IMG/VR virus record: IMGVR_UViG_3300040801_002079
Location: 186,001 to 250,000 of that record
DNA length: 64,000 nt
Strand: one strand, 5' to 3'
Part shown: positions 1 through 64,000 of the stretch, one piece after another
Layout: the number at the start of each line of letters is the position of its first letter
Position numbering within the stretch: the stretch's first letter is position 1
Notes under the pieces: generated by a model
What the model was told of the DNA's origin: nothing
What the model saw: the letters and a program-made list of their open reading frames with translations, nothing else
The model's database searches: none
Program-made: the position numbers and the translations under genes

Positions 1-92
1 ATAGCAGCATATTCACCGGGACCTAGCCCGATGACAACTGCGTCTACTTCATTTAATAATTTTATCTTTGCTTCTTTTTTTATTGTCTGCAT
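1..92 (-). CDS. 5' part of probable UvsW-like helicase (runs off window)
   Basis: ATG at 92, open frame MQTIKKEAKIKLLNEVDAVVIGL...; follows UvsY-like gene. Confidence 0.4.
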   Translation of the reverse strand, partial: MQTIKKEAKIKLLNEVDAVVIGLGPGEYAA

Positions 93-93
93 A

Positions 94-573
94 TTATATG
101 CTCATGATAATATCTTGAGCTTCGAGTTCTATCATTTTCAAATAATTGTTTAATGTGTAGGAACGCTGACGGAATTGCTTACCAACAACATCAGCCCTCT
201 CTCTCAATTCCGATATCTCTAATCGTAAGCGCCTTAACTCTATGTATTTCTTATTGCCCGATATTAGACGCTTTATCGCTGTTTCCGAATGATTGTAACC
301 AGACTGCTGCTTAATAGACGTATAGATTTCTTCTTCTCGTTCATCCAGTTTAATATCGAAATATGTTAACAGTGTGTCCAGATCAACGCGGATTTGATCA
401 TAGTATGCGGCCCATGAGTCCTGCTCAATTAATGCATTTGCAATGTTCTTTCCATCTATCTTTAAAGTATCTTCCCATCCCTTTAGCTTATTTTCGTATT
501 TAATCAAAAAGTCACCCAAGGCTTTGTAATCAATGTCGCCATTATCATGGGTTATCATGTTAACAGTACTCAT
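94..573 (-). CDS. uvsY: UvsY-like recombination mediator
   Basis: 159-aa helical protein, C-terminal QFRQRSYTLNN resembles UvsY; in uvsX/gp32 cluster. Confidence 0.6.
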   Translation of the reverse strand: MSTVNMITHDNGDIDYKALGDFLIKYENKLKGWEDTLKIDGKNIANALIEQDSWAAYYDQIRVDLDTLLTYFDIKLDEREEEIYTSIKQQSGYNHSETAIKRLISGNKKYIELRRLRLEISELRERADVVGKQFRQRSYTLNNYLKMIELEAQDIIMSI

Positions 574-1214
574 GATTTCCCCTCTGGTCTTAATAACATG
601 AGTTGCTTTATCTGATCTTCATCTAAATCCATGTCAGTTAAATCAAAACCCTCATATTCAATTTTCTTAGGCTGATTCTCCTTTGGCGTAGATTTAGGGG
701 TTGGGATTTTAACCCCATCTTTAAAGCATTCAAAATATTTCTTTAGAAATGCATCATCTGCAACCATTAGGTCCATCTCTTCTTGACTAGAAGAAAGAAC
801 AAGATCACTATATTCTTTAACAAATTTTACCAAGCCATCAAAATCAGCGTCATCAACCAGCATTAACGGTAGAATTACCCTCATGTGTGTGACATAATTG
901 TTTACATTGCTTGCGTCAATGTAAACAACGTCTTCGTTTTCTCCACGCATGATGGTGCCTTCCCTATACTTTGCTGCACCAATTAAGTCTATAAGTGCGT
1001 TATTGTTCCTATGGAAGTCAACGTTAATCCACTCTGCCGTCATCTCATCATGACACATATCCTTGAAAACTTCATCGAACACAACCGAATAGTCCGATAA
1101 TATATTAACGGTTTCATCGATTGCGTGTTGATTGCGTTTAGCAATTTTGGCAGCTAATGACATATTAATCGGATTTATCCAAGTCTTCGGTTGGGATTTC
1201 ATATTCCAGAACAT
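570..1214 (-). CDS. hypothetical protein
   Basis: 214-aa ORF in operon; true start may be an internal Met (MSLAAK). Confidence 0.6.
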   Translation of the reverse strand: MFWNMKSQPKTWINPINMSLAAKIAKRNQHAIDETVNILSDYSVVFDEVFKDMCHDEMTAEWINVDFHRNNNALIDLIGAAKYREGTIMRGENEDVVYIDASNVNNYVTHMRVILPLMLVDDADFDGLVKFVKEYSDLVLSSSQEEMDLMVADDAFLKKYFECFKDGVKIPTPKSTPKENQPKKIEYEGFDLTDMDLDEDQIKQLMLLRPEGKS

Positions 1215-2202
1215 CGTCTATTGCCTTAACTTCTTTAAAGATAGCATCCTTATACTCATCAAGATTTTTTCTCTGAAATTTATTTTCACCGAATGTATAC
1301 CACGCTCCACTTCTCGTAACAACGCCTAGTGCTTCCGCAGCTTCAAGTATACCAGAATACCAATCCATTCCCGTTTCATACGGAACTTCAATGATACACT
1401 TTTGAAACGGCTTAGTAAGCCTAGTTTTTGCCCCAAACGCTTCCAGAATAATACCTTCGAATTTGTTTGTCATATTATCCTTTAGCAGACGGTTCGTTAG
1501 CATTACAATCTGCGTATATGCGAATTTCAACGAGTGGGTTATTTTTTCAGGCTCACGCTTATTCGTATAAGAATCCTGATTCTGATATGTTTGCTTGGTT
1601 GCCACAACCCCCATGCGATGCTTTCTAATGCGATGCATGATTATTGACTGGAAACTCTTAAGCTGCTTAGCCTGTTGTCCCATATCAGCGGGGTTTTCTC
1701 CCTTTTTCCCTTTCTCAGCTTGTGTATCGGTTTTTAATTCATCAAGAGAATCGATGCATATGAGGTATGGAATCTGTTCACTCTTTGGTGCCTTTTCATA
1801 TTCATTAAAGAATGTAGCCAAAACTTTAGTTGCTGTGGCAATAGAATCAACGCCGTTATACGAGTAGTATGGATTGTCAACATCCACGCCAATCTTGCGC
1901 ATATATTCATTATCCAGTGCATGTTCGGAATCAATAATGAAAACGCCATAACCTTTTTTCAAAACTTCCCTAGCGGCATTTCCAATTAGGAAACTTTTTC
2001 CAGTACCGGACCCACCGCCAATCATGGTCATTCGCTGTTCAGGATATCCCCCATCATACTTGCCAGATATAATTCTGTTAAGAATGCAACTTCCAGTATC
2101 AAAGAAATATTCGGGTGGATTAAGTGCATCTGAAACGTCATCCATTTTATCTGTTTGCTTTTTAACCTTCTGCAAAAAAGAAGGTATCTTTTTATCAGTC
2201 AT
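1165..2202 (-). CDS. uvsX: UvsX/RecA-like recombinase
   Basis: Walker A GGSGTGKS, IDSEHALD, CIDSL, GAWY motifs. Confidence 0.93.
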   Translation of the reverse strand: MTDKKIPSFLQKVKKQTDKMDDVSDALNPPEYFFDTGSCILNRIISGKYDGGYPEQRMTMIGGGSGTGKSFLIGNAAREVLKKGYGVFIIDSEHALDNEYMRKIGVDVDNPYYSYNGVDSIATATKVLATFFNEYEKAPKSEQIPYLICIDSLDELKTDTQAEKGKKGENPADMGQQAKQLKSFQSIIMHRIRKHRMGVVATKQTYQNQDSYTNKREPEKITHSLKFAYTQIVMLTNRLLKDNMTNKFEGIILEAFGAKTRLTKPFQKCIIEVPYETGMDWYSGILEAAEALGVVTRSGAWYTFGENKFQRKNLDEYKDAIFKEVKAIDDVLEYEIPTEDLDKSD

Positions 2203-2290
2203 CTATATTACACTCCATGTTAAAAATGAAAGGGCGGGAAGGAGAGCAACATGAACCATAAAACCTCCCCGCCCCTTCTTAGAGGCGGAT

Positions 2291-3292
2291 TTAGCCTCTA
2301 TTTCTATTCAAAATTCCAGCAATTAAATCTTCATCTGGAACCGAATCAGAGCTTTCTGGCTCTGCTTTAGGCGCAGGAGCTTCAGCCTGAGGTGCCGCAG
2401 CTTCCTCTACAGGAGCAGGGGCTGGGGCTTCAGTGGTTGAAGCTGCCTTTGCTGCCTGTATCGCATCTGCTGCCGATGTAGCTGTGGTTTCTGCATCAGT
2501 GGTTGAAGCAGCGTTTGACCCCTGCTGAGGGCCATACTTGAATTCAGCAACACCAAGATGTGCATCAAGATAGTTTTGAACCTTTTCAAGTGGTGGACGC
2601 TCTGGGAGCAATTCACTCAAATCCATTAATTCCAAATTCTCTGCGTATTCAGCAGGGATATCAGATGGACCCGAAGTAATTCGACTAAAAGCATAGCTAC
2701 TATAGGTCTTATCACCATCTCCTGCCATTTTGCGCTTCTTGATTGTAAATTCAAATGCGCAAATGGGCTTCAATGAATCTTCAGCAGGAAGTTCAGCAAG
2801 ACTTTCATCAAGTGCATCCTGAAGTTGCTTGCCAAACGTGGTAGTGCAAACCCGTCCAGTAAAGTCAACATCGTTGCCGTCTTCATCCTTAACGTTAAGA
2901 GGATCACTAATAACCAAAACCTTTACAAACGAGGTCTTGTTTCTCCAGTAATACCGGCCCTTATCCTTATCGTTATCACGATAATAGCGCTGAGATAAAT
3001 CACAAATGGGACAATCTTCTGCATTCCCAAAAGTCTTGGGACAGGTAACTCTGCGTTCCTCACCATCAATCATGAGGCGATGGTACATGCTGTTAACCAT
3101 GTAAGTCAGGGGATTATCATAATTTGCATCAGGTAAAATGCGAACAACTGCCTGTGCGCCATCATCCATTTCCCAGAAAGGGAAGAAATTCTTATCGACT
3201 GTTCTTTTATAACTTTCTTGAGCCTGTTTCTGCTCAGCCATTCGACGCTTGATATCAGCAACCGAAGGGACTTTATCCATATTAAATGTCAT
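2291..3292 (-). CDS. gp32-like single-stranded DNA-binding protein
   Basis: AVVRILPD, CPKTFG..CPIC zinc motif, acidic low-complexity tail. Confidence 0.88.
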   Translation of the reverse strand: MTFNMDKVPSVADIKRRMAEQKQAQESYKRTVDKNFFPFWEMDDGAQAVVRILPDANYDNPLTYMVNSMYHRLMIDGEERRVTCPKTFGNAEDCPICDLSQRYYRDNDKDKGRYYWRNKTSFVKVLVISDPLNVKDEDGNDVDFTGRVCTTTFGKQLQDALDESLAELPAEDSLKPICAFEFTIKKRKMAGDGDKTYSSYAFSRITSGPSDIPAEYAENLELMDLSELLPERPPLEKVQNYLDAHLGVAEFKYGPQQGSNAASTTDAETTATSAADAIQAAKAASTTEAPAPAPVEEAAAPQAEAPAPKAEPESSDSVPDEDLIAGILNRNRG

Positions 3293-3372
3293 AATCTTGT
3301 CTCCTTGTAACTATTATAACTATTTCTAGCTAAAACTAACTATATGTAAGTATCATTAATACTATGAAATGA

Positions 3373-3399
3373 GTATACCCATCCATAGAACATTGTCAA
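3373..3399 (-). promoter_or_regulatory. sigma70-type promoter for gp32/uvsX operon
   Basis: TTGACA-N16-TATACT on minus strand. Confidence 0.65.
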
Positions 3400-3405
3400 G
3401 CACTT

Positions 3406-3957
3406 TTATCGGAAAATTTTACGTTTTATTTTCTGGAACCAACCAGCGGAAAAAACATTATCTTTTTCCAATTCATCCACCATACGAATCAAGTGCTTAC
3501 AGACTCCTGATATTTCAGATGGATTAACGGGTGCTCTATCCGTTTTCTTCACATATGGCTTCGGTGGATCAGATGCTAGAGCATTATCACGTTGATTAAA
3601 TGCAGCAAATCTATAATAGAAATCCAAGCATGTGCAACTCACTTTTACATCAGATCGATTTTTATTTATCGGCTTAAAGTAATATTCTGTTCCGTCCGGA
3701 GAAATAATCTTAGACATGCCATTATCCCCCTCGTCTTTGAATACCACATTTTCAAAAACTATTCTGGTAATGTACTTACCATTTTTAGTTCTTGCTTCCG
3801 ATTCAACCTCAAGATAATTATCATTAACGTAAGGTATAAAAACCGTATTAGTAAGAGTAACGTCAGATGCCCTGTCACTTCGTCCCGGCATTTTACTGTC
3901 GGTAGATCGTAACAGTTTATTGTACGAAATCTCTAATAATACATCATCCTTTGCCAT
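3406..3957 (-). CDS. SWIM zinc-finger protein
   Basis: VSCTCLDF...CKH; TATAAATA late promoter at 3965-3972. Confidence 0.7.
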   Translation of the reverse strand: MAKDDVLLEISYNKLLRSTDSKMPGRSDRASDVTLTNTVFIPYVNDNYLEVESEARTKNGKYITRIVFENVVFKDEGDNGMSKIISPDGTEYYFKPINKNRSDVKVSCTCLDFYYRFAAFNQRDNALASDPPKPYVKKTDRAPVNPSEISGVCKHLIRMVDELEKDNVFSAGWFQKIKRKIFR

Positions 3958-3966
3958 ATAATCTAT

Positions 3967-5553
3967 TTATACAATAAAGGGTAAACTGTCATCCGCATCT
4001 TCGACCATTTCAATGTCATCAACCGACCAGTCATCAGTGTCATCAACAGCTAAGGCATATAGCTTTTCATATGCCTGCTCATCATATTCCGCTAAATCAT
4101 CAAGCACTCTTAGTATAATAAGGTATGCGGATATACAGTCATCCGTTGAACCACTCTTTGCATTGTATGTTTTACCAGAACGGGCGAAGTTTTTCAACTC
4201 TTTTAGTAGCGTCATTGAATGTATTTTTAACTGTTTAGCCTCTATCAACATTTTCAGTTTATTGGCATACTTCAGCTTAACCGTATCAGTAGTGGTAAAA
4301 CCAAATCGTGTTTTACCCTCTTCGTGAATCATCTCTGCTCGTTCCGGGAATTCTTCGTCAACACTATAGAGTGATATTATACCTTCACCAACGCCATTAT
4401 TTTCAACGGAGAATAATATTTCACAATCGTTAGTGATGAAGAATTGAATAATTTTTTTCATCAATGTGTATATTTCAGGTGAGCTAGTGTTGTTACTTCT
4501 AAATTCCATAACTTGCTCAAGAGATGGAAACTCTACAATTTCAATAGTAGTGAAGTCCTTTCCTGTACCAGTTGAGGGGTCAACACCCATAAGGTATGTG
4601 CCACCAGCTTTTATCTGTGTAAAGAATGGGATTTCATGAAGCTTAAATAGAACATTTGATGTACCCGCGTCAAGTATTTCCTTTTCACGCTCAATGACTA
4701 TACGGTTGTCAAGTAGTGTTCCCTCGCCACCCAAGAATTCACACTCATATTCTTGCAGCCATTTACGCTCACCAAGCAACGACATTTGACCCTGCTTAAA
4801 CGCTTCATCTCTTCCGGGAGGCATATCCCATTTAATCCACTTGGGAACAAACTTAAGCATTGTTTCTTGTGACCCCTGCATTGAATCTCCAAGCTCAGCC
4901 GTTCTCCATAGCTCTGCGAACTTATCAGAATCTCCATTCGGCGTAGATGATATAATGCAGTCACCACCAGTTGACAGAGTGGGCAAGATAGCTGACCAGA
5001 ACTCTTCCTGTACGTGCTGGGGAACGAAGGCAAACTCATCACAGTACAAGAGGGAGATTGATTTACCTCGTCCTGAGCTTTCTGAGGTCGTTTCAGCGGT
5101 TATAACACTCTTGTTTTCAAACCCACAAGTATGCTTATTCCAATTCTTATCATCTATTCCGGGCTTGAGCCACTGGGGAAGCTCCTCATATGCGTTTTGA
5201 ATCTTAGCAATAATTTCTTTAGCGTTAGCAGATTTGTTTGATGCAATTAGAATATTCTTATTAGGATAAAAAATTGCTTGATGCAAAATGAATGCGCCCG
5301 TAGTTTCTGTCTTTCCAGTCTGACGGGCACTTAATAAAATATTAAATCGGTTGTTTACATAGTTATCAAGAATTTCTTCTTGGTAATCATAGAGCTTAAA
5401 AAGTATTTGTCCATCAACGGGGTGCTTGATATAAACATAGTTTCTACAGAAATATTTTACATCCCTTTTACACTTGGCAATTTCAATTAGCATTTCAGGC
5501 GTATACTCGGTTTGAGTAAACGCCTTCTTCAATTTTGTATTTGACCTAGCCAT
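3967..5553 (-). CDS. terminase large subunit (gp17-like)
   Basis: LYDYQ, ARQTGKT, LLYCDEFAF, SSTPNG, GVDPSTG nuclease motif. Confidence 0.95.
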   Translation of the reverse strand: MARSNTKLKKAFTQTEYTPEMLIEIAKCKRDVKYFCRNYVYIKHPVDGQILFKLYDYQEEILDNYVNNRFNILLSARQTGKTETTGAFILHQAIFYPNKNILIASNKSANAKEIIAKIQNAYEELPQWLKPGIDDKNWNKHTCGFENKSVITAETTSESSGRGKSISLLYCDEFAFVPQHVQEEFWSAILPTLSTGGDCIISSTPNGDSDKFAELWRTAELGDSMQGSQETMLKFVPKWIKWDMPPGRDEAFKQGQMSLLGERKWLQEYECEFLGGEGTLLDNRIVIEREKEILDAGTSNVLFKLHEIPFFTQIKAGGTYLMGVDPSTGTGKDFTTIEIVEFPSLEQVMEFRSNNTSSPEIYTLMKKIIQFFITNDCEILFSVENNGVGEGIISLYSVDEEFPERAEMIHEEGKTRFGFTTTDTVKLKYANKLKMLIEAKQLKIHSMTLLKELKNFARSGKTYNAKSGSTDDCISAYLIILRVLDDLAEYDEQAYEKLYALAVDDTDDWSVDDIEMVEDADDSLPFIV

Positions 5554-5612
5554 CCTTGGCTCCCTTTTTAACCATAATTATATTTATGGCTGTAAAATTA
5601 GGGTGTTACGGT

Positions 5613-7316
5613 CTAAAAATCTCCCCTGAATTCCCCATCAACAATATGAATGAGGGTTCTTGAACCATCTTCATAAATGATACAATGGGTGTGCATCCAA
5701 CTACTTGGACCCTTAGCGTACTCAAGGTCACGCTTAGCACTAAGTCCAAGCTGATATGCACCTTCCTTAATTCCCGGAGTATGGGAGTGTCCAATTACAA
5801 CTTTAGGTCCAATCTTAGAGAAAGATGTAATGGTGCCTTTGCCACCGGCAGTTCCATGATCACCATGATATCCAACTTCAATATCTTTAATCATGAAACT
5901 CTCATCTCTCTTTAAGAACCTAACGTTGTCTCGGTTGCTAAGACCCCGTTCACTTTCTGGATTGAAGCACCACCAAGCAAATGCATCAAATGTTTCAAAC
6001 CCTGTTTCAGTCATTCTAACATTATCAAGTTGATGATACTTCATATAGTAATAGAACTTTGAATTCTCTGGGTCGATCTTGGGATCACATTCCTTCAGCC
6101 ATCGATCAAATGCTTCATCATGGTTAGAGCGAACAATGATGGTCTGAGTCTCGGGAGAAACATGTCGATCAATATAATCTGCCGTTACTTGTAGCCCCCT
6201 CTCAACATTGTTTCTACCAAAGTGATGCTTACCATAGGCCAAGACATCATCACCCCTATGGTGGTGATTGCGTCGATAGAAATCATCAACATCATGCTTA
6301 ACCTGATATTTTGGTCGCAAGAGTCCCATCATTGAATTTTCACCAACATATGTTGCTCTTTCAACGTCCTCACAAATAAACTCGGCGTGTGAGTCACCCG
6401 TAATTAACGCTTCGACTCTCACCCCTGTTCGGTGAGAAGCTATGCCATAAAACGAATCTAAATCATAAAATCCACGCAACTTATGATTCCAATGTATATG
6501 GCGCATATGATGATGCCCATTACCATCAACTTCAACTATAAGGGCAGCAAAACTATGATGAAACGCACCCTTATGACCAGCTTTAGAATCTGTGAAATTG
6601 GGGTGGGTTATGCTTCCCGTTGTTGACAGCAGTTTTGGTAACTTCTGACTGGGTGTTGCAATGCTTCGAAGTTCAATTTTGGGATGCCCAAACACACCCG
6701 ATGATAGCCCAGTATAACTCTCAAATCCAACCAGTGGATTAATGGCAGTGGGCTGAATTTTAATGTGTCCCATATATTCAAAGGACTTAGCTAACTTCCT
6801 TGAATAATTGTGCAGGTATGGTTGCACACTGGGGTGCCACCATTCATCCTCTTGATTCTTGCTTGTCCATATGGATGTTGGGTTCCTATATCTCGTAGGG
6901 ATAACCAGAAGTTCTGCGTCCATTATATTGCAATAATTTAATATAGCTTTAAGGAAGTTTTCCTCAACAGGGGTCGCATTTTGCGCTGAAGTTATAATGT
7001 ATCGCTTGTTAACTTCATATTCAGTAATTCTCTCGGGTATTCGCTTCTCCTGAAGAAGTTCAATTGTTTCCTCAAACTCATCCATTACATCGGCTGGAAT
7101 ATCAGACTCTCCTGATAATTCAAGAGCGTCTAGTAGAAGCCCCGTCCTATCAGAAATCTTGAGTCGCTTTCGCATAAGCGAATCGGGCTGCATTCCCAAA
7201 TAACTTGCCAACTGTTCCCTACTAAGGCCAGCTTTAATAGCTGCCTTATAGGTCGTTATAAATTTTAAGTTTGGGTCTAAATCGAACTTTTCCAATTCTA
7301 GTTGTAAATAATCCAT
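5613..7316 (-). CDS. T5 A1-like metallophosphoesterase/nuclease with N-terminal HTH
   Basis: ITSAQNATP, GDSH, SNHD, HGD, GHSH motifs; start moved to ATG 7316 (AAGGAG RBS; TTGACA-N16-TATTAT promoter upstream). Confidence 0.7.
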   Translation of the reverse strand: MDYLQLELEKFDLDPNLKFITTYKAAIKAGLSREQLASYLGMQPDSLMRKRLKISDRTGLLLDALELSGESDIPADVMDEFEETIELLQEKRIPERITEYEVNKRYIITSAQNATPVEENFLKAILNYCNIMDAELLVIPTRYRNPTSIWTSKNQEDEWWHPSVQPYLHNYSRKLAKSFEYMGHIKIQPTAINPLVGFESYTGLSSGVFGHPKIELRSIATPSQKLPKLLSTTGSITHPNFTDSKAGHKGAFHHSFAALIVEVDGNGHHHMRHIHWNHKLRGFYDLDSFYGIASHRTGVRVEALITGDSHAEFICEDVERATYVGENSMMGLLRPKYQVKHDVDDFYRRNHHHRGDDVLAYGKHHFGRNNVERGLQVTADYIDRHVSPETQTIIVRSNHDEAFDRWLKECDPKIDPENSKFYYYMKYHQLDNVRMTETGFETFDAFAWWCFNPESERGLSNRDNVRFLKRDESFMIKDIEVGYHGDHGTAGGKGTITSFSKIGPKVVIGHSHTPGIKEGAYQLGLSAKRDLEYAKGPSSWMHTHCIIYEDGSRTLIHIVDGEFRGDF

Positions 7317-7373
7317 TGAGTTATACTCCTTGCATTTTGTGCATAATAACACGCATTTATATTATGTCAAGGA

Positions 7374-9281
7374 TTATAATTCACAACCCTGACCAGAAGA
7401 ACATGCCAATTCCTGACTACCAATTGTGTGATCCTCTGCTTCAGTATAATCAGAAAAATCAACACCTTTAGGCATATTCTTCAGCAATTCACTATACTCC
7501 TCATAAGTAATTTCCTGATAAGGAGCTTGTCTGTATGTACCACCATCATATGGCAAGAATGAGATGCCTGAAATCCACTTGAAGTTGTCATACACCCATG
7601 CCCCAACTTTCATCCATTCATCTTCTCGGACATATACTGTAATACTTGGCTTGTGCTCACACCAGTGTTTGGCTACAAACTTCCAGTGTTCAAGCTGATC
7701 CATTGCACTCATGTCGTTTCTGAATACAGAATCCTTTGGACCCTTAACAGGGAAAGAAAATACATAATTTGTTGGCGGATTTCCATCAAACCTTAATTCA
7801 TCTTCATAGGGGAACCCATTTTCAATCATCCACTTACCAAGGGGGTCCTTTTTGTCCTGACGAACCGTTCTAATATAATATTGTGAAAAGCGAGGATGTA
7901 AACCAGATGCTGAATTAACAAGCTGAGATACTGTGCCACTAGGCTTAACACATGTAATAGCTGCTGAAACGGGGATTCCAAGTAACTCTGAAAACTCTTC
8001 GTTTGTCTCAATAGAAACCTGCTTCATTTGCTTCAACCATGACTCCGCATGTCCGGTAGTCTTGGATAATGTTGCATGATCCATCATACCAGTCAAACTC
8101 ACGCCCAATAACCGCTCCTCTTTGGTATTACGTTCCCATGTCTTACTGAGGAATCTAAAATCAGTGAGGGTGGACTGAAGAGTTCCAAGAATAGTAGCTA
8201 GGCGAACCTTTTGCTTAAGACTATCAAGGGTGTCCCCATTACGAACAACAACTTCGGATAGGTTGCAAAACTGCTTTGACCTTAGAATAATCTCTGAACA
8301 TGGATTTGTTCCAAACTCATGTTCGGGATCGCGGCGTTCAGGAATAAGTTCCTTACATGCCTTCCGACTAAAGATTCCTCTTTCTCCCGATTTAGATTCG
8401 TACAGTGCCTGCCATTCTCTCATAAAGATTCCCATATCAGGCATCTCGGTGTAGCAAACAGAATTATTAGCTAGCGCCCTCTGTGGATTGGTCATCCACC
8501 AATCTCCATGCTTAGCCTTCTGCATACGCTCATCCGTAAGATTAGAAAGGCTGATAAGTGCTGATCGTCTTACACCACCACATACCACGATATCAGCGGT
8601 TTTACATACGATATCATGACATTCAACGGAATTTAATTTGCGTCCTAACCCCTTGATTGGATTACCATTTTTTCTTCCGGGGTTAAATCTATCAGCAATA
8701 AAATTAAAAAGGTCTTCAAGTGGTTCAGGTCCACTCGCTCTACCGCCAAAGGTTTTTAATCTTGCACCAGCGGGGCGAACTTTTGACATGTCCCACTGGG
8801 GCAGCATACCAGAATATAGCATGGCAATTAATTGCTTTAGTGCTATGGCCCAACCCATTTTAGAATCACGAACAACAATTGTTGTATCGGTTGGATGAAT
8901 TTCATCTGGAACTTCAGGTAACTCATTAATAAACTGACGCTCAACAGAAAAGCCAACGCCCGTTCCACACATCAAGATATACATAATCTCAGCAAACACA
9001 ACGGGATGGTCCACGGCAACATACGAACAATTGTACCCCGCGACATTATCACGGTCCAGAGCTTTGCCTGCCGTCATCATAGCTCTCATGGAAGGCATAA
9101 CCTCCATGTTGTAAATACCTTCTCGCAACTCATCCCATGGAATCCCATCTCTATCCTTGTTGCGCTCTTTGAAAAAATTAATATATCTATCGACAGTTTC
9201 ATCCCATGTTTCACGGCGTTGTTCTTCCGGGATAAATCTTGCGTAGCGTGATGCGTGTATATAGCGTCTATAACTATCCAT
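7374..9281 (-). CDS. nrdJ: class II (B12-dependent) ribonucleotide reductase
   Basis: YNC, GTGVGFS, RRSA, TNPCSEI, CVKPSGT, C-terminal CSSGQGC. Confidence 0.92.
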   Translation of the reverse strand: MDSYRRYIHASRYARFIPEEQRRETWDETVDRYINFFKERNKDRDGIPWDELREGIYNMEVMPSMRAMMTAGKALDRDNVAGYNCSYVAVDHPVVFAEIMYILMCGTGVGFSVERQFINELPEVPDEIHPTDTTIVVRDSKMGWAIALKQLIAMLYSGMLPQWDMSKVRPAGARLKTFGGRASGPEPLEDLFNFIADRFNPGRKNGNPIKGLGRKLNSVECHDIVCKTADIVVCGGVRRSALISLSNLTDERMQKAKHGDWWMTNPQRALANNSVCYTEMPDMGIFMREWQALYESKSGERGIFSRKACKELIPERRDPEHEFGTNPCSEIILRSKQFCNLSEVVVRNGDTLDSLKQKVRLATILGTLQSTLTDFRFLSKTWERNTKEERLLGVSLTGMMDHATLSKTTGHAESWLKQMKQVSIETNEEFSELLGIPVSAAITCVKPSGTVSQLVNSASGLHPRFSQYYIRTVRQDKKDPLGKWMIENGFPYEDELRFDGNPPTNYVFSFPVKGPKDSVFRNDMSAMDQLEHWKFVAKHWCEHKPSITVYVREDEWMKVGAWVYDNFKWISGISFLPYDGGTYRQAPYQEITYEEYSELLKNMPKGVDFSDYTEAEDHTIGSQELACSSGQGCEL

Positions 9282-9311
9282 TCCAGTCTCCTAATTCTAA
9301 AAATAGTTTAT

Positions 9312-9812
9312 TTAATCGGTTTCTTTATGTTCTAGAACCCTATCATCAGTGGGTTCTTCATCTTGATCAAAGGCAAGACCTTTCTCTATCAGCTTTAACA
9401 CATCATCGTGTGTGCCAATAATAAGGTTGTTTGTTTGCTTTCCACCCTTGCCCAAAGCTTTCTCTTTTTGCTTAAGGGTGTCGATGTGCTGTTTTAGTAC
9501 ACGGCGCTTTTCAGATGCGGATAGCGCGGTATTTAATATTTGACCAGCAACCTCTGCGAGGCGTGATCGTTTGCTTGGATCAGCGTCATCAATTTCATCG
9601 ACCAGATACTCGTATAGTTCCATTGCCTTATCATGAACATTAAGGAAATCATCTTCAATTTCGATATCCTTTTCATCATAATCATCATGGTCTTTCGGTT
9701 CACTTACTACACGAGTTTTTTCAATTTCAGTGGTCCCGGACGGGACACCAAGAATATTTTCAAACGAATGCTCAATAGTCTCGGTAACCTTTTCAACTTT
9801 TCGCTCAGTCAT
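9312..9812 (-). CDS. terminase small subunit (gp16-like)
   Basis: RLAEVAGQIL and TNNLIIGTHDDVLK resemble T4-like gp16; late promoter upstream. Confidence 0.7.
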   Translation of the reverse strand: MTERKVEKVTETIEHSFENILGVPSGTTEIEKTRVVSEPKDHDDYDEKDIEIEDDFLNVHDKAMELYEYLVDEIDDADPSKRSRLAEVAGQILNTALSASEKRRVLKQHIDTLKQKEKALGKGGKQTNNLIIGTHDDVLKLIEKGLAFDQDEEPTDDRVLEHKETD

Positions 9813-9995
9813 GGAATCTATTTATGCTCTGGTTTAGAAACTAAATTAAATTTTATTTCCGGACTAACTGAAATATTTTGAGGACTTTCACCAAATTGAT
9901 GCTGGCACCAAGTATCAAAATCAAAGCTATTATTTAACACATTGTTTTGAATATATTTTTTATATTCTTCGATTATTTCTATATAATTATTCATG

Positions 9996-10280
9996 TCATT
10001 CACCGCCATCATTTGATGCATCCGGTGTTTCACTGTCCACCTCTGTGGATTGAACATTTTCTGCTGGACCAACAACTTTCATAACGTCAGCCATGATTGA
10101 AGCTCGTGCCGCCTGTGCTGCAACAGCTAATGTATCTCGCTTAAATGTTGCCTCTGTTAATTCATAATTAACACGATCAAAAAATCGGATGGCTTGACGC
10201 AACTCATATGGTAGTGCATCCACTGGCACAGTTCTACCATCCTCTAAATCAATTTTTTCAGTCTTTGCCATTTCACTCAT
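9996..10280 (-). CDS. hypothetical protein
   Basis: overlaps helicase stop, coupled. Confidence 0.6.
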   Translation of the reverse strand: MSEMAKTEKIDLEDGRTVPVDALPYELRQAIRFFDRVNYELTEATFKRDTLAVAAQAARASIMADVMKVVGPAENVQSTEVDSETPDASNDGGE

Positions 10281-11670
10281 TGTTTAATTCCTCCATAAAA
10301 TTTAATAAACTACTTTTAGTTTCTTTGGGCTGATGAGTCTCTTCAATTTCACCTTCGGGACTATTGAATTCTATCCCCGGCAATTTCTTGGACAATTCAT
10401 CCATATAATTTCTTTGCTTACTTTCAATATCGAATATTCGTGGACCTGAAGTTCTACCCTGAGGATCACAAATCCTAAGGTTTGAAGTGTCAAAATAAAG
10501 CTCAGTCTGTTTACCAACACCATCCGAACTTCTGGTTTTCAAAAAGGTTGCAATCATTTCTCCACGCAACCTCATTTCCTCACTCATATATAATGATATA
10601 ACGTTATCAACCGTGTTAATTTTTGTCAAGCCCCCAGCGATAACATCTTGCTTTGGTGACATATTGCCAATAGCTTCCCTATTTTGCTGAGATGCCGTGG
10701 CACAAAAGACATCATAATCAAAGACTAATTCCGCCAATTCTTCTGATTTCTGCTTATCCTGTTCTGATATACCCAAACGAGATACTCCACCATTCGGAGT
10801 CATCTTATCTAGGTAATCAACGAATATAGCATCAGGCTTTCTACCCAGTTCCAACTCATAATGTTTTAAATAGGAGCGTATATCATTGGTGCAGGCATCA
10901 CCCCTAATTCTCTCCATTATGAGTGATCCGGTGGTAGCATGTCTTAATTTTTCTATTGTTGCAGCAGCGTCTTCTTTATGTTCTTTAAGGGTTTGAATAT
11001 GTAAACCTGATGTTATAGCTGTTGTTCTGGTAAATATCATTTCTCTAGGAAGCTCAAGAGAAAGTAGTACAACATGAAATCCGGTCATAGCGTAATTGTG
11101 CGCCAAATTGTTAAGCATGATTGATTTACCGGCACCAGAGTTCGCAGTAAAGATTGTAACCTGCTTTCGAGACAAGCCCCCTGCTAGGTGCTTATCCAAG
11201 CCATCAATGCCCGTAGACGTTGTTTGCTGCCCAGCTAATGCTTCTTCCAACTTTTGTGCAAACCCATCTCCGAAGAAATCCCACCCAAGTTCTTTTTTAA
11301 GTGAAACAGTGACGGCTTCCTGCATTCTTTGTAGAATGATTCCGGTGTTACCTTTTGCCAAGTCTTCAGTAGATTCCATCATGGCAACGGCTACCGCAGT
11401 TTCACGACAATACTTTTCTATTTCATCACAGGCATAACCTATCATATCTGTCGTAATGTTTTGTTGGGCAACCGCAACCCCCGTCTCAGATTCAACGGTT
11501 TCAAGTTTAGGAACGGCATTATATTTCTCAAAATATTCTAATGTAAAGCGAACCGTCCTTCGTAGGTCGCCATCAAAATATTCAGGTTTTAATATCGAAA
11601 CACATCTTGAAAACACATCGTCAGAAGACAGCAAAATGCCAAGAAGATGCTCTTGCTTTTTTATATCCAA
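10273..11670 (-). CDS. replicative DnaB-like helicase (gp41-like)
   Basis: ANSGAGKS, SLEL, FVDYLD, TASQQNR. Confidence 0.92.
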   Translation of the reverse strand: MDIKKQEHLLGILLSSDDVFSRCVSILKPEYFDGDLRRTVRFTLEYFEKYNAVPKLETVESETGVAVAQQNITTDMIGYACDEIEKYCRETAVAVAMMESTEDLAKGNTGIILQRMQEAVTVSLKKELGWDFFGDGFAQKLEEALAGQQTTSTGIDGLDKHLAGGLSRKQVTIFTANSGAGKSIMLNNLAHNYAMTGFHVVLLSLELPREMIFTRTTAITSGLHIQTLKEHKEDAAATIEKLRHATTGSLIMERIRGDACTNDIRSYLKHYELELGRKPDAIFVDYLDKMTPNGGVSRLGISEQDKQKSEELAELVFDYDVFCATASQQNREAIGNMSPKQDVIAGGLTKINTVDNVISLYMSEEMRLRGEMIATFLKTRSSDGVGKQTELYFDTSNLRICDPQGRTSGPRIFDIESKQRNYMDELSKKLPGIEFNSPEGEIEETHQPKETKSSLLNFMEELNNE

Positions 11671-11733
11671 TATAAAATCTCCAATTGCAGAAGCAATAGT
11701 AAATCACAATTAAAAGAAAATCAAGACCAGATT

Positions 11734-13437
11734 TTAATCTTTTTTAAATTCTTCGTCTATCTCATCTGGACGAGTCACCGTTGATGATTCTGTATCAGAA
11801 AATTCTTGCAACCTTCTGCGTATAACAGATTCATATGCTCGTCGGTCAGTTTCCATGAATATCCACGTACCCTTACTTTCCGAATATCGATATAAGCGGG
11901 GTGGTATCCCTTGTCGTATCTTGGTATACGTTAATCGGTGATAATCTCTATCCTTTGGATTATCCGGGAATTCATCTCCTGTAGTAAAAGGCTCACCGTT
12001 TGGTGGCATACCATCTTGTGCCCAAAAGTTTCTAGCCCGATCATACTTTTGCATTTTAGCATCATTGTTTTCTTCTGACCACTCATAGACCTCATCCGAA
12101 AACTTCGTCACGTTAGCAGTATCTTCGCCCCTTTCAGGAACTGCGGTGTCTGCTTCCGCCTGTATGGTATGATCTACATCAAATATATCCTGATACTTCT
12201 TATTATTAACACCATCTCCCGTATCAGCTACGCCCATTTCATCGTAGTCTTGTGTCATCTTACCAAATATATCTTGAGTTTCAGGAGATGCGTATGCTGG
12301 AGTTGCTATAATTCTAACCATTAGTGGTATCCATTGAGCAGAGTAACCATTCGGACTCCAATCAATATCTGCAACTTCAAGATATTTCAGTACTGGCGTT
12401 AAAGATGCAGTATACTGTTTTTCGCTCGGCAATTCAATAATATCACCGATAACAATGGGACGGCCTAACGCTTTTATAACCGCAGACCAGCTAAGCTCTA
12501 TAAAATACTGTTCACCGCCAATACCAGAAGATGACCCCCACTTGGCAAAAAACGATTGGCTATCAAAAGGACTATAACTGCCCTTTAACTTTTCTGGAAA
12601 TTCAGAGTAATCTCTATCACGATTCTCCATAAAGATTTTATCTTGTATATTATCAAGAGCAGTTGCTTCATATTCGATTAGTTGCAGTGCCTGAACTGAC
12701 CAGTAATCAGTATCGGAGCCATTAAATGTTACGGGCCTAATTCTCCAAAATCTTGAAGGGACAGATGCTGGAAAATCTAATGTAACTATTCCATCACAGT
12801 CTGCTACATCTCGTATCCCAACACCAAACCATCGCTCTCCATCATGTGATCGCTCCAATCTTACTTTTGTAGCCCGATTAATGGAATCGCAACCCTGTGC
12901 AATTCTTATTCTGGAAATGTTATGTTTTTTAAATGTCTCAACACCGTATCTATTACGACCATTATCTAGTTTTATTTCACCAAAATCATAACCAATATAC
13001 GCAGACTTAACTACGTCCTGACCAATTTGCACAGAACGCCATTCAGTTTTAAATAAATCAAATGAGTTTATCGCTGGAAAGTTTGGATGTGCACCGCCCG
13101 ATATAGGGGTTCCATCTCCGGTTAAGTCTACTAGTTTGCCCTGTTCATGAATTCCAAGTAGCTTGTATACATTAACATCCGCTCCACCAATGTTAAGCTG
13201 CTCTGTTATGTATGAGTCGGTGAGACATGCCTCTGATGTATTTTCTGTTAACTCCCATGGGCTTCTGAAGTTATCTACAGGACATAACACACCATCTCTT
13301 ACTTCAACGCATGTTCCGTCAAAGCAAGTGTTATCTCCACTGCCATTCCCATTTTGGGAATCATTCCCATTTTGGGAACCATCATTCCCACACTCCTCAA
13401 ATGGCTCATTATAAATTATGCATGTAGACTTAGCCAT
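11734..13437 (-). CDS. neck/head-completion protein (gp14-like) with inserted discoidin-like domain
   Basis: GADVNVYKLLG, FMENRDRDY, LGRPIVIGDIIELP; SRFWRI discoidin-like segment. Confidence 0.6.
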   Translation of the reverse strand: MAKSTCIIYNEPFEECGNDGSQNGNDSQNGNGSGDNTCFDGTCVEVRDGVLCPVDNFRSPWELTENTSEACLTDSYITEQLNIGGADVNVYKLLGIHEQGKLVDLTGDGTPISGGAHPNFPAINSFDLFKTEWRSVQIGQDVVKSAYIGYDFGEIKLDNGRNRYGVETFKKHNISRIRIAQGCDSINRATKVRLERSHDGERWFGVGIRDVADCDGIVTLDFPASVPSRFWRIRPVTFNGSDTDYWSVQALQLIEYEATALDNIQDKIFMENRDRDYSEFPEKLKGSYSPFDSQSFFAKWGSSSGIGGEQYFIELSWSAVIKALGRPIVIGDIIELPSEKQYTASLTPVLKYLEVADIDWSPNGYSAQWIPLMVRIIATPAYASPETQDIFGKMTQDYDEMGVADTGDGVNNKKYQDIFDVDHTIQAEADTAVPERGEDTANVTKFSDEVYEWSEENNDAKMQKYDRARNFWAQDGMPPNGEPFTTGDEFPDNPKDRDYHRLTYTKIRQGIPPRLYRYSESKGTWIFMETDRRAYESVIRRRLQEFSDTESSTVTRPDEIDEEFKKD

Positions 13438-13438
13438 A

Positions 13439-16369
13439 TTATCCCATTATAAACGTAGCACCTTGTCCAGCCTCTTCTAGATTTTGCATAGATTTATCTT
13501 CTATTTCAACCAAGAGTTCAGCCTTTTCGGTTTCAGCTTGTGTGATAAGCTCTTGTGAGTTTAGGGTTGTGCTTCCGTTGGGTCCGGGTAGGGTCTGGAA
13601 TTTACCTCGAATCTGGGATAGCATCATTTTAGATTCAGCAACAGCCCAGCGTTTAATCCATTCTCTGGTTTCCCTGCTTGTTAATAAATCCTGCTCAGTC
13701 CTTTCAATGTAGGCATCTAATAAAACTCTTTCATGATCATACACTGTATGGAATATACTCAACTCTCTTGTATTTTCATGCCAATTAAAGGTTATATGAT
13801 CTGCGAACAATATCTGCATGTCTTCAATATATGATGATACCAAATGATAGCTTAGCATATCAAACGTACCGGTCCTATAAAGATGTAGCAGTGCTGCATA
13901 ACCATAAACATCGTATGAACCTCGTGACAGCCCCGTGAGGAACCCAGAGCGCATACGATATAAGTAATTAATCCCCACTATTTTATTAAAGCCTACACAT
14001 CTATTGGTTAGAATGTATTTTTGCTGATTGGGCTTCAGGTCTAGGAAAAAGAAATTTCTATGGTATCCAAATCCTGAGAACTTTCTAATCATACCTAGAG
14101 CCGCATTTATAGCCTCATCAATTTGATCGTCAGTTAATTCAACCTTCTGACTTGGATGTCCAAGTCTTCTACGAATGATGGTGTGCATTTCACGCCGTTC
14201 ATCCGGGCTTCCATCATCCCCAATGTGTAAAGCGTTCCATGTTGGTCCATGCTCTAGTCTAGAATTTCCATCAATTGGATCATAATAAATGACACTGGTG
14301 CTCAACGCAGTAAATAAGTTACCGGCTTCAATTACAATGTTAAGACTCTGAGTACATCCAACCTCATAAGTAAAGAAGCATAAGCGATTTTTCTCAGTTG
14401 GTTTATTAGGGTTTATCAATATTACGCCAGCAATTGGATTAGCGGGAACCCATGTAGTTCCATCCCATTTATAAAGCAATTCATCTACATCATTTAAGAC
14501 AAGCTCTCCTATTTCAGGATAGACCATACTATCAATAAATGAAATTTCAACCCATTGTGCTCCATCCCATTTATACAGCTTATCGTTTATAGAATCAAAC
14601 CAGTGTGTTCCAATTTCTATCACGTAAGGATCGTTTGCAGAATTTAATGGATCAATTACAGTCCATCCACCTAAACCATCCGATAATCTAAACACTCCAT
14701 CGGAATCCAACCAACCATATCCATACCCAAGTTGCGTAGGATCAGTGGCTGTATCAATATATTCAACATCTTTGAATTCACATGCTGGAGTAATTAGCAT
14801 CTGCATCTTCCCTGTTTCAGGATTTAACCAAATGCTATTTTCTTCTAACTCTGGTGGCAATGACGGATCAACCGCACTCTGCACGAATGTCCCAGCTAAG
14901 CTCCAAACACTATTCTGCTCATCCCAAAGATACAAATCATCAACAGATGGACTTGAATTCCACCATATATCACAACTCTTCCTATCGGTAGGATCAGAAA
15001 TAGCCAACGTATATTCAAGATCAATCCATGCTGTATTAGATGTGTTTCTCTTATAAAATAGCTGTTCAGAAGGCACAAACCAGTATGCTCCAGCAGCGGG
15101 ATTATCTAGCTCACCCGCTTCATTTCTTTCTTCATACCGTATATTAACCAAGTTGCCCCACGTATCTCCAGCCTCTCTGATCATCATAACGTCATCAGTG
15201 GAGTTATACCAATAGTCTCCGGGGGCTATGGTGTTGGGGTCATCAGATGCATAGATTGCATCAACGGTGTCCCAACCATTTATATCGGGCTTCCATTGTT
15301 TTAATTCATACTCAGATTCATCATACCAATAATCGTTACATGACATGACAGGAGGTAGAAGTGGGTTACGGGTTTGGATATATGTATAAAGCTTGCACCA
15401 TTTGCTTTCTTGCCAAATCCAAGCATCAATACCGTCAAACCATACAGTGCCACATTCTGGTTGTGTTGGATCAAATGATAGTTTGAATAGTGGTATCTCA
15501 ACCCATCCGGAACTTTCATATACAAAAAGACTTTCCCCGTCATACCAATAAGTTCCAAGTATTGGGGTACGAGGATCGTTATCATTTACTAAAACGGGAT
15601 ATTCGACATATTTGTCGTATTCCCATTTATATAATTTTTCATTCTCGGCATCAAAATAAAATTGACCGCAAGTTTCAAGATTACGCCTTTCAGCATCAGT
15701 TAATAAAATAAACTGTTTATTAATAGCGTCTACAAGGTCTGGGTATGTTGGAGCATCATGTCCCTCAATATTTACTTCGTATTCCTCACCATTAATGTTA
15801 ATCTTAAACGCATAATCAACACCGGACTCTAGACCGGTTAGAGTTCCGTTACTGATAACATCAATGTCCAAACCTATATCCTGCTGTGCAGGAGTGTCGC
15901 CGTTTTCATTGTATTCCAAATAACCAGTGGGTAATGAATACGCATGAACGCCTTCACGATGATATCTGCCAACGGAATCTACGGCATATGCGGATACATA
16001 ATACGGAGTTTTTTCTTTAACATCCTGTACAATCAGGGTCTTGGTTGTTTTGTCATGATAGAATGCGCCCAGTACTCGGGCATCATCAATCTTATCTCCA
16101 GCGTGTAGATCAGGATCAACAGTTGGATCACCCTCATAATATGTCCCATCTTTGGGTGATGATTCTATGTAGTTCGCAGGTTTATCAGATACAATAATGA
16201 CAATTCCGTCATATGCCTGATCTTCAACTGAACACCCTGCAACAGGCGGAGGTATGTTCCATTTAACCGTGCCTGTACCATCACCGTTGCGTATGAACGT
16301 TACATCTATGTTTTGACCTTCTGATCTTATTTGATTCGGTGTGTCACTGAACCCGTCATAAACTCCCAT
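13439..16369 (-). CDS. neck protein (gp13-like) with long N-terminal Trp-rich repeat region
   Basis: C-terminal RLG..VELTDDQID, RGKFQTLPGPNGSTTLN typical of gp13; TATAAATA upstream. Confidence 0.75.
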   Translation of the reverse strand: MGVYDGFSDTPNQIRSEGQNIDVTFIRNGDGTGTVKWNIPPPVAGCSVEDQAYDGIVIIVSDKPANYIESSPKDGTYYEGDPTVDPDLHAGDKIDDARVLGAFYHDKTTKTLIVQDVKEKTPYYVSAYAVDSVGRYHREGVHAYSLPTGYLEYNENGDTPAQQDIGLDIDVISNGTLTGLESGVDYAFKININGEEYEVNIEGHDAPTYPDLVDAINKQFILLTDAERRNLETCGQFYFDAENEKLYKWEYDKYVEYPVLVNDNDPRTPILGTYWYDGESLFVYESSGWVEIPLFKLSFDPTQPECGTVWFDGIDAWIWQESKWCKLYTYIQTRNPLLPPVMSCNDYWYDESEYELKQWKPDINGWDTVDAIYASDDPNTIAPGDYWYNSTDDVMMIREAGDTWGNLVNIRYEERNEAGELDNPAAGAYWFVPSEQLFYKRNTSNTAWIDLEYTLAISDPTDRKSCDIWWNSSPSVDDLYLWDEQNSVWSLAGTFVQSAVDPSLPPELEENSIWLNPETGKMQMLITPACEFKDVEYIDTATDPTQLGYGYGWLDSDGVFRLSDGLGGWTVIDPLNSANDPYVIEIGTHWFDSINDKLYKWDGAQWVEISFIDSMVYPEIGELVLNDVDELLYKWDGTTWVPANPIAGVILINPNKPTEKNRLCFFTYEVGCTQSLNIVIEAGNLFTALSTSVIYYDPIDGNSRLEHGPTWNALHIGDDGSPDERREMHTIIRRRLGHPSQKVELTDDQIDEAINAALGMIRKFSGFGYHRNFFFLDLKPNQQKYILTNRCVGFNKIVGINYLYRMRSGFLTGLSRGSYDVYGYAALLHLYRTGTFDMLSYHLVSSYIEDMQILFADHITFNWHENTRELSIFHTVYDHERVLLDAYIERTEQDLLTSRETREWIKRWAVAESKMMLSQIRGKFQTLPGPNGSTTLNSQELITQAETEKAELLVEIEDKSMQNLEEAGQGATFIMG

Positions 16370-16417
16370 ACTAAATCTCCATATTACTAAGGTATTTATA
16401 AAGAATTTATGTATTTA

Positions 16418-17116
16418 CTAATTATATAAATGGGTTCCCCTATAATCAATGCCCTCAAATTCATCAGTTTCCTCATTAGCTAGTTTATCAAGGTCACCGA
16501 TCATAACAACAATCATTAGATTCATGATTAGAAGGAATACATGCATACGCAGATAACTGGCATCGCCGTACATCGTGGCACTGGCTAATTGTTCAATATG
16601 CGTATTTAATAATGTTGTATATGGTTTCAACCATTTTGAATATTTGCTTACCGCAACATGGGGTACACCAAAATCTTCCGCCTTATTTCGGAAGCTGTTA
16701 ATCATACTCTGTAATTCACATTTAACGATATTTTCCCATTCGGCTCCACTCATTGTAGAGGTATCATGTGTCTCTATAAGTCGCTTGCATCCATAGTAAT
16801 ATGATTCAACATTTAGATATATTAGGTCCCGATACACTTGTGTAAGGGCTTCGTTGTTTGGATTTAATTCAAGGGATGGGATATCAAATCTCATTTTAAA
16901 TTTGGCGTTTGTAAAAAACCAATTATCATGCAGTGATGAGTCTAATGCATTTGAGGCTCCACTAATTCTCTTCTGTCGCCGTTTCCATATGCTCATAAAG
17001 GATAGTTTTGATACAATATTGACAAACCCTGCCAACGCAATAAGGGCTATAATGAGAAGTATCAATCCCCATATCCCATATGTTTCCAGCGTTGCAGTTA
17101 TGATATCACCCGACAT
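16418..17116 (-). CDS. membrane protein (possible holin-like)
   Basis: N-terminal TM helix; near DUF5675 gene; late promoter. Confidence 0.45.
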   Translation of the reverse strand: MSGDIITATLETYGIWGLILLIIALIALAGFVNIVSKLSFMSIWKRRQKRISGASNALDSSLHDNWFFTNAKFKMRFDIPSLELNPNNEALTQVYRDLIYLNVESYYYGCKRLIETHDTSTMSGAEWENIVKCELQSMINSFRNKAEDFGVPHVAVSKYSKWLKPYTTLLNTHIEQLASATMYGDASYLRMHVFLLIMNLMIVVMIGDLDKLANEETDEFEGIDYRGTHLYN

Positions 17117-17173
17117 CGTGTTGTCCTCTTTACTATATTTATCTGTTAGCCAACTTAGGCTAAAGTTTATAAA

Positions 17174-17491
17174 CTAAATTTCTTCAGTGTTGCTTACAAC
17201 CCAATTAAACATCTTTCCACTACTCCACACTGGGAAAAATGTCTCTCCGCTTTCAACAACCCTGATGTATCTAACAGTCGGGTTTTCGGGAGTATCGTAC
17301 TCCCAAAGAATTTCTACTTGGTCATCCGGTTTCAAAGAAAAGTAAATCTTTTCAGAAGAGTCTACCCTCTCGTGCACCGGAACTTTACAATATTTCATTA
17401 ATTTATATTGTAAAACAACTCGTGGACAAGCTTCCGCAGCTTCCAGCAATTTCATCTTTGATTCATAATACTGTTTAAAGCCTAGCTTCAT
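17174..17491 (-). CDS. hypothetical protein
   Basis: 105-aa ORF, coupled. Confidence 0.6.
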   Translation of the reverse strand: MKLGFKQYYESKMKLLEAAEACPRVVLQYKLMKYCKVPVHERVDSSEKIYFSLKPDDQVEILWEYDTPENPTVRYIRVVESGETFFPVWSSGKMFNWVVSNTEEI

Positions 17492-17925
17492 TAGAAGTTC
17501 TCACTGTAAGTAATTCTAAGGTCGTAAACCTCATCAATATTTATGAGTTTTAGAAACTCTGCAACAGTTTTTCTACTATTAGTAACTGCGGCTCTATTGT
17601 TCAATACTGTCATAGTTTCTCCAAGTCCTATACACCCAGTAACATCCGATGACCAATTGGCTGGATGTATCAGGATACCATATCGTTCAAAGTTTCCATC
17701 TGGAAATTTTGATACCGTTCCACCATGTATTATGCAGCTAGGTCCAAACTTGGGAGAATCATAGTATTCTAAAAAATAATCCCCCGGTGGTATACAACTC
17801 ATATACCGAACATTATTTACCCACGGCTTTTCAACAGTGTAGCAAAAGAAATTATTAAAGGTCAAGGTCCCAAATGTTCCCTCATCTGGTTTCCCATAAT
17901 CAACAAATCTGTTGATGTGAATCAT
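17491..17925 (-). CDS. DUF5675-family protein (putative lysis peptidase)
   Basis: TFGTL, CYTVE, SCIPPG.Y, ILIHPAN, GCIGLG motifs. Confidence 0.75.
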   Translation of the reverse strand: MIHINRFVDYGKPDEGTFGTLTFNNFFCYTVEKPWVNNVRYMSCIPPGDYFLEYYDSPKFGPSCIIHGGTVSKFPDGNFERYGILIHPANWSSDVTGCIGLGETMTVLNNRAAVTNSRKTVAEFLKLINIDEVYDLRITYSENF

Positions 17926-17926
17926 G

Positions 17927-18388
17927 TTACCGCCTCATTGATCGACGGGTCATAATGCGACTTTTATCTGTCTGATCTGCCCAAAAATCCGTTTCTTCGG
18001 GGTGTGCTCCTTCCGGGGCTATTACTCTACTTCGTTTAAGAGCTTGCAGTTGTTGATTGGTAAAACTTATTTGCAATTTGATTTGGTCACTTGTTGGGTT
18101 CTTTTGCAGCTCTTTCCAATTAGCATTTATTATTTCACCTATTTTAGAATCATCCTTTTTATGATAAACCATGTCACCGAAACGCTGACTAAAAAAGTTT
18201 TCAACCTTCTTGGCAAACTTCTGTGCTTTTGGGTTATTTGAAAACGGAGCCTCATATCTTAAAAAATGAAGTATACCGTCCAGCCACACGAGATTAACTG
18301 GAATAAATGTATCATGGTACCCACTACTTCTCTTTGCATCAGCTAGCGATTCACCTAAAAGTTCTTTTAATAATTCCATAATATACAC
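17927..18388 (-). CDS. hypothetical, probable head protein
   Basis: MELLKELLGE leader; late promoter. Confidence 0.55.
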   Translation of the reverse strand: MYIMELLKELLGESLADAKRSSGYHDTFIPVNLVWLDGILHFLRYEAPFSNNPKAQKFAKKVENFFSQRFGDMVYHKKDDSKIGEIINANWKELQKNPTSDQIKLQISFTNQQLQALKRSRVIAPEGAHPEETDFWADQTDKSRIMTRRSMRR

Positions 18389-18415
18389 CTCTTTTATATT
18401 TATCCACCAGACAAA

Positions 18416-18443
18416 AAGAAACCCCGCAAATGCGGGGCTTCTC
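18416..18443 (-). terminator. intrinsic terminator after major capsid gene
   Basis: AGAAGCCCCGC-ATTT-GCGGGGTTTCTTTTT on minus strand. Confidence 0.8.
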
Positions 18444-18465
18444 TTGAACTGCTTAAGAATTTATC

Positions 18466-19893
18466 TTAAACAAATTCTAGGTTGACAACGTTGATCTTAC
18501 CGTAGTAATCAGCGGAGTTGCCTAGAGAGATCGTTGGATCAGTTAGTGCAACCTTGCCGTAACGTGTCATTAGGGAGATCATTGGCTGTGTGGTAACAGG
18601 GTTCATGATCACACCAGTGCTCATTAGAGGAACATATGGTGCATAGAAGTAACCTGCGTCACTTTCGCCGTTTCCGCCTTTGTAACCAACTAGGATGGTT
18701 GAATCACCAGCAGGAGAGGTTGTTCCGGGTGTTTCAGCATTCCATAGGTAGCTGTAGACTTTGATCTTACCGTTTAGCGTACCAACTAGCTTGGTGTCAT
18801 TTGGACCTTCGAAGGAACCTTCGATTGCTGGTGCAAAGACTGCCTTAGCTGCTGTCTGTAGAACAGAAACCATCATTGGGCTAACAACGATCCAGTTACC
18901 GGTTCCGCGACGAGTCTTACGACCAATCTCATTTGCAACTTCGTTGATTGTACCCTGAAGGTTAGCGAAACGATCACCAACAAATGCAGGCGCATAAGTT
19001 GGGCCAGCAGTTGCGCTGTGATCATACGCACGAACCGTACCAGCAAGTGCTAATAGGTCAGAGATGATTTCAGCGTCAATTTCCTGAACGATGTGAGCAG
19101 ACATAGCTTTCGTCATTTCACTTTCAAGATCAAGACCGTGCTGGTTATCTAGGTCCTGCATAGCCTCAAGTGTCCATCCAGCCTGTAGCTTACGTGCTCC
19201 AGCCTGAACTGCCTGACTCAAGACTTCTAGACCCATCTTACGTCCACCGGAACCTTCGATGAAGGAGTTAGAACCACCCAATAGTGTACCCGCAATGTTT
19301 ACACTGTTGTTTAGGTCCATGGTACCGTCTGTACCACCAGTTGCGTAATCAGAACCTGCGCTTGAACCCCAAGCATCGCCATCAGCGGTTGCTGCGTCGA
19401 TATCTGCTGGTGCAGAAGTACCGTCAGCGCCTGCTGCATCCATACCAGAAGCACCGGGGTCCTGAGCCGCACCAGTGTTACCAGAATAGAAAGCGCGTAG
19501 AAGCTTGGTGTTACCGAATGCCTCATCACCAGCAGCTAGATCATATCCACCGAATGGCGATTTAGCTGGATCGTGAGTCATAGCTTCTTCGTAGGTGTAA
19601 CGTAGCGAATAAACAAGACCAACAGGTCCGGTCATTGGCTGTACACCAACTAGCTCTGTACCGATTGTTCCGGGAATTACACGGCGTACAATTGGTAATA
19701 GAGACTGTCTGAAGTTAGCGATATCGTGCGCCTGAACTGAGCCAGCAGCAGCGGTTTCCGCTAGTAGTTGTTTCCTTTGGTTTTCTAACAGTGGAGCGAC
19801 GATCTTACGCTTTGCGCTATCAAGACCTTCTAGAAGCACATCCTTAGCTTCTCCCCAATTCTCTGTTAAAACTTTTGTATCCATTTTACTCAT
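18466..19893 (-). CDS. major capsid protein (gp23-like)
   Basis: VRRVIP, VGVQPMTGPVG, ARKL.A.WTLEAMQDL, TRRG.GN, YAPYVPL, MTRYG. Confidence 0.96.
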   Translation of the reverse strand: MSKMDTKVLTENWGEAKDVLLEGLDSAKRKIVAPLLENQRKQLLAETAAAGSVQAHDIANFRQSLLPIVRRVIPGTIGTELVGVQPMTGPVGLVYSLRYTYEEAMTHDPAKSPFGGYDLAAGDEAFGNTKLLRAFYSGNTGAAQDPGASGMDAAGADGTSAPADIDAATADGDAWGSSAGSDYATGGTDGTMDLNNSVNIAGTLLGGSNSFIEGSGGRKMGLEVLSQAVQAGARKLQAGWTLEAMQDLDNQHGLDLESEMTKAMSAHIVQEIDAEIISDLLALAGTVRAYDHSATAGPTYAPAFVGDRFANLQGTINEVANEIGRKTRRGTGNWIVVSPMMVSVLQTAAKAVFAPAIEGSFEGPNDTKLVGTLNGKIKVYSYLWNAETPGTTSPAGDSTILVGYKGGNGESDAGYFYAPYVPLMSTGVIMNPVTTQPMISLMTRYGKVALTDPTISLGNSADYYGKINVVNLEFV

Positions 19894-19938
19894 GTCAATT
19901 TGCTCCTTAAAGTAGTTTAGATAAATGGTTTAACTTGA

Positions 19939-20883
19939 TTAGTCAAGCTGACCAGTTAATTCACGTAGACGTTCAACTTCTTCCTTGGTCAAACGGTGTT
20001 CACCGCCTGCTTCTTCAACGCCTTCAACGACAACTTCCGGTTCGTCGCCTGTAACTTTAACTGTCTCAGTTAACTGCTCTTCTTGGGTGTTCGAATCTTC
20101 GGCTAGTACTTCAGTTTCCTTCTCCTCGTCTTCTTCTACCACATTCTCGTTTAATACACGACCAATGAACTGCTCATAGACCTTCTGGATTTTATCCGTT
20201 GGGGTCTTATCTAAAATCGCAGCCATTACTTCGCGTGGTCTGCCTTCCAATACACTCAATGTTTCAGATAGAACCTGCTCACGCTTAGTAGCGCTAAGCT
20301 CTTCTTTCATCTCATTAAGCTCTTTTCGGGCTGCTTCCAATTCAGCTTCAACTGTTTTCGCTTTAGCATCCATTTCGTCTTTGTTAAAGTATGTCTTAGC
20401 AAAGGTGTCTTTGAATGATTCGAAAATTGCCTCACCGAATCGTAGTTGCTTAACCTGATCAATATCTTCTTTCAATTCTGAGAACTCTGCTTCCACACGT
20501 TCTTCTAGGAATTCATTTAGTATATTAACAAGTTGAGCAAAATCCTTTTTAGCAGTTTCAGATAATTTCTTCTTCATGTTTACGACTTTTTCAGCGTATT
20601 CTGCTTCCAAATCTCTGAATGCTTCTACATCTTCCTTGAGTTCCGTTAGTTCGGATTCTAAGAACTGTTGAGCCTTAGTATCCAGTGCTTCCACCAAAGC
20701 TTCTTTATCAGTAACAAACTGCTCTGCCAATTCAGCACGAACGTTAGTTTCTGTTTCGGCTTTAGCTTCCTGTACTGCTGCTTCCACGGCCTCTGAAATC
20801 TGGGACTGAATAGCTTCTTCAAGCTCAGTTTTAGTCTCTTCATTCAAAATTTCGTTTTCCAGCAAATTTTGAAGTATTTCCAT
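19939..20883 (-). CDS. prohead core/scaffold protein (gp22-like)
   Basis: acidic coiled coil directly upstream of MCP. Confidence 0.85.
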   Translation of the reverse strand: MEILQNLLENEILNEETKTELEEAIQSQISEAVEAAVQEAKAETETNVRAELAEQFVTDKEALVEALDTKAQQFLESELTELKEDVEAFRDLEAEYAEKVVNMKKKLSETAKKDFAQLVNILNEFLEERVEAEFSELKEDIDQVKQLRFGEAIFESFKDTFAKTYFNKDEMDAKAKTVEAELEAARKELNEMKEELSATKREQVLSETLSVLEGRPREVMAAILDKTPTDKIQKVYEQFIGRVLNENVVEEDEEKETEVLAEDSNTQEEQLTETVKVTGDEPEVVVEGVEEAGGEHRLTKEEVERLRELTGQLD

Positions 20884-21130
20884 TTTAAGCTCCTTAAATT
20901 AATTTAAAGTAAATCATAAACTTAACAATATTTATTATATGGGCACTAATCTTATAAAAATAAGTTTTTTTTAAACGTAAGTTATTGATTTTATTAGAAA
21001 GGAGTTTTTAGAAAAATTTGAAAAATATTTTAAGGTGTGAATATTAGGTGAAGATTATGTGCATAGAAAACAAGAACTGTTCTCAAAACTGGGAAGGATT
21101 TTGTATATGAAATAATAAGTGTATAATAAT

Positions 21131-21156
21131 AAAAGGGATTGTGAAAAATCCCTTTT
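21131..21156. terminator. bidirectional terminator closing the tRNA island
   Basis: AAAAGGGATT-GTGAAA-AATCCCTTTT. Confidence 0.75.
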
Positions 21157-21175
21157 ATTCTTACTGTTCACTAAA

Positions 21176-21251
21176 TGGTGGTGGAGGGCAGAATCGAACT
21201 GCCGTCTTCGGCCTTATGAGGACCGCGCTTTACCAATTAAGCTACTCCACC
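21176..21251 (-). tRNA. tRNA-Met(CAT), elongator or Ile2
   Basis: cloverleaf, loop CTCATAA, CCA. Confidence 0.9.
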
Positions 21252-21419
21252 TTTTAAGAAACTTCTTTCAGAAGATCAATTCGGTGACTATGCTCTTGAC
21301 AGAATTCACACAATGATTGCTCTTCAATTTCTGGACTTGGTTCTGGTTGTTTTTTCTGTGGCGACAGGAGACGGATGCCCCTGAACTGGAGACGGATACG
21401 CTTTTTTAATTTTGACCTT

Positions 21420-21707
21420 CTAGGTAACATTGGTGTTCAGCACCAACTTTTTAACTACGTTATGATTTTTCATGTATTCCTCGTTTAAATACTCTTCACA
21501 CTGTTCTAAATCTTTTCTTATAACAAGAGGAGTTCCCCTGCGATCTGTTATGCAAAATCCATCAGATACTTCATATATGATGTTGTTTAATGTTTTGTAG
21601 GTCAGCTTAGCCGTTTCATTTGTTGAATCGACAACCTTCAAAAATATTAAAAACTTCTGGGATTTGCTACTTTCATTTTCTATTATATCATAGTCAACAA
21701 TGTCCAT
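21420..21707 (-). CDS. hypothetical protein
   Basis: ORF with late promoter. Confidence 0.5.
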   Translation of the reverse strand: MDIVDYDIIENESSKSQKFLIFLKVVDSTNETAKLTYKTLNNIIYEVSDGFCITDRRGTPLVIRKDLEQCEEYLNEEYMKNHNVVKKLVLNTNVT

Positions 21708-21746
21708 GCAACTATTTATTAGTTATGTAAAAGTAGTAAAAATGAC

Positions 21747-21844
21747 TGGCGGTGGGTGTGGGATTTGAACCCACGAGCCACCCTTTTAAAGGTGACTACT
21801 TCCTTAGCAGGGAAGCGCGATCAACCAGACTCTGCCAACCCACC
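21747..21844 (-). tRNA. tRNA-Ser(GCT)
   Basis: loop CTGCTAA, long V-arm, CCA. Confidence 0.95.
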
Positions 21845-22071
21845 TTAATTAAATACATTCTTGCATTTACATTTTACACTGTGACAAACCTGACATGTAT
21901 AAATCCACGCGGGTCCAGCATAAAATTTAACTGTATCGATAACCATAGCTAAAGCGGCTACCTCTGTTGGACAAATATGAATCATTTACGAAGTCTCCAT
22001 TTAATACCATAGGAGCACCCGAGCGAATCGCCCAAGCGCATAATCATTCTTTTCAAGAACTCTAACATTTA

Positions 22072-22392
22072 TCATTCTCTATATAAATTATTCTTGGTGG
22101 CGTAATCATCATACTTCTGTAAAAACTGAAGTAAATCTCTTACATCATGTGGTGATATCATCGTATCACTGAACACATTACTATATGGATGCAGCCTGAA
22201 AATATACTTTATGCCATTCCATAAACGATTAAAAAAAGGACGGTCAGCGTTTAGCATCTGATGAATATAGAATTCGGGACAAGCAATATCACTCTCGTCT
22301 TCCCAATATTCAAACCTTATGACATGTTCTATATCATAACAATCGCAATCGATTGTCAAGCGTCTTACGTCCTTTTCATATGCGTTTTTCAT
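22072..22392 (-). CDS. hypothetical protein
   Basis: GAGGT RBS, CDC..EH motif. Confidence 0.6.
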   Translation of the reverse strand: MKNAYEKDVRRLTIDCDCYDIEHVIRFEYWEDESDIACPEFYIHQMLNADRPFFNRLWNGIKYIFRLHPYSNVFSDTMISPHDVRDLLQFLQKYDDYATKNNLYRE

Positions 22393-22439
22393 ATACTACC
22401 TCAATTCAAAATCCAAAGAATGTAAAACTGTTTCAAAAG

Positions 22440-22516
22440 TGGTCGGACCAGCAAGATTCGAACTTGCGACCTCTCGGACCCAAACCGAGTGCTCTACCAG
22501 ACTGAGCTATGATCCG
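22440..22516 (-). tRNA. tRNA-Pro(TGG)
   Basis: loop TTTGGGT, CCA. Confidence 0.95.
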
Positions 22517-22576
22517 TCATTTTCAAAATATTATAACACACTAAATATGTATAAACAACCATAAGGAACAATATTT

Positions 22577-22996
22577 ATGAATAAAGATAATGTAATTGAT
22601 TTTGATTTGCAGTGCATTTATCATCCTGCCCACGAAAACAGATTTATGTTAAGGTTTGTTGCAGAAAGTAACGCCTTAAAAAATTTATCAAAGCAAGCCA
22701 TTAGCTATTCATATGACCTAGTTGAAAAAAATATTAAGGTTATATTTGAAATAGCTGGCAGCGCAAATGTGGTGGAAGAAGAATTATTAGATTTCTGTTC
22801 CGGTTCAAAAAAGTTAGCGGGACATGGAAATTTTATTGTCATTGAATTTTTATCCTCAACGGGCCTTACTCCGGAAAAGAGTATACACTGCATTGTAGAC
22901 AACGTAATATCATGTAAAATGAAAGGAGATTATGCTGGAAGTGGTACATGTAAAGCAGAACTAATCTGCAATATTAGCAACTTTAAATTTTCTTAA
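22577..22996 (+). CDS. hypothetical protein (weak tail-tube-like)
   Basis: AAGGA RBS, late-promoter-like ACTAAATA. Confidence 0.5.
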   Translation: MNKDNVIDFDLQCIYHPAHENRFMLRFVAESNALKNLSKQAISYSYDLVEKNIKVIFEIAGSANVVEEELLDFCSGSKKLAGHGNFIVIEFLSSTGLTPEKSIHCIVDNVISCKMKGDYAGSGTCKAELICNISNFKFS

Positions 22997-23657
22997 AGAT
23001 AAAAAGTAAAAATTGACCTCTCGTATACCGATGTTTCATTTTCATCATGTTATCAGGTAAGTAGCCAGCCACAAAACCGTTACTCATTATATATGTGTCC
23101 TGTCCATAAAATGTTTTCAACTGCATATCATTATTGGTGCACATCTTAACAAAATCCATATAAGAAAAATGGCGATAATGAAATTTGTTTGGATTTTTTT
23201 CCAGCGAAAGAATATCAGCATTTGGAACTGACGCAACTAAATACCCTCCGGGCTTTAACGATTTCTCTAATTCAGCCACTAACGATGAGGCATCCTCTAC
23301 ATGTTCAATAGATTCAATGCTCGTTATAAAATCATAACGTTTGTGTGGTAAACTAAATGGAAAATAATTTTCTTCAAATGAAGTGTTATTAGTTTTATAA
23401 TGAACTCCTGCTTGCTGTATGGCAGGCCCGGATGCGTCAATTCCATGTACACTACAATTTAATTTATCAGCCATTAAATATGTACCGTACCCATTGCCAC
23501 AAAAACAATCAAGCCCATTCAATTCATCTGTGCTTGGTCCTAATAAGTTCTTAATATGATGTGAAGCTAAATGATATCGGGCCAAGTGGTCGGCTCTAAT
23601 TGCTGCCAACCGTGTCCCGGTTTGTCGTTCACCGCTATGAAGTTGAAAATCGCTCAC
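22983..23657 (-). CDS. class I SAM-dependent methyltransferase
   Basis: HLARY, LDCFCGNGYG, ESIEHV, LKPGG. Confidence 0.88.
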   Translation of the reverse strand: MSDFQLHSGERQTGTRLAAIRADHLARYHLASHHIKNLLGPSTDELNGLDCFCGNGYGTYLMADKLNCSVHGIDASGPAIQQAGVHYKTNNTSFEENYFPFSLPHKRYDFITSIESIEHVEDASSLVAELEKSLKPGGYLVASVPNADILSLEKNPNKFHYRHFSYMDFVKMCTNNDMQLKTFYGQDTYIMSNGFVAGYLPDNMMKMKHRYTRGQFLLFIFKKI

Positions 23658-23694
23658 ACATTATCCCCTATTAGTATTCATATTTATATGGTAA

Positions 23695-23721
23695 TAAAAA
23701 GGGGGTTCAGAAGAACCCCCT
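23695..23721 (-). terminator. intrinsic terminator
   Basis: GGGGGTTC-TTCT-GAACCCCC followed by T run on minus strand. Confidence 0.75.
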
Positions 23722-23746
23722 CTATTTTTAACAGTTTGTAACTGTC

Positions 23747-25045
23747 TTACCAGCGGCTATACTGTTTTGGTGTGCCGTCCCTCTCCAACTCAGAGCCAGC
23801 CACAAACATTGGTCTAGTTTTGGAATAAGCTGCTGTGTTTTCACCGTTAGCCTCATCCCAAATTTTAGAATCACGACCAAGATCATTTCTAGCACCCATT
23901 AACTGGTTAACACTCTTATCAACTGGTGCAATTTCCTCGCGTGGCACATAGCCCGGAACAGGTGCTGCATGACCATAATCAATTCGATTGGCCTTATAGC
24001 ACATTGTTCTCCATAAGTTATACTTAAATTGAGAAGTATTATATGTTAATATAGCACGAGGCATTATCCACCATGGATGATTAATAACCCACCACATACG
24101 ATGATAGTTTGGTGAAGCTACTTGAATTCCTTTAACGGATTTTTTACCATTAACATATGGTGCTTCAACAACTTCTCGCGGGTTAACATTTACAGCAATT
24201 TGGTGACTCTTTGCTCCAGCAATTGCCGCACCAAATCCGCCATTTTGTGCCCATAAACCATGATACTTCCAGAACTCCATTTCTTCTTCAGTAAATGGAA
24301 CTTCTGGATCAAGAGCGAAGTGACCAACACCTTCTTTTCCACGAACACGCTTTTCGTTTGCTCCATAAAAATCATACATGGGTAACATATAGCTCCATTG
24401 GTCCAGAGCATGGCCCATCATAGCTATAATTCTAGTAGTAGTACCAGTCTTACGTGCAGCCTCCTCTGTATGACTTAAGAAATAGTTTGCAGTCTCACGT
24501 TGATTACGAATAACAAAACATCCATTGGATCGTGATCTTGACAATCCAAGAGTTTCTTTCTTAAATGCTATTTCGTTTCGAAAGCCTGCGTTTTTAATTT
24601 CTTTAACCATTGAACGGGGTAAGTTACCAACTTCACCCATTGGTGCTTCCCACCAACCATCAAGCTCTACTGCTTCTGGTGGAGATATCTGGTGAAGAAC
24701 AACTTCCCTTTCCGGTAGCTTATTATCAATTCTATTGCCGTTGGCATCAAAATTATCACCATCTGCAAATTTCTTTAATTTTTCAATTCTATCTAGAAGC
24801 CATAGATTAAAGCCATTTTTAGCTTGCTCCTCAAGAGTTGTAATCAACTGCTCAAGTTCCTCTAAATCGCTCAATTCATCTTCTGTATTATCTTCGATAG
24901 GGCCAACAATAAAGTTATCATCGGTATTCTCCTCAGTGGTTTCACCAAGGTTTTCCAAGATCGTCTGTACAACCTCGGACTCTTCGGGGCCAACGCCTCG
25001 TTCACATACTGGACATTCTTTCAAGTCGCGTTTATTACTCATCAT
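23747..25045 (-). CDS. hypothetical late protein
   Basis: 432-aa ORF, AGGAGG RBS, TATAAATA promoter. Confidence 0.7.
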   Translation of the reverse strand: MMSNKRDLKECPVCERGVGPEESEVVQTILENLGETTEENTDDNFIVGPIEDNTEDELSDLEELEQLITTLEEQAKNGFNLWLLDRIEKLKKFADGDNFDANGNRIDNKLPEREVVLHQISPPEAVELDGWWEAPMGEVGNLPRSMVKEIKNAGFRNEIAFKKETLGLSRSRSNGCFVIRNQRETANYFLSHTEEAARKTGTTTRIIAMMGHALDQWSYMLPMYDFYGANEKRVRGKEGVGHFALDPEVPFTEEEMEFWKYHGLWAQNGGFGAAIAGAKSHQIAVNVNPREVVEAPYVNGKKSVKGIQVASPNYHRMWWVINHPWWIMPRAILTYNTSQFKYNLWRTMCYKANRIDYGHAAPVPGYVPREEIAPVDKSVNQLMGARNDLGRDSKIWDEANGENTAAYSKTRPMFVAGSELERDGTPKQYSRW

Positions 25046-25086
25046 TACCTCCTAATTTGGCCTGACTACCAGTATTTATACGGAGA

Positions 25087-26274
25087 TTAATTTAGATCAG
25101 CTAATAAATCATCTTTTCCTAATGTAAAGCCAGATTCAGTCCATTTAGATTTAAGAGAATTTAATATTCGCCCAAGTTCTGGTCCCGGCGATATGCCTAA
25201 TCTCTTTAAATCTTCACCATTGACTGGAAAAGTAGGGGCATCCCAATTTTGAAACTTATTCGCAGCCCCATTTTTATTCTTATACACAAGCAGAGCGTGA
25301 ACAAGATTTTTCTTTATTCTCAGCATGATATGCATTTTCTTAGCTAGAGTTAAATTGATGTCCTTATCACGATGCTGTAATATGGTTTTCATCATTTCAT
25401 ATTCTGGGTTACTGAATTTCCACCGTGACCTTACATCATTCAACTCATCGACTGAACTTAATAACGATGCCATTAATAGGTTTGGGTCCTTTGTATTATT
25501 GTAAACTCGACTGAACTCCTTGAGGTTTGGATTGGGTAATCCAATATTATTCATAACCCCAGACTCTTTCATCTTGGACAATATTAAAGGGGCATGATTG
25601 CCTGAAAGGATTTTTGCCATTTCCATCCATATCCTTTCACCGCTTATTCTTTTCAAGCCTTCTGCATTTTTTGCAATCTTGGATAGGGTGTCCTTATCAA
25701 AGTTAGGAGACTCGGTTCGACCCTGAAATCTAAAATATCTAAGAATTCTTAAAAAATCTTCCTGCATTCTGGAATCAGCATCCCCAACAAATCTCGCTGT
25801 ACCAGATTTCAAATCCTCATGACCCCCATGATAATCATATAGATTACCATCAAAGTCCATGCTCATAGCGTTAAAAGTGAGGTCCCTTCTTTCCGCATCC
25901 TGTTCCCAATCTTTGGTATACTCAACTTCAGCATGTCTGCCATCAGTTTCAACATCTATGCGAAGCGTTGTTATTTCGTAATCCTCGCCATCAATGTGAG
26001 CAACCACTGTGCCGTGCTGTAGCCCCGTTTCAATCACTCTTATATCATTGGCCTTAAGTAACTCCATACTCTCGTTAGGAGTCGCATCTGTGGCTAAATC
26101 AATGTCCTTAGGCTCCTTATCCATAAGTATGTCACGCACAGCGCCACCAACAATTCGAAGTTCGTGTCCGTTTTGCTTATAAAGCTGATTAAGGCGTAAC
26201 AAATTCTTATCCAACAATCTGTTAAGAGTTTGCTTCTTATTTGTTACTTGCTCTAAGAGAATACTAAGTTTCAT
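25087..26274 (-). CDS. cca: CCA-adding tRNA nucleotidyltransferase
   Basis: VGGAVRD, DIDLAT, EITTLR, RRDLTFNA, EDFLRILR, ISGERI. Confidence 0.93.
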   Translation of the reverse strand: MKLSILLEQVTNKKQTLNRLLDKNLLRLNQLYKQNGHELRIVGGAVRDILMDKEPKDIDLATDATPNESMELLKANDIRVIETGLQHGTVVAHIDGEDYEITTLRIDVETDGRHAEVEYTKDWEQDAERRDLTFNAMSMDFDGNLYDYHGGHEDLKSGTARFVGDADSRMQEDFLRILRYFRFQGRTESPNFDKDTLSKIAKNAEGLKRISGERIWMEMAKILSGNHAPLILSKMKESGVMNNIGLPNPNLKEFSRVYNNTKDPNLLMASLLSSVDELNDVRSRWKFSNPEYEMMKTILQHRDKDINLTLAKKMHIMLRIKKNLVHALLVYKNKNGAANKFQNWDAPTFPVNGEDLKRLGISPGPELGRILNSLKSKWTESGFTLGKDDLLADLN

Positions 26275-26290
26275 AGTGATATTTATAAAC

Positions 26291-26366
26291 TGGTGCCCGC
26301 AGACGGAATTGAACCATCGCCTTCGTTCTTACCAAGAACGTGCTCTACCTGCTAAGCTATACGGGC
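26291..26366 (-). tRNA. tRNA-Thr(GGT)
   Basis: loop TTGGTAA, CCA. Confidence 0.93.
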
Positions 26367-27284
26367 TAAAATGTTATTCAAATGGGACCGCTTCACGGCT
26401 TCAACATTTTTAAGATCATCCCACTTCATTTGCCGACGATACATTTCACCAATGAACGCTCTTCGCTCATCATCGTTTGAGAAATGTCTAGATGCTATGC
26501 CACACCCATACGTTGTTATTCGTGAATGATAAATTAATGTCTCAACCATAACCGTACTATTCAGACCAAACACCATATCAGCGTATGGCAAATAGTGATG
26601 GACATCATCGGTAACTTCAACCAAACGGGGGTCTTTTAATGTTATTGGGGCTGGAGCCAGAGGATGTCTCTTATATAGAATCTTTCTATCGTCAAACCTG
26701 AAAATGTTAAACACCTGTTCTAAAAATTCATTCATTGTTTTGAACGGAGAATATTGTGTAATCTGCGTGTCAGTCTCATCTTGCATTGGAACAAAAATAA
26801 ATGGCTCATTGACTAGACGGGGCTTCTTATATTCCTGCTCTAGAGCCTCGCATATCAATTTGTCCTCATACGAGAAATCTTTTGTATGCTTAACACCTAT
26901 GATGCTATGCTGAGTGTTAACACCGCATCTATCGAAATAGCATGTTTTATCATAATGCCCAAAGAATCCAAGTTCACCAAAAATCATCTTATCTCTTCCA
27001 ACATGGCTAATGAACTCTCGGTCACCATCGCTGTTCCCATTCCATGTAATACATACATCAGGGTTTATTTCTTTAATGAAGCCGCTATCAACAACTGGAG
27101 TTACCCGAACATTAAGCGGGTCTCCATTTTCGCGTGGCACCTGTGCTTGCGTGTGAACCATCATTGATACATCATGACCCATCTCAGTTAATGATTTACC
27201 CAAGTCTGTAAATAATCTATTAATAGTGGTCCAACGGTTTGGTCTATCAGTATTACCCGCGCCACAGTGAAACATTATCTTCAT
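26352..27284 (-). CDS. KpsS/KpsC-like capsule glycosyltransferase
   Basis: FVPMQDETDTQI, KRHP, NSTVMVETL motifs. Confidence 0.7.
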   Translation of the reverse strand: MKIMFHCGAGNTDRPNRWTTINRLFTDLGKSLTEMGHDVSMMVHTQAQVPRENGDPLNVRVTPVVDSGFIKEINPDVCITWNGNSDGDREFISHVGRDKMIFGELGFFGHYDKTCYFDRCGVNTQHSIIGVKHTKDFSYEDKLICEALEQEYKKPRLVNEPFIFVPMQDETDTQITQYSPFKTMNEFLEQVFNIFRFDDRKILYKRHPLAPAPITLKDPRLVEVTDDVHHYLPYADMVFGLNSTVMVETLIYHSRITTYGCGIASRHFSNDDERRAFIGEMYRRQMKWDDLKNVEAVKRSHLNNILARIA

Positions 27285-27745
27285 GGCTTTTCCTTTATAA
27301 TTTTAGCAGGACTCCCCGCAACAATCATGTTGGGCGGCACATCCTTATTAACAAAACTGTTTGCCCCAATTACTGAATTTTCCCATACTGTAATACCACA
27401 ATTGAATGTAACATTAGCACCGGACCAAACATTATCTTTTATGTATAAGTGACTTCGTATTAGCTTCTTTTGAATATTGGGATTGGATGACATCTCATGA
27501 TATGATGCCAGTAGTGTGCAGTGGGGTCCAATCATGGTTTCCTTACCTATAACAACTTCTCCCGTTGCCTGTACCATGGTAAAGAAACCCAGCACCGAAT
27601 TGGCACCAATCTTTAACATTCCGTCAGCCATTTCTATAATGCTGTTATGTCGTATCTGCGCCCCATTATCAATTATTACCGTTCCCGATCCCAGAAATTT
27701 AACGGTCTCATGCACTCGTCCATTGTTGATTACTTTAACTGCCAT
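27281..27745 (-). CDS. left-handed beta-helix O-acyltransferase
   Basis: hexapeptide repeats, IGANSFVNKDVP..VAGSPAK. Confidence 0.88.
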   Translation of the reverse strand: MAVKVINNGRVHETVKFLGSGTVIIDNGAQIRHNSIIEMADGMLKIGANSVLGFFTMVQATGEVVIGKETMIGPHCTLLASYHEMSSNPNIQKKLIRSHLYIKDNVWSGANVTFNCGITVWENSVIGANSFVNKDVPPNMIVAGSPAKIIKEKP

Positions 27746-27747
27746 TT

Positions 27748-28500
27748 TTATTCCTCAATAAAATCCACCGGACTCTGGGTGAAATCAACTATGGTATAGT
27801 CCTCCGGTGGAACCATATGATGTACATAACCTAAACTTCTGTAATTTGCAATATCTTTCTTTGGGTTCCTTTCCGGAAGCTCAAGATTATATTTGGACTT
27901 ACGGGTCTGTCCCAAATAGTGCACAATGGGTGAACTTATAGCCACAGCATAATCATATCCCTTCTTGTACATATTTTCAAATACAAAATCATCTCCACAA
28001 TATATTGTCAAAAATTGTGGTATCGGAGTCCATGCTTCCTTTCTAATACAGATATCCCATCCTTGCCGATATTTACCCCTCTCAAGAATCTCATACTTCA
28101 ACTCTGGTAACATCTTCTTATAGCTGGGATGATTAGTGGGATGCATTATGGCCCCAACCGTTGGCTCCTTTTCAAAAATGTCAACGACATCTTGTAGAAA
28201 ATTAGGAGGGATTCTGATGTCATTGTTCAATAAACAAACATATGGTTTTACTGATAATGAAACATATGAATTCCAAACTGTATTAAGTGGAATGTTTTTA
28301 TTATGCTTGCGTACAATTATGTCCAACTCGGATGTGTCACGGAGATGCTCAAGATATTCAAGTGTACCCTCTTCTATTGAATCTTGGTCCAATACGGTTA
28401 ACGTAAAATTTCTATACGTTTGACGGTGCAAATCGTGTACTAAATTTTTTGTATGCTCCAAGCAATTTAAATTAATAACAACAACATCTATCATATTCAT
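27748..28500 (-). CDS. glycosyltransferase family 2
   Basis: DQDS.EGT, LLNNDI, YCGDD. Confidence 0.85.
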   Translation of the reverse strand: MNMIDVVVINLNCLEHTKNLVHDLHRQTYRNFTLTVLDQDSIEEGTLEYLEHLRDTSELDIIVRKHNKNIPLNTVWNSYVSLSVKPYVCLLNNDIRIPPNFLQDVVDIFEKEPTVGAIMHPTNHPSYKKMLPELKYEILERGKYRQGWDICIRKEAWTPIPQFLTIYCGDDFVFENMYKKGYDYAVAISSPIVHYLGQTRKSKYNLELPERNPKKDIANYRSLGYVHHMVPPEDYTIVDFTQSPVDFIEE

Positions 28501-30518
28501 CTCCAGTGCTGTTGTATTATTGGATCATATTCCAAGTCTGCCATTTTGGGCTTACTGTGAAAGCAAACCACAGAAGACTTATCAGGCAGGGTAACGGAAT
28601 GGGTTTCTGAATTATAGCAATCATATTTAAAAGCAGCCATTTTATTTGGAAACACATCCTGAACCCACTGAACATCAAGCTCTAAGAAATGTTCGATGGC
28701 TTGCTGGTCTCCCCCAATAAACTGCTGTAAGCTTATATCTCCTGCAATCAACTCTCTCATAAATTTATAAAATATATGATGGCCCTTAAGTGACTGCCAG
28801 CTTAGTACACCGCTACCCATATTAAGGAGGGTGTTAAAATCTCTAAGGGCTAAAAAGTCTCCTCCATAATTTGCAAAATCATCAATGGGGTTAACAATTA
28901 ATGTGTCCAGATCAAAATATAAAACCTGAGCATCCCCTAAAATTTCTGGGCGAAATAGCTCTAATTTGCTCCACCATCCGGGCAACCCATATTCAAGTGG
29001 TATAACCTCATCCACTAAATTTAAGTCTATATTTCCCTCGGTTGAATCTGTCAGACAAACAAATCTATAGTCCATATTTAAATGTCTGCTGACAGCGGAT
29101 GCCAGCCTATTGACATAACTTTCATCATATATGCCGCCAGTCTTCAGAACAGAGGCGACAACCAGTGGTTTAGTGCGTTTATTATAATCAACACCAGTGG
29201 TAAACTTTTTAACAACCAAGTATGTATCCCTAACGCCCTTTATGGTCTGCATACGTGAATGAAGGATGTCATCCTGTTTATTCTTGAAAAACTCATTTAT
29301 GATTTCTTCACATTCTGTACATGTATCATAATGGTAATAAGGGAAAAACAACGAGCCACCAATTGATAAGTTATCCCATAGTTTGGGTAATATAGCTCTA
29401 AGCTTCACAGGATTAAATATACCAATAAACGCGAAGCTTATGTCTTCTTCCATTTCATTAATGCTAGATAAGAAACCATCACTTCTAATTTCAAAGTGTT
29501 CAGTCTTGGTCTGGGCTAAACTGTTATTTTTAATTCTCTGAGAAGGTCTATTCTTAGACACATTGGAAACAATATCCGTATTAAGATTTTCCACTGAGTC
29601 TATGCCTATCAGTTTTTTATTCTGTTCCATTGCCCCATCCAATAGCAGATCAAACGTCATTATATCGGATACTCCAACATCCAAAATAACGCCATTAATA
29701 TTTGATATGTCTGCTAAGTGCGGAACAAGTCTGCTTTTATATTCATTAACCTTGCAGAGATTTTGCTCGGTGCTAACTTCAGTTATTTGCTTCAGTTCTT
29801 GTTCAATTCTTGAATGCTTGGTGAGATTATTCCACTTATGGGGGAACCCAAGCTTCTTGTAATTCTCTATGTCAAGTAACGCCTGCTTTTTTATCTTTGT
29901 TGTAAAATCTTCACCCATAGCTTCACGGGTCTTACTTAATTTGTGAATAACAGGGGATGATGTTATAACCCCAACTTTCTTGCCCGATGCATACTGCTTA
30001 TGGAAAATATAATCATCACCGCAATAAAATTTTAAAATTGCAGGGATATCATTCCACTCTGATGTCCGAAGCATGAACTCCCATCCCTGTTTAACTTCTG
30101 TATTTTCCATAACATGACGGGTGGGAGAAGTTGCTGTACTATAATCTCTATTATTGGTTGCGTGAATAGCTATACCAATACGCTCACTCTTAGAAAGAAC
30201 ATTATAACTGTCCTGAAGGTAATTAGATGTAATCCGAATATCGTTATTCAAAAAACAAATATAATCTGCTCCATGCGGGGCTTTAGCGAATTCATTCCAG
30301 ATGTGATTGAGTGGTTTATTCTCTCCATTTTGAATAACAGTGTAATTTGATCTTTTATTTAAATGATTGAAAAAAGTCTCGGTGCCATACTCTGTTGAAT
30401 TTTGATCGTAAACATAAACAACGTAGTCTGCAAATGTTTGCCTATCCAGATCGGAAATAAGATTTTTTGTATGTTCAAGACAATTTAAGTTTACAATTGA
30501 TACTGCTATTTTTGCCAC
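28497..30518 (-). CDS. multidomain glycosyltransferase (GT2 + methyltransferase-like + GT-A)
   Basis: N-terminal paralog of neighbouring GT2; C-terminal FVCLTD, GWWSKLELF, YFDLD, GDQ, VCFH.KPK. Confidence 0.8.
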   Translation of the reverse strand: MAKIAVSIVNLNCLEHTKNLISDLDRQTFADYVVYVYDQNSTEYGTETFFNHLNKRSNYTVIQNGENKPLNHIWNEFAKAPHGADYICFLNNDIRITSNYLQDSYNVLSKSERIGIAIHATNNRDYSTATSPTRHVMENTEVKQGWEFMLRTSEWNDIPAILKFYCGDDYIFHKQYASGKKVGVITSSPVIHKLSKTREAMGEDFTTKIKKQALLDIENYKKLGFPHKWNNLTKHSRIEQELKQITEVSTEQNLCKVNEYKSRLVPHLADISNINGVILDVGVSDIMTFDLLLDGAMEQNKKLIGIDSVENLNTDIVSNVSKNRPSQRIKNNSLAQTKTEHFEIRSDGFLSSINEMEEDISFAFIGIFNPVKLRAILPKLWDNLSIGGSLFFPYYHYDTCTECEEIINEFFKNKQDDILHSRMQTIKGVRDTYLVVKKFTTGVDYNKRTKPLVVASVLKTGGIYDESYVNRLASAVSRHLNMDYRFVCLTDSTEGNIDLNLVDEVIPLEYGLPGWWSKLELFRPEILGDAQVLYFDLDTLIVNPIDDFANYGGDFLALRDFNTLLNMGSGVLSWQSLKGHHIFYKFMRELIAGDISLQQFIGGDQQAIEHFLELDVQWVQDVFPNKMAAFKYDCYNSETHSVTLPDKSSVVCFHSKPKMADLEYDPIIQQHWR

Positions 30519-30578
30519 GCTTATTATTCTCCATATAAGTGGTACATTTATTTATATGGAAAATAAAAGAGGGCGAAT

Positions 30579-30653
30579 TGGTGGGAGATGGTGGAATCGA
30601 ACCACCGACATCTAGTGTGTAAAACTAGTGCTCTACCCCTGAGCTAATCTCCC
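30579..30653 (-). tRNA. tRNA-Val(TAC)
   Basis: loop TTTACAC, CCA. Confidence 0.95.
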
Positions 30654-30735
30654 CTATAATACTTGACTTTTAATTATTTAGTATATACACTGAAAATTAT
30701 AACATATAAATATCATACAAGTCAAGGAGTTAGCT

Positions 30736-31845
30736 ATGAAATTATATTTTTACAATACACTACTGAACATTATGAAAATGTTTATCCAATGTGATAGACC
30801 ACTAAGCCATAAGAACTATAAAAAGATATACAAAAAGAAACTATACTTTGAATTAAAGCAAAAACATGATTTTAAAGAATTTGATTTATGGTTTAATCGT
30901 ACATGGAAGTATGCGATTTTAGACAATACCAATAGTGACACATTTGTTGGCTCAGTTATAGAATCTACTATCCTATTAATGAAGCAGTTTAGCCTCAGAC
31001 ATGTGTGTGGAATTCAACCACTTAACGGTCCAGTTGGGTCGGCATATACACTATCAATTACCCGCAATGACACCAATCCATCCAAAATGTGTTTAGAAGT
31101 CATAGCAAACAGTGTACAAGCGGAAGCCAAGCGGCTGAATACCCAATATACCCTTGAGGCTGCACAGGATTTAAAGACGCATCATAATATTGATTTACAT
31201 CAAGACTTGAATGAGATGATATCTCAATCCATTGACGCAGAATTTATGGAAGAATTTATATCCGAAGTAAAAGAAAAGTCCCCCATTAAAGAAACTTTCA
31301 CTATGGACACCATAAATGCAAATACCATGGAACTGCTGCACGGTCAAATTAATATCATAGCTAGTAAAATTGCAATGATAACACGCCGGGGTGCGGGCAA
31401 TGTCATCTTCACATCCCCCTATATTGCTGCCCTACTTGAAGAATATGGACACATCAAACCGAATAGTTATAATTCAGACCTAGATAGTTTAAACCTTCGA
31501 CACGTTGGGCTTCTCAACCAGAAAAGAGACATTCAGGTATATTCATATAATGGTGCAGAACCTGAATTTCTAATGATGGGATATAAGGGGTTGAACGAAA
31601 CCGATGCGGGTCTAATTTTCTGCCCGTATATACCAATACTGTCCACTGGAGTTGTTATGGATAAGGAAACGTTTAACCCCACTGTTACATTTATGACTCG
31701 CTATGGAAGGCAGGCAGTTAATGATACCACCGAATCATGGGAAATGGAAAACAACAATCGCTTCATCTATTATGGTATATTGGATTTGAAATTACCGGAA
31801 GCATATGAGGGTGACGCTCAGTTACTGATGGAAAACGCTGCATAA
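30736..31845 (+). CDS. second, divergent gp23-family capsid protein
   Basis: CGIQPLNGPVG, YTLEAAQDL, TRRGAGN, FCPYIP, FMTRYG; own sigma70 promoter TTGACT-N17-TACACT. Confidence 0.85.
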   Translation: MKLYFYNTLLNIMKMFIQCDRPLSHKNYKKIYKKKLYFELKQKHDFKEFDLWFNRTWKYAILDNTNSDTFVGSVIESTILLMKQFSLRHVCGIQPLNGPVGSAYTLSITRNDTNPSKMCLEVIANSVQAEAKRLNTQYTLEAAQDLKTHHNIDLHQDLNEMISQSIDAEFMEEFISEVKEKSPIKETFTMDTINANTMELLHGQINIIASKIAMITRRGAGNVIFTSPYIAALLEEYGHIKPNSYNSDLDSLNLRHVGLLNQKRDIQVYSYNGAEPEFLMMGYKGLNETDAGLIFCPYIPILSTGVVMDKETFNPTVTFMTRYGRQAVNDTTESWEMENNNRFIYYGILDLKLPEAYEGDAQLLMENAA

Positions 31846-31848
31846 AAC

Positions 31849-31874
31849 GAAGGCCCGGAGTTCCGGGCCTTTTT
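31849..31874 (+). terminator. intrinsic terminator
   Basis: AAGGCCCGGA-GT-TCCGGGCCTTTTT. Confidence 0.8.
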
Positions 31875-31877
31875 CGT

Positions 31878-31954
31878 TGGTCAGCCTAGCAGGACTTGAA
31901 CCTGCGACCTTTTCTCCCCCAGAGAAACGCTCTCCCAGACTGAGCTATAGGCTG
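31878..31954 (-). tRNA. tRNA-Pro(GGG)
   Basis: loop CTGGGGG, CCA. Confidence 0.92.
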
Positions 31955-31963
31955 TTTTTTTAT

Positions 31964-32398
31964 TTATACCTCTGACAAGTATGCATATGAACGATGATAC
32001 TTTTCAAGGCGGTCAAAATCTTTCTTGCGAAGTCCCTTCATTCGCATGATATCAGAATTATGACGAAGGTCAGCAAGTTTAACCCTACGAGCATCCTTGT
32101 TGGTTGCAATGCCCTGAATGTATCGATCATATTCAACATCAGGATCATGTGTTAACAACATCAGTGCTCGAATGACTCGCTCGGAATATCCCCTCTCATA
32201 AAGGTCATCAAACGTTACATCGGTATCCTCAATAAGATCATGCATTACTGCGATCATTCGCAATTCAGGATCATTTGCTGGCATCTGGAGCATAACATGC
32301 ATACAATGTAATGCATATGGCTGTCCTGCTTTGTCAATTTTATCCTTGAATTCAGTAGATACCCACGCAATGGTGTGTGCAAGTAACTTATACGACAT
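31964..32398 (-). CDS. HD-domain small alarmone ((p)ppGpp) hydrolase-like protein
   Basis: GQPY..H, MHDLIEDT, VKLADLRHN. Confidence 0.82.
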   Translation of the reverse strand: MSYKLLAHTIAWVSTEFKDKIDKAGQPYALHCMHVMLQMPANDPELRMIAVMHDLIEDTDVTFDDLYERGYSERVIRALMLLTHDPDVEYDRYIQGIATNKDARRVKLADLRHNSDIMRMKGLRKKDFDRLEKYHRSYAYLSEV

Positions 32399-32559
32399 AA
32401 TTCAAACCCTCACTATAATTGATTTACTAACATCATAACATAAAAATTCAAATAAATCAAAATTAAAAAATCCAATTATATCAATATCCTAAGCTGGGTG
32501 TTATACTGATGTATAACACTATATGACCCTGCTGCTAAATACTTATAAGGAGAACGGTT

Positions 32560-32775
32560 ATGAAATTTTTAGAAATCTTAGGTTTAATATTCTTGATATT
32601 AATTGGCCTTATGCTTGTTCCACTTGCATTGGGAATCACCATAAAGATTTTAGAGGTTGTATTTGGCTTAATTATAGCTGGAATAGTCTTACTAACAGTG
32701 CTGGGAACATTATTGTTACCATTGGCGCTGCTGGCTATTTTCTTTAAATGGGCGTATAGAAAGCTTAAAGAATAA
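32560..32775 (+). CDS. small membrane protein
   Basis: AAGGAG RBS, fully hydrophobic. Confidence 0.6.
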   Translation: MKFLEILGLIFLILIGLMLVPLALGITIKILEVVFGLIIAGIVLLTVLGTLLLPLALLAIFFKWAYRKLKE

Positions 32776-32777
32776 AG

Positions 32778-32853
32778 TGGTGGACCGAGAGAGGATCGAA
32801 CTCTCGACCTCTGCCGTGCAAAGGCAGCGCTCTCCCATCTGAGCTACCGGCCC
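32778..32853 (-). tRNA. tRNA-Ala(TGC)
   Basis: G3:U70, loop TTTGCAC, CCA. Confidence 0.95.
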
Positions 32854-32855
32854 AC

Positions 32856-33215
32856 TTATATCCAGTTTAGAAAATCTGGACTTGCTTCAACCATTTTAAT
32901 AATTTCAGGGGCATCCTCTTTATTCACAACAACGTTATCATATATATAAACAATATCCCTTTCTAAATCATATCTACGCTGAGCAATCTTTTTTGCGTAT
33001 TCAGATGCAGCAGAAATAAAATCTTCAGTCGATTTATGTCCCCTCATATAATAGGGAAGCATCATGGGATCACGATCCCACAATGTTAGCCAATGATCAA
33101 TTGTGTCATCATAATATTCTTCAACTGTTTCATATTTTGGAGCATCGGGTTTCCGTAAATAATAGAGATATCCGTACTTGTGTCCAAATTTTTCTAATTG
33201 TGATTCTACTGACAT
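32856..33215 (-). CDS. hypothetical, paralog of neighbour
   Basis: MSVESQLE..PKYETVEEYY. Confidence 0.6.
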   Translation of the reverse strand: MSVESQLEKFGHKYGYLYYLRKPDAPKYETVEEYYDDTIDHWLTLWDRDPMMLPYYMRGHKSTEDFISAASEYAKKIAQRRYDLERDIVYIYDNVVVNKEDAPEIIKMVEASPDFLNWI

Positions 33216-33216
33216 A

Positions 33217-33549
33217 TCAATCCCACGCTATGAAATCATCTTTATCTTCAATTCTTTTACAGCGAAGATATACAGATTCCATGTCATCAACATAAACCCG
33301 TAATGTCATAGGAACGGGGGTTTCATCACGATCAGCATCATAATTTTCTTGGGCGCGAGTCATGGCTAGGTCTTCCAAGTCTGCACCCCCATAAAAATCA
33401 GGATCAAAGTATGCCGTGGTAGAAACAATGACATATTCGTTTTCATAATACTCATCAAGTGTTTCAAACTCGGGAGTTATATAGACAGTGTATGTCAGGA
33501 TTAGGGGTTCTCCGGGAACCCCAGCTTCAAGTTGACTCTGTAAAGACAT
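33217..33549 (-). CDS. hypothetical, paralog of neighbour
   Basis: MSLQSQLE..PEFETLDEYY. Confidence 0.6.
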   Translation of the reverse strand: MSLQSQLEAGVPGEPLILTYTVYITPEFETLDEYYENEYVIVSTTAYFDPDFYGGADLEDLAMTRAQENYDADRDETPVPMTLRVYVDDMESVYLRCKRIEDKDDFIAWD

Positions 33550-33884
33550 TATGCTTGTTCGATTAATGCACCCAACGCATTCTTCTTAACAGAGCGGATA
33601 CCAAACCAGCGGCTCACCTTCCAGTTATATGCTTCACTGGTTCCGATGACCTTGTTGTTTCCCGCACGAAGATTGAAATAATATTTTCCATCCGCGCCAA
33701 CAAACTTCTGGTATGCGTCTGGATTCGTTGAGTTCTTTCGAACTGATGCAATTCCATTCATCATACCCTGTCTGGATTCATAATCCTCGGACACAAGAAT
33801 TACTTCCCCATTACCTGCTAATAATACAAAGTAATCTTTGCCTGACACTGTTTTACGTAATTCGTATCTTGCTTCACCCATCAT
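33549..33884 (-). CDS. YegP/DUF1508 family protein
   Basis: two repeats YF.L.AGN..VI..SE.Y..GI.SV.KN. Confidence 0.85.
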   Translation of the reverse strand: MMGEARYELRKTVSGKDYFVLLAGNGEVILVSEDYESRQGMMNGIASVRKNSTNPDAYQKFVGADGKYYFNLRAGNNKVIGTSEAYNWKVSRWFGIRSVKKNALGALIEQA

Positions 33885-33905
33885 TTTCTCCTAATAAAAT
33901 CTATT

Positions 33906-34685
33906 TTAACTATTACGCCGCCGCAATATCTTAATATTACGATCTTTCAACTTCTTTGACAAATACGCTGATCCCACTCTATCCTGTCCCTTGGATATAT
34001 TAAAATGTCTTAAGGTTTTACTAACAGACCCATTAGTATTAAAAACCTCAATAATTTGGTCCATATTGTCATCAATCCATTTATAATGTGGTGCCCTATA
34101 ATACATCCTGCATTTTTTACTACAAAACCTATGCTTGCCATAAGTAGTAAAAGATTCACCACAAAACTGACAATCTTTAGTTACAGCACACTTTTCCTTT
34201 TTATAGGTTATCTCCCTTATAGCATTATTAAAACTAGCGGAACAACTTGCATTACAAAATTGATTCAATCTTTTCTCATATGGTAACTCACTATTGCACT
34301 GGGTGCACCGCTTCGGGTTATTTTCATATTCCTCTCGTATGAGTTTAGCCTTTGCATAAGCCCCGTTGCGTCCTCGTTGAGCGTAGTCATCACTGGACGT
34401 TAAATCATTTACATGATCCCATCCACCACTTCCTCCGTTCTTAATATTATATGAATCTGGATCACCGGGATCAACCAATTCAAATTCCATTAAAAACATG
34501 TCTTCCGGGTTATCAAACACAGCTAAAATTTCTTTCTCAAAATTCTCAATTCCGTATTTTTTAATGGCTCTTTTTAAAACCTTACCTGAACCCATATACC
34601 CATCATCTAAATTAACGGTCTTATGGCAACCTATATAAAACCTGCCGTTAACTTTATTCATTATCTTGTAAACTATAAAATGCAT
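33906..34685 (-). mobile_element. GIY-YIG (Seg-like) homing endonuclease
   Basis: [28 protein letters not shown]; start at MHFIVY after CATAAATA. Confidence 0.85.
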
Positions 34686-34749
34686 AATAGTATTTATGCA
34701 TTTTGTAAACGCAAGATAACGTTTCGACTGACATGACATCAGTCCAATG

Positions 34750-34823
34750 TGCCGGTAGACGGACTCGAACCGCCAACATCCTGATTACAAAACAGGCGCT
34801 CTACCAATTGGAGCTACACCGGC
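34750..34823 (-). tRNA. tRNA-Thr(TGT), no encoded CCA
   Basis: loop TTTGTAA; 3' end reads A-CAT. Confidence 0.9.
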
Positions 34824-34830
34824 TTATTCC

Positions 34831-35280
34831 CTATAATTTTCTCACTAAACTTGCCACATCAATATCGATATTAAACTCTTCAGATAATTGCGTCAAGTCA
34901 TCATATAAAAGAGAAGTTAATTCTCTAGTCTTGAACGGAACAATTGCATCTTTAATCTCATGAAATTGTTTCAGTCCTTCATATTCCTTATTTAGCTGTT
35001 CTAGAAGAGTGCGTAACATCACATATTCGCCCACCAATGGATTAACAACTCGCTCATTACAGCCAAGAATATGTGACACCTCAATGTCCCGAACAATGGA
35101 CAATGCCATCAACTGCAAATCAAACAGGTCTAATGACGAATCCCATTTGGTAGGTTTATCACATGCTTCTCGAATTGCATTTTCACGCTTGGGTTTCATT
35201 GTATCCGGAAGAATGCTTGGGGGATACACTAATAGACGGGCCTTTAGGCTCTCAAAATACTCTGCGCTTTTATATTTCAT
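34831..35280 (-). CDS. hypothetical protein
   Basis: coupled ORF. Confidence 0.55.
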   Translation of the reverse strand: MKYKSAEYFESLKARLLVYPPSILPDTMKPKRENAIREACDKPTKWDSSLDLFDLQLMALSIVRDIEVSHILGCNERVVNPLVGEYVMLRTLLEQLNKEYEGLKQFHEIKDAIVPFKTRELTSLLYDDLTQLSEEFNIDIDVASLVRKL

Positions 35281-35543
35281 AACACACGCTTTAAGTCATA
35301 CACCCATTTAATTTCATCGCCAGATAAACTTCGATCCCATATAGCAACCTCATCGATATGAAGGTTGTATTTCTTAGCAATATATTTTGCATCTTCATAA
35401 TTGTCAACGGGGCACATAGGAGTTCCATGAGGATACTCCAATTCTTTAACAGTATTACGAGCTAAAAGACTTGGCGCTGCTGCAACACCAACTGCACCCA
35501 CTACTGCACCCGGAACTAATTTCAAAAAGTTTCTACGTTTCAT
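35277..35543 (-). CDS. Tat-signal protein with LamG-like C-terminal fragment
   Basis: MKRRNFLK; HIDEVAIWDRSLSGDEI. Confidence 0.6.
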   Translation of the reverse strand: MKRRNFLKLVPGAVVGAVGVAAAPSLLARNTVKELEYPHGTPMCPVDNYEDAKYIAKKYNLHIDEVAIWDRSLSGDEIKWVYDLKRVL

Positions 35544-35923
35544 AACTTAAATTCCTGAATAAAATCCATTTCACCAACAAAATCGCCTATCGTGGTAAAC
35601 GTCTGCCATGTCTCCTTTCTACCATGTATATCGTTTTGTACGATAGCCCCGTCCTTTAATTTCTCAGCCGCATCACCAGTAATTCTCCAGCCATGCCCGA
35701 ACTCAATCAATTCATCGGAATGTGCTGATACTTCGGCTTCATTCTTCATAAAGTCATAAAGTTCTTTAACCGTATAATGTTCACCTTCACCAATATAATG
35801 AATGTTACCGTTACTATCTACCCAGAACGGGTTGTTCTGTGTAGCCATAGCTACTAGTGGTGACGCACCAATTGCTCCTGCCGTTAGTGTTATTACAAAT
35901 TCTCTGCGTTTCATACGGAACAT
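35540..35923 (-). CDS. Tat-signal protein
   Basis: MKRREFV + hydrophobic stretch. Confidence 0.6.
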   Translation of the reverse strand: MFRMKRREFVITLTAGAIGASPLVAMATQNNPFWVDSNGNIHYIGEGEHYTVKELYDFMKNEAEVSAHSDELIEFGHGWRITGDAAEKLKDGAIVQNDIHGRKETWQTFTTIGDFVGEMDFIQEFKL

Positions 35924-35947
35924 TATACCACGCTATAACGTGTAAGT

Positions 35948-36631
35948 CTAGCCAGTTTCATAAATGGGTGCGTAGAATACGCCGGGAGAATGGACATTCA
36001 TATGATATCTTTGCTCAACCCATACGTTACGTTTAGGATTCAAATCATCCGGATCAACATATAAACTTCTGTAACCATAATATTTTAAAGTTAAATCATA
36101 CACCCCAGTGCGATTTACCACATTAATCACGCCCTTATATTCATAAAATTTATCACCGACATCATTTACTACATGTAGTTTATGCACCAATTTGGGGTCC
36201 ATAGCCCCCAATAATTGAACGGATGATAGGTAGATATCATCTTCGTCCACAATCAACCCACCGTATAAATGCTCCATGGTGGATGATGTTACCGTCCATC
36301 CATTTCTTAGTGATATAATTGTATCCGTGTGTCGATCTGAGGGGTTATCAAAAAACTCCCCAGTATAGATTGCGTCATCAGCCCAGTCTTGAAGATAGCG
36401 GTGTAACGCCACAACAGCCAAATAAGGTTTATCAGAATTAAGCGGGTATAAATCAATCACCCTGTTGGTCACATTCATTCCAAACTCTGAAATATCTGAA
36501 GAAACTGGGTCATATGTTCCCAATACATCCTGTCCAATTATAAGTTCATCATCTTGTGAGAATACTTCCCCAACCTTAATAGTTAAGGGTGATGAATATA
36601 GTAAACCCTTTAATAGCGTTCTGCGTTTCAC
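35948..36631 (-). CDS. Tat-signal-like protein
   Basis: MKRRTLLKG. Confidence 0.6.
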   Translation of the reverse strand: MKRRTLLKGLLYSSPLTIKVGEVFSQDDELIIGQDVLGTYDPVSSDISEFGMNVTNRVIDLYPLNSDKPYLAVVALHRYLQDWADDAIYTGEFFDNPSDRHTDTIISLRNGWTVTSSTMEHLYGGLIVDEDDIYLSSVQLLGAMDPKLVHKLHVVNDVGDKFYEYKGVINVVNRTGVYDLTLKYYGYRSLYVDPDDLNPKRNVWVEQRYHMNVHSPGVFYAPIYETG

Positions 36632-37134
36632 TTCTTCTTACTAACCTTCTTCTTAGTGGTTTTCTTCTTGGCTTTCTTTTTAGTGGCCTTCTTTTTTGCG
36701 ACTTTCTTTTTAGATGTCTCAGTGGTCGGTTCTTCATCTACTAACTCACCTTCTGATAACACCTCAGCGGTTTTCTCCAGAGCCGACTCCATTGCTCGTT
36801 TGACTTCTTCAGGCAACTCGGCCTGTTCCGTCTCTGTGTTCTCAGGCTTAACTGGGGGGCGAATACGGCAAGGGTTCTGCTGAGTATGAATGTTAACGGC
36901 TGCAACAATATTAAGATCATCCATTGTTGCATCACGCTGTGCCATTCTGCACAAATCAATATAATACATAATATGATCAATTGTCACTTCGTCAGTCCAT
37001 GCCTCAAAATCTTCGGGATATCCCCTGCGGGCACGTTTGGTATATTCGACTGCGTGGACTAACCACTTATAGTCGCGGCGAGGCACTAAGTCATAAATTC
37101 GTTTCTGTAATTCATCTGAAAAGTATAGTTCCAT
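36628..37134 (-). CDS. hypothetical with Lys-rich histone-H1-like tail
   Basis: KKKVAKKKATKKKAKKKTTKKKVSKKK. Confidence 0.7.
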   Translation of the reverse strand: MELYFSDELQKRIYDLVPRRDYKWLVHAVEYTKRARRGYPEDFEAWTDEVTIDHIMYYIDLCRMAQRDATMDDLNIVAAVNIHTQQNPCRIRPPVKPENTETEQAELPEEVKRAMESALEKTAEVLSEGELVDEEPTTETSKKKVAKKKATKKKAKKKTTKKKVSKKK

Positions 37135-37145
37135 AATTTTTCCTC

Positions 37146-37640
37146 TTATACGTATGGGCTTCTGTATGATGGTAAATGTCTTGATCTAGAGTCAAAATCC
37201 AATGTTACAACGGCGGGGGTTCGATATGCCGGAACCACCATATCTACGCCATGCATATGCAATGTATGTCTGCACCTAACTCTAAAATTAACATGACTTG
37301 GACATGAATGATAAAATTTAACATATCCATCAGTGTCTGTTACATCATTAACGAAAAGATCACGTTCTTCCACAGTTTTAATCCCCTCTTGAGACTTTGA
37401 ATTATCCCAAACCGCTACACGGGCATTGGGGACAGGCACTCCGTCTATATCCAGCACTAGAACCCGAAACCATTGTCCAATCTCACTATCGTGTGGTGGA
37501 GCAATATCCTCGTAGTTAATGGTTTTAACATTGGAGGTTGGCTCCATTGCTTGATCTTGATTTTGTTTAAGCGGAGCAATCCTCGTCTTTGACGGTTTTG
37601 CAACACGAGTTGAAGTTATTAATGATTTTCTATTATTCAT
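37146..37640 (-). CDS. hypothetical with prealbumin-like beta-sandwich
   Basis: VLD.DG.PVPNARV..TDTDGYV. Confidence 0.55.
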   Translation of the reverse strand: MNNRKSLITSTRVAKPSKTRIAPLKQNQDQAMEPTSNVKTINYEDIAPPHDSEIGQWFRVLVLDIDGVPVPNARVAVWDNSKSQEGIKTVEERDLFVNDVTDTDGYVKFYHSCPSHVNFRVRCRHTLHMHGVDMVVPAYRTPAVVTLDFDSRSRHLPSYRSPYV

Positions 37641-37706
37641 GACTTTACCATATTATTATAGTATGAAATCATAAAACTAAAGGCATGTCAACACCCTTTT
37701 AAAAAT

Positions 37707-37782
37707 TGGTGGGCCGTGCAGGACTCGAACCTGCAACCAATAGATTAAAAGTCTACTGCTCTACCAATTGAGCTAACGGCCC
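37707..37782 (-). tRNA. tRNA-Lys(TTT), canonical
   Basis: loop CTTTTAA, CCA. Confidence 0.95.
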
Positions 37783-38079
37783 AAATAAGTTGCAACATAT
37801 TACGAGTTGTCCCCTCGTAGGGGGTGTAATTCGCAACATATTACTACTTATGGTTTAGATTATACCTGCGATTGAGGTATAGTAGGCATAAGCAATCAGA
37901 CCTGTAACAATTGACGCTACGCCCTGCACAAACATTCTAGCTCTCATTTCATTTCTCCTTTAATCAAGTTAGGTTGGTGAGAAAGAACGGTCTAAATGTT
38001 CACTTCTATTTATCAAAGTTATCACTCTTTGAAAATATTATAACTCTTTGATATTACAGAATTATTACAGTTTTTAAAT

Positions 38080-38156
38080 TGGCCCCCACTGAGGGACTTG
38101 AACCCCCAACCCTCGGTTTCGAAGACCGATGCTCTATCCAATTGAGCTAAGTGGAG
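38080..38156 (-). tRNA. tRNA-Arg(TCG)
   Basis: loop CTTCGAA, CCA. Confidence 0.92.
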
Positions 38157-38163
38157 ATATGTT

Positions 38164-38251
38164 TGGTGGGACCGGCAGGATTCGAACCTGCAATGGGATT
38201 TCTCCGCCTGATTAAGAGTCAGGTACCTTCAGCCAATTCGGTCACGATCCC
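38164..38251 (-). tRNA. tRNA-Lys(CTT) with long variable arm
   Basis: loop CTCTTAA, 15-nt variable region, CCA. Confidence 0.85.
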
Positions 38252-38396
38252 CGTGCTTGGTAGGCTTCTAATCCAATTTTGCCCATCATAAACAACCCAA
38301 AAAACGGGAATGCTAAAACATACAATGGAGTAGTAATAAAAGCCAATAAAAATAATCCTATGCGTTTTAAAGTTTTCATAAACTCATTATAGCATA

Positions 38397-39869
38397 CTAT
38401 TTAAAATCATGAAAGAGCCACCAGTTAATCTTTTTGCCTGTTCTTATGGTGAACACCTTGGCAACATGTCTAGCCCCGAACGCCATAGCAAACAATAACG
38501 CCAATAGAATACCAAACCATGTATGTTGCACAAAGGCAAAATATAAAAAGTTTTCAAAAGTCGATGGGACGAGTGTCATAAACCCATTATATAAGCGAGA
38601 ATTAACACTTGGATCAAATTCAGAAGAACTGAAATACCAAACCAATATTGCAGTAAATAGAGTCAATTCCGTTATGACATGATATAGCACAGTTCGAATC
38701 ATATGCAACATGTTAATTCTGGATTTCAGTTTTTTAACATCATCAACGCCCACTTCGTACACGATAGGTGGTTGATCTTGTTTTGTTCCAACAATTTCAA
38801 ATTTATTGGGAAACACTGGTGCATATCTTCTTAATGAAATTCGTTCAAACACAGAGTCATGTATTTTTATATTACCCTCAACCATCGTCTCAGATATATC
38901 CCGTATATGACGAGGAGAATATCTATAATATCCCATTATCCCACGCCGTGAATCTGGTAGTGAGCCACCGGGGTTCATTCCATCTTTAACATCTGACCAT
39001 AAATTAGGGTTAAATATCACCCCATGAGATGCTGCCCTTTCCATCATCCAGTCTAGTGTAATCATTGATAAGCCTGTACGCTCTAATCCGCCTCCCACAT
39101 TACTGTGTCCTCCTGCAAACCAGACTTGTTCAATGTGTTGAGGACGTTCTGTATCATTTTCATTCCATAGGTTAGGATGAAAAGACTTTCTTTCATCATC
39201 TATAGCTAATGCATGATATGCGTGTTTTACATTTTTATCCAATTGAAATTCATAGTATCGATGAGGGAAAAATACATTTGTTATTTTATCTATGAGCATT
39301 GATAAGCCGATCACAAGCCAAGAAGAGTCTTTAGGGAATCCCAGTGCTTCAACTGTGTCCCATGCACCAATCATTTCAATGTCCACACTTCCGTGGGTTT
39401 TCCTAGCTTTAAAATCTTCTAGTTCGTCTTTGTACTTTTCAGAACGTTTATATAGACGCAAAGCTTTTAAACACTCAATTGTAAATTTAATTCTATCCAA
39501 TCTACCGCTCGTGGTTACAACTTTAGAATCTTTCTTTAAAAGACCAACCCTCTGTATCATACCGACTGCTGCCCTAACTGTAGCGGCTCCGCGACTGAAC
39601 CCGAAGAAAAATATTTTATCTCCCGGTTCATAATGCCTAGCTAGATATCCATAAAGATTTAATACATTTTTTTGAAAACCGAAGCCAAATGCTCCAGACA
39701 GTAAACGCATAAAACCTAAGCCCTTTGAGCCTATACCATCATCATAGTATGCAATCTGGGTTGTATTCTGTGTATCTACAGCCTTATAAAGCTGAAACAC
39801 ATTGGTGTTGAGTATTGCTCCGCCAGCCTTACCTGTACCATCTGAGCATAAAATAATATTCTTGGACAT
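38397..39869 (-). CDS. DUF2235/Tle1-like alpha/beta hydrolase with C-terminal TM helices
   Basis: LCSDGT, GFSRGAA, WDTV, HALAIDDER, QVWFAGGHSNVGGG. Confidence 0.9.
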   Translation of the reverse strand: MSKNIILCSDGTGKAGGAILNTNVFQLYKAVDTQNTTQIAYYDDGIGSKGLGFMRLLSGAFGFGFQKNVLNLYGYLARHYEPGDKIFFFGFSRGAATVRAAVGMIQRVGLLKKDSKVVTTSGRLDRIKFTIECLKALRLYKRSEKYKDELEDFKARKTHGSVDIEMIGAWDTVEALGFPKDSSWLVIGLSMLIDKITNVFFPHRYYEFQLDKNVKHAYHALAIDDERKSFHPNLWNENDTERPQHIEQVWFAGGHSNVGGGLERTGLSMITLDWMMERAASHGVIFNPNLWSDVKDGMNPGGSLPDSRRGIMGYYRYSPRHIRDISETMVEGNIKIHDSVFERISLRRYAPVFPNKFEIVGTKQDQPPIVYEVGVDDVKKLKSRINMLHMIRTVLYHVITELTLFTAILVWYFSSSEFDPSVNSRLYNGFMTLVPSTFENFLYFAFVQHTWFGILLALLFAMAFGARHVAKVFTIRTGKKINWWLFHDFK

Positions 39870-39887
39870 GAATATATTTATTTAAAT

Positions 39888-39975
39888 TGGTGGGACCGGC
39901 AGGATTCGAACCTGCAACGGGATTTCTCCTCCGGATTAAAAGTCCGGTACCTTCAGCCAATTCGGTCACGATCCC
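39888..39975 (-). tRNA. tRNA-Lys(TTT) with long variable arm
   Basis: near-identical to 38164-38251, loop CTTTTAA. Confidence 0.85.
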
Positions 39976-39981
39976 TTAATT

Positions 39982-40058
39982 TGGCACCCATGGTAGGAGT
40001 CGAACCTACACCTTCGGCCTTCGTAGGACCGCGCTCTATCCAGTTAAGCTACATGGGC
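39982..40058 (-). tRNA. tRNA-Arg(ACG)
   Basis: loop CTACGAA, CCA. Confidence 0.93.
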
Positions 40059-40229
40059 ATAGTTACATACTGACTTCCGATTTGAATCAATCTCCTGTTC
40101 CACACCATCCGATTTGCAACTCTTCCAGTGCTTCCACCTCAGATTCCAATTGCCATGTTCCATATCATATCATGTGCACATCAATGATATGGGGAAGTTT
40201 AACATTCGATAACTTTCAGTATGTAAAAA

Positions 40230-40307
40230 TGGTAGCGGGGGCAGGATTCGAACCTGCGTTCTCAGGGTTATGAACCCCGTATGTTGACCGGACTACACCA
40301 CCCCGCA
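40230..40307 (-). tRNA. initiator tRNA-fMet(CAT)
   Basis: GGG:CCC anticodon stem, 1:72 mismatch, CCA. Confidence 0.9.
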
Positions 40308-40308
40308 A

Positions 40309-40701
40309 TTATAACAATTCGAGATTACCTGTATACTTATCCAGTATCTCAGGGTCTGCTGGGCCAACCGCTAGACATGTATAGGTTGGCTCTTTGAATT
40401 CGGTTCTACCTTCGTCCTGAATTAAAGCGTGATGTTCAAGACCCCTGACATCCCTAATTTCTTCATAAAGATCAAGTAACTCTCTTTCAGAATCAACACT
40501 AACGCAAATCTTAGTGAACTTACCGTTTAACCATGCATTCATCTGAGGAGTTAAAGGAATAACCCTATGTCCTCTTTCACCATAATTGGAAAGGTTAATG
40601 GAGTCTTTTAAAATAGCACCCATTGATGCGTGTGCACCTTGCGCAACCATTTTACCCTTACGCATGTTTAAATCTTTGCGCATTACAATTACTTGTTTCA
40701 T
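40309..40701 (-). CDS. peptidyl-tRNA hydrolase, Pth2 family
   Basis: KQVIVMRKDLNMRKGKMVAQGAHA, IQDEGRTEF, TCLAVGP. Confidence 0.92.
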   Translation of the reverse strand: MKQVIVMRKDLNMRKGKMVAQGAHASMGAILKDSINLSNYGERGHRVIPLTPQMNAWLNGKFTKICVSVDSERELLDLYEEIRDVRGLEHHALIQDEGRTEFKEPTYTCLAVGPADPEILDKYTGNLELL

Positions 40702-40910
40702 TACCTCATTCCCCAGCTACCATGTTGTGTTATAAAAATAGTAGTTCTATCAGCCGAGACATAAAACATTCCATCATAGAACTCTGCGAAATCATCTAGT
40801 GAACCTGAAAATTCCCAATCCCCCGTATCCAAATTTACATCGCAAATTCTCTTCAACTGTTCATGAGTTGATTTGCTACTACCATGATATTCATAAACTC
40901 TATATTTCAT
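40701..40910 (-). CDS. hypothetical protein
   Basis: coupled small ORF. Confidence 0.55.
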   Translation of the reverse strand: MKYRVYEYHGSSKSTHEQLKRICDVNLDTGDWEFSGSLDDFAEFYDGMFYVSADRTTIFITQHGSWGMR

Positions 40911-40919
40911 ATCTCTTTC

Positions 40920-41174
40920 CTATATTGAGAATATATGATAACCCTTCTTTTCCATAGAATCAAGAAAGTCCTCGGCTGATACTATGCCCAAATATTGCGA
41001 ATCGGGCGATACGTCAACGTCCTTCTTTAATAGATAAAGCTCTTTAAGATGTTTAAAGTCTTGAGATACATCACTTTCTACTGGAAAGGCGGCATACCAT
41101 TTCCTATCCAAGAGCTTACAAACCTTTGATTTATATATGTTTACTCTCATATTTTCTCTCATTTGATCTGACAC
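40920..41174 (-). CDS. hypothetical protein
   Basis: small ORF in operon. Confidence 0.5.
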   Translation of the reverse strand: MSDQMRENMRVNIYKSKVCKLLDRKWYAAFPVESDVSQDFKHLKELYLLKKDVDVSPDSQYLGIVSAEDFLDSMEKKGYHIFSI

Positions 41175-41184
41175 TCTCTCATAA

Positions 41185-41502
41185 TTAATATTGACAACAC
41201 GTTAATTCGCCAGATGGGTATACACACAAAGCAACGGTGTAATCATGATCATCTTCTCTCCATGTGTATTTGGTTGAGAGCCTAACCCCTCCATCACTTT
41301 CAGTGCATAATATATTAAACGAATGTATTAAATCATTCCACTCTAATTTTTCCATCAAATTCCATGCATCATCTTCAATTTTTTCAAAGGTAGAAGACGT
41401 TGCCGGTTCAAAAAAATATTTTTCCAAAATGTCGCTCATTCTAATTTTTATAACATCATTTAATTCAGTTGGGGTCATTATTTTATCTCCATTTTCTCTC
41501 AT
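41185..41502 (-). CDS. hypothetical protein
   Basis: small ORF in operon. Confidence 0.5.
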   Translation of the reverse strand: MRENGDKIMTPTELNDVIKIRMSDILEKYFFEPATSSTFEKIEDDAWNLMEKLEWNDLIHSFNILCTESDGGVRLSTKYTWREDDHDYTVALCVYPSGELTCCQY

Positions 41503-41508
41503 TTAATC

Positions 41509-41585
41509 TGGCACCCTCGGCAGGACTCGAACCTGCAACCTTCTGGTTAGAAGCCAGATGCTCTATCCAATTGAGCTACAAGGGC
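41509..41585 (-). tRNA. tRNA-Arg(TCT)
   Basis: loop CTTCTAA, CCA. Confidence 0.95.
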
Positions 41586-41586
41586 T

Positions 41587-41913
41587 TTAATACTTTCTAA
41601 GTAACGGCTGTATACTACCATCAGTTTTAAATCTAATAATAAGGGATGATCCTTCAAAGTGCCACTGTGCACTGAACTCTCCTGACGGATTTACTGTCAA
41701 TGACGGGCGATATTCGAAAAACTTTAATAATGCAAACAATGAAACATCATTGACCGGCTCTCCCTCATCTTCAGCTTCATCTATTAACCAACGAATCCTT
41801 TCAGCAATAGCATGGTTAGCATTTGCCTGATTTGGCAACCATTGACATAACATTTCGTCAGTTTTATCCATCATCTTCACTCGTCGGTGCCGGAAATAAA
41901 GTTCCAAACTCAA
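41587..41913 (-). CDS. hypothetical protein
   Basis: ORF; start probably internal Met. Confidence 0.5.
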   Translation of the reverse strand: MSLELYFRHRRVKMMDKTDEMLCQWLPNQANANHAIAERIRWLIDEAEDEGEPVNDVSLFALLKFFEYRPSLTVNPSGEFSAQWHFEGSSLIIRFKTDGSIQPLLRKY

Positions 41914-42229
41914 AGTGGGTTACTTCATTCCCATCAAGACTACCAACTCCAGCGATAGTAAGAGTTTCGGATACAAGTTCAAAATCTTTCACTATCTTAC
42001 CATTGAATGTAACTTTATTATCCTTGATATCATATGATGTTATAAACCCTATAATATCGGAAGGTTCCTGTACAATTCCTTTCTTTGTTACTGGCAACCC
42101 TCTATCGGAATCAAGTGCCTTAATGATTGCCTTCTCAAACATATCAGGATCATACACATGACCACCGGAATTTTCTTCGCCTAACATGAAGTTTAGTTCC
42201 CCTGAGAATTCTGTAGTTTGTTCACCCAT
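41864..42229 (-). CDS. hypothetical, weak prohead-protease-like fold
   Basis: NSGGHVY..F.KAI resembles gp21 N-terminus. Confidence 0.45.
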   Translation of the reverse strand: MGEQTTEFSGELNFMLGEENSGGHVYDPDMFEKAIIKALDSDRGLPVTKKGIVQEPSDIIGFITSYDIKDNKVTFNGKIVKDFELVSETLTIAGVGSLDGNEVTHFEFGTLFPAPTSEDDG

Positions 42230-42697
42230 TTAATACTCCAATATATCTGTATTCTTCAATTTAAAACGTATATCCATAAGTCTACTACAAAACTCTTGCT
42301 TTGTCAAAACAGTCTCGCTTTTCTTATTTCTTCCGATACTGTGAGTTAGGTTTGCATCGCCTGTAGCTAAGAGAGCTTTGCGGGCCTTTTCGTTCTGAGA
42401 AAATAATGCCCAGTATGCACCATCAAGCAATTCCTGATACTCTGCTGAATCTCGTTTAATAGCTTTATCTTTCCAGTACAATGTTTGATCACGTTGCCAA
42501 TTCTTGCCAGAACCTGCTTTCTTGGCTGCAAACCCAACCAATGTGCAGATATGTTTCTGCATGTCTGGATTTTTAAATTTAAGTGCCTGTAAAAACCCTT
42601 CCATGGAATTACATTCAACCCCATCAAACACAAAGGGATGTGGGGCAAAGTTTGACAATGCATTTGATGGGTATGTTTTTCCCGATCTAATGTCCAC
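42230..42697 (-). CDS. NADAR-like protein (T4 gp30.3 family)
   Basis: ALSNFAPHPFVFDG, SMEGFLQ, LLATG..LTHSIG. Confidence 0.8.
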   Translation of the reverse strand: MDIRSGKTYPSNALSNFAPHPFVFDGVECNSMEGFLQALKFKNPDMQKHICTLVGFAAKKAGSGKNWQRDQTLYWKDKAIKRDSAEYQELLDGAYWALFSQNEKARKALLATGDANLTHSIGRNKKSETVLTKQEFCSRLMDIRFKLKNTDILEY

Positions 42698-42817
42698 TTC
42701 ACTCTCCTATTCTTGACTACCCTAACAGTTAGCATCTACTCAACCTTCCGGCGTGACCTGTGGCTCTAAAGGATTCTGGTCTGGTAGTCGGTACTACAAT
42801 CCTTTTTTCCCATAATC

Positions 42818-42903
42818 TGGAGCGGGTACGCGGAATCGAACCGCAAGTCCTAACGGAATCGGGGTGGAAGCCCGACAGCGACACCAGATAGCTCAGTACC
42901 CGC
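42818..42903 (-). tRNA. tRNA-Gly(TCC) with long variable arm
   Basis: GCGGGTA acceptor, U73, loop CTTCCAC, V-arm TTCCGTTAGGACT. Confidence 0.8.
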
Positions 42904-42909
42904 ATTGTT

Positions 42910-42987
42910 TGGGGTGGCTGGAGGGACTCGAACCCTCGACCTCTGGAATCACAATCCAGCGCTCTAACCAACTGAGCTACAGTCACC
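42910..42987 (-). tRNA. tRNA-His(GTG)
   Basis: G-1:C73, loop TTGTGAT. Confidence 0.95.
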
Positions 42988-42994
42988 ATTGTTA

Positions 42995-43489
42995 TCATTT
43001 AATTTCACGAAACATTACATAATCTAAATGGCAAAAATAAAAGTCTCCATATCGTCTTGATTTTCTATCATATATGTTTCGAACCTTCCATTGTTTTCTT
43101 GTATTTTCAGGAATAATCATACAGTGTGTCAATGTTTTATTCGCTATAACATAAGAATATAATGGCAATTCATGATCGCCATCGGCCTTATATTTTTCAT
43201 CAACGATAATATCAGGGTAAGCAAATTCTTCCTTTGATTTAAAGTTCATATCGGGGCGATGCTTTACCTCAATTCGTCCTTCATTTCCTTCATGTATAAT
43301 CTTTAAATCACCTTCGTCCGTATGACTCCATCGACTTCGGTAATCCGGAGTTAAAGATTGATCCAATTTTACAACATTTAACCCCATACTCACTAACCAT
43401 TGACATACAACATCTGCTGCTACCATGCCTTTACAGTAATCTACTCTAAAATCGTCATCTGGTTTCATATAACTTGCCTTTCCAACCAC
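42995..43489 (-). CDS. hypothetical PD-(D/E)xK-like protein
   Basis: DEGDL...IEVKHR. Confidence 0.55.
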   Translation of the reverse strand: MVGKASYMKPDDDFRVDYCKGMVAADVVCQWLVSMGLNVVKLDQSLTPDYRSRWSHTDEGDLKIIHEGNEGRIEVKHRPDMNFKSKEEFAYPDIIVDEKYKADGDHELPLYSYVIANKTLTHCMIIPENTRKQWKVRNIYDRKSRRYGDFYFCHLDYVMFREIK

Positions 43490-43493
43490 TGTT

Positions 43494-43742
43494 CTATATT
43501 ATATAACTTCCCCAGTTATCTAATTCTCCATTCCATTCATACCGAAGTGTGAATATTTCACCAACGGGGCCAGTCATTGGCTGAACACCTACCAACTGTT
43601 CAACAATCATCATAGGATAAAAATTACGCACATATGAAACCATCCATGATGATTCATCAATTATTCCAACCCTCTCTAAAAAACTTATGCTTGGAGTAAG
43701 GGCTGCAATAACAAAGCCTTTTAATAATGATCGTCTTTTCAT
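43494..43742 (-). CDS. Tat-signal protein carrying a gp23 (Gol-region) fragment
   Basis: MKRRSLLKG; VRNFYPMMIVEQLVGVQPMTGPVGEIFTLRY. Confidence 0.75.
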   Translation of the reverse strand: MKRRSLLKGFVIAALTPSISFLERVGIIDESSWMVSYVRNFYPMMIVEQLVGVQPMTGPVGEIFTLRYEWNGELDNWGSYII

Positions 43743-43759
43743 AATTTTATCCTTTAATT

Positions 43760-43836
43760 TGGCGGGGAAGGAGGGACTCGAACCCCCGACCCGCAGATTA
43801 ACAATCTGCCGCTCTGACCAACTGAGCTACTTCCCC
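43760..43836 (-). tRNA. tRNA-Asn(GTT)
   Basis: loop TTGTTAA, CCA. Confidence 0.95.
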
Positions 43837-44040
43837 TTTACTTTTCTAACAATCCAGTCAATACTTTCCGATCCGGCTAACATCAGGGCTACCCATAAAA
43901 TCAAATAAAGCATGGAATATGCCCCGAATGTATCACCATACGTATCGGCTAAATATTTAAATAATTCATAGCCACCCCATAGATTAAGAATGACCCATAT
44001 TAATTTGAGTATTGATATTCTCATAGCAATAAATAATAAC

Positions 44041-44751
44041 ATGAAACTTAAAGACTTACAAGAAGCCTTCGATACTCAAATTTCTAACATCGATTATGAT
44101 GGACACTTTCCATTTGGTTATATCCAAACCAAAGATGACGATGCTCTTGGTCATGGGGAATTCTCCAGAGTGACGCAAGATAAAGATGATCCCCATATGG
44201 TTGATAAGCAACAGCTTAACAGGACCGACAGGTCTGGAAGCATCTTTGTTGATATGTTTGACCAGTATGCTGAAATCATTGCCGAAGAACGTCTATGGGA
44301 AATGATTCACTTTCCACGAGTTTATGCTATTAAAAAATATACAGACGAAGCTGGTGAGGTTCGCAATAAATGGAAAATGGAAAAACTCATAGAACTGGAT
44401 TCTCTTGACCAAGAAGAAATCAAACGTATGACTCATCGTTATTTTATCCCCGAAGTTGCCGAAGAAGTTGCGGAACTAGATGCGGAAAAAGAAGATCAAT
44501 ATCATTATTCAAACTTTGCTGATGCAATCTCAGTCGCAATACATGAAGGTGAGTGGGATCACTTCAGAGATAAGACCCTAGAGAAAGCCGCTGAAAAATT
44601 AGAAGACATCTATACCGATCTTCGGCAAAATTATGGGTATGATGCAGTTGCTTTGGATTTACATTCTGGGAACATAATGGTTAGAAGAACCCAGAATGGC
44701 CTTCAAGTTGTTTTCTCTGACCCGTTCGCGGGAAGAAAACAATATATGTAA
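44041..44751 (+). CDS. protein-kinase-like protein with head-targeting leader
   Basis: LGHGEFSRV, MEKL, DLHSGNIM, FSDP; starts MKLKDLQE after AATAAATA. Confidence 0.75.
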   Translation: MKLKDLQEAFDTQISNIDYDGHFPFGYIQTKDDDALGHGEFSRVTQDKDDPHMVDKQQLNRTDRSGSIFVDMFDQYAEIIAEERLWEMIHFPRVYAIKKYTDEAGEVRNKWKMEKLIELDSLDQEEIKRMTHRYFIPEVAEEVAELDAEKEDQYHYSNFADAISVAIHEGEWDHFRDKTLEKAAEKLEDIYTDLRQNYGYDAVALDLHSGNIMVRRTQNGLQVVFSDPFAGRKQYM

Positions 44752-44752
44752 T

Positions 44753-44841
44753 TGGTACCGTAGGCGGGATTCGAACCCGCAGCCCGAAAAGACGGGCACA
44801 GGCTCTCAACCTGCTGTGTATACCGATTCCACCACTACGGC
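44753..44841 (-). tRNA. tRNA-Leu(GAG)
   Basis: loop TTGAGAG, long V-arm, CCA. Confidence 0.93.
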
Positions 44842-44849
44842 AAAGAATC

Positions 44850-45006
44850 ATACAATGTGATCACGGGCGTGTTATTTAACCGCTAACGGACCCACTCAAC
44901 CTATTCCATTGTATACGTGCCACCATTGAGCTTGTGGCGTTAAAGTTCTTCCGCATTCTGACCATCCCGGAATCGCGTGATACTTCATTGTCAGCATCCG
45001 TATCAC
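44850..45006 (-). ncRNA. structured ncRNA candidate with two loop-loop pseudoknots
   Basis: four stems, complementary loops CTGAC/GTCAG and CTCAA/TTGAG. Confidence 0.5.
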
Positions 45007-45176
45007 TCTGATAACGACTTTCCCTTTAACAACTTAGATAACAATCTGCGCAAAAGAGTTTGTTTCTCAACTTCACGCTTTCTTAGTGCATAATAGTGTA
45101 ACATAGCTTTCTTGCCTTGTCTACTACGTAATATCATGTCTAACTGCTTCTTGTTCATGCCTGTGTCTCCCGTGTT

Positions 45177-45238
45177 TGGTGGAACTGACCGGACTCGAAC
45201 CGGCAACTTCGCGCACTCTACCGTTGAGCTACAGTCCC
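45177..45238 (-). ncRNA. anticodon-arm-less tRNA-Ala-like RNA
   Basis: acceptor with G3:U70 and A73-CCA, D arm, T arm; only 10 nt between D and T arms. Confidence 0.8.
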
Positions 45239-45540
45239 TATCGTGGTGGTCGTGTTTTTACCACTTCCGAAAATTCATCTTTGTCCAAGTACCAAAATGG
45301 ACTAGATGGTTTAAATCCATGCTGTTCCAATATTGCAAGATCAGCTTTAGTTAAGTAATACATCTTTAGATAATCTTCGGGATGTAAGACTGTATGTGAT
45401 ATCAGCCTGAGTGCGTTGGTCATATTACTATCATCCCATCCACTAGACCCCAACATTCTCACAACCATGTAGATTATCAGGCTGATGCTGCCTGCTAAAA
45501 AAAGTATAACACCTAAACATATCAACATTGCAATTGTCAT
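45238..45540 (-). CDS. membrane protein
   Basis: N-terminal TM, GGAG RBS. Confidence 0.6.
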   Translation of the reverse strand: MTIAMLICLGVILFLAGSISLIIYMVVRMLGSSGWDDSNMTNALRLISHTVLHPEDYLKMYYLTKADLAILEQHGFKPSSPFWYLDKDEFSEVVKTRPPR

Positions 45541-45570
45541 AATTATTCTCCCTTGTTATACTTATTTATT

Positions 45571-45663
45571 TGGTAGTAGGGGAGGGATTCGAACCCATCA
45601 CCAACCTCTAATCTGGAGTTCGAGATTATAAATCTCGTCGTGCTACCGTTACACCACCCTACC
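45571..45663 (-). tRNA. tRNA-Ile(TAT) with long variable arm
   Basis: loop TTTATAA, V-arm AACTCCAGATTAGAGGTT, CCA. Confidence 0.8.
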
Positions 45664-45763
45664 ATTAATACTTCAGGGGAACTCGCTCTCTCCAAGCACC
45701 TTACGGTGGCGAGTCTCATCTGCGGCCTATCCCGTCCATTTTTTACACTGAAGCGATTTTTTT

Positions 45764-45840
45764 TGGTGGACCTAGACGGACTCGAACCGACATCAGCTAC
45801 ATTGCAAATGTAGAGCTTTCCCAAATTAAGCTACAGGCCC
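45764..45840 (-). tRNA. tRNA-Ala(TGC) second copy
   Basis: G3:U70, loop TTTGCAA. Confidence 0.92.
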
Positions 45841-46100
45841 TTTAATACTTTATCTAACCACCAATGCGGATACTTTTCATCTTCATACAATTCATACTTA
45901 AAAAGTAATCCTTGTTCAATGTCTTCGCGCCACATCTTAACGGTGACATCCATATACTTCTTACCAATGTAAAAACCGTTATTATCTTTACATCTTCCCA
46001 GCCCATGTGATTCCTGTAAGTTTAACTCTCTCATGGAATCATCACTGTAATCACAAATGTGTTCCCAGTCTTTAGAAAAAAGTCTGTAGACCTCGCACAT
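45831..46100 (-). CDS. hypothetical protein
   Basis: 89-aa ORF, stop inside tRNA-Ala. Confidence 0.6.
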   Translation of the reverse strand: MCEVYRLFSKDWEHICDYSDDSMRELNLQESHGLGRCKDNNGFYIGKKYMDVTVKMWREDIEQGLLFKYELYEDEKYPHWWLDKVLKGL

Positions 46101-46188
46101 TCTTATAAATTTACCGGTTAATTTCGGTCCTCTGCGTTTAGCTGTGTCATGGCATCCTCCTATGCATTGGTGACATATATTGATAATT

Positions 46189-46266
46189 TGGAGCCGTCAC
46201 TGTGGAATCAAACCCAGTTGGTCGGACTTACGAGGCCCGTGCATCAATCGGCAATGCTTTGACGGC
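46189..46266 (-). tRNA. tRNA-Thr(CGT), divergent
   Basis: loop CTCGTAA; T loop TTTGATT with bulged T stem. Confidence 0.7.
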
Positions 46267-46268
46267 AT

Positions 46269-46513
46269 AAAAAAATGGCTGCTCCCGTAAGAACAGCCAT
46301 TCGATAATAAAGAAAGGTAAACCTCCCACCACAACATAGGGAGCCTTTTGTGGAAATTCTCAGCGCCTCCACCTGTGAGCAAAGCTCTTAGGGTTCGTCC
46401 TTGAGACTCAGGCCGTTCGCTAAAACGTTTTAACCTATGTGCCCATAGGTTCCATCATCTTGCGACATTTACCTTTCAAACACAATACTACACTACATAG
46501 TATTGAATGTCAA
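46269..46513 (-). ncRNA. promoter + structured RNA + terminator unit
   Basis: TTGACA-N17-TAGTAT; closing stem AAAGGTAAA/TTTACCTTT; terminator GGCTGTTC..GAGCAGCC-A-T7. Confidence 0.6.
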
Positions 46514-46514
46514 G

Positions 46515-46591
46515 TGGTACCCACGGTAGGATTCGAACCTACAACATCTGCCTTTTGAAGGCAGCGCCTCTGCCAATTGCGCTACGTGGGC
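46515..46591 (-). tRNA. tRNA-Leu(CAA) with short variable loop
   Basis: loop TTCAAAA, 5-nt variable loop, A73-CCA. Confidence 0.85.
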
Positions 46592-46599
46592 ATAATGAT

Positions 46600-46675
46600 T
46601 GGCAGGCGAGGAGGGCCTCGAACCCCCAACCTGCGGTTTTGGAGACCGCTGCTCTTCCAATTAAGCTACTCGCCT
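46600..46675 (-). tRNA. tRNA-Trp(CCA)
   Basis: loop CTCCAAA, CCA. Confidence 0.95.
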
Positions 46676-47283
46676 ATTTTCTTACAATTCTCAAAATGCC
46701 ACCTAGTCATTCCATTTTGTACACCACGCAATCCACAATGGGGGCAAGTTACATATATCTTTTCTTTCAACTTTAATGATTCGCTAATTTTATTTATATG
46801 TTCTAGTGTTTTTGGTTTCGAAGCAGCTTTTGATGCATGGGACTTTTGTGCTAAAGGGTCGCGCCTAGACCAGTGATTCTTCGACATTAGGTGGCGAGTT
46901 TTATCTGATACTGGTGGTCGCTTTAACGCTGCTTGCCGAATCTTATTCTTTGTTTCAAAATTATGGGATTTACCACTAAATGCACCAATAATTCCGGGAT
47001 TACCTCCACTTCCGCCAACTTTTAAATTATAACATAACGGGCTATTAACTACCGATTCATTAACCAAGCTTCGCTCAATATAAAACATCTCTTCCTTAGT
47101 ATCAACCACGGCTAAAATTTCTTTCTCAAAATTCTCAATTCCATATTTTTTAATGGCTCGTTTCAAAACCTTGCCCGAACCCATATACCCATCATTTAAA
47201 TCAACGGTCTTATGGCAACCTATATAAAACCTACCGTTGATTTTATTTGTTATCTTATAAACAATGTATTTAATGTCTATCAT
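46666..47283 (-). mobile_element. GIY-YIG (Seg-like) homing endonuclease with NUMOD3-like repeats
   Basis: [17 protein letters not shown]; N-terminus near-identical to 33906-34685; TATAAATA upstream. Confidence 0.85.
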
Positions 47284-47304
47284 GTATGTATTTATACTAA
47301 TATT

Positions 47305-47356
47305 TGGTGGGGAAGCCAGAACGAGCCGTTGGCCCGCGTGTGTACACACCCTCCCC
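47305..47356 (-). ncRNA. 52-nt mini RNA with acceptor-like stem and ACCA
   Basis: GGGGAGG...CTTCCCC-ACCA. Confidence 0.6.
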
Positions 47357-47362
47357 ATTGTT

Positions 47363-47452
47363 TGGTACTCTGGGTCGGACTCGAACCGACACGGGCACAC
47401 ACGGCCCACTGGATTTTAAATCCAGCGCGACTACCAATTTCGCCACCAGAGC
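47363..47452 (-). tRNA. tRNA-Leu(TAA)
   Basis: loop TTTAAAA, long V-arm. Confidence 0.93.
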
Positions 47453-47461
47453 ATTCTTGTT

Positions 47462-47515
47462 TGGTGGAGAGTGAGTTGAGTCCATGAAACCCAACGCTGA
47501 TCAGACTTCCTCTCC
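47462..47515 (-). ncRNA. 54-nt mini RNA with acceptor-like stem and ACCA
   Basis: GGAGAG...CTCTCC-ACCA. Confidence 0.6.
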
Positions 47516-47521
47516 ATTGTT

Positions 47522-47596
47522 TGGTGTTACCGACGAGATTCGAACTCGCACCGTCCAGAGTGAAAGTCTGGTGACCTACCATTAGTCTACGGTAAC
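47522..47596 (-). tRNA. tRNA-Glu(TTC)
   Basis: loop CTTTCAC, CCA. Confidence 0.92.
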
Positions 47597-47774
47597 ATGT
47601 TAATTTTAGGGTTAACCGGCATTCAGTGCAGTCTTAGACAAACCACCTGAGGTCGGGATGGTAAAAACCCTCTCAAAAATTTAACCCATCTTTATTACGT
47701 TTCACCCCTCGCGCACACAATAGAAGCTACCTATTGCGGTCTACTGCGCTACTCGGTCAGTCGTAATTCTAATT

Positions 47775-47864
47775 TGGTACGATGGGTCGGACTCGAACCG
47801 ACACGGGCACACACGGCCCACTGGCTTCTAAAGCCAGCGCGACTACCAATTTCGCCACCATCGC
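47775..47864 (-). tRNA. tRNA-Leu(TAG)
   Basis: loop TTTAGAA; paralog of Leu(TAA). Confidence 0.93.
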
Positions 47865-47870
47865 ATAATT

Positions 47871-47946
47871 ATCAAAGCGTTTTTGCCACTTAAACTACTG
47901 TCCCGGTGCCGGGATCAGGTGGGTTTCGAACCCACATCTCCTTGAT
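47871..47946 (-). ncRNA. circularly permuted tRNA-like RNA
   Basis: order T arm, loop-closed acceptor stem, D arm; ends pair. Confidence 0.7.
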
Positions 47947-47957
47947 CATATATTGTT

Positions 47958-48033
47958 TGGAAACCCCGGTGAGATTCGAACTCACACAAACCAGAATCAA
48001 AATCTGGTGCTCTACCAGTTAAGCTACGAGGCT
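47958..48033 (-). tRNA. tRNA-Gln(TTG)
   Basis: loop TTTTGAT, CCA. Confidence 0.9.
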
Positions 48034-48149
48034 ATAAATTTGGTGTGGGATACTTAACGCCCAGCATCGCTCCCACGACAACCCCTGCAATAGAATATCT
48101 CCGCTTGCGGCACCATCTATTACATCTAAGGCGGGTTACTTAAGTAAGG

Positions 48150-48389
48150 TTATCTACATTGCCACTGGTACTGTCCATAGATCATAAACCACATACTTGA
48201 TGTCCATGGTGCCAGTGTAAACGTATAATAATTATATTGATCCCTATAATAGCAATTCATATAATAGGGTGTTTGATTTAGAATCCTAATCACAGGCTGT
48301 CCTGAGTTATTTCGGGTAACCTGCTCAACAACTGCTGCGGATGCTGTTGAAGAAAATAATAGCAGTAATGTTAAAAGTATAGCTCTCAT
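48150..48389 (-). CDS. small secreted protein
   Basis: Sec signal MRAILLTLLLLFSSTASA. Confidence 0.65.
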   Translation of the reverse strand: MRAILLTLLLLFSSTASAAVVEQVTRNNSGQPVIRILNQTPYYMNCYYRDQYNYYTFTLAPWTSSMWFMIYGQYQWQCR

Positions 48390-48727
48390 GGCATATCTCC
48401 TACATCCATTATTTCCTGACGAACTTTCATTATCTCTTTAAGCTGTTCCTTGTACATATCATACTTAATCTGCTCATTAACCGATAATGTTCCACCCGCT
48501 TCTTCAATCTTTCCATACATTTCGATTCTCATTTCAAGTAATAGCATCTGAGTATCTATATGGCGAAGATCGGATATTTCTTTGTGCATGTAACGAGTGT
48601 CGAGCCATAGTGCACCCGTAATCATCATACCAAGTAAGGTTCCCAGAACGGGTCCAAAAAGAATTAATCTTTTATACCATTTCTTAATGGCTCTAGCGGT
48701 TTGATCAGTTTTAACTTCGTCATTCAT
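48386..48727 (-). CDS. membrane-anchored coiled-coil protein
   Basis: single TM; late promoter. Confidence 0.6.
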   Translation of the reverse strand: MNDEVKTDQTARAIKKWYKRLILFGPVLGTLLGMMITGALWLDTRYMHKEISDLRHIDTQMLLLEMRIEMYGKIEEAGGTLSVNEQIKYDMYKEQLKEIMKVRQEIMDVGDMP

Positions 48728-48786
48728 ATACCTATTTATGCTCAGAGCTTAGACATTTTTCATGTCTAAGTGTCTAAGTACAGGAA

Positions 48787-48862
48787 TGGCGGTCCCGGTA
48801 AGAGTCGAACTTACACCATCCAGAATCAGAATCTGGCGCTCTACCAGTTAAGCTACGGGACT
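48787..48862 (-). tRNA. tRNA-Gln(CTG)
   Basis: loop TTCTGAT, CCA. Confidence 0.92.
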
Positions 48863-48867
48863 ATATG

Positions 48868-49167
48868 TTACTGTAGAACATCTTGAATAAGTGATATGTA
48901 GTCACGGTCTCCACGGGTTGTAATTTCATTACCATCCGCTTGGTCCTGTGTTACTATCCATGTTTCCTCATGTACCATTTCACCACTTGAAACACAAACA
49001 AAGTCAGCGACCATTTCAGGGCTATACTCATTGATTTCTTCTAGATATTCCGCGACATACTTATCACGGGCTGCTCTAGCCCTATCAATATCTCCAAATA
49101 TGCCCAAGGATTCTACATTAAATCCACCCGAACATTCAGCATGTTCTAAACGATAAATTTTTTGCAT
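48868..49167 (-). CDS. hypothetical protein
   Basis: ORF in operon. Confidence 0.55.
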   Translation of the reverse strand: MQKIYRLEHAECSGGFNVESLGIFGDIDRARAARDKYVAEYLEEINEYSPEMVADFVCVSSGEMVHEETWIVTQDQADGNEITTRGDRDYISLIQDVLQ

Positions 49168-49171
49168 TTAC

Positions 49172-49438
49172 TTAAGCCTCAAAAAACTCAGGAAGTGCTT
49201 CTTTCAATTCCTTTGTAGTTAAGACGGTATGAGTTAATTCCTCAACAACATCACCAACCTCTTCTCTCAGGTCTTCTATGTTGGAATTAACGTCTTCAAC
49301 CGTTGGCAATTCTTCATAACCGATAAGGTGATTTATGTGTAACTCGCCCTCTTCCTTATCCATTTGAAAAAATACAACCCAGTGCGAACATTCATTAACA
49401 TTAAATTCTTCCATAACTTTTCCTCTTAGTTCCACCAA
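49172..49438 (-). CDS. hypothetical acidic protein
   Basis: ORF in operon. Confidence 0.55.
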   Translation of the reverse strand: MVELRGKVMEEFNVNECSHWVVFFQMDKEEGELHINHLIGYEELPTVEDVNSNIEDLREEVGDVVEELTHTVLTTKELKEALPEFFEA

Positions 49439-49902
49439 TAAGGGACTTCACGATTAGTCCACTTGGCAATATGATTTTTATGCATTTTATAATAATTTCT
49501 ATACGCTTGTACAGGGTTTCCCTCAACTTTACATTCATCGGGCATACACTGTGGAAATTCTGTTAGACCCCTATCTGGCATATTTTCAGGAAGATACATC
49601 AATGCATCAGATTTTTCAACCCATGTTTTGTGCACCTTTCCATACCTGAACGTGTACTCATTACATAATTCTTCGAACAAGTAATATGCCCAGACATAGT
49701 TAGACGCAGATTCTCTCACCCAAACTGCGGAAGGGTGATTAACATGCGTCTTACGATATAAAGATTCTGCTAAGGGTGATTCATAAACATGATGTGCCGT
49801 AGACAAAAGCTGGGCCGTTTCAAGTATCATCTTTACCACATGTTTATCATTGTGGTAACGGGCTGCTTGCTGTACATCTTCATCTAACAAAAATATATTC
49901 AT
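49426..49902 (-). CDS. pyrimidine-dimer DNA glycosylase family protein
   Basis: MNIF.LD, DKHVVKMILETAQLLSTAH, HVNHPS..W, QCMP, AYRNYY. Confidence 0.85.
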   Translation of the reverse strand: MNIFLLDEDVQQAARYHNDKHVVKMILETAQLLSTAHHVYESPLAESLYRKTHVNHPSAVWVRESASNYVWAYYLFEELCNEYTFRYGKVHKTWVEKSDALMYLPENMPDRGLTEFPQCMPDECKVEGNPVQAYRNYYKMHKNHIAKWTNREVPYWWN

Positions 49903-50107
49903 GAAGCTATTATAGCAATTTTACTCCGCAACTTCAACTATACGATCAATGCTGCCAATAAAAACGTGACCATCATAGTCCCCACCAACAACTTCTCCGG
50001 TAAAGACCCCATCTTCACGAGGAGTGTCGCTTACACGAACAACCTTCACCTTGAAAAGTCTTCCTTGAACATTTTCGTATATTACTTCATCATCTATTCT
50101 AATCATT

Positions 50108-50308
50108 TTAACAACCTGTTGTAAATAGTTCCTTGATTGCTGGACCAAAGGTTGCAAGAATTCCTGCAATACTCGCTACTGTAATCAAGCCCAGTACAAT
50201 CCATTTTGTTTTAAAATCATCTGCTGCAATTCTAAAACCAATAAATTCATTTCCTAAAACGCGAATGCTCATTTCAAATGAGCCGTCCTCATTCTTCATA
50301 TCAACCAT
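50108..50308 (-). CDS. small membrane protein
   Basis: GGGGA RBS, C-terminal TM. Confidence 0.55.
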   Translation of the reverse strand: MVDMKNEDGSFEMSIRVLGNEFIGFRIAADDFKTKWIVLGLITVASIAGILATFGPAIKELFTTGC

Positions 50309-50327
50309 TAAATTCCCCTATTAAATT

Positions 50328-50421
50328 TGGCGGTGGGGGTGGGATTTGAACCCACGGACCTGCTTTCACAGGTCGCTGGTTTTCAAGACCAGTGCAATAA
50401 ACCAGACTCTGCCACCCCACC
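50328..50421 (-). tRNA. tRNA-Ser(TGA)
   Basis: loop CTTGAAA, long V-arm. Confidence 0.95.
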
Positions 50422-50436
50422 ATTGTATATAGTGTT

Positions 50437-50531
50437 TGGCAGAAGGGATGGGATTCGAACCCATGGATGGGTGTTACCCCCATCTCCACCTTTCCAAGGT
50501 GGTGCATTAGTCCAGACTCTGCCACCCTTCT
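50437..50531 (-). tRNA. tRNA-Ser(GGA)
   Basis: loop TTGGAAA, long V-arm. Confidence 0.95.
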
Positions 50532-50534
50532 ATA

Positions 50535-51107
50535 TTAAACCATGCATCCTATCAGTAAATTAAGAGTCTTATCGTAATCATCTTGTTTCTTCTGATATTC
50601 TTCGTTTCTACCCAATATATCTATCGCTCGTTTCATTGAGTAATAATTTAGCCCATTATGAAAGTCAGTTTGAACAAAATGCTCGTGATGTTCCTCATTG
50701 AACAAATGCTGTTCCATGTCATCAATAATGACATAAGCCTCTATATCATCACGCTTTTCCAGCCATTCCGATATGCGGTGAGTGCGTCCATATAATTCGC
50801 GATCACCAGAAAGACTGAAGCCTGAGCTTTCAGTTCTTCCAACAAACACCGTTCGAGGGAAAGTAAACCCCCGTTCTACAAACATATCATAAAGCTCTTT
50901 AATGGAAAAAAGCTCTCTCCATGTACTGGAAACCACAATCTTGGCATCAGTTTGTTTAAGTATCTCCTCAAGAAGGGCTAACTTTCCCGGAGAAATGACC
51001 TCTGCTCCATGGTTATAAGGATGATCTTCAACATAATCCTTTTCCATAAAATCGGTGGTTGAGTTTAAAACTCCATCAATATCTAAAAAAATAACTTTCA
51101 TAGTCAT
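50535..51107 (-). CDS. HAD phosphatase (Swiss-army-knife RNA-repair type)
   Basis: FLDIDGVLN, VVSSTWR, YVIIDD. Confidence 0.85.
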   Translation of the reverse strand: MTMKVIFLDIDGVLNSTTDFMEKDYVEDHPYNHGAEVISPGKLALLEEILKQTDAKIVVSSTWRELFSIKELYDMFVERGFTFPRTVFVGRTESSGFSLSGDRELYGRTHRISEWLEKRDDIEAYVIIDDMEQHLFNEEHHEHFVQTDFHNGLNYYSMKRAIDILGRNEEYQKKQDDYDKTLNLLIGCMV

Positions 51108-51219
51108 CTATTTATGATATTACAAATAAGTATGGAAGTCAAGTTGACAATGGCAGTTGCCGCATTGCCTTCCGTCCCCGACACCTGTTCACACACTGCC
51201 ATGCATTATGCGGTGCCTC

Positions 51220-51292
51220 ACACCCCGACAGGAGTCGAACCTGCAACCGAGAGCTACTATGCCCCCAACTCTGCCGTTGAGTTTACGGAGTA
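51220..51292 (-). pseudogene. tRNA-like element with aberrant anticodon loop, no CCA
   Basis: acceptor TACTCCG/CGGGGTG, D and T arms, 6- or 8-nt loop around ATAGTA. Confidence 0.6.
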
Positions 51293-51301
51293 TTTCTAAT
51301 T

Positions 51302-51425
51302 TGGTATGGTCAGCGGGAGCCAAACCTTGAACGTGGTTCCGGACCTTCTGTTCATTTTTCGCAGCCTCTGCCTTCGCAATTCCGGAATGCTACTAACAGC
51401 CGTTTTATCATTAAACTATGACCAT
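51302..51425 (-). ncRNA. 124-nt tRNA-derived RNA ending ACCA
   Basis: ATGGTCA/TGACCAT acceptor, D arm, expanded interior. Confidence 0.6.
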
Positions 51426-51433
51426 ATTGTTTT

Positions 51434-51509
51434 TGGTGCAAGGTCTAGGAATCGAACCCAGTTAGTCGGCTCTTCAGACCGCTGCAATGACCACACTTGC
51501 TCACCTTGC
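51434..51509 (-). tRNA. tRNA-Phe(GAA)
   Basis: loop CTGAAGA, CCA. Confidence 0.88.
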
Positions 51510-51539
51510 AAAATCTTTTTATCATTTATAAATATAAAC

Positions 51540-51920
51540 ATGAAACTCAATAATATATTACAAGAAAACGGATATACCTATCCAACTTCAAACAAAACCA
51601 TAACACTTTACCGAGGATTATCACGAGAATTTGATCCAACATATGATAATTCAACACTGGACTCTCCAACAGGATATAGTTGCTGGTCAGATACTCCTGA
51701 ACTGGCAAGAGCTTATGCTGGAGATGATGGTTATGTTTATAAAATAGAGTTACCTTTAAAGGAATTAGGGGACACTTTTATTACTGATGATGGCGATAGG
51801 CCCCTATTTTATAAATCGGATCATGGCGCTAATATAAATGGAGCGCGTGGACAAGAATACATGATATACCATGATCATGAAAATTTCTCGCCCGATTCGA
51901 TTAAATTAACCGATTACTGA
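51540..51920 (+). CDS. ADP-ribosyltransferase-like protein with head-targeting leader
   Basis: LYRG, SCWS..A..YA, QEY (R-S-E-like); MKLNNILQE after TATAAATA. Confidence 0.6.
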   Translation: MKLNNILQENGYTYPTSNKTITLYRGLSREFDPTYDNSTLDSPTGYSCWSDTPELARAYAGDDGYVYKIELPLKELGDTFITDDGDRPLFYKSDHGANINGARGQEYMIYHDHENFSPDSIKLTDY

Positions 51921-51936
51921 ACTATAAGCATATAAT

Positions 51937-52013
51937 TGGTCTCCGTGGTGGGATTTGAACTCACAACCTCTTGGCCCCAAACCAAGTGCTCTCCCAAATT
52001 GAGCTACACGGAG
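51937..52013 (-). tRNA. tRNA-Pro(TGG) second copy
   Basis: loop TTTGGGG, CCA. Confidence 0.92.
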
Positions 52014-52021
52014 TTTGAATT

Positions 52022-52097
52022 TGGTGCATCTGGTTGGGCTTGAACCAACGGCCTCCTGCATGTCACGCAAGCGCTCTCCCAACTGAGCTACAGATGC
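52022..52097 (-). tRNA. tRNA-Val(GAC)
   Basis: loop GTGACAT, CCA. Confidence 0.92.
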
Positions 52098-52100
52098 ATA

Positions 52101-52195
52101 TGTCCATATTTTGATCCAACACTTTTTCAGAAGGACCGCGCTACCAGTTTAGCTACCAGCTTTCGCTGAACAGGACTCGAACCTGCATATGGACA
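52101..52195 (-). ncRNA. circularly permuted tRNA-like (YrlA-like) RNA
   Basis: terminal stem TGTCCATAT/ATATGGACA enclosing T arm, GAAA-closed acceptor, D arm. Confidence 0.7.
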
Positions 52196-52251
52196 CAGTG
52201 TTTCTCATTCTATACAATTCACGTTTTTTGTATATTATGAGAAACAGAAAA

Positions 52252-52866
52252 TTATTCTTTGATGTAATTAAATTTATCGAAGTCTTCACCAGCCCATTCA
52301 TTTACCAATTTTGTAGCTTCTGGTGATTTTATCTCTTCCCAAGTTCTATAGAAGGGTTTTGATTTCATAGAAAAAACAACGGGGACTTCAATATAACTCT
52401 TTACGAATGGAAGATTATTGAATTGTTCAGTTGCATGTTCTATCTGAATAAATGCATCCATACGCATATTGTTCAGCCTCTGCTCAAAATATAAATGCAG
52501 TGGAACCAAGGATGCTGCAACTTTAATACCATCTAACCCATGCTGCATCATGTTTTCCCTTTCAGCAACAACCCATTCCAACGTTGAAATCAATGTTGGC
52601 TCTTCTCCTATCATTTCCTTTATTTGGGAACCATGCATTGCATCAGGATTCATAATCAATGACCAAGCTGAGGCGAATCGATTATATGGACTCCTAACAG
52701 TGCAAAATCTAAAATAGTCTTCAGCGTATTCGGGAACCTCGTGGTTGTGGTAATGACCCCCCGAATGCTCACCTTGAAAATGTTCGGTTAAAAATTCAAA
52801 CATAGCATGAGTTCCCGTTTTAGGAACAGATACAAAAACATAGTTTAATTCTTTTGAAATTATCAT
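52252..52866 (-). CDS. sulfotransferase family 2 protein
   Basis: FVSVPKTGT, VRSPYNRFASAW, DFDKFNY. Confidence 0.8.
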   Translation of the reverse strand: MIISKELNYVFVSVPKTGTHAMFEFLTEHFQGEHSGGHYHNHEVPEYAEDYFRFCTVRSPYNRFASAWSLIMNPDAMHGSQIKEMIGEEPTLISTLEWVVAERENMMQHGLDGIKVAASLVPLHLYFEQRLNNMRMDAFIQIEHATEQFNNLPFVKSYIEVPVVFSMKSKPFYRTWEEIKSPEATKLVNEWAGEDFDKFNYIKE

Positions 52867-52971
52867 TTATTGTATTTATGAATAAAAGAGTAAGCACGAG
52901 GTTGCGAACCTTCTCCAGCATTGGCGATATGTTGCGATCATTCTCTCCGCCGCATTACTTACTCATAAATC

Positions 52972-53047
52972 TGGTGGTCCGTGCTGGACTCGAACCAGCA
53001 ACCTTTCGATTATCGGTCGAATGCTCTACCAATTGAGCTACCGGACC
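52972..53047 (-). tRNA. tRNA-Ile(GAT)
   Basis: loop CCGATAA (C33), CCA. Confidence 0.92.
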
Positions 53048-53212
53048 TTACAATTAGCCGATTGTAAATACTACAATTAGCCGATTAAAATGTCGCAATT
53101 TATCCCGCAAAATTGCGGGATAAAAATGGAGGGGGTGCCTATATACCGCAGACAAATGATACTGATAGGCTCCTCATCATTCCGTTGGTCTCCCCTCCTG
53201 ATAAATATACTT

Positions 53213-53857
53213 ATGAAACTCAAAGACCTATTAACCGAAACACCGCTGCCACCAGATTGGGATAAAGATAAATTCAAATCATCTACCCCGTTTGCGCAAC
53301 GTGTTCGCTATGCTAAAGAACGTGCAAAACAAATCGGTGTCGGTTCAGCCCGTATTGCATTTGAGGTTGAATACGAAGGCCGTCCTACTATTTTAAAAAT
53401 AGCCAAGAACAAAAAAGGGATTGCACAAAATGAATATGAATCACAAATGTTCAATGATTACTACCTGCGTAGTCTTGAAATAACCATTCCAATAATTGAC
53501 CATGATGAAGAAAATGATCCTCCGACATGGATTCATATGGAAAAGGCTGAAAAAATGAAGCCTACTCAATTTAAAAAATTCTTTAACGGTATGGACCCCC
53601 ACGAAGTCCTAGATGCCGTAACATACTTAACAGGTAAAACCCGACAATTTAATCGTCCTAGTCAAGAAACCATTGACAAATACAATGAATTATTCGAAAC
53701 AAACGAGTATATTAATAGTCTCGTAGACTTAACTGGCAATTATGATATCGAAGCCGGGGATTTTGCCCGTTTAGCAAACTGGGGAATCTATAAAGGAAAC
53801 CCCGTTATTATCGACATCGGTGGTAGTAGTGAAGTTATTAAACTTTACTATATGTAA
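53213..53857 (+). CDS. protein-kinase-like protein with head-targeting leader
   Basis: IGVGSARIAF, ILKIA, QNEYE, MEKA, D...NWG, IIDIG; MKLKDLLTE after GATAAATA. Confidence 0.75.
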   Translation: MKLKDLLTETPLPPDWDKDKFKSSTPFAQRVRYAKERAKQIGVGSARIAFEVEYEGRPTILKIAKNKKGIAQNEYESQMFNDYYLRSLEITIPIIDHDEENDPPTWIHMEKAEKMKPTQFKKFFNGMDPHEVLDAVTYLTGKTRQFNRPSQETIDKYNELFETNEYINSLVDLTGNYDIEAGDFARLANWGIYKGNPVIIDIGGSSEVIKLYYM

Positions 53858-54092
53858 ATGGTAGCTGGTGCCTACCCTATGATATTTTCTCTTATCGATT
53901 GGCCTCACAGTTCGGCGCTATCCCAGACCCGTGCGGCCTTGGCTCGACTATAGTCTAACCGCACTTCATATTTTGTAACCTTGGGGCATAATCAAGGTTA
54001 ATTCGTGCCAGCGGCTCTGTACTTTGGCCTACATGTGTGCTTTTCATCGCCCACATGACGGGGTATTCTCCCGCAACGCACTGGCTTCTATC

Positions 54093-54181
54093 TGGTGGAG
54101 GTGGAAGGATTCGAACCTACTCAGCCGCTAAGGGCAACGGGTTTACAGCCCGTCCCAGATCACCGTCTCTGGAGCACCTCC
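54093..54181 (-). tRNA. tRNA-Tyr(GTA)
   Basis: loop CTGTAAA, V-arm, CCA. Confidence 0.92.
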
Positions 54182-54189
54182 TTTAATTT

Positions 54190-54266
54190 TGGCGGAACAG
54201 AAGGGCCTCGAACCCTCACCCCCTTCCGTGACAGGGAAGTACTCTACCTACTTAAGCTACTGCTCC
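54190..54266 (-). tRNA. tRNA-Asp(GTC)
   Basis: loop CTGTCAC, CCA. Confidence 0.95.
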
Positions 54267-54620
54267 ATAATTTCTCATATGTAATAACATATAAATTCCG
54301 AAAAATATATATCATTACATATAAAAAATAAAGGGGGCGGGGCTACACATCATTTCACCATCATCACCTACAACCCATGTCCGAAGACACAACGGCACCC
54401 TACCGTACACCCCCTCATAATTAAAGGGATTTTTCACGGGGGACACGTTCACAGACGCATTCAATCCCCATACCACAGCACTAGTGATACCACTCTCCTA
54501 GTGAGTTGCGCATTGGAAGCCGGGGCATTTCAGCGCTTGCGGTGATTCCAACACCTAATTGGATTTAACGTCATCATTGCTTTGGTATACAACTCTTTTA
54601 AATCCTGCCCTTTCAGGCAT

Positions 54621-54647
54621 AAAAAAAGCGGTCTTTTGGACCGCTTC
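54621..54647 (-). terminator. attenuator terminator at head of tRNA island
   Basis: AAGCGGTC-CAAAA-GACCGCTTTTTTT. Confidence 0.85.
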
Positions 54648-54679
54648 TTTGTTTAATCTTATTTCTTTTAGGATTTACA

Positions 54680-54820
54680 TTAGTTTTTTAATCCTACGCT
54701 AAACAAAGAAGCGTTCTTGGGTAACGGTTCCGCATTATCGGTAATATACAGACGCACGAGTCCGACTACGGAATGTGACCGCGTAAATTGTATCGAACTA
54801 TGTTTCCAAAATGTCTGCAT
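54680..54820 (-). CDS. 46-aa leader peptide sampling nearly all codons (not in ORF track)
   Basis: AGGA RBS 7 nt upstream; MQTFWKHSSIQFTRSHSVVGLVRLYITDNAEPLPKNASLFSVGLKN; overlaps antiterminator strand 54700-54713. Confidence 0.8.
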   Translation of the reverse strand: MQTFWKHSSIQFTRSHSVVGLVRLYITDNAEPLPKNASLFSVGLKN

Positions 54821-54907
54821 TTCTATTTCCTATTTCGTTTCCAAAAATTATGGGTCCGTCATTTCCGCTCCAATTGCGTGGTGAGGAACCCAGCTTCATT
54901 TTTAGCT

Positions 54908-54936
54908 AGTATATAACCTTATTTAGCATTTGTCAA
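54908..54936 (-). promoter_or_regulatory. near-consensus sigma70 promoter of tRNA island with embedded late-promoter motif
   Basis: TTGACA-N17-TATACT; GCTAAATA in spacer. Confidence 0.85.
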
Positions 54937-55114
54937 CACTTTTGTAAAAAAGTTTTTTTAGTTCCTTCCGTACCATCCAGTACCCATTAGTTTAAAGTTT
55001 GTTCCAGTGGGAAATTTCTTATGCATTGGCTTTCCACACTTTTCGCATTTTACTTCAGTATCCGCAGTTTTAACAATCTTTTCTTTTTCTTCTTTGCATT
55101 CATCACAAACAAAT

Positions 55115-55459
55115 TCATAAATCGGCATACATGCTGCTCCTTAATTCTTCGAATATATCAAAATCTCTCATTTCAACATTGGCTACTACTAAAACCATAC
55201 TGTGTATTCGATGAGGAGGTATAAACGTTTGAAGTCCTAAATCATCCCTATCCACATTTGTTAATGTTATACCGTGTTCATTTACTGCCTTTCTAAATTC
55301 ACAGCTTAACACTGCTTTATTTATACTCGGAAATGGAAGCTTAAACTCTCCATATATTTTCTCAAGGTCAGACTGTGATATCTTTATAGACATACCACCT
55401 GTAAGATTAACCATTAAATATCTTTTTGTAGTCATAACATTGTCCCTGTTGGGTTCCAT
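55115..55459 (-). CDS. hypothetical protein
   Basis: coupled ORF. Confidence 0.5.
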   Translation of the reverse strand: MEPNRDNVMTTKRYLMVNLTGGMSIKISQSDLEKIYGEFKLPFPSINKAVLSCEFRKAVNEHGITLTNVDRDDLGLQTFIPPHRIHSMVLVVANVEMRDFDIFEELRSSMYADL

Positions 55460-55932
55460 GAGTGTATCATTCCCAGCAATGTCATTTTAGCTCTCTCAAA
55501 GTTATCAAAGCATGGGATATTATGCCTCTCACATACAATATCAACATTGCCTTTACGCCAAAACTCATTAGGGCAACATACAACCATCTTTTGCCGTTTA
55601 TAAGCAAATAACCCTAGTTCTAAAAGTGAAATGGGAGACTTGGTTCCCGGAGCGAAATACATGAAAATAAAAGTCGCCATTTCCTGTGCATCAAGTTCCC
55701 ACTCAACCTGCTCCCTAAATTTAGGATTATCTTTACTTTGTTCCCATGATGAGTCCCAATCGCTTCTGCGGGGATTAAGAAAAGTAACGGGATCATTCTG
55801 ATAAAACTCTATAATATCCGCTTGCCAATCTACTGCTGTACCCATTTCAATACTACCAGCCAAAAAGACTGTAGGGGTTTTATATCTATTCGCCACATTG
55901 GGAAGTGGATTAGGTGCTTCAATAACCTGCAT
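55432..55932 (-). CDS. nucleoside 2-deoxyribosyltransferase-like protein
   Basis: VFLAGSIE, NPRR.DW, QVEWEL, SPISLLELG; AAGGAG RBS before MQVIE. Confidence 0.85.
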   Translation of the reverse strand: MQVIEAPNPLPNVANRYKTPTVFLAGSIEMGTAVDWQADIIEFYQNDPVTFLNPRRSDWDSSWEQSKDNPKFREQVEWELDAQEMATFIFMYFAPGTKSPISLLELGLFAYKRQKMVVCCPNEFWRKGNVDIVCERHNIPCFDNFERAKMTLLGMIHSWNPTGTML

Positions 55933-56034
55933 GTCAGTCTCCTTAAAATTAAAACATAACATAGAGGCAAGTTTGTGTCAACAATTTTCTTCAAATGTAT
56001 AAATATAATAAGAAAATAACTTTAGGAGTTTCTC

Positions 56035-56790
56035 ATGGGAATTTTATCAGCAATCATTATGGAAAATGAAGGTTTATCCTTAAACGATTTAACACTAATA
56101 CAGCGAATGGCGCTAAAGAAAGTCTATACAGGAAGACTTGATACACTTGAGGTATCAGAAAAAGAAGAAAGAGTGTTAGACTCGCTTGTTGATCTTGGGC
56201 TATTGGATATGGGATATGATATTACTCCCGAAGGTGAACGTGCTGCAAGACTTATTGATCAATACTCTAAGAGAGAAAGAGAAGACCTAAAAGCTGCGAA
56301 ACAGCTTGCGGCTGAAATGAAACCCGATGTTGAAGACATGCCTGATGATGATGATTACATGTTCACTGAGAATGAAAAAGCGGTTATGAAAGCTGCTGGT
56401 CTCAATGAGGATGATATGAGAGAAGTGTTTAATACTCAACGCCTCATGGTTAAACTTGAAGAAAATTATCAAATACTACCAGACACTGCATACACCGCTA
56501 TAAAAAACACACCGCTAGGTCAGCTTAAAGAAATTGAACAACTGTTTGCTGACTACCATAAAAAGAACGGCAATGTTAAGTGGTTAAAGGATATGTACGA
56601 CGAAATTAAGGCTGAGGTGGAACGTAGAGAGAATGGTGAGCCGGAAGAAATGGAAGTTGAGGATGAATACTACGATGAGCCAGAAGATCAGTTCCGTGAT
56701 GACGTTGAAGCAGACGCTGATGCGTTAGCGAGTGCTGGATGGGGCGAAGACGAGGCATACGGCTATTACGGAGACGATGAGGGATGGTAA
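56035..56790 (+). CDS. acidic late/head protein
   Basis: TATAAATA promoter, AGGAG RBS. Confidence 0.65.
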   Translation: MGILSAIIMENEGLSLNDLTLIQRMALKKVYTGRLDTLEVSEKEERVLDSLVDLGLLDMGYDITPEGERAARLIDQYSKREREDLKAAKQLAAEMKPDVEDMPDDDDYMFTENEKAVMKAAGLNEDDMREVFNTQRLMVKLEENYQILPDTAYTAIKNTPLGQLKEIEQLFADYHKKNGNVKWLKDMYDEIKAEVERRENGEPEEMEVEDEYYDEPEDQFRDDVEADADALASAGWGEDEAYGYYGDDEGW

Positions 56791-56817
56791 GGCAATTCAC
56801 CCTACCCATCTATTTAA

Positions 56818-58125
56818 TTAAACTTCCTCGAATTTAACCCTAAGAAGAACTGTGGTTTTCCTACCACGGTACTCATCATGCTTTTTAATGGTTCCCATGA
56901 TATCATACGTGGTATCATCTTCCATGCGTTTGCGGCTACCGTTCCACCATGTGAATGAATTGCCAGCATCATCTTCCATTTTAACAAGCTGCTGGTCTTT
57001 CTCATTGTATCCAAAGTAAACGGTCTTTATCATGGTTTTCACTACCTTAACACGAGTTTTCGGCAGTTTGTCTCCGGGATTACCAATCCACTCATTTGAT
57101 TTCTTTTCTTTCTTCTGCTTATCCTGCTCACCTTTAGCTCTTTCGTATGCAGGGAAAATTGCAACAAGATAACCCACATCTCTCCATGTGATATGATCAC
57201 TGTTATAGATTACATCAATATTATGATAAAAATTATTGTTTTGCTTTTCATCATCACTAACTTCATTTTCAAACCAGTTAGTGACCTTTTCAAGATATGC
57301 TTCTTGTTTGGGTCCAAAATCTTTTGCAACCTTCATCCATTGATCATACTTTTCAACATCATAGCGATTTAATGGACGCTGATTGAAAATCAATTGTTTA
57401 ACAATGGAACTAGTGGTGTCTTCACCATAACCCGCAGCATTATATGAAAGGTATCCATATTCATCGATAATAGATGCTGCTACTTTGAGAACGCGGTCAC
57501 GAGACGCTGCATACTCTGAACGTCCACGAAGCTTACCTTCGTAGTTCTCAGCATTGCTCATGATGTTATCAACGCGATCTTTAAGAGAGAACCACCAAAG
57601 CATTTGTTTGGGGTCTTTACCACCCAAGAAATCAGCTAGGCAATTTCTACCGATTTGTCGAAGATCACCCGTCTGCTCATCACGAATGATATAAGTATCA
57701 ATTCGCGCACGTTTCTTTTTACAATGATCACAATATTCAGGCTTAGCGTCATAGAAGTTTTTAACATTAGACTCATCAACTCCGGGCATGGTACGAATAA
57801 CATTACCAGTACCCTTGTGTTGAATTGTTGCTAAAAACTGATACCCCGGAACATGAGGAGCTTCACCATCAACCTCAACAGTTACATACTTCTCTTCAAT
57901 CTCATCACCATCACGTTTGATAGTTTTAAAGAATGGTTCAGAAACATCCATGTGAATCTCAGGGCTACCAATTTTAGCGGCTTTGCGATTCAGCTTTTCA
58001 ATTTCATTCTTTAGGTGGGGAAGAACTGCGTAAGAAATATCTTGAGTCGAACTAAACCCAGCATCATTGGGTCCGTCTTCTTCTTGTTCATTCAATTGTT
58101 GCGGGGTGATCTGCGACAATTTCAT
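56818..58125 (-). CDS. hypothetical with zinc-ribbon and C-terminal OB-like domain; head-targeting leader
   Basis: CDHC..R.R..GRNCL; GTIKKHDEYRG; MKLSQITPQQLNE. Confidence 0.7.
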   Translation of the reverse strand: MKLSQITPQQLNEQEEDGPNDAGFSSTQDISYAVLPHLKNEIEKLNRKAAKIGSPEIHMDVSEPFFKTIKRDGDEIEEKYVTVEVDGEAPHVPGYQFLATIQHKGTGNVIRTMPGVDESNVKNFYDAKPEYCDHCKKKRARIDTYIIRDEQTGDLRQIGRNCLADFLGGKDPKQMLWWFSLKDRVDNIMSNAENYEGKLRGRSEYAASRDRVLKVAASIIDEYGYLSYNAAGYGEDTTSSIVKQLIFNQRPLNRYDVEKYDQWMKVAKDFGPKQEAYLEKVTNWFENEVSDDEKQNNNFYHNIDVIYNSDHITWRDVGYLVAIFPAYERAKGEQDKQKKEKKSNEWIGNPGDKLPKTRVKVVKTMIKTVYFGYNEKDQQLVKMEDDAGNSFTWWNGSRKRMEDDTTYDIMGTIKKHDEYRGRKTTVLLRVKFEEV

Positions 58126-58167
58126 TGTAAGTTCCTGTGGTGTTTAACTGCGTTAAATTATATCACA

Positions 58168-58593
58168 CTACAATTTCTTTTTCAAGTAAGAAACTGCGCT
58201 TCCTGAGGGTTCAAATGAAATTGCATTAAACTTTAACTCAACGCTATCCCTCTTTCCTTCTTCAGTTACATACTCAACCGTTACACTGTATGGTGATTTG
58301 TTACTTCCTAATTTAAAATCAGATGGTGGATTTGTAAGCTGAATATTTAGTATCTCTTTGGCTTCCATATTTGTAGCCTTAGCTAACGTTTTAGCCAACT
58401 TTACTGGGCCAATGTCTAAACTAACAACACCTCCATCTGGAATCCTGACTGCACCTTCCTTAGTTTCAAACACAACATCATTAATGTTGTATGAAAGTGA
58501 ATCTGGAATATTTTCTAAATCTGCACCAGATACTCTAACTTTGACATCAAATTCGTCATCTTTAGCTTCTGTTAGAATATCTGATAATTTCAT
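58168..58593 (-). CDS. probable internal head protein
   Basis: MKLSDILTE leader. Confidence 0.65.
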   Translation of the reverse strand: MKLSDILTEAKDDEFDVKVRVSGADLENIPDSLSYNINDVVFETKEGAVRIPDGGVVSLDIGPVKLAKTLAKATNMEAKEILNIQLTNPPSDFKLGSNKSPYSVTVEYVTEEGKRDSVELKFNAISFEPSGSAVSYLKKKL

Positions 58594-58595
58594 GA

Positions 58596-59219
58596 TTAAA
58601 CCTTTTTAATCACATTCTCAACGAACTTGCGAATTTCAGCATTAAAATATTTCTGAGCCGCTGGATCATGCTTCAAGCTTTCAGCAAGACTGATAATTCC
58701 AGCATCCTCAATTGCTTCAGTAATAGTATTAGGCATTGCTCCGGGAGCGGATGGAGTAACAACCAAGTCAACTGTAACAAGATTAAATCCTGAAACCATT
58801 CCACCCTCACTAACAACGCCTGCTCCACGACTGGATACACCATAGCGTACACCAGACTTGGAAAGTTCCTGTGCAATCATACCCATCGGGGTATCTAATA
58901 GCTGTGCTTTACCAACAACATTATTTCCGTCCATGTAGATATCTTTAATGGCATGGGAAATACGGTCCATGTTAATAGTAATCGTATCGGGATGATCTAA
59001 TTCACCAAATACTCCACCAAAGTCATTGATCTGCTGGCGCATACTATTAACTGCTGCTGTCATTTCATCCAGCTTATAAATGCGTCCATTTCTATTCTCA
59101 ATCTCGGCTTGCATAAACGTTCCGACCAAATAAGTCTTTCCGTCACTCTTAGCCTCTGTAATGATGTTTCCCTGAGATGCCGTGGTGGTCTCAATTAATA
59201 ACTGCTGCTTCATGTTCAT
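58596..59219 (-). CDS. prohead protease (gp21-like)
   Basis: NRNGRIY, GELDHP, GVSSRG.G, DLVVTPSAPGA. Confidence 0.93.
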   Translation of the reverse strand: MNMKQQLLIETTTASQGNIITEAKSDGKTYLVGTFMQAEIENRNGRIYKLDEMTAAVNSMRQQINDFGGVFGELDHPDTITINMDRISHAIKDIYMDGNNVVGKAQLLDTPMGMIAQELSKSGVRYGVSSRGAGVVSEGGMVSGFNLVTVDLVVTPSAPGAMPNTITEAIEDAGIISLAESLKHDPAAQKYFNAEIRKFVENVIKKV

Positions 59220-60334
59220 TATCTCCTAAGTTCGGGGTCTCTGTCCATTTCTTCCCATTCTTCAAATGAGATGTACCAGTCCGAATCTGGATCATAGTAC
59301 TTGCCTTCCTTCGGGTCGTAATATACAACCTTTCCGTTTCGCGCTCGGAATGGACCCTCAAGCCCCTCGCGCTCCTGATAACGATCCCGATCTATTGGTG
59401 GGAGGATTCGATATCCTTCCATCATAGGCTCAGGAACTTCAATTCCATAATATGCCAACAATTGTTTCCACTGTCCAACAGTTAAACCAATAGAATGTTT
59501 GGTTACGTTACCATAATCAACATCGCTAAAATTCATAGGAACGGTTCTGAAAACTTTTGTTACAATCTGTTCCCTAAGCTTGTTAGGAATTTCACCTTCA
59601 TTGGATGACATCTCAACAAACCCCGCTTTTCCATTTAAACTTCTAAACCGGGGAGAAGGGATTTTTAACTTTCTCGCCAACTGGCGTAATGCCTTAACAA
59701 CGCCTTTTTGTTGTTGGGTTGCTTCGACAATGTACTCATCGACTGATTCCTTGATTCTAAACACATCGAATATGTGTTTGATAAGGTCTTCGACTTTTTC
59801 AAAATCCGCTTCTTCACCGGTTTCATCTACTCTAAAAACTATACCTCTATCGAAATCATCTAAATCATTCTCAATAGTGCCTACCTTTTTGCCATTAACA
59901 AAAACGTCATCACCTACAAACTTAACAGCACCAAGCTTTAACTCATTAAGCTGGTTAGCTCTGCGTGACACCTTATCAGCTATAAGCCCCTGCATTAACT
60001 CTTTTGCAGTATCAAGCTCTTCATGTAAAACACAAAATATAACTTCCTCTAGAATATCCTCATCGGTTTGATCAAAATCTTCATTAACACCAAATCTGTC
60101 AATAACGTGAGCTTGTACATTTCGTGGAAGTTCATCAAACGCAATTTCAACATCCTTGCGTGAAACAACATCTGGATCAAACTCACCCCACTGTGAAAAC
60201 CCATGTTGCGCATGTGCTGGATCATCACTTAGCCCTAGACCGCCAAGCTCAGGATCATCAGCCAAGAAAACCGTGTATCTATCAACGGTTTCACCGCCAT
60301 TATCAAATACTCTAAACATTTCGTTATAATTCAT
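59219..60334 (-). CDS. probable head/core protein
   Basis: between portal and protease; multiple L/I-x-E sites; YYDPKEGKYYD. Confidence 0.65.
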   Translation of the reverse strand: MNYNEMFRVFDNGGETVDRYTVFLADDPELGGLGLSDDPAHAQHGFSQWGEFDPDVVSRKDVEIAFDELPRNVQAHVIDRFGVNEDFDQTDEDILEEVIFCVLHEELDTAKELMQGLIADKVSRRANQLNELKLGAVKFVGDDVFVNGKKVGTIENDLDDFDRGIVFRVDETGEEADFEKVEDLIKHIFDVFRIKESVDEYIVEATQQQKGVVKALRQLARKLKIPSPRFRSLNGKAGFVEMSSNEGEIPNKLREQIVTKVFRTVPMNFSDVDYGNVTKHSIGLTVGQWKQLLAYYGIEVPEPMMEGYRILPPIDRDRYQEREGLEGPFRARNGKVVYYDPKEGKYYDPDSDWYISFEEWEEMDRDPELRR

Positions 60335-60337
60335 AGC

Positions 60338-60706
60338 TCAATACTCATTTTTGTACATGTGATAGCGTTCTTCCCACGCTGCCATACGATCCTCTTCATC
60401 GTAATCTCTATAATCGTCCCAGTTTTCTTCATCATCTGGACTACGTTCGGTTAACTCATCTTCAATTGCCATCATAATGTTATCAACATAATCCGCATTA
60501 TAGAAATCGGTTGGGATAAACCCAAGTTGATGTAAATATTTTTTAAAGGGTTCATCGTCCTTTACACGTAAGCCCCCTAGTGCTCCTCGCTCCAATGATG
60601 CATATAAGTCCTCTAATACATCCGTATTGAGGCTTCCAATAACAGAAGCATCACTACGATTAATCGCACTCATGTCCACTTCTAATAAAATGTCGTTAAG
60701 TTTCAT
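60338..60706 (-). CDS. probable internal head protein
   Basis: MKLNDILLE leader. Confidence 0.65.
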   Translation of the reverse strand: MKLNDILLEVDMSAINRSDASVIGSLNTDVLEDLYASLERGALGGLRVKDDEPFKKYLHQLGFIPTDFYNADYVDNIMMAIEDELTERSPDDEENWDDYRDYDEEDRMAAWEERYHMYKNEY

Positions 60707-60990
60707 AAGTCAAACTGATCCATATCTGAGTCTGCAAGACTAATCATTTCTTCCGTATCATCAATGAACTCATCTCCCAATGCTGAAACTACTTCATACC
60801 AATCAACATTTTTGGGATTAATTCCGTAATACCTGAAATCAAAATTCTTGAGCAAAAAGTCTCGAACCTCTTTCCAATGTCCCATTAGATATAGCTCTTC
60901 CAGTTGCTCAGGGTGATCACCCAATGCTTCAATCATTGCCGAAGTATCTTCAAACCCCAAACCTTCTACTAAAATATCATTAAGCTTCAT
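60703..60990 (-). CDS. probable internal head protein
   Basis: MKLNDILVE leader. Confidence 0.65.
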   Translation of the reverse strand: MKLNDILVEGLGFEDTSAMIEALGDHPEQLEELYLMGHWKEVRDFLLKNFDFRYYGINPKNVDWYEVVSALGDEFIDDTEEMISLADSDMDQFDL

Positions 60991-61167
60991 ATTAATTCGC
61001 CTGATGTGCCTTGTATAAGTACTTAACTAGTTTCTTACCTGCACAATATTCCATTTCCTCTTCCGATAGCTCTTCGGATTCACAATCAACATCCTTGAAC
61101 CTTTCATCCACATCCTTATCCATTCGTTTTTTCTTTTCGGTTAAGAATTCGATAAAAGTTCTTTTCA

Positions 61168-61635
61168 TTATCTTCTTTCCAATTTATCAGCTATGTTACT
61201 TAATAGATCATACGTTCTTCGTAGCTGCTGGACAGTTTCTGGGTCCATCTTTCTATAACCATGTCTTACTGCTTGCCAAACTTCCCATACATTTTGAGCG
61301 GCAACATTGAGTCTGCGCACATAACTCATATCAGGGGAATCTAATTCCTGTTCACTTATATGAAAAGCTAATGAATTCTCATCCAGTTTTTCACTTAAAT
61401 TTTCCAAATGATGAATGACCTTATCGCAACGGTCATCATCTTTGCAAAGCATTTCGGAACACTTTGCTAGATCAACCTCATCAACATCACATTCTTTCTT
61501 GAGATATTCATTAAATTCATCTTGTACCTTTTTGCTACATTTCTTATACAAAAGCTCAAGATATGACTTCATCTCATCGGATGACATTCTCTTTTCGTGA
61601 TCTTCATTAAGACTTTTTAAAAATTTTAAATTCAT
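61168..61635 (-). CDS. probable head protein
   Basis: MNLKFLKSLNE; late promoter. Confidence 0.6.
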   Translation of the reverse strand: MNLKFLKSLNEDHEKRMSSDEMKSYLELLYKKCSKKVQDEFNEYLKKECDVDEVDLAKCSEMLCKDDDRCDKVIHHLENLSEKLDENSLAFHISEQELDSPDMSYVRRLNVAAQNVWEVWQAVRHGYRKMDPETVQQLRRTYDLLSNIADKLERR

Positions 61636-61728
61636 AATGGCTCTCCATGAAACCTGATTACTATTTGTATTTATTAATTGAGGGGGTAAAGAGAGAAAAT
61701 TATGATGTCGAAGACATAATTAAAAAGA

Positions 61729-63414
61729 TTAAGGAGTTTCTTCCCCGATATCTTCTTCCATATCAGTACCGGCTTCTTCTCCCTCTCCTTCTTCGCCTTC
61801 TAGGTCTTCAACTTCCGTTTCTTCATCAAAGTCACCTAGATCGCCTTCGCCGCCTCCAGCGCCACCGAATCCGCCAATGCCGCCTTCAAATCCCTGATCT
61901 TCAGCAATATCCGGATTATAAATCTTAACCAAATCTTCCTTACCACCATCAACAGGCAGACCCATTTCTTCACGCTTGAGACGCTCATTAAGTGCCTGCT
62001 CTTCTGGTGTAAGCTGTAAGTATTTGGTCTGTGCGAATCTAACAGAAAGTGAATCAATTCCTTCAGCATTGCCATAGTTGTTGAGTCTGTCAGAATCAAT
62101 AGCAATCTCTCTATGATCAGAGAAGTTAGATGGGCTTGGCAATGCTATTCTGAATGAAGATGGGTCAACTACTATCTTCATATCCGCCAAGAATCGTTTA
62201 AATTCACCATCAAGGGTTTCTTCTAGATGGGCTTGTAGCCTCTCGACATATTGGGAGAACTTGATTTCCTGCATATATGCAATGCCTACCCTGCCATCAT
62301 TGCTTGGACTGCCGCCACCGTCTACCATATTGTTCATATAGGAATCTGGTATTCTCATTCCTCTCCATAGCTTGGAGAAGAAATATTGTAAATCATCAAG
62401 TTGTCCAAGGCCCTGACCACCGGGAAGGGTTTCTACACGACCACCATTGCCATCTGCTGGAACAGAGAAGAAAAAGTCTTCTTGCATTGACTGTGGATCG
62501 TAAATTGATTCAATCTGATCTTTACCACCACGCTGAGTTGGAATTTTCTTCTGGCGCATTTCATTTTTAACTTTACGCAAATGCGCTTCAATCTGGGTTC
62601 CCCTCATCTTACCGGTGGGGATATAGAATACACGGCGTTCAGGAGCACGGGAAATTCTATAGATTAGAAGTGAATCTTCAAGTAGTTCCTTCTGTTTAAA
62701 GGTTCGATATGCTGCCCTTAAAATAGACTCCCCAAATGGAGCCTCATTATTCATTTCATCAGACAGCGTGAATCTAACAACATCTTTATTATCAACAAAC
62801 CCATAATCTCTGTTGTTTTTACTATTGTCACTATGGGGAGTTATATTAACAGGAAGTAAAAGTTGGTTACCATAGTTTGCAGTGGCATCATTGAAATTAA
62901 GATTTATTTCCCATTTCTTAATATCATATATATCTTCAACACTTACTTCTGCTGCATTAACATGCTTGGGATGAACGTATATTAACTTTTTAAAAGCTCC
63001 GGAATTATTTCTAAGAAAGAAGCAATCGCCGTACTTAATAGTAGACCTTGCCACGCCAAACAATCGGCTGTTCCACTGCTGAACTCTACACCATGTTTTT
63101 AATGCGGATTTCAGTGTAACGATTTGCGAAGTTGACATCTTATAATGTTCATTATCAACATGTACATCTAATGGTAAATCTCTTTTACTCTTATTGCCTA
63201 CCATTTCCTCAGCAATAAGGTCTAATGCACGAGCAATATCTATATCAGCATCCATAGTGTCATATTCACTATATCGCTTAAGTCTGGTGTACGAACCTCT
63301 AACCAAACGGGTGTACCAGTTAATGCTGCCAAATCCAAGCATATCAGCATTGGATGTCATGTTGGCAGAGGCATATCCCGGAGTTATAATTTTATAGAAT
63401 TTTTTAACGCTCAT
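61729..63414 (-). CDS. portal protein (gp20-like)
   Basis: YRISRAPERRVFY, EDFFF, VETLPGG. Confidence 0.95.
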   Translation of the reverse strand: MSVKKFYKIITPGYASANMTSNADMLGFGSINWYTRLVRGSYTRLKRYSEYDTMDADIDIARALDLIAEEMVGNKSKRDLPLDVHVDNEHYKMSTSQIVTLKSALKTWCRVQQWNSRLFGVARSTIKYGDCFFLRNNSGAFKKLIYVHPKHVNAAEVSVEDIYDIKKWEINLNFNDATANYGNQLLLPVNITPHSDNSKNNRDYGFVDNKDVVRFTLSDEMNNEAPFGESILRAAYRTFKQKELLEDSLLIYRISRAPERRVFYIPTGKMRGTQIEAHLRKVKNEMRQKKIPTQRGGKDQIESIYDPQSMQEDFFFSVPADGNGGRVETLPGGQGLGQLDDLQYFFSKLWRGMRIPDSYMNNMVDGGGSPSNDGRVGIAYMQEIKFSQYVERLQAHLEETLDGEFKRFLADMKIVVDPSSFRIALPSPSNFSDHREIAIDSDRLNNYGNAEGIDSLSVRFAQTKYLQLTPEEQALNERLKREEMGLPVDGGKEDLVKIYNPDIAEDQGFEGGIGGFGGAGGGEGDLGDFDEETEVEDLEGEEGEGEEAGTDMEEDIGEETP

Positions 63415-63471
63415 TTAAATTTTCCATTAATATTCTTATTTATTGATAGTGGGGCATACTGTAACCATATA

Positions 63472-64000
63472 TTACCATCTTCCTGACATTATAGCGGTAG
63501 ATCGTAGAGAGTCAACCTCTGTGTACGCTGCTTCGTGTGACCGTTTTGCTGCGTCTCGGGCCTGCGCCAATATATCGCTTGCGGAATTTCGTTTTTCATT
63601 TTCAACACGGTCTTCGGCAATTTTATCCTTATTCATCTTCTGGTTTTCACGCTGGATGTCATTATTTTCTTCGAGTAGCTCTTCCACTGATTTACCAGAT
63701 TTGCCTTTGGTTTCATTAATTCTATTAGCTTCTTCCATTGCTTCGGCTTGCGCCTTTAACGCCTTTCCTGCACCATCCAATCCAAGTCTCTTATTAATCT
63801 CCTCGGTACTCATACCTTTAACTAGATGTCCCTGACCAACCTTATCAAGCTGTGCTTGTAAGCGATTTCGTCTAGCCTCATTGACCATTCGGATATTTTC
63901 AGCATCAAGTTCGTCTTGTGATGCCCTATCATCTCCCCATGGCTTAATAAAATCTATTGTTTTTCCTAATATATCTCCCGCACCAATAAACCAATCTTCA
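63472..64000 (-). CDS. C-terminus of a larger protein entering from outside the window
   Basis: frame is open from the window edge to stop at 63472. Confidence 0.65.
   Translation of the reverse strand, partial: EDWFIGAGDILGKTIDFIKPWGDDRASQDELDAENIRMVNEARRNRLQAQLDKVGQGHLVKGMSTEEINKRLGLDGAGKALKAQAEAMEEANRINETKGKSGKSVEELLEENNDIQRENQKMNKDKIAEDRVENEKRNSASDILAQARDAAKRSHEAAYTEVDSLRSTAIMSGRW

Follow-up and report, generated by a model that had tools for sequence, protein, structure and literature searches.

Unrelated proteins of a 317-kb T4-related jumbo phage share a short N-terminal leader, MK[LI]xx[IL]LxE, which we consider likely to be this lineage's T4-type capsid-targeting sequence and propeptide, by which its carriers would be recruited, cleaved, retained and injected. 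The carriers are a CCA-adding enzyme, two protein-kinase-like proteins, a protein with an ADP-ribosyltransferase (ART) fold and about ten further proteins. Judged by their sequences, they probably travel inside the capsid and reach the host along with the DNA, and they probably form two classes: enzymes or effectors, and small acidic proteins of the head gene cluster. Positions are those of the window (the whole stretch of 64,000 nucleotides that was analysed), and genome-wide counts refer to 544 predicted proteins from crude gene calls.

The leader motif and its carriers

We defined a strict motif of 8–9 N-terminal residues, MK[LI]xx[ILV]x(x)E, with a tighter form, MK[LI]xx[ILV][LFQYI](x)E. 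In a genome-wide search by regular expression (the earlier note had proposed an HMM of the leader), the strict motif opens 14 of the 544 proteins, against 0.05 expected by chance and a maximum of 2 in 1000 shuffles of residues 2–30; it follows none of the genome's 2156 internal Met residues and occurs in 1/675 proteins of phage XacN1. A looser regular expression matched 17 N-termini and, again, 0/2156 internal Met genome-wide. The leader is the sole similarity among carriers; by BLASTP, the two kinase-like proteins align over MKLKDL only. Leu, Ile and Glu codons differ synonymously from one copy to another, so conservation acts on the peptide. An origin by chance, or as what is left of an N-terminal domain shared by paralogy, could draw on MK being the commonest start in the genome (89/544), but it is refuted by the count of 14 versus 0.05 and by BLASTP similarity that is confined to the leader, ends after 8–9 residues and is followed by different folds; we regard its probability as negligible.

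All nine N-termini that the earlier note had placed under one leader lie, in position and strand, where it had read them. Seven (starting at 26274, 44041, 51540, 53213, 58593, 60706 and 60990) fit the strict motif, while the proteins starting at 58125 and 61635 belong to a different, longer class, with LNE at residues 11–13 and 9–11, respectively, both sites being kept in the nearest relative (G003). Every member's leader closes with [LIV]xE, a gp21-type site, right at the domain boundary. One point against the T4 reading is that the residue directly after the Glu is Q, N, T or V, whereas in T4 the cleaved Glu is more typically followed by Ala or Ser. Viewed across the genome, the earlier set was too small: outside the window, the leader is also found on a GNAT, a P-loop kinase and further proteins, and conservation across a wide clade and the leaderless-mRNA spacing described below had been missed.

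Leader-bearing enzymes and their promoters

The enzymes in the window and the promoter of the first are as follows.

25087–26274, minus strand: class II tRNA nucleotidyltransferase (CCA-adding; Pfam), 395 aa, leader MKLSILLE then Q
26280–26286, minus strand: late-type promoter core ATAAATA, separated by 5 nt from the CCA ATG and lying directly after a tRNA-Thr gene
44041–44751, plus strand: protein-kinase-like, 236 aa, leader MKLKDLQE; ATAAATA at 44029–44035; phrog_15752, 5.5e-4
51540–51920, plus strand: ART-superfamily-fold protein (AF2 model), 126 aa, leader MKLNNILQE; ATAAATA at 51528–51534
53213–53857, plus strand: protein-kinase-like, 214 aa, leader MKLKDLLTE then T-PLPPDWD; ATAAATA at 53201–53207; phrog_4301, 1e-12

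The CCA enzyme proposed earlier is firmly identified by Pfam (PolyA_pol, PF01743, 2.6e-34; PolyA_pol_RNAbd, PF12627, 2e-12) and contains the motifs GGAVRD, DIDLATD and EDFLR; its CCA-adding activity, named after PHROG and source annotations, is predicted. Such enzymes form part of the RNA-repair set of jumbo phages (PMC7824862), in which, as here, a class II nucleotidyltransferase lies beside a large tRNA gene array. Phage homologues align from residue 32 onward only, and the N-terminus is 11–19 aa longer than in the Atu_ph07, CcrPW and Kikimora counterparts. An ortholog at 61% identity begins MKIKTLIE, most of the nearest 120 homologues have leader-like N-termini, and about 40 aa precede the VGG motif in the leader clade versus 21–25 aa in the leaderless clade. 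The enzymes of Atu_ph07, the CcrColossus group and XacN1 (ORF446) have no leader, and neither does the XacN1 P-loop kinase, whereas the present clade adds about 17 residues that start with it. By sequence comparison, the leader is thus an add-on to CCA enzymes and to the P-loop kinase. In the literature searched we found no report of a CCA-adding enzyme as virion cargo.

Identification of the products at 44041 and 53213 as kinases, also proposed earlier, is supported at the level of fold and motif: neither has a Pfam match at E 0.01 or better, and both have kinase neighbours in the Atlas (TM 0.5–0.8). For the 236-aa protein, the matching phrog_15752 is a T7 0.7-type kinase, the structural neighbours are Phage_T7_kinase clusters (TM 0.72), DLHSGN and SDPF motifs are present, and the RAS14 homologue begins MKLIDLFE. 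The 214-aa protein has kinase-fold neighbours and visible DFARLAN...IDIG motifs. Among its approximately 120 homologues, the leader always ends in [LIVF]xE, one residue before an invariant PLPxDWD; a GNAT–kinase fusion in another genome (G004) keeps this junction as VIDE then M-PLPADWD, and near-T4 or intermediate leaders (MKSKDFIAE, MKTFKQFLKE and MRADEFITE) occur within the family.

The ART assignment of the product at 51540 is likewise supported at the level of the fold, where Arg, Ser/Thr and Glu residues make up an invariant set. The AF2 model (pLDDT 89) leaves residues 1–19 unstructured. Its top PDB matches all belong to the ART superfamily, including KptA and diphtheria toxin, and are weak (E 0.02–1, TM ~0.5), the best being RES toxin, ParT and PARP1 (E 0.02–0.1). 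All 43 homologues compared keep R25, Y46, E106 and H113, and the Y46-S-x-W-T stretch is invariant or nearly so. The domain recurs within giant multidomain proteins beside GNAT, ART-PolyVal and RadC/JAB domains.

The MKL starts at 44041, 51540 and 53213 sit within longer open frames. We take them as true starts because ATAAATA lies exactly 5 nt upstream and, for 53213, because about 100 homologues begin at the same Met. The claim that all four enzymes follow a late-type promoter is confirmed, with ATAAATA, 5 nt and then ATG in each case. The same arrangement precedes 30 genes of the genome; this spacing predicts late mRNAs that begin at the AUG, a leaderless class within a T4-like transcription system of which we found no description in the literature searched. 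ATAAATA occurrences are 65% intergenic and also precede the portal, terminase large subunit, head–tail adaptor and baseplate wedge genes, and the genome encodes a gp55-like late sigma factor. The promoter context is consistent with late synthesis of the four enzymes.

Head cluster, dialects and internal [LI]xE sites

The remaining N-termini do lie in the portal–protease head cluster, as had been read earlier; the capsid and scaffold genes are found elsewhere in the window.

18466–19893, minus strand: major capsid protein, gp23 type (Pfam Gp23, 7e-92)
19939–20883, minus strand: scaffold, an acidic coiled coil resembling gp22 in position and composition, adjoining the capsid gene
56818–58125, minus strand: 435-aa head-cluster protein, longer variant ending QLNE at residue 13 (phrog_2319)
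58168–58593, minus strand: 141-aa head-cluster protein, leader MKLSDILTE
58596–59219, minus strand: prohead protease, T4 gp21 family (Pfam Peptidase_S77, 2.9e-22; phrog_207, 7e-58)
60338–60706, minus strand: 122-aa acidic protein (pI 4.1), leader MKLNDILLE
60703–60990, minus strand: 95-aa acidic protein (pI 4.1), leader MKLNDILVE
61168–61635, minus strand: 155-aa head-cluster protein, variant ending SLNE at residue 11, with ATAAATA and a Shine-Dalgarno site upstream
61729–63414, minus strand: portal protein, T4 gp20 type (Pfam Portal_T4, 7e-86)

In G003, the ortholog of the 435-aa protein retains QLNE, at residue 12, and that of the 155-aa protein retains ALNE followed by DHEK. A syntenic 156-aa gene there keeps the leader of the 141-aa protein (as MKLSNILNE), the remainder of which is undetectable in G003 by tblastn. 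The protease has LIE at residues 8–10 and ITE at residues 20–22 of its own N-terminus. The major capsid protein has a propeptide homologous to that of T4, with candidate sites VLTE, VLLE, LLE and LLAE46, the last lying, in alignment to T4 gp23*, four residues before the counterpart of gp23* residue 16.

The leader differs from phage to phage as a 'dialect' that shifts together across unrelated proteins of one genome: MKLxDILxE in the present phage, MK[VI]x[DE]ILxE on about ten proteins of a further genome (G001), MRATEFITE on two adjacent genes of G004, and ..QFLxE on ORF170, ORF171, ORF219 and one 277-aa protein of XacN1. Against the capsid reading, the virion enzymes named in the XacN1 paper (chitinase, lipase and M23 peptidase) have no such leader. 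Leader-bearing homologues also occur in the cultured relatives RAS14/CM1 and XacN1/Xoo-sp13.

Internal [LI]xE sites are depleted in carriers, a modest effect (observed/expected (O/E) 0.76, versus 1.21 in all other proteins; p ~0.009 by resampling), and [LI]xD, [LI]xK and the reversed motif show no depletion in carriers. O/E is 0.62 in the kinase family, and in CCA enzymes it is 0.59 in the leader clade versus 0.81 in the leaderless one, the sequences in both comparisons not being phylogenetically independent. The scaffold is enriched in [LI]xE, with 18 observed versus 8.0 expected (2.25-fold).

Probable capsid targeting, alternatives and implications

In T4, residues Y4, F7, I8 and E10 of the signal MKTYQEFIAE govern targeting and processing (PMC8442874; PMC9026906). 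In alignment, these match the conserved hydrophobic residues at leader positions 3, 6 and 7 and the Glu that closes the leader; the pattern agrees (MK start, hydrophobic, hydrophobic, x, Glu), although a stretch of 9 residues is too short for homology to be tested statistically. T-even ip genes are recognized from the signal sequence alone (PMC12373910; PMC9026906), and in IPI, IPII and IPIII, too, a short leader with a hydrophobic-x-Glu end for gp21 is the only similarity of unrelated proteins. The ip genes lie in variable tandem hotspots, as the leader genes here are grouped in tandem, and the T4 gp20/gp21/gp22/gp23-type head is matched in the present phage. There are differences: the consensus is MKLxDILxE over 8–9 aa, many genes lie behind the leaderless-spaced promoter, and the T4 internal proteins are small, basic restriction inhibitors, whereas the present carriers are mostly acidic and include several enzymes of 126–395 aa. 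The earlier proposal of a T4-type leader thus agrees with the protease, portal, capsid, scaffold, [LI]xE boundary, dialects, depletion and late promoters, but does not extend to the two N-termini of the longer class.

We infer a pathway of recruitment, cleavage, retention and ejection. Carrier proteins would be made late, and their leader would recruit them to the scaffolding core during prohead assembly. The gp21-family protease would then cut after the leader Glu, and the mature carriers would remain inside the head and pass with the DNA into the host, where a pre-loaded CCA-adding enzyme could repair tRNA 3' ends before phage gene expression.

The leader might instead route proteins into the prohead as core or scaffold accessories that are degraded and expelled before DNA packaging, none being injected, which we consider unlikely. 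The 95-, 122- and 141-aa carriers are very acidic (pI 4.1–4.9), and the interval between portal and protease in which they lie is the one occupied by gp67 and gp68 in T4; the core proteins of T4 undergo cleavage and are for the most part lost (PMC9026906); and the two smallest carriers, the 122-aa protein among them, are missing from the head module of G003. By analogy, these small acidic carriers may belong to the prohead core and, like gp67 and gp68, be degraded instead of delivered. Degradation is ill-suited, however, to intact CCA, kinase, ART and GNAT proteins that keep their catalytic motifs, and internal [LI]xE falls below expectation in carriers, while in the scaffold it exceeds it. 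Quite unlikely, in our estimate, is another kind of peptide signal, for example a degron, a pro-sequence that inhibits the enzymes until it is cut off, or a tag for a different phage compartment or chaperone; nothing specific favours it beyond the many uncharacterized proteins of this phage clade, and it leaves unexplained the match to the functional positions of T4, the gp21-type P3/P1 residues, the presence in the head cluster, and carrier depletion alongside scaffold enrichment.

Taken one protein family at a time, the leader could also pass for a plain conserved N-terminus. Alternatively, the shared start could be an expression signal of late, often leaderless mRNAs, acting in the initiation region or nascent peptide and unrelated to the capsid. 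Part of the MKL signal may indeed be linked to leaderless expression, because 9/30 genes with ATAAATA exactly 5 nt before the ATG start with MKL, versus 21/514 others, and four of these nine lack the final [LI]xE. As an account of the whole leader we judge this very unlikely: most of the 30 genes have unrelated N-termini, about eight genes with full leaders are translationally coupled or have a Shine-Dalgarno site (one of them starts with TTG), codons vary synonymously, and the dialects of other phages retain the hydrophobic-hydrophobic-x-Glu pattern and domain boundary with no nucleotide similarity.

Capsid cargo of the kind we favour has precedents. T4 Alt is a packaged ADP-ribosyltransferase, with ~40 copies per head, trimmed N-terminally by gp21 (PMC9026906). 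It is a host-modifying enzyme pre-loaded in the head, and the present phage has an ART-fold carrier, though this 126-aa protein is no homologue of Alt; the folds closest to it are RES, ParT and PARP, at weak scores. In the jumbo phages phiKZ, 201phi2-1 and SPN3US, a protease related to gp21 acts on many head proteins, cutting them after Glu, and many proteins are ejected (PMC9026906). Their short cleavage motif ends in Glu, as here, but it is S/A-x-E, with long propeptides rather than a shared 9-mer, and that lineage forms a nucleus and has a virion RNA polymerase. Polyvalent proteins, as summarized in PMC7824862 from Iyer et al. 2017, have ART, GNAT and kinase effectors injected with DNA; in that summary, the repertoire is the same as among the present carriers, but effectors are fused with a MuF-type packaging module, whereas here they are separate small genes with their own leaders.

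More broadly, it is possible, if doubtful, that a wide and mostly uncultured clade of T4-related jumbo phages, to which XacN1 and RAS14 are related, stocks its capsids in advance with a tRNA-repair enzyme, host-modifying kinases, an ART-fold enzyme and an acetyltransferase, each captured by a short leader that co-evolves with the prohead core and protease. Because many cargo genes sit behind late promoters with the mRNA start at the AUG, promoter and leader together suggest a portable cassette for recruiting new cargo. The cultured leader-bearing relatives make the cargo idea directly testable. If it is true, T4-related capsid cargo would extend past small restriction inhibitors and Alt to an enzyme tool-kit that includes a CCA-adding enzyme, and a genome-specific N-terminal leader ending in [LI]xE would offer, for hundreds of uncultured jumbo phages, a simple sequence rule by which to predict injected effectors. 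tRNA 3'-end damage would then be implicated as a defence needing an answer within seconds of injection, and the phage would come equipped to withstand tRNA-targeting and other abortive-infection defences while none of its genes is yet expressed.

A leader shared by enzymes and head-cluster proteins

All nine N-termini quoted in the earlier note were found in the sequence at their positions, and its observation of a shared leader was confirmed and extended. A single wording does not cover all of them, however: seven of the nine fit the strict form MK[LI]xx[ILV][LFQYI](x)E, whereas the 435-aa and 155-aa proteins of the head cluster have a longer N-terminal variant ending in LNE. Four of the carriers (proteins beginning with the leader) in the window are enzyme-like.

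Enzyme-like leader carriers in the window
25087..26274, minus strand: 395-aa putative CCA-adding enzyme
44041..44751, plus strand: 236-aa kinase-like protein
51540..51920, plus strand: 126-aa ART-fold protein
53213..53857, plus strand: 214-aa kinase-like protein

Leader carriers outside the window
GNAT acetyltransferase, leader MKLKHLFE
121-aa protein with the leader and a TTG start
two adjacent acidic proteins, leaders MKLDQ[IV]LNE
106-aa protein, leader MKLKTLFE
P-loop AAA_33/polynucleotide-kinase-like protein, leader MKIRELKE

Further carriers of no assigned function also lie outside the window. The 126-aa and 121-aa proteins were rejected as paralogues because BLASTP similarity was absent, and assignment of a 134-aa protein (genome position 130553) as a ParB-like nuclease was dropped for absence of Pfam and PHROG support.

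Of 544 proteins predicted by a crude gene call on the whole genome, 14 begin with the strict motif, while shuffling of residues 2–30 gave a mean of 0.05 and a maximum of 2; it begins 1 of 675 proteins of the cultured phage XacN1. A looser pattern matched 17 N-termini versus 0 of 2156 internal methionines. Codons for Leu, Ile and Glu vary between copies, which points to selection on the peptide. For the three genes on the plus strand, the open frame extends upstream of the MKL codon; the MKL is taken as the real start because ATAAATA sits exactly 5 nt upstream and some 100 homologues begin at the equivalent Met.

Enzymes that carry the leader

The 395-aa protein matches PolyA_pol (2.6e-34), an RNA-binding domain (2e-12) and phrog_2244 (3e-64), and so is assigned by homology to the CCA-adding type of class II nucleotidyltransferases, as the earlier note had proposed. 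Homologues from isolate phages have 11–19 fewer N-terminal residues and align only from residue 32 onward, and the XacN1 enzyme begins directly at the catalytic motif. The nearest 120 database homologues (47–72% identity, some on contigs of 220–350 kb) almost all have leader-like starts (MKLxxLxEQ, MRAYELTEE, MRLHQFITEAT or MRATEFIKE), with ~40 residues before the VGG motif versus 21–25 in the leaderless clade. The ortholog in G002, a related phage genome, begins MKIKTLIE, and on one contig with a leader-type CCA gene two neighbouring genes share its dialect, or genome-specific wording (MRVSDIIHE and MLVEQIIQE). A leader on the CCA enzyme is thus conserved across a broad clade, largely uncultured, rather than being peculiar to this genome.

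The two proteins described earlier as kinases have kinase-like predicted folds with visible catalytic-loop motifs, their structural neighbours being T7 gp0.7-kinase clusters; BLASTP similarity between the two is limited to MKLKDL. For the 236-aa protein, word patterns turned up no relatives in IMG/VR, and the only homologues to appear were from Stenotrophomonas phages RAS14 and CM1 (26% identity), that of RAS14 (42433-43140 in its genome) beginning MKLIDLFE. Among ~120 homologues of the 214-aa protein, the leader is 8–16 residues long and always ends in [LIVF]xE one residue before an invariant PLPxDWD. GNAT and kinase-like domains, which are separate genes with a leader on each in the window phage, are fused in a 332-aa protein of the phage fragment G004 (L054:1159-2157, IMGVR_UViG_3300017917_000199); this protein opens with MRATEFITE, and at its internal junction VIDE is followed by M-PLPADWD, which places a site at the same boundary.

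For the 126-aa protein, the family has 139 representatives, many of them modules of giant multidomain proteins beside GNAT, ART-PolyVal and RadC/JAB domains, and R25, Y46, E106 and H113 are invariant across 43 homologues. Its AlphaFold model (pLDDT 89; residues 1–19 unstructured) has best PDB matches that all belong to the ART superfamily (RES toxin, ParT, PARP1, KptA and diphtheria toxin), with weak scores (E 0.02–1, TM ~0.5). The earlier designation as an ART therefore holds at the level of the predicted fold, and 'ART-fold' is a reasonable label.

Late-type promoters and predicted leaderless mRNAs

The genome has 156 occurrences of ATAAATA, 65% of them in intergenic DNA, which makes up 9.5% of the genome, and the spacing between ATAAATA and the start codon has two modes. 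One class, at 17–30 nt with a Shine–Dalgarno sequence, includes the portal, terminase large subunit, head–tail adaptor, baseplate wedge and other genes. The other lies at exactly 5 nt (ATAAATA-N5), a spacing into which a ribosome-binding site does not fit, and comprises 30 genes and 31 sites, versus 2–5 at neighbouring spacings. The late-type promoter claimed for the four enzymes was borne out as ATAAATA-N5 at the CCA gene, both kinase-like genes and the ART-fold gene.

Examples of ATAAATA-N5 sites in the window
44029-44035, plus strand
51528-51534, plus strand
53201-53207, plus strand
26280-26286, minus strand
34691-34697, minus strand
47289-47295, minus strand
39875-39881, minus strand

The arrangement also occurs at the G002 CCA ortholog and at two leader-bearing genes of another lineage; the exact spacing is found in the relatives G002 and L103 and more weakly in G001 (a 363-kb relative), XacN1 and RAS14. 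In T4, late transcription begins some six bases downstream of TATAAATA. With a T4-like start point, ATAAATA-N5 mRNAs would begin at the A of AUG, and we predict that these late mRNAs are leaderless, in a late-transcription system resembling that of T4. A description of this arrangement was not found in a literature search.

Of the 30 ATAAATA-N5 genes, nine start with MKL, and four of those nine are without the final [LI]xE; one of the four is a methyltransferase starting MKLKDLKVYQGE. Decay of former leaders, a mobile cassette of promoter plus leader, or an effect on translation may account for these four.

ATAAATA-N5 genes with MKLK[DE][LI]-like starts and no final [LI]xE (genome coordinates, outside the window)
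82563-83177, minus strand
121005-121469, plus strand
129378-129872, plus strand
119444-119674, plus strand

The kinase-like and ART-fold genes lie inside, and on the opposite strand to, an array of 37 tRNA genes (21176-54266, all minus strand, small ORFs between); the anticodon loop is abnormal in one of the ARAGORN calls (51219-51293). This region also contains two genes for GIY-YIG-type homing endonucleases (33906-34685 and 46666-47283, minus strand; phrog_314, 3e-40 and 1e-49), each preceded by ATAAATA-N5. In another lineage, a leader-bearing CCA gene on contig ERZ24794644 NODE_5486 is preceded by a sigma-70-like TTGACA-N16-TACACT (L102:590-634) only 6 nt from its ATG, another apparently leaderless arrangement.

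Head machinery, leader dialects and a proposed packaging model

The contig (316,801 bp, direct terminal repeats, judged complete), of which the window covers bases 186001-250000, comes from a microbial-mat metagenome. Its nearest cultured relatives, Xanthomonas phages Xoo-sp13 and XacN1 and Stenotrophomonas phages RAS14 and CM1, are distant (portals ~49% identical). By homology, its head machinery is T4-like, and a gp55-like late sigma factor is encoded just outside the window.

Head genes
61729..63414, minus strand: portal, gp20 homologue (7e-86)
58596..59219, minus strand: 207-aa prohead protease, Peptidase_S77/gp21 (2.9e-22), phrog_207 (7e-58)
18466-19893, minus strand: major capsid protein, gp23 homologue
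gene upstream of the capsid gene, minus strand: acidic coiled-coil scaffold, 18 [LI]xE sites

The protease has LIE at residues 8–10 of its own N-terminus, as likewise noted for T4 gp21 (PMC9026906). Residues 1–46 of the capsid protein are similar to the T4 propeptide and include four [LI]xE sites, with LLAE46 just ahead of the region aligning with mature gp23*; in the scaffold, the 18 sites compare with 8.0 expected from composition (2.25-fold enrichment). Head genes do not form a single block: those for scaffold and capsid protein (18466-20883) lie ~38 kb from the portal–protease cluster (56818-63414), whereas protease, scaffold and capsid genes are together in the relatives G001 and L030. 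A gp24-like paralogue lies at 30736-31845 (plus strand), and a small ORF (43497-43826, minus strand) has an Arg-Arg hydrophobic N-terminus ahead of a conserved N-terminal capsid-protein motif (Pfam Gp23 positions 8–44, E 4e-10). The capsid gene is present in RNA runs X4–X6 from the same microbial-mat sample, the contigs there leaving 48400-54399 of the window uncovered.

In T4, the sole common feature of the internal proteins is a ~10-residue N-terminal signal, MKTYQEFIAE, which steers them to the core of the prohead and is cleaved off by gp21; the residues important for targeting are 4 and 7, those for processing 8 and 10, and foreign enzymes fused to the signal are packaged and injected (PMC9026906; PMC8442874; PMC12373910). 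Aligned from the cleaved Glu, L3, I/L6, L7 and E9 of the leader fall on T4 Y4, F7, I8 and E10, and the 214-aa family includes near-T4 leaders (MKSKDFIAE and MKTFKQFLKE). The dialect shifts between phages, yet does so jointly across unrelated proteins of one genome: MKLxDILxE in the window phage; MK[VI]x[DE]ILxE on ~10 proteins of G001; four leaders in a row in the closer relative G002 (three MKLQxLFE and one MKLNELFLIE); MRATEFITE on two adjacent genes of G004, with MKINQIITE, MKVTQVLSE and MRISEILFE; and ..QFL[AS]E, QLFDE and SLIE on ORF170 (a kinase-like homologue), ORF171, ORF219 and a 277-aa protein of XacN1. The XacN1 forms were found via orthologs; the window-phage pattern matched almost nothing in XacN1 because the dialect there differs. 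The leader is absent from all three virion enzymes that the XacN1 paper names. Joint variation across the proteins of a genome is what would be expected if the core and protease of each phage recognised its own form of the signal. Immediately downstream of the capsid gene, an ORF of 153 aa (17927-18388, minus strand) has MELLKELLGE then S near its start, which may be another, differently worded leader.

Proteins that have to persist in a prohead whose protease is active on [LI]xE would be expected to avoid internal copies of this motif. With residues 1–12 excluded, the strict and near-strict carriers (16 proteins) contain 20 internal sites versus 26.4 expected from composition (O/E 0.76; rest of the proteome 1.21), and 0.9% of random sets of 16 proteins were as low; depletion of [LI]xD, [LI]xK and the reversed motif was absent in carriers. 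Among related, non-independent sequences, O/E is 0.62 in the kinase family and, for CCA enzymes, 0.59 in the leader clade, 0.81 in 107 leaderless and 1.23 in four isolate-phage sequences. We rejected the family-level values as strong proof, the leaderless clade also being somewhat low; as the effect is modest and these sequences are non-independent, the depletion supports the prohead model, short of proof.

Not every carrier need be cargo. Unlike most carriers of the window phage, T4 internal proteins are not acidic, and the small acidic ones encoded in the head cluster may serve in the core and be broken down there instead of being injected. For the enzymes, the explanation that fits best, and is fairly probable, is that a lineage-specific, T4-type leader loads them, the CCA-adding enzyme included, into the head: it would direct carriers there as a capsid-targeting sequence and act as a propeptide, read by the phage's own core and protease. 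Loading of enzymes through this leader would be a variant of the known T4 mechanism, with a cargo repertoire and phylogenetic breadth that appear undescribed in the literature searchable here.

What the first reader, a model, noticed from the sequence alone, without database searches (positions are those of the whole stretch)
38164..46591. tRNAs with swapped variable-arm class: long-arm Lys, Gly, Ile and short-arm Leu
Seen: Lys(CTT) 38164, Lys(TTT) 39888, Gly(TCC) 42818 and Ile(TAT) 45571 have long variable arms, while Leu(CAA) 46515 has a 5-nt loop. Established: in bacteria long arms are confined to Leu/Ser/Tyr/Sec, UAU anticodons are rare, and tRNA-Lys is a frequent anticodon-nuclease target. 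A canonical Lys(TTT) is kept as well. Inference: altered bodies evade tRNA-targeting defences, or are charged with an amino acid other than the anticodon implies.
Basis: partly seen in the sequence, partly recalled or inferred. Interest (0 to 1): 0.62.

Follow-up and report, generated by a model that had tools for sequence, protein, structure and literature searches.

The report
Phage tRNAs with swapped arm class
A huge phage carries intact lysine, glycine and isoleucine tRNAs with an extra arm and a leucine tRNA without one; such swaps are common in tRNA-rich phages, and the isoleucine tRNA's extra arm looks like a copy of the anticodon arm that the charging enzyme normally reads.

Summary
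Observation confirmed. The window is the 37-gene tRNA array of a complete 317-kb T4-like phage from a microbial mat. ARAGORN, Rfam and free folding agree that Lys(CUU), Lys(UUU), Gly(UCC) and Ile(UAU) carry a variable-arm hairpin and that Leu(CAA) has a 5-nt variable loop.

This is not a local oddity. 26 of 28 tRNA-rich relatives have at least one swapped tRNA. About 40% of their Leu tRNAs are short-armed. Long arms concentrate in tRNAs for ANN codons (Lys, Asn, Thr, Ile, Met).

Charging with the wrong amino acid is disfavoured:
- Short Leu keeps the full E. coli LeuRS identity set.
- Gly keeps G1-C72, C2-G71, G3-C70 and U73.
- No long-armed Lys has the full Leu set, and there is no phage synthetase for these four amino acids.

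Main new result: long-armed tRNA-Ile(UAU) is a large phage family, also present in cultured Lactobacillus phages. Its extra arm is a covarying 4-bp helix with a 7-nt loop centred on GAU and a conserved C-G third pair. These are the IleRS recognition nucleotides of tRNA-Ile(GAU). A surrogate anticodon arm that rescues charging of UAU is plausible but untested.

Nuclease evasion for Lys, Gly and Leu rests on circumstantial evidence only.

The parts
21176..54266 (-). Array of 37 tRNA genes, all on the minus strand, interspersed with small ORFs
   Evidence: ARAGORN; Rfam. The genome holds 43 tRNAs plus a tmRNA.
38164..38251 (-). tRNA-Lys(CUU), 88 nt, class-II shape. It has a 3-bp D stem and an extra hairpin GGA/GAAA/UCC at 38196-38205. 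A73. Arg(UCG) follows after 7 nt.
39888..39975 (-). tRNA-Lys(UUU), 88 nt, 94% identical to the CUU copy. Extra hairpin at 39920-39929. Arg(ACG) precedes it by 6 nt.
42818..42903 (-). tRNA-Gly(UCC), 86 nt. Extra hairpin UCC/GUUA/GGA at 42848-42857. G1-C72, C2-G71, G3-C70, U73. His(GUG) precedes it by 6 nt.
45571..45663 (-). tRNA-Ile(UAU), 93 nt. It has a normal anticodon arm, then a second hairpin at 45606-45618 (CUC / loop CAGAUUA / GAG), then a linker and the T arm. A73.
46515..46591 (-). tRNA-Leu(CAA), 77 nt, 5-nt variable loop at 46543-46547. Leu-type D loop. A73, A15, U48, G18G19, A20a. Trp(CCA) precedes it by 8 nt.
37707..37782 (-). Canonical class-I tRNA-Lys(UUU). Its acceptor stem (79%) and T arm (94%) resemble those of the long-armed copies.
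38397..39869 (-). 490-aa DUF2235 / Tle1-like hydrolase gene, lying exactly between the two long-armed Lys genes.
   Evidence: Pfam PF09994, E 3.6e-72.
40309..40701 (-). Peptidyl-tRNA hydrolase PTH2. Used as the anchor to find related phage tRNA arrays.
   Evidence: Pfam PF01981, E 5e-30.
25087..26274 (-). CCA-adding enzyme (PolyA_pol family).
46666..47409 (-). SegE-like GIY-YIG homing endonuclease inside the array. It is a possible driver of recombination between tRNA genes.
   Evidence: Pfam PF19835, PF01541.

Best explanation
The five genes are functional, re-bodied isoacceptors of a huge phage's own tRNA set. Host synthetases most likely charge them with the amino acid that the anticodon implies.

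(1) Leu(CAA) belongs to a widespread phage lineage of class-I-shaped tRNA-Leu. It has dropped the long arm, which E. coli-type LeuRS does not need, but keeps every LeuRS determinant.

(2) Ile(UAU) belongs to a large phage family with two tandem anticodon-arm-like hairpins. The first carries UAU with U33 and A37, and decodes AUA, which makes up 35% of this phage's Ile codons. The second keeps C29-G41, G34, A35 and U36 of tRNA-Ile(GAU) but usually has A at position 33. I infer that it offers IleRS the anticodon arm it recognises. This would compensate for the roughly 100-fold poorer charging of UAU by ordinary IleRS.

(3) The Lys and Gly tRNAs are mosaics. They combine a cognate acceptor stem, T arm and anticodon with a class-II D arm and a minimal stable hairpin. 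The Lys hairpin is nearly identical to the variable arm of a tRNA-Leu in the same genome. The changed shape most likely makes them poorer substrates for host enzymes that attack tRNA. This last step is inference only.

My estimates: cognate charging about 0.75; Ile mimic about 0.35-0.4; evasion for Lys, Gly and Leu about 0.3.
For: Structure.

Generality:
- In 926 unique tRNAs from related huge phages, 37 of 81 Leu are short. Long arms occur in Lys 10/50, Asn 9/39 and Ile(UAU) 9/14, but in 0 of 211 Ala, Asp, Cys, His, Phe, Trp and Val tRNAs.
- 26 of 28 tRNA-rich records have at least one swap.

Leu identity (determinants from PMC9976931):
- All five E. coli determinants are present in 60/77 short Leu, including the window copy.
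- The figure is 105/117 for long Leu and 88/1326 for other class-I tRNAs.
- A 3-bp D stem occurs in 71% of short Leu against 14% of class I.

Ile family:
- 88 of the first 120 pattern hits in viral contigs are this tRNA, against 7 of 120 in bacterial genomes.
- The extra helix covaries like the T stem; its second pair shows GC 47, UA 18, AU 10, CG 10.
- In a search that did not specify the loop, 39 of 41 new members have GAU at the loop centre, and 33 of 36 have C-G as the third pair.
- C29-G41 occurs in only 20% of their real anticodon stems, against 56% in phage Ile(GAU) and 10% in other tRNAs.
- E. coli IleRS charges UAU at 1.1% efficiency (PMC3575796).

Other points:
- No phage synthetase cores for Ile/Leu, Lys or Gly.
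- ATA usage.
- Mosaic origin.
- 38 of 47 other extra arms fold into hairpins of 3 bp or more, and 23 have GNRA loops.
Against: - There is no expression, charging or cleavage data, and no RNA runs. The host is unknown.
- A variable arm normally points away from where IleRS binds the anticodon. The mimic idea therefore needs a flexible arm or an alternative fold, and neither has been shown.
- Loop positions 37 and 38 of the mimic are not conserved.
- 5 of 15 Ile(UAU) in the unbiased sample are short-armed and 2 of the long ones lack the motif, so the arm is not obligatory.
- Long Lys(CUU) keeps the AriB site and U16U17, so it is not altered at known determinants.
- It also has four of the five LeuRS determinants and a Leu-type arm, so some leucylation cannot be excluded.
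- The enrichment statistics ignore the relatedness of the phages, and the groups were chosen after seeing the data.
Confidence: 0.5

Rival explanations
1. Neutral mosaicism. Dense arrays of 30-60 tRNA genes, with homing endonucleases among them, recombine and shuffle arms. Any chimera that still carries the identity elements survives. On this view the arm class has no function of its own.
For: - The long Lys has a Lys-like acceptor stem (79%) and T arm (94%) with a variable arm 93% identical to that of Leu(UAA) in the same genome.
- Short Leu(CAA) has an acceptor stem (86%) and T arm (94%) like Arg(ACG) in the same genome.
- A GIY-YIG endonuclease lies inside the array.
- The same hairpin type occurs in Leu, Tyr, Lys and Thr tRNAs of different phages.
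Against: - The distribution across amino acids is strongly non-random: tRNAs with U36 are long in 44/294 cases against 13/465 for the rest.
- The extra arms are compact, stable hairpins rich in GNRA loops, not random inserts.
- The Ile arm has a conserved loop and a covarying stem across many lineages.
- Short Leu is a coherent lineage that uses all six Leu anticodon types.
Confidence: 0.3
2. Mischarging of the nev-tRNA type. The class-II bodies are charged by LeuRS, TyrRS or SerRS, so Lys, Gly or Ile codons are partly read as another amino acid.
For: [quoted passage not shown]
- The window's long Lys has A73, A15, U48, G18G19 and a Leu-type variable arm.
- Its acceptor stem scores best as Tyr in a weak classifier.
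Against: - Long Lys lacks A20a, and 0 of 15 long Lys have the full Leu set.
- Long Gly has U73. Long Asn and Gln in relatives have G73 with cognate first base pairs. Both are incompatible with LeuRS.
- The D arms of the Ile family are heterogeneous.
- The extra arms (3-4 bp) are shorter than the phage's own Ser arms.
- AUA is 2.3% of all codons in this phage, so misreading it would damage the phage's own proteins.
Confidence: 0.1
3. The extra arms are handles for a phage-encoded factor, such as a modification enzyme, a processing factor or a protective protein. That factor would distinguish phage tRNAs from host tRNAs while the phage depletes the host's.
For: - Some relatives give many species a long arm at once; G009 has eight.
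- GAAA tetraloops recur, in 17 of 47 arms.
- The Ile loop sequence is conserved.
- The phage encodes its own CCA-adding enzyme, PTH2 and an RNA ligase.
Against: - No candidate partner gene was identified.
- The Ile family occurs in very different phages, from 4-kb fragments to 480-kb genomes and Lactobacillus Herelleviridae. A shared phage partner is therefore less likely than a universal host partner such as IleRS.
Confidence: 0.1

Closest known systems
Nematode nev-tRNAs (PMC3333845)
   Same: They are class-II-shaped tRNAs with class-I anticodons. Strikingly, they involve the same kinds: Ile(UAU), Gly and Lys(CUU). The variable arm is a hairpin of about 15 nt.
   Different: nev-tRNAs derive wholly from tRNA-Leu, are charged with Leu and are weakly expressed. 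The phage tRNAs keep cognate acceptor and discriminator elements, and as a family they lack the full Leu set. The Ile arm also carries a conserved GAU loop, which nev-tRNAs are not reported to have.
Phage T5 tRNA-Lys, Thr and Asn variants that resist PARIS AriB (PMC12409363, PMC11464382)
   Same: They are phage-encoded copies of the tRNAs that defences attack. The amino-acid set Lys, Asn and Thr matches the set most enriched for long arms.
   Different: The T5 tRNAs escape through point substitutions (U39A, A41C, U16C) in a normal class-I body. Here those positions are unchanged and the architecture differs instead.
Mycoplasma mobile tRNA-Ile(UAU) (PMC3575796)
   Same: It decodes AUA with an unmodified-type UAU anticodon, without lysidine.
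   Different: In M. mobile the synthetase adapted (Arg865), and the tRNA has a normal class-I body. In the phage family the tRNA itself carries an extra GAU-bearing arm.
Class-I-shaped tRNA-Leu of animal mitochondria and minimal E. coli tRNA-Leu constructs (reviewed in PMC9976931)
   Same: They are leucylated without a long variable arm. Identity rests on A73 and D/T-loop tertiary elements.
   Different: Those are organellar or engineered molecules. Here it is a natural, widespread lineage in phages of bacteria, used alongside long-armed Leu tRNAs.
allo-tRNAs and selC-like tRNA-Cys (PMC5389517, PMC7609411)
   Same: They are non-canonical, long-armed bacterial or phage tRNAs with unexpected anticodons.
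   Different: Those have 8/4 or 9/3 acceptor/T branches and serine identity. The window tRNAs have the standard 7/5 branch.

Membership tests
Bacterial class-II tRNA (Leu/Ser/Tyr/Sec) | Variable region of 10 nt or more that forms a stem-loop | tested here: met
   Lys 15 nt, Gly 13 nt and Ile 22 nt, each with a hairpin. Leu(CAA) has 5 nt, so it does not meet this feature.
Bacterial class-II tRNA (Leu/Ser/Tyr/Sec) | Anticodon for Leu, Ser, Tyr or Sec | tested here: not met
   The anticodons are CUU, UUU, UCC and UAU, in canonical 7-nt loops with U33.
nev-tRNA-like (Leu-charged class-II body) | Carries the LeuRS identity set (A73, A15:U48, G18G19, A20a) | tested here: not met
   Window long Lys has 4 of 5 (U at 20a). 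0 of 15 long Lys have all five. Long Gly has U73.
nev-tRNA-like (Leu-charged class-II body) | The whole body is closer to tRNA-Leu than to the synonymous class-I tRNA | tested here: inconclusive
   The long Lys variable arm is 93% like that of Leu(UAA), but its acceptor stem and T arm are closer to canonical Lys. Long Gly is closest to the Gly tRNAs.
nev-tRNA-like (Leu-charged class-II body) | Aminoacylated with Leu | not testable with these tools
   This needs charging assays.
allo-tRNA | 8/4 or 9/3 acceptor/T-stem branch | tested here: not met
   All five have 7-bp acceptor and 5-bp T stems. The Ile T stem has one bulged U.
E. coli-type tRNA-Leu (LeuRS substrate) | A73, A15:U48, G18G19, A20a and a 3-bp D stem | tested here: met
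   Leu(CAA) has all five determinants, as do 60 of 77 short Leu in phages. A 3-bp D stem occurs in 71% of them. In the window copy the third D-stem pair is a G-G mismatch under one pairing register.
T5-type nuclease-resistant phage tRNA | Substitutions at the nuclease's determinants (AriB: U39, A41, U16) | tested here: not met
   Long Lys(CUU) reads U36AAUCA41 and keeps U16U17. Long Lys(UUU) has C41 only (determinants from PMC12409363).
T5-type nuclease-resistant phage tRNA | Resists cleavage and rescues infection | not testable with these tools
   This needs cleavage and plaque assays.
IleRS substrate (bacterial Ile identity set) | A73, plus C29-G41, G34 (or lysidine), A35 and U36 in an anticodon-arm-like hairpin | tested here: met
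   These are met by the extra arm, not by the real anticodon arm. In the window the extra arm has loop CAGAUUA and a C-G third pair. In the family, GAU is present in 39 of 41 and the C-G pair in 33 of 36. The real stems have C29-G41 in only 20%. Whether IleRS can reach the extra arm was not tested.

The most novel reading that the evidence does not exclude
Phage tRNA-Ile(UAU) splits the two jobs of an anticodon arm between two hairpins. One decodes AUA on the ribosome. The other is a non-decoding copy of the tRNA-Ile(GAU) arm (C29-G41, G34, A35, U36, no U33) and is read by host IleRS. This lets a phage bring an AUA decoder into any host without lysidine synthesis or an adapted synthetase. It would be the first natural tRNA in which identity and decoding sit on separate arms.
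Probability: 0.35. Interest if true: 0.9.

Novelty: new variant of a known kind. Interest (0 to 1): 0.74.

Why it matters
The rule that long variable arms belong only to Leu, Ser, Tyr and Sec in bacteria-type systems is broken routinely in tRNA-rich phages. I found no paper that says so.

Three consequences follow:
- Annotation pipelines may miss or mislabel these genes. The LpeD copy, for example, is unannotated.
- The family offers natural tests of which tRNA features synthetases, the ribosome and anti-phage tRNA-cleaving enzymes actually need.
- If the Ile arm is a surrogate anticodon arm, it is a new principle of tRNA identity and a ready-made design for engineering tRNAs with new anticodons.

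Cultured Lactobacillus phages carry the Ile tRNA, so the idea can be tested directly.

Tried and rejected
- Close relatives of the window in the named-phage collection: none found, only short tRNA matches.
- Exact search for the D arm of the long Lys: one other viral contig. A first degenerate pattern with two gaps gave no answer.
- Classifying amino-acid identity from the acceptor stem alone: only 55% accurate on canonical tRNAs, so it is weak for Lys and Ile.
- Phage-encoded synthetases as orthogonal partners: none found for PF00133, PF00152, PF00587, PF01921 or PF02091. Other synthetase families were not searched.
- Expression: no RNA run holds the region. The laid contigs only confirm the DNA.
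- Anticodon mimicry in the extra arms of long Asn, Lys and the other species: not seen. They are generic GNRA hairpins.
- Base pairing of the Ile extra loop with the anticodon loop or T loop: by eye there is no complementarity consistent across the loop variants.
- Reading the GAU hairpin as the true anticodon arm: rejected, because it usually has A33 and a 4-bp stem, while the UAU hairpin has U33, A37 and 5-6 bp.
- Literature: six full-text searches found no description of class-swapped phage tRNAs.

Full report
**Context.** The window is bases 186001-250000 of a complete 316,801-bp virus record with direct terminal repeats. It comes from a microbial-mat metagenome. The phage is T4-like: it has a gp30.3 homologue, and it also encodes PTH2. 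The window holds 37 tRNA genes, all on the minus strand. The genome holds 43 tRNAs, an amber-suppressor tRNA and a tmRNA.

**Observation.** All five flagged genes are called by both ARAGORN and Rfam, and all encode CCA.
- Free-energy folding of both long Lys genes and the long Gly gene gives five-arm cloverleaves with a 3-bp plus tetraloop hairpin in the variable position.
- Leu(CAA) has a 5-nt variable loop.
- Each odd tRNA lies 6-8 nt from a normal partner (Arg, Arg, His, Trp), like the dimeric precursors of T4 (the T4 comparison is from my own knowledge).
- Independent contigs from the source sample match the Ile and Leu genes exactly.

**It is general.** I used PTH2 as an anchor and fetched tRNA arrays from about 68 huge-phage records. 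That gave 926 unique tRNAs.
- 37 of 81 Leu are short-armed. All 26 Tyr and 62 of 64 Ser are long.
- Long arms occur in Lys 10/50, Asn 9/39, Ile(UAU) 9/14, Ile(GAU) 4/32, Thr 4/56, Met 3/55, Gln 4/50 and Glu 3/45, with a few in Arg, Gly and Pro.
- There are none among 211 Ala, Asp, Cys, His, Phe, Trp and Val tRNAs.
- 26 of 28 records with 10 or more tRNAs have at least one swap.
- tRNAs with U36 are long in 44/294 cases against 13/465 for the rest. Lys, Asn and Thr together are long in 25/152 against 22/592. These tests are uncorrected for relatedness and the groups were chosen after seeing the data.
- Of 47 extra arms outside the Ile(UAU) family, 38 fold into hairpins of 3 bp or more and 23 have GNRA loops.

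- All five elements occur in 60/77 short Leu, including the window copy. The figures are 105/117 for long Leu and 88/1326 for other class-I tRNAs.
- Their D stems are the 3-bp Leu type in 71%, against 14% for class I.
- The same body type carries CAA, UAA, UAG, GAG, CAG and AAG anticodons. That fits a synthetase that ignores the anticodon.
- I conclude it is a leucine tRNA without the arm.

**Long Lys and Gly.**
- Gly keeps G1-C72, C2-G71, G3-C70, U73, C35 and C36, and is closest to the phage's own Gly tRNAs.
- Lys is a mosaic. Its acceptor stem (79%) and T arm (94%) resemble the canonical Lys. Its variable arm is 93% identical to that of the Leu(UAA) at genome position 65932. That hairpin type recurs in Leu, Tyr, Lys and Thr tRNAs of other phages.
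- LysRS identity is the anticodon plus A73 (PMC9976931), and both are present.
- The window's long Lys has four of the five Leu determinants (U at 20a), and 0 of 15 long Lys have all five.
- In relatives, long Asn keeps U1-A72 and G73, long Gln keeps U1-A72, G2-C71, G3-C70 and G73, and long Thr keeps G1-C72 and C2-G71.
- No synthetase core for Ile/Leu, Lys or Gly is encoded by the phage.
- Cognate charging by host enzymes is therefore the economical reading. A nev-tRNA-like outcome (PMC3333845) is not excluded for Lys.

**Long Ile(UAU).** This is the strongest result.
- A pattern built from the anticodon loop and the extra loop hit 120 or more viral stretches, and 88 of the first 120 are this tRNA. 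In 185,579 prokaryotic genomes only 7 of the first 120 hits are, and most of those lie inside tRNA arrays.
- Cultured Lactobacillus phages LpeD (unannotated there) and ENFP1 carry it.
- In 87 aligned members the extra helix covaries as well as the T stem. Its second pair shows GC 47, UA 18, AU 10 and CG 10.
- In a second search that did not specify the loop, 36 of 41 new members have the loop Y-A-G-A-U-N-N, and three more have CCGAUUA or CUGAUUA. So 39 of 41 have GAU at the centre. The third pair from the loop is C-G in 33 of 36.
- The bacterial Ile identity set is A73, C29-G41, G34, A35, U36, A37 and A38 (PMC9976931). The extra arm therefore copies the anticodon arm of tRNA-Ile(GAU).
- C29-G41 is present in only 20% of the real anticodon stems of this family. 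It is present in 56% of phage Ile(GAU) and 10% of other tRNAs.
- The hairpin is followed by about 5 nt before the T stem, like an anticodon arm followed by a normal variable loop.
- E. coli IleRS charges UAU at 1.1% efficiency (PMC3575796).
- This phage uses ATA for 35% of its Ile codons.
- I infer a surrogate anticodon arm for IleRS. How the enzyme would reach it is unknown.

**Defence evasion.** The evidence is circumstantial.
- For: AriB cleaves Lys(UUU), Thr(UGU) and Asn(GUU) (PMC12409363). A bacterial Schlafen cleaves Lys and Met (PMC13056530). MenT3 uses the variable arm as an anchor (PMC11541572). The phage has an Rnl1-type ligase and an AAA_33 kinase.
- Against: long Lys(CUU) keeps the AriB cleavage site and U16U17.

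**Verdict.** It is part of a widespread and apparently undescribed phage phenomenon. Mischarging is unlikely. The Ile arm deserves an experiment.

Noticed in passing
window 45177-45238 (-): A 62-nt tRNA-like gene found by Rfam (47.6 bits) but not by ARAGORN. It has an acceptor stem, D arm, T arm and encoded CCA, but only about 10 nt where the anticodon arm and variable loop should be. It has G3:U70 and A73, the alanine identity elements. It could be an AlaRS-chargeable, non-decoding RNA, or a decayed tRNA-Ala. A crude scan of the other loci found no clear homologue.
   Followed up: partly
genome 83385-83476 (+), outside the window: A 92-nt tRNA-Cys(GCA) with a long variable arm. Its D arm (86-91%) and T arm (88%) match the phage's own tRNA-Ser, but it has U73. 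This is another class swap, resembling the selC-like tRNA-Cys.
   Followed up: partly
window 38164-39975: The two 94%-identical long Lys genes form direct repeats that flank a 490-aa DUF2235 / Tle1-like hydrolase gene. This looks like a duplication tied to insertion of a gene cassette.
   Followed up: no
window 52972-53047 (-): The canonical tRNA-Ile(GAU) has the anticodon loop CCGAUAA, with C33 in place of the near-universal U33. 7 of 70 phage Ile(GAU) in the sample share this.
   Followed up: partly
window 51219-51293 (-): ARAGORN reports a tRNA of undetermined identity with an irregular anticodon loop (two-base 'anticodon' AG) and no CCA. Rfam does not report it.
   Followed up: no
window 40230-40307 (-): A tRNA-Met(CAU) with initiator hallmarks: three G-C pairs next to the anticodon loop and an unpaired U1/U72. 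It also has an unusual D arm.
   Followed up: no
genome 140922-140999 and 164015-164365, outside the window: An amber-suppressor tRNA(CUA) and a tmRNA (tag ANDSIYDQALAA) are encoded by the phage. I did not test whether TAG is recoded.
   Followed up: no
L119-L121 (IMGVR_UViG_3300032254_000001, 344 kb): One relative gives a long arm to eight normally short-armed species at once: Asn, Gln, Glu, Ile(GAU), Ile(UAU), Lys, Met and Thr. Most of these arms have GAAA loops.
   Followed up: partly
window 46666-47409 (-): A SegE-like GIY-YIG homing endonuclease ORF sits inside the array. As drawn from its GTG start it overlaps tRNA-Leu(UAA) at 47363-47452, so the true start is probably further downstream.
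   Followed up: no

What the first reader, a model, noticed from the sequence alone, without database searches (positions are those of the whole stretch)
43494..43742. Tat-leader mini-protein carrying the Gol-peptide region of the capsid protein
Seen: YVRNFYPMMIVEQLVGVQPMTGPVGEIFTLRY aligns with this phage's MCP IVRRVIPGTIGTELVGVQPMTGPVGLVYSLRY, with LVGVQPMTGPVG identical. Established: the equivalent segment of T4 gp23 is the Gol peptide that binds EF-Tu and activates the Lit protease. Inference: a decoy or titrator of capsid-sensing immunity, or an EF-Tu modulator located within the translation island.
Basis: partly seen in the sequence, partly recalled or inferred. Interest (0 to 1): 0.7.

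Follow-up and report, generated by a model that had tools for sequence, protein, structure and literature searches.

The report
Exported mini-protein copying a capsid segment
A giant phage carries a small, conserved gene that joins a bacterial export signal of the twin-arginine (Tat) type to a copy of the most conserved stretch of its own capsid protein; this turns out to be a widespread, unnamed family in uncultured T4-like phages whose job, perhaps mimicking the capsid to divert a host factor, is still unknown.

Summary
Window 43494..43742 (-) is an 82-aa ORF (P0001) with a good ribosome-binding site. Residues 34-70 match Pfam Gp23 (E 7.7e-10) and T4 gp23 residues 95-130, the Gol-containing region. 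It shares 12 identical residues with this phage's own capsid protein, yet 7 of those 36 bases differ, all synonymously, so it is not a recent copy. Two orthologues give dN/dS 0.15-0.26. It is not a one-off: at least 54 distinct small proteins (67-159 aa) from metagenomic T4-like phages have the same build, RR-x-F-[LF]-K plus a hydrophobic stretch, a Pro/Lys-rich linker, then the capsid segment. None carries a name, and no copy was found in about 2,500 deposited phage genomes with Gp23-type capsid genes. The capsid module keeps the same conserved positions as real capsid proteins. One related phage also carries a Tat-leader mini-protein bearing a different gp23 segment, so the design is not specific to Gol. 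The Tat leader and the Gol equivalence are supported. The decoy and EF-Tu roles remain inference: the complex prediction gave no answer and expression could not be shown. My best guess (about 0.35) is a membrane- or Tat-targeted mimic of unassembled capsid protein that diverts a host factor recognising that segment.

The parts
43494..43742 (-). Mini-protein gene (82 aa + TAG), P0001
   Evidence: identical protein on 7 contigs from several samples; orthologues P0004 (67% identity) and P0158 (71%) of the same length class
43750..43754 (-). Shine-Dalgarno-like AAGGA, 7 nt before the ATG
   Evidence: read from the sequence
43671..43742 (-). Leader, residues 1-24: MK-RRSLLK plus an uncharged h-region (GFVIAALTPSISF)
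   Evidence: modelled as a helix, residues 3-24
43719..43736 (-). Twin-arginine motif RRSLLK (residues 3-8)
   Evidence: among 54 family members picked on RR plus two hydrophobic residues, F at +3 in 47 and K/R at +5 in 44; these positions were not fixed by the selection pattern
43644..43670 (-). Linker, residues 25-33
   Evidence: alignment A6; variable in length and Pro/Lys-rich across the family
43533..43643 (-). Capsid-derived module, residues 34-70 (counterpart of T4 gp23 95-130, the Gol-containing region)
   Evidence: Pfam Gp23 profile positions 8-44, E 7.7e-10; T4 alignment; lowest dN of the gene
43497..43532 (-). C-terminal tail, residues 71-82 (NGELDNWGSYII); the W-G-x-[YF]-[IL]-[IV] end occurs only in this subfamily
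   Evidence: alignments A4 and A6
43760..43836 (-). tRNA-Asn immediately upstream, same strand; probably co-transcribed
   Evidence: a distant family member also starts 5 nt after a tRNA (L016)
18466..19893 (-). Major capsid protein gene (P0002); the segment the mini-protein resembles lies at about 19588-19707

Best explanation
SHOWN: this is a real protein-coding accessory gene. It belongs to a previously unnamed family of phage mini-proteins in uncultured T4-superfamily and jumbo phages. Each member has an N-terminal twin-arginine (Tat-type) signal with a moderately hydrophobic h-region, a short Pro/Lys-rich linker, and a roughly 37-residue module. That module is homologous to the end of the N-terminal arm and the first core elements of the Gp23-type major capsid protein, the region that holds Gol in T4. 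Some members add a short variable tail. The module keeps the same conserved positions as genuine capsid proteins although the rest of the capsid fold is absent, and on its own it is predicted to be largely unstructured. INFERRED: the protein is a peptide-like mimic of unassembled or nascent capsid protein. Its module engages whatever partner reads that segment in the capsid protein. The only such recognition shown experimentally is T4 Gol binding EF-Tu and thereby exposing it to the Lit protease. The leader would take the mimic, and possibly its bound partner, to the Tat receptor at the inner membrane or across it. This would pre-empt or divert a host factor, most plausibly capsid-sensing abortive infection, before the capsid protein is made in bulk.
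For: Real gene under selection. The ORF length is kept in three orthologues, with dN/dS 0.26, 0.18 and 0.15, and dN is lowest in the module. The 12-residue run identical to the phage's own capsid protein differs at 7 of 36 bases, all synonymous.

Family. A profile search of 1.8 billion representatives and a word-index search of 5.8 billion clusters recovered at least 54 distinct small proteins with the same layout. Some lie on contigs of 110-317 kb with T4-type genes such as gp32, gp59, UvsX-like, Rnl1/Rnl2 and PNKP.

Tat leader. RR is present in 34 of the 35 sequences of alignment A6. F at +3 occurs in 47 of 54 and K/R at +5 in 44 of 54. The uncharged stretch has a median of 15 residues, and basic residues follow it. 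Pfam TAT_signal and TIGR01409 each match 4 of 13 members (best E 1.4e-4 and 1.9e-3).

Mimicry. Position-by-position residue preferences of the module are nearly the same in the Tat mini-proteins as in capsid proteins. The AlphaFold2 model has low confidence outside the helices (pLDDT 64).

The module is reused in other small proteins without a leader or with another C-terminal domain. A Tat-leader mini-protein with a different gp23 segment exists in a related phage.

The gene is accessory and stands alone. No neighbour is conserved across lineages, and it is absent from the nearest cultured relatives. It sits in early-type or hyperplastic regions rich in tRNA genes and RNA-repair genes.

Literature: Gol is a 29-residue peptide that binds EF-Tu domains II/III, activates Lit, and lies in the most conserved part of gp23 (PMC3014915).
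Against: No partner is identified. The EF-Tu complex prediction gave no answer, and that is not evidence either way.

Topology argues against a cytoplasmic decoy. A working Tat signal puts the passenger in the periplasm, or on the outer face of the inner membrane if uncleaved, away from EF-Tu, Lit-type proteases and known capsid sensors. No good signal-peptidase site is apparent, and a Pro often follows the candidate site.

A free Gol-like peptide would be expected to activate a Lit-type protease, not block it.

P0001 itself is below the TAT_signal HMM thresholds. The closest relative P0005 lacks RR.

Expression is not shown. Metatranscriptomes of the same sample show no contig over the gene, but they are tiny and prove nothing.

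The second mini-protein with another gp23 segment weakens any explanation built only on Gol and EF-Tu.
Confidence: 0.35

Rival explanations
1. An envelope-acting protein. The leader is a genuine, probably uncleaved Tat signal-anchor, and the module is displayed in the periplasm. There it has a role unrelated to capsid sensing, such as superinfection exclusion, control of lysis timing, or interference with a periplasmic chaperone or protease. The capsid segment would simply be the raw material from which a binding peptide evolved.
For: The leader features are the best conserved part outside the module. No convincing signal-peptidase site is seen and Pro often follows the candidate site. The P0001 subfamily ends in W-G-x-[YF]-[IL]-[IV], an aromatic/hydrophobic C-terminus of the kind read by periplasmic PDZ proteases (my own knowledge, untested). 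The same island holds a second Tat-type-leader mini-ORF with an unrelated passenger (P0252, window 35277-35543). By my own knowledge, the known small membrane or periplasmic accessory proteins of T4 (Imm, Sp, RI) act in exclusion and lysis control.
Against: A co-opted peptide with a new partner would not be expected to keep the very same position-specific preferences as capsid proteins over 37 residues. No capsid-related partner is known in the periplasm. The C-terminal motif is limited to one subfamily.
Confidence: 0.25
2. A cytoplasmic Gol-like EF-Tu ligand. The module binds EF-Tu as T4 Gol does and tunes translation or chaperone delivery within the phage's tRNA/translation island. The leader would act only as a membrane tether or stabiliser.
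For: The module is homologous to the Gol-containing segment. The review states that Gol binds EF-Tu domains II/III and that the region's conservation may reflect EF-Tu interaction in all T4-like phages. Contexts include tRNA arrays in three lineages (window, L004/L024, L016), RNA ligases in L017, and PNKP with an RF-1-like gene in L014.
Against: An invariant twin-arginine motif is hard to explain for a cytoplasmic protein. Other contexts are replication genes (gp32, gp59, UvsX, DnaB), so the translation link is not general. The Tat-leader mini-protein with a non-Gol gp23 segment does not fit. The complex prediction gave no answer.
Confidence: 0.15
3. A capsid-assembly accessory. The module binds the capsid protein itself, the scaffold or the portal, which are the natural contacts of the N-terminal arm. 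It would act at the membrane-bound start of prohead assembly, or as a dominant-negative against co-infecting T4-like phages.
For: In T4 the gp23 N-terminal region up to L106 is disordered in the unexpanded head. It is thought to contact the scaffolding core and later forms inter-capsomer contacts, and Met98 helps anchor portal whiskers (PMC9546572). T4 prohead assembly starts on the inner membrane (my own knowledge). Two mini-proteins in one phage carry gp23 segments that lie in or next to the P-domain core; I did not check whether they touch in the fold.
Against: With an N-in signal-anchor topology the module would face the periplasm, not the assembly site. The gene lies far from the structural module and is absent from the nearest cultured relatives, which assemble heads without it. 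A dominant-negative peptide would also hit the phage's own capsid protein, which shares the conserved positions.
Confidence: 0.1
4. A non-functional leftover: a fragment of a duplicated capsid gene, carried around with homing endonucleases in the tRNA island, that happens to remain open.
For: GIY-YIG homing endonuclease genes lie nearby (window 46666-47409; L004 1008-1700). The segment is the most conserved part of gene 23, a typical endonuclease target.
Against: dN/dS is 0.15-0.26 with saturated-range dS (0.9-1.4) and the ORF length is kept. The architecture recurs in at least 54 divergent sequences. The identical peptide run is encoded by diverged synonymous codons. There is a good ribosome-binding site.
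Confidence: 0.03

Closest known systems
Gol peptide of T4 gp23 (trigger of the e14 Lit protease through EF-Tu)
   Same: Homologous segment. Mini-protein residues 34-69 align to gp23 95-130, with V-R-x-x-x-P...G-V-Q-P-M-x-x-P-x-G-x-x-F-x-L-R shared. This is the most conserved part of Gp23-type capsid proteins.
   Different: Gol is an internal stretch of a 521-aa structural protein made late. Here the segment is a free-standing 82-aa gene product with an export-type leader, placed in an early-type accessory region. Neither EF-Tu binding nor Lit activation has been tested.
Bacterial Tat substrates with uncleaved signal-anchors (for example the Rieske Fe-S subunit) and small Tat-signal proteins (TIGR02811 formate-dehydrogenase-region TAT target)
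   Same: An RR-x-F-L-K motif, a weakly hydrophobic h-region of about 15 residues and basic residues after it. There are weak HMM matches to TAT_signal, TIGR01409 and TIGR02811, and for the sister ORF P0252 to the Rieske Tat signal.
   Different: Phage-encoded, about 80-100 aa, no cofactor-binding passenger, and a passenger predicted to be unstructured. Classic Tat passengers are folded. Tat dependence is untested.
Phage proteins that block immune sensors of virion proteins (for example DSAD1 against the tail-tube sensor DSR2; my own knowledge)
   Same: The concept: an early accessory protein occupying or diverting a host factor that otherwise reads a conserved structural protein.
   Different: As far as I know, those inhibitors are not sequence copies of the sensed protein and carry no export signal. 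Here the protein is a literal sequence copy of part of the capsid protein, and no target is known.
T4 small envelope proteins Imm, Sp and RI (superinfection exclusion, lysis inhibition; my own knowledge, with PMC8385771 for the RI signal peptide, seen)
   Same: Small, non-essential, signal-bearing proteins encoded in hyperplastic regions of T4-like genomes.
   Different: No sequence relation. Those use Sec-type signals or transmembrane segments and have no capsid-derived part.

Membership tests
Pfam PF07068 Gp23 (T4-type major capsid protein) | Significant match to the family HMM | tested here: met
   39.1 bits against a 24.4 cut-off, E 7.7e-10, but only profile positions 8-44 of 376; all 13 tested relatives match
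Pfam PF07068 Gp23 (T4-type major capsid protein) | Complete HK97-type fold (P and A domains) able to form a shell | tested here: not met
   82 aa in total. Nothing beyond profile position 44 is present. The model shows three helices and coil. It is a capsid-derived module, not a capsid protein.
Tat (twin-arginine) signal peptides | Consensus (S/T)-R-R-x-F-L-K near the N-terminus | tested here: met
   P0001 has K-R-R-S-L-L-K (L instead of F at +3). In the family, F at +3 occurs in 47 of 54 and K/R at +5 in 44 of 54.
Tat (twin-arginine) signal peptides | Moderately hydrophobic h-region of about 12-20 uncharged residues, often with a basic c-region | tested here: met
   The median uncharged run is 15 residues. 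Mean Kyte-Doolittle hydropathy over the 16 residues after the motif is 1.0-2.0 in the 33 members examined. Lys-rich segments follow.
Tat (twin-arginine) signal peptides | Match to curated signal HMMs (PF10518, TIGR01409) | tested here: inconclusive
   P0001 has no match at E up to 10 (NCBIfam) or E up to 1 (Pfam). Four of 13 relatives match each model (best E 1.4e-4 and 1.9e-3). The bit scores I saw are just under Pfam's 22.7-bit cut-off: P0201 19.1 and P0251 21.9.
Tat (twin-arginine) signal peptides | Signal-peptidase site (small residues at -3/-1, no Pro at +1) | tested here: inconclusive
   By eye, no clear site. Candidate A-x-A positions are often followed by Pro (listing). No dedicated predictor was available. 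The leader may be an uncleaved anchor.
Tat (twin-arginine) signal peptides | Export that depends on TatABC and on the RR pair | not testable with these tools
   Needs fractionation or reporter fusions in wild type against delta-tatC, and an RR-to-KK mutant.
T4 Gol peptide (functional class) | Positional homology to the gp23 Gol region | tested here: met
   Aligned to gp23 95-130. The review equates Gol with the most conserved region of gp23. I could not check the exact Gol residue numbers because the primary papers are not held.
T4 Gol peptide (functional class) | Binds EF-Tu (domains II/III, GDP form) | tested here: inconclusive
   The predicted complex with E. coli EF-Tu scored 0.00, verdict 'no answer'. 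This is not evidence for or against.
T4 Gol peptide (functional class) | Activates Lit to cleave EF-Tu at Gly59-Ile60 | not testable with these tools
   Needs co-expression with e14 Lit and an EF-Tu cleavage assay.
Phage anti-defence decoys | Neutralises a defined defence system | not tested
   No target is known. The only support is context and early-type location.

The most novel reading that the evidence does not exclude
Tat-leader mini-proteins are 'hitchhiker' adaptors. Each displays a short copy of a conserved virion-protein segment: the gp23 N-arm/Gol segment here, the gp23 spine-helix segment in P0251, and possibly a lectin-fold fragment in P0252. A cytoplasmic host sensor (or an EF-Tu-sensor complex) binds the copy. 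Because the Tat system moves bound complexes, the phage would then use the host's own translocon to tether that sensor at the membrane or expel it to the periplasm. That would be a new class of anti-defence by relocation rather than inhibition.
Probability: 0.08. Interest if true: 0.9.

Novelty: new variant of a known kind. Interest (0 to 1): 0.7.

Why it matters
The stretch copied here is the only part of a T4-type capsid protein with a documented second life. It binds EF-Tu and trips an abortive-infection protease, and nobody knows why it is the most conserved part of the protein. The family shows that phages keep this stretch under selection as a free-standing peptide, without the rest of the capsid fold. 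That means its conservation reflects an interaction that can be studied in isolation. A small synthetic gene gives a direct handle on the question of what reads this segment: EF-Tu, a chaperone, an immune sensor or the capsid itself. The invariant twin-arginine leader adds a second question that can be tested: do phages use the host Tat pathway for small effectors? The gene could also serve as a marker for a large group of uncultured jumbo and T4-like phages.

Tried and rejected
1. Complex prediction of E. coli EF-Tu with P0001 residues 26-82 scored 0.00, verdict 'no answer'. It is not used as evidence.

2. Expression. No RNA run holds the gene. Three small metatranscriptomes of the source sample (microbial mat) give only two short contigs near tRNA genes and none over the mini-gene. 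This is uninformative.

3. Cultured relatives. tblastn of four family members (P0001, P0163, P0077, P0091) and one leaderless member (P0012) against 50,697 phage records hit only capsid genes. A blastn search of the locus hit only tRNAs.

4. IMG/VR scans. The P0001-subfamily patterns found nothing. The P0163 subfamily gave one 24-kb contig. The whole-family pattern returned 80 loci, all true capsid genes. So I could not pair mini-proteins with their own capsid genes in other lineages, and the metagenome records are not held for the genome search.

5. A tree of the 37-residue module (199 sequences, quick search). The Tat label needs 21 changes against about 46 when shuffled. There is clustering but no resolution, so single versus repeated origin stays open.

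6. Conserved neighbour. An all-against-all comparison of ORFs in nine loci found no shared gene apart from the mini-protein itself.

7. Promoter and terminator scan: nothing above chance.

8. The structure model has low confidence (pLDDT 64), so I ran no fold search. The Atlas gave only a viral 'Gp23 domain-containing' small-protein cluster.

9. Considered and rejected: a split or intron-interrupted capsid gene, because the genome has an intact capsid gene and one paralogue, each with its own copy of the segment. Also rejected: a recent duplication, because the synonymous sites have diverged.

10. The primary Gol papers are not in the library.

Full report
THE OBSERVATION. Window 43494..43742 (minus strand) is an 82-codon ORF ending in TAG (protein P0001). 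AAGGA lies 7 nt before the ATG. The start is 17 nt downstream of tRNA-Asn (43760-43836), inside a run of 37 same-strand tRNA genes. The window is bases 186001-250000 of a 316,801-bp viral contig with direct terminal repeats, recovered from microbial-mat metagenomes. The phage's capsid protein is window 18466..19893 (P0002, 475 aa, Pfam Gp23 E 1.5e-90). Its nearest cultured relatives are Xanthomonas phage XacN1 (64% identity) and Stenotrophomonas phages CM1/RAS14 (59%). The match is not chance: Pfam Gp23 gives E 7.7e-10 for residues 34-70 and PHROG 138 gives E 2.1e-9. Residues 34-69 align to T4 gp23 95-130. A T4 review describes Gol as a 29-residue stretch of gp23 that binds EF-Tu domains II/III, allows Lit to cut EF-Tu, and lies in the most conserved region of the protein (PMC3014915).

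IT IS A GENE, NOT DEBRIS. The 36 bases encoding the identical run differ at 7 positions from the capsid gene, all synonymous. So the identity is held by selection on the peptide rather than by recent copying. The identical protein occurs on seven contigs from several samples. Two orthologues of the same length class, P0004 (67% identity, L004/L005) and P0158 (71%, L024), lie in similar tRNA-rich surroundings. Nei-Gojobori dN/dS for the three pairs is 0.26, 0.18 and 0.15, with dS about 0.9-1.4. dN is lowest in the capsid-derived module. The genome holds only three Gp23-family sequences: the capsid gene, a 369-aa paralogue (window 30736..31845, plus strand; probably the vertex protein) and this mini-gene. 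The first two each have their own copy of the segment, so a split or intron-interrupted capsid gene is excluded.

IT IS A FAMILY.
- A profile of the three close relatives was searched against 1.8 billion representatives, and a profile of 13 members against 5.8 billion clusters (1,255 proteins at E no higher than 1e-3 within the allowed length range).
- Together these recovered many small proteins with one layout: 2-4 residues, R-R-x-F-[LF]-K, an uncharged stretch (median 15 residues), a Pro/Lys-rich linker (median 14), the 37-residue capsid module, and a tail (median 17).
- A simple filter counts 54 distinct sequences of 67-159 aa, median 92.
- The filter demanded RR plus two hydrophobic residues. 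Within that constraint F at +3 (47 of 54) and K/R at +5 (44 of 54) are independent support for the Tat consensus.
- Pfam TAT_signal and TIGR01409 each match 4 of 13 members (best E 1.4e-4 and 1.9e-3). The bit scores I saw lie just under Pfam's cut-off, and P0001 itself is not matched.
- No member carries an informative name.
- tblastn with four members against 50,697 deposited phage genomes hits only capsid genes. For one query there were 2,558 records and 2,560 places, and no place covered 80% of the query.
- The literature searches returned nothing on such proteins.

WHAT THE MODULE IS. Position by position, the residue preferences of the module in the Tat mini-proteins match those in capsid proteins and capsid fragments. 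Both show I-P-M-I-R-R-x-[FYM]-P-x-L-[IL]-A-x-E-I-V-G-V-Q-P-M-[ST]-G-P-[VT]-G-x-x-F-x-[ML]-x-Y. In T4 the gp23 chain up to L106 is disordered in the unexpanded head. It is thought to touch the scaffold and later becomes the N-arm and N-fist that tie capsomers together (PMC9546572). The module therefore spans the end of that arm and the first ordered elements of the fold. Alone it is modelled with low confidence: leader helix 3-24, helices 30-41 and 43-49, the rest coil, pLDDT 64. Because the rest of the fold is missing, keeping the capsid-type residues implies a partner that reads them. The same module also occurs in small proteins without a leader (P0012, on nine contigs) or with a different roughly 60-residue C-terminal domain (P0006, P0007, P0123). 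It behaves as a portable peptide module.

A FACT THAT WIDENS THE PICTURE. In locus L026, a T4-like contig with gp59 and gp32, the Gol-type mini-protein P0011 lies 1.5 kb from a second mini-protein, P0251 (78 aa). P0251 has the same kind of leader (TAT_signal 21.9 bits). Its passenger matches a different part of Gp23: profile positions 145-194, 25.4 bits, above the cut-off. That corresponds to T4 gp23 261-308, which I take to be the strand and long helix of the P-domain. The window phage itself has a second Tat-type-leader mini-ORF in the tRNA island (35277..35543, P0252). Its tail weakly resembles the last strands of a lectin-type fold. So 'Tat leader plus fragment of a larger protein' may be a more general design. 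An explanation built only on Gol and EF-Tu is then too narrow.

CONTEXT. Apart from the mini-gene no neighbour is shared between distant loci, so it works alone. Settings are of the early or accessory type:
- inside tRNA arrays (window; L004/L024; L016, where the ORF starts 5 nt after a tRNA);
- directly after an RNA ligase with a second ligase upstream (L017);
- near a polynucleotide kinase-phosphatase and an RF-1-like gene (L014);
- beside a DNA methylase and a UvsX-like gene (L018);
- near gp59 and gp32 (L025, L026).
The 'translation island' link is real for some lineages but not general.

HOW IT MOST LIKELY WORKS. Shown: a selected, free-standing copy of the capsid protein's most conserved segment behind a twin-arginine leader. 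Inferred: it mimics unassembled or nascent capsid protein towards a factor that reads that segment, and the leader takes it to the Tat receptor or the membrane. The only documented reader of the segment is EF-Tu, with Lit as the downstream protease. I therefore rank highest (0.35) a diversion of capsid-sensing host functions. The weaknesses are plain:
- export would remove the peptide from the cytoplasm;
- a free Gol-like peptide should trigger Lit rather than block it;
- no partner is known;
- the EF-Tu complex prediction returned no answer;
- expression is unproven.
The rivals are an envelope-acting periplasmic or anchored protein (0.25), a cytoplasmic EF-Tu ligand (0.15), an assembly accessory or anti-competitor peptide (0.10) and a dead fragment (0.03).

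COMPARISON AND NOVELTY. The parts are known (a Tat signal, the gp23 Gol-region segment). The combination, its free-standing form and its spread are not described in any source I could search. It is not a capsid protein, since the fold is absent. It has the sequence features of a Tat substrate, but export is untested. It is a positional homologue of Gol, but Gol's defining activities are untested. I file it as a new variant built from known elements. The most novel reading not excluded is Tat 'hitchhiker' relocation of a host sensor (about 8%).

LIMITS. All family members come from metagenomes. Gene calls at contig ends may inflate the leaderless class. The 37-residue tree cannot decide between one and several origins. 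I could compare a mini-protein with its own capsid gene only in this genome.

Noticed in passing
window 35277-35543 (-), P0252: A second small ORF (88 aa) in the same tRNA island has a Tat-type leader (MKRRNFLK plus a hydrophobic stretch). It weakly matches the Rieske Tat signal PF10399 (E 0.013). Its C-terminal residues 62-79 weakly match the last strands of Laminin_G_3 (profile 134-151 of 151, E 0.033). No paralogue in the genome, and no informative relatives found.
   Followed up: partly
L026 5247-5483 (+), P0251: A 78-aa Tat-leader mini-protein whose passenger matches a different gp23 segment (Pfam Gp23 positions 145-194, 25.4 bits; T4 gp23 261-308). It lies 1.5 kb from the Gol-type mini-protein P0011 in the same T4-like contig. 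The word-index search found only itself.
   Followed up: partly
window 30736-31845 (+), P0003: A 369-aa Gp23 paralogue lacking roughly profile positions 45-130 (the insertion-domain region). It lies on the opposite strand in the middle of the tRNA island, 11 kb from the capsid gene. It is the only other Gp23-family gene in the genome, so probably the vertex protein, in an unusual place.
   Followed up: partly
window 38164-38251, 39888-39975, 42818-42903, 45571-45663, 51219-51293: Unusually long calls for class-I tRNAs: two tRNA-Lys of 88 nt, tRNA-Gly of 86 nt and tRNA-Ile(TAT) of 93 nt. There is also one tRNA-like gene with a two-base anticodon. Similar long Asn, Lys, Thr and Ile(TAT) calls occur in L004 and L016. 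Possible introns or extra arms.
   Followed up: no
window 38397-39869 (-): A 490-aa protein with a T6SS Tle1-like phospholipase catalytic domain (Pfam PF09994, E 3.6e-72) encoded inside the phage tRNA island.
   Followed up: no
window 42995-43489 (-), directly downstream of the mini-gene: A 157-164-aa ORF without a family match. By eye it has a D...E-x-K pattern suggestive of a PD-(D/E)xK nuclease. It is not conserved next to the mini-gene in other lineages.
   Followed up: no
window 42230-42697 (-) and about 40309-40701 (-): A T4 gene 30.3-family protein (PF08010; 80% identical in L004) and a PTH2 peptidyl-tRNA hydrolase lie a few kb from the mini-gene. Both are conserved with it in the close relative L004.
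   Followed up: no
P0006, P0007 (L012, L013), P0123; P0012: The same capsid module occurs at the N-terminus of 120-130-aa proteins with an unrelated C-terminal domain ending in a hydrophobic-L-R-W motif. It also occurs in a leaderless 76-aa protein found on nine contigs (up to 67 kb).
   Followed up: partly
L029-L033 (IMG/VR contigs): Other small phage ORFs (84-159 aa) begin with near-identical MNRRGFLK-type leaders and have passengers without family matches. Two such ORFs are adjacent in L030/L032.
   Followed up: partly
window 46666-47409 (-); L004 1008-1700: GIY-YIG (SegE-like) homing endonuclease genes are scattered through the tRNA island. A related copy lies about 360 bp upstream of the mini-gene orthologue in L004.
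   Followed up: no
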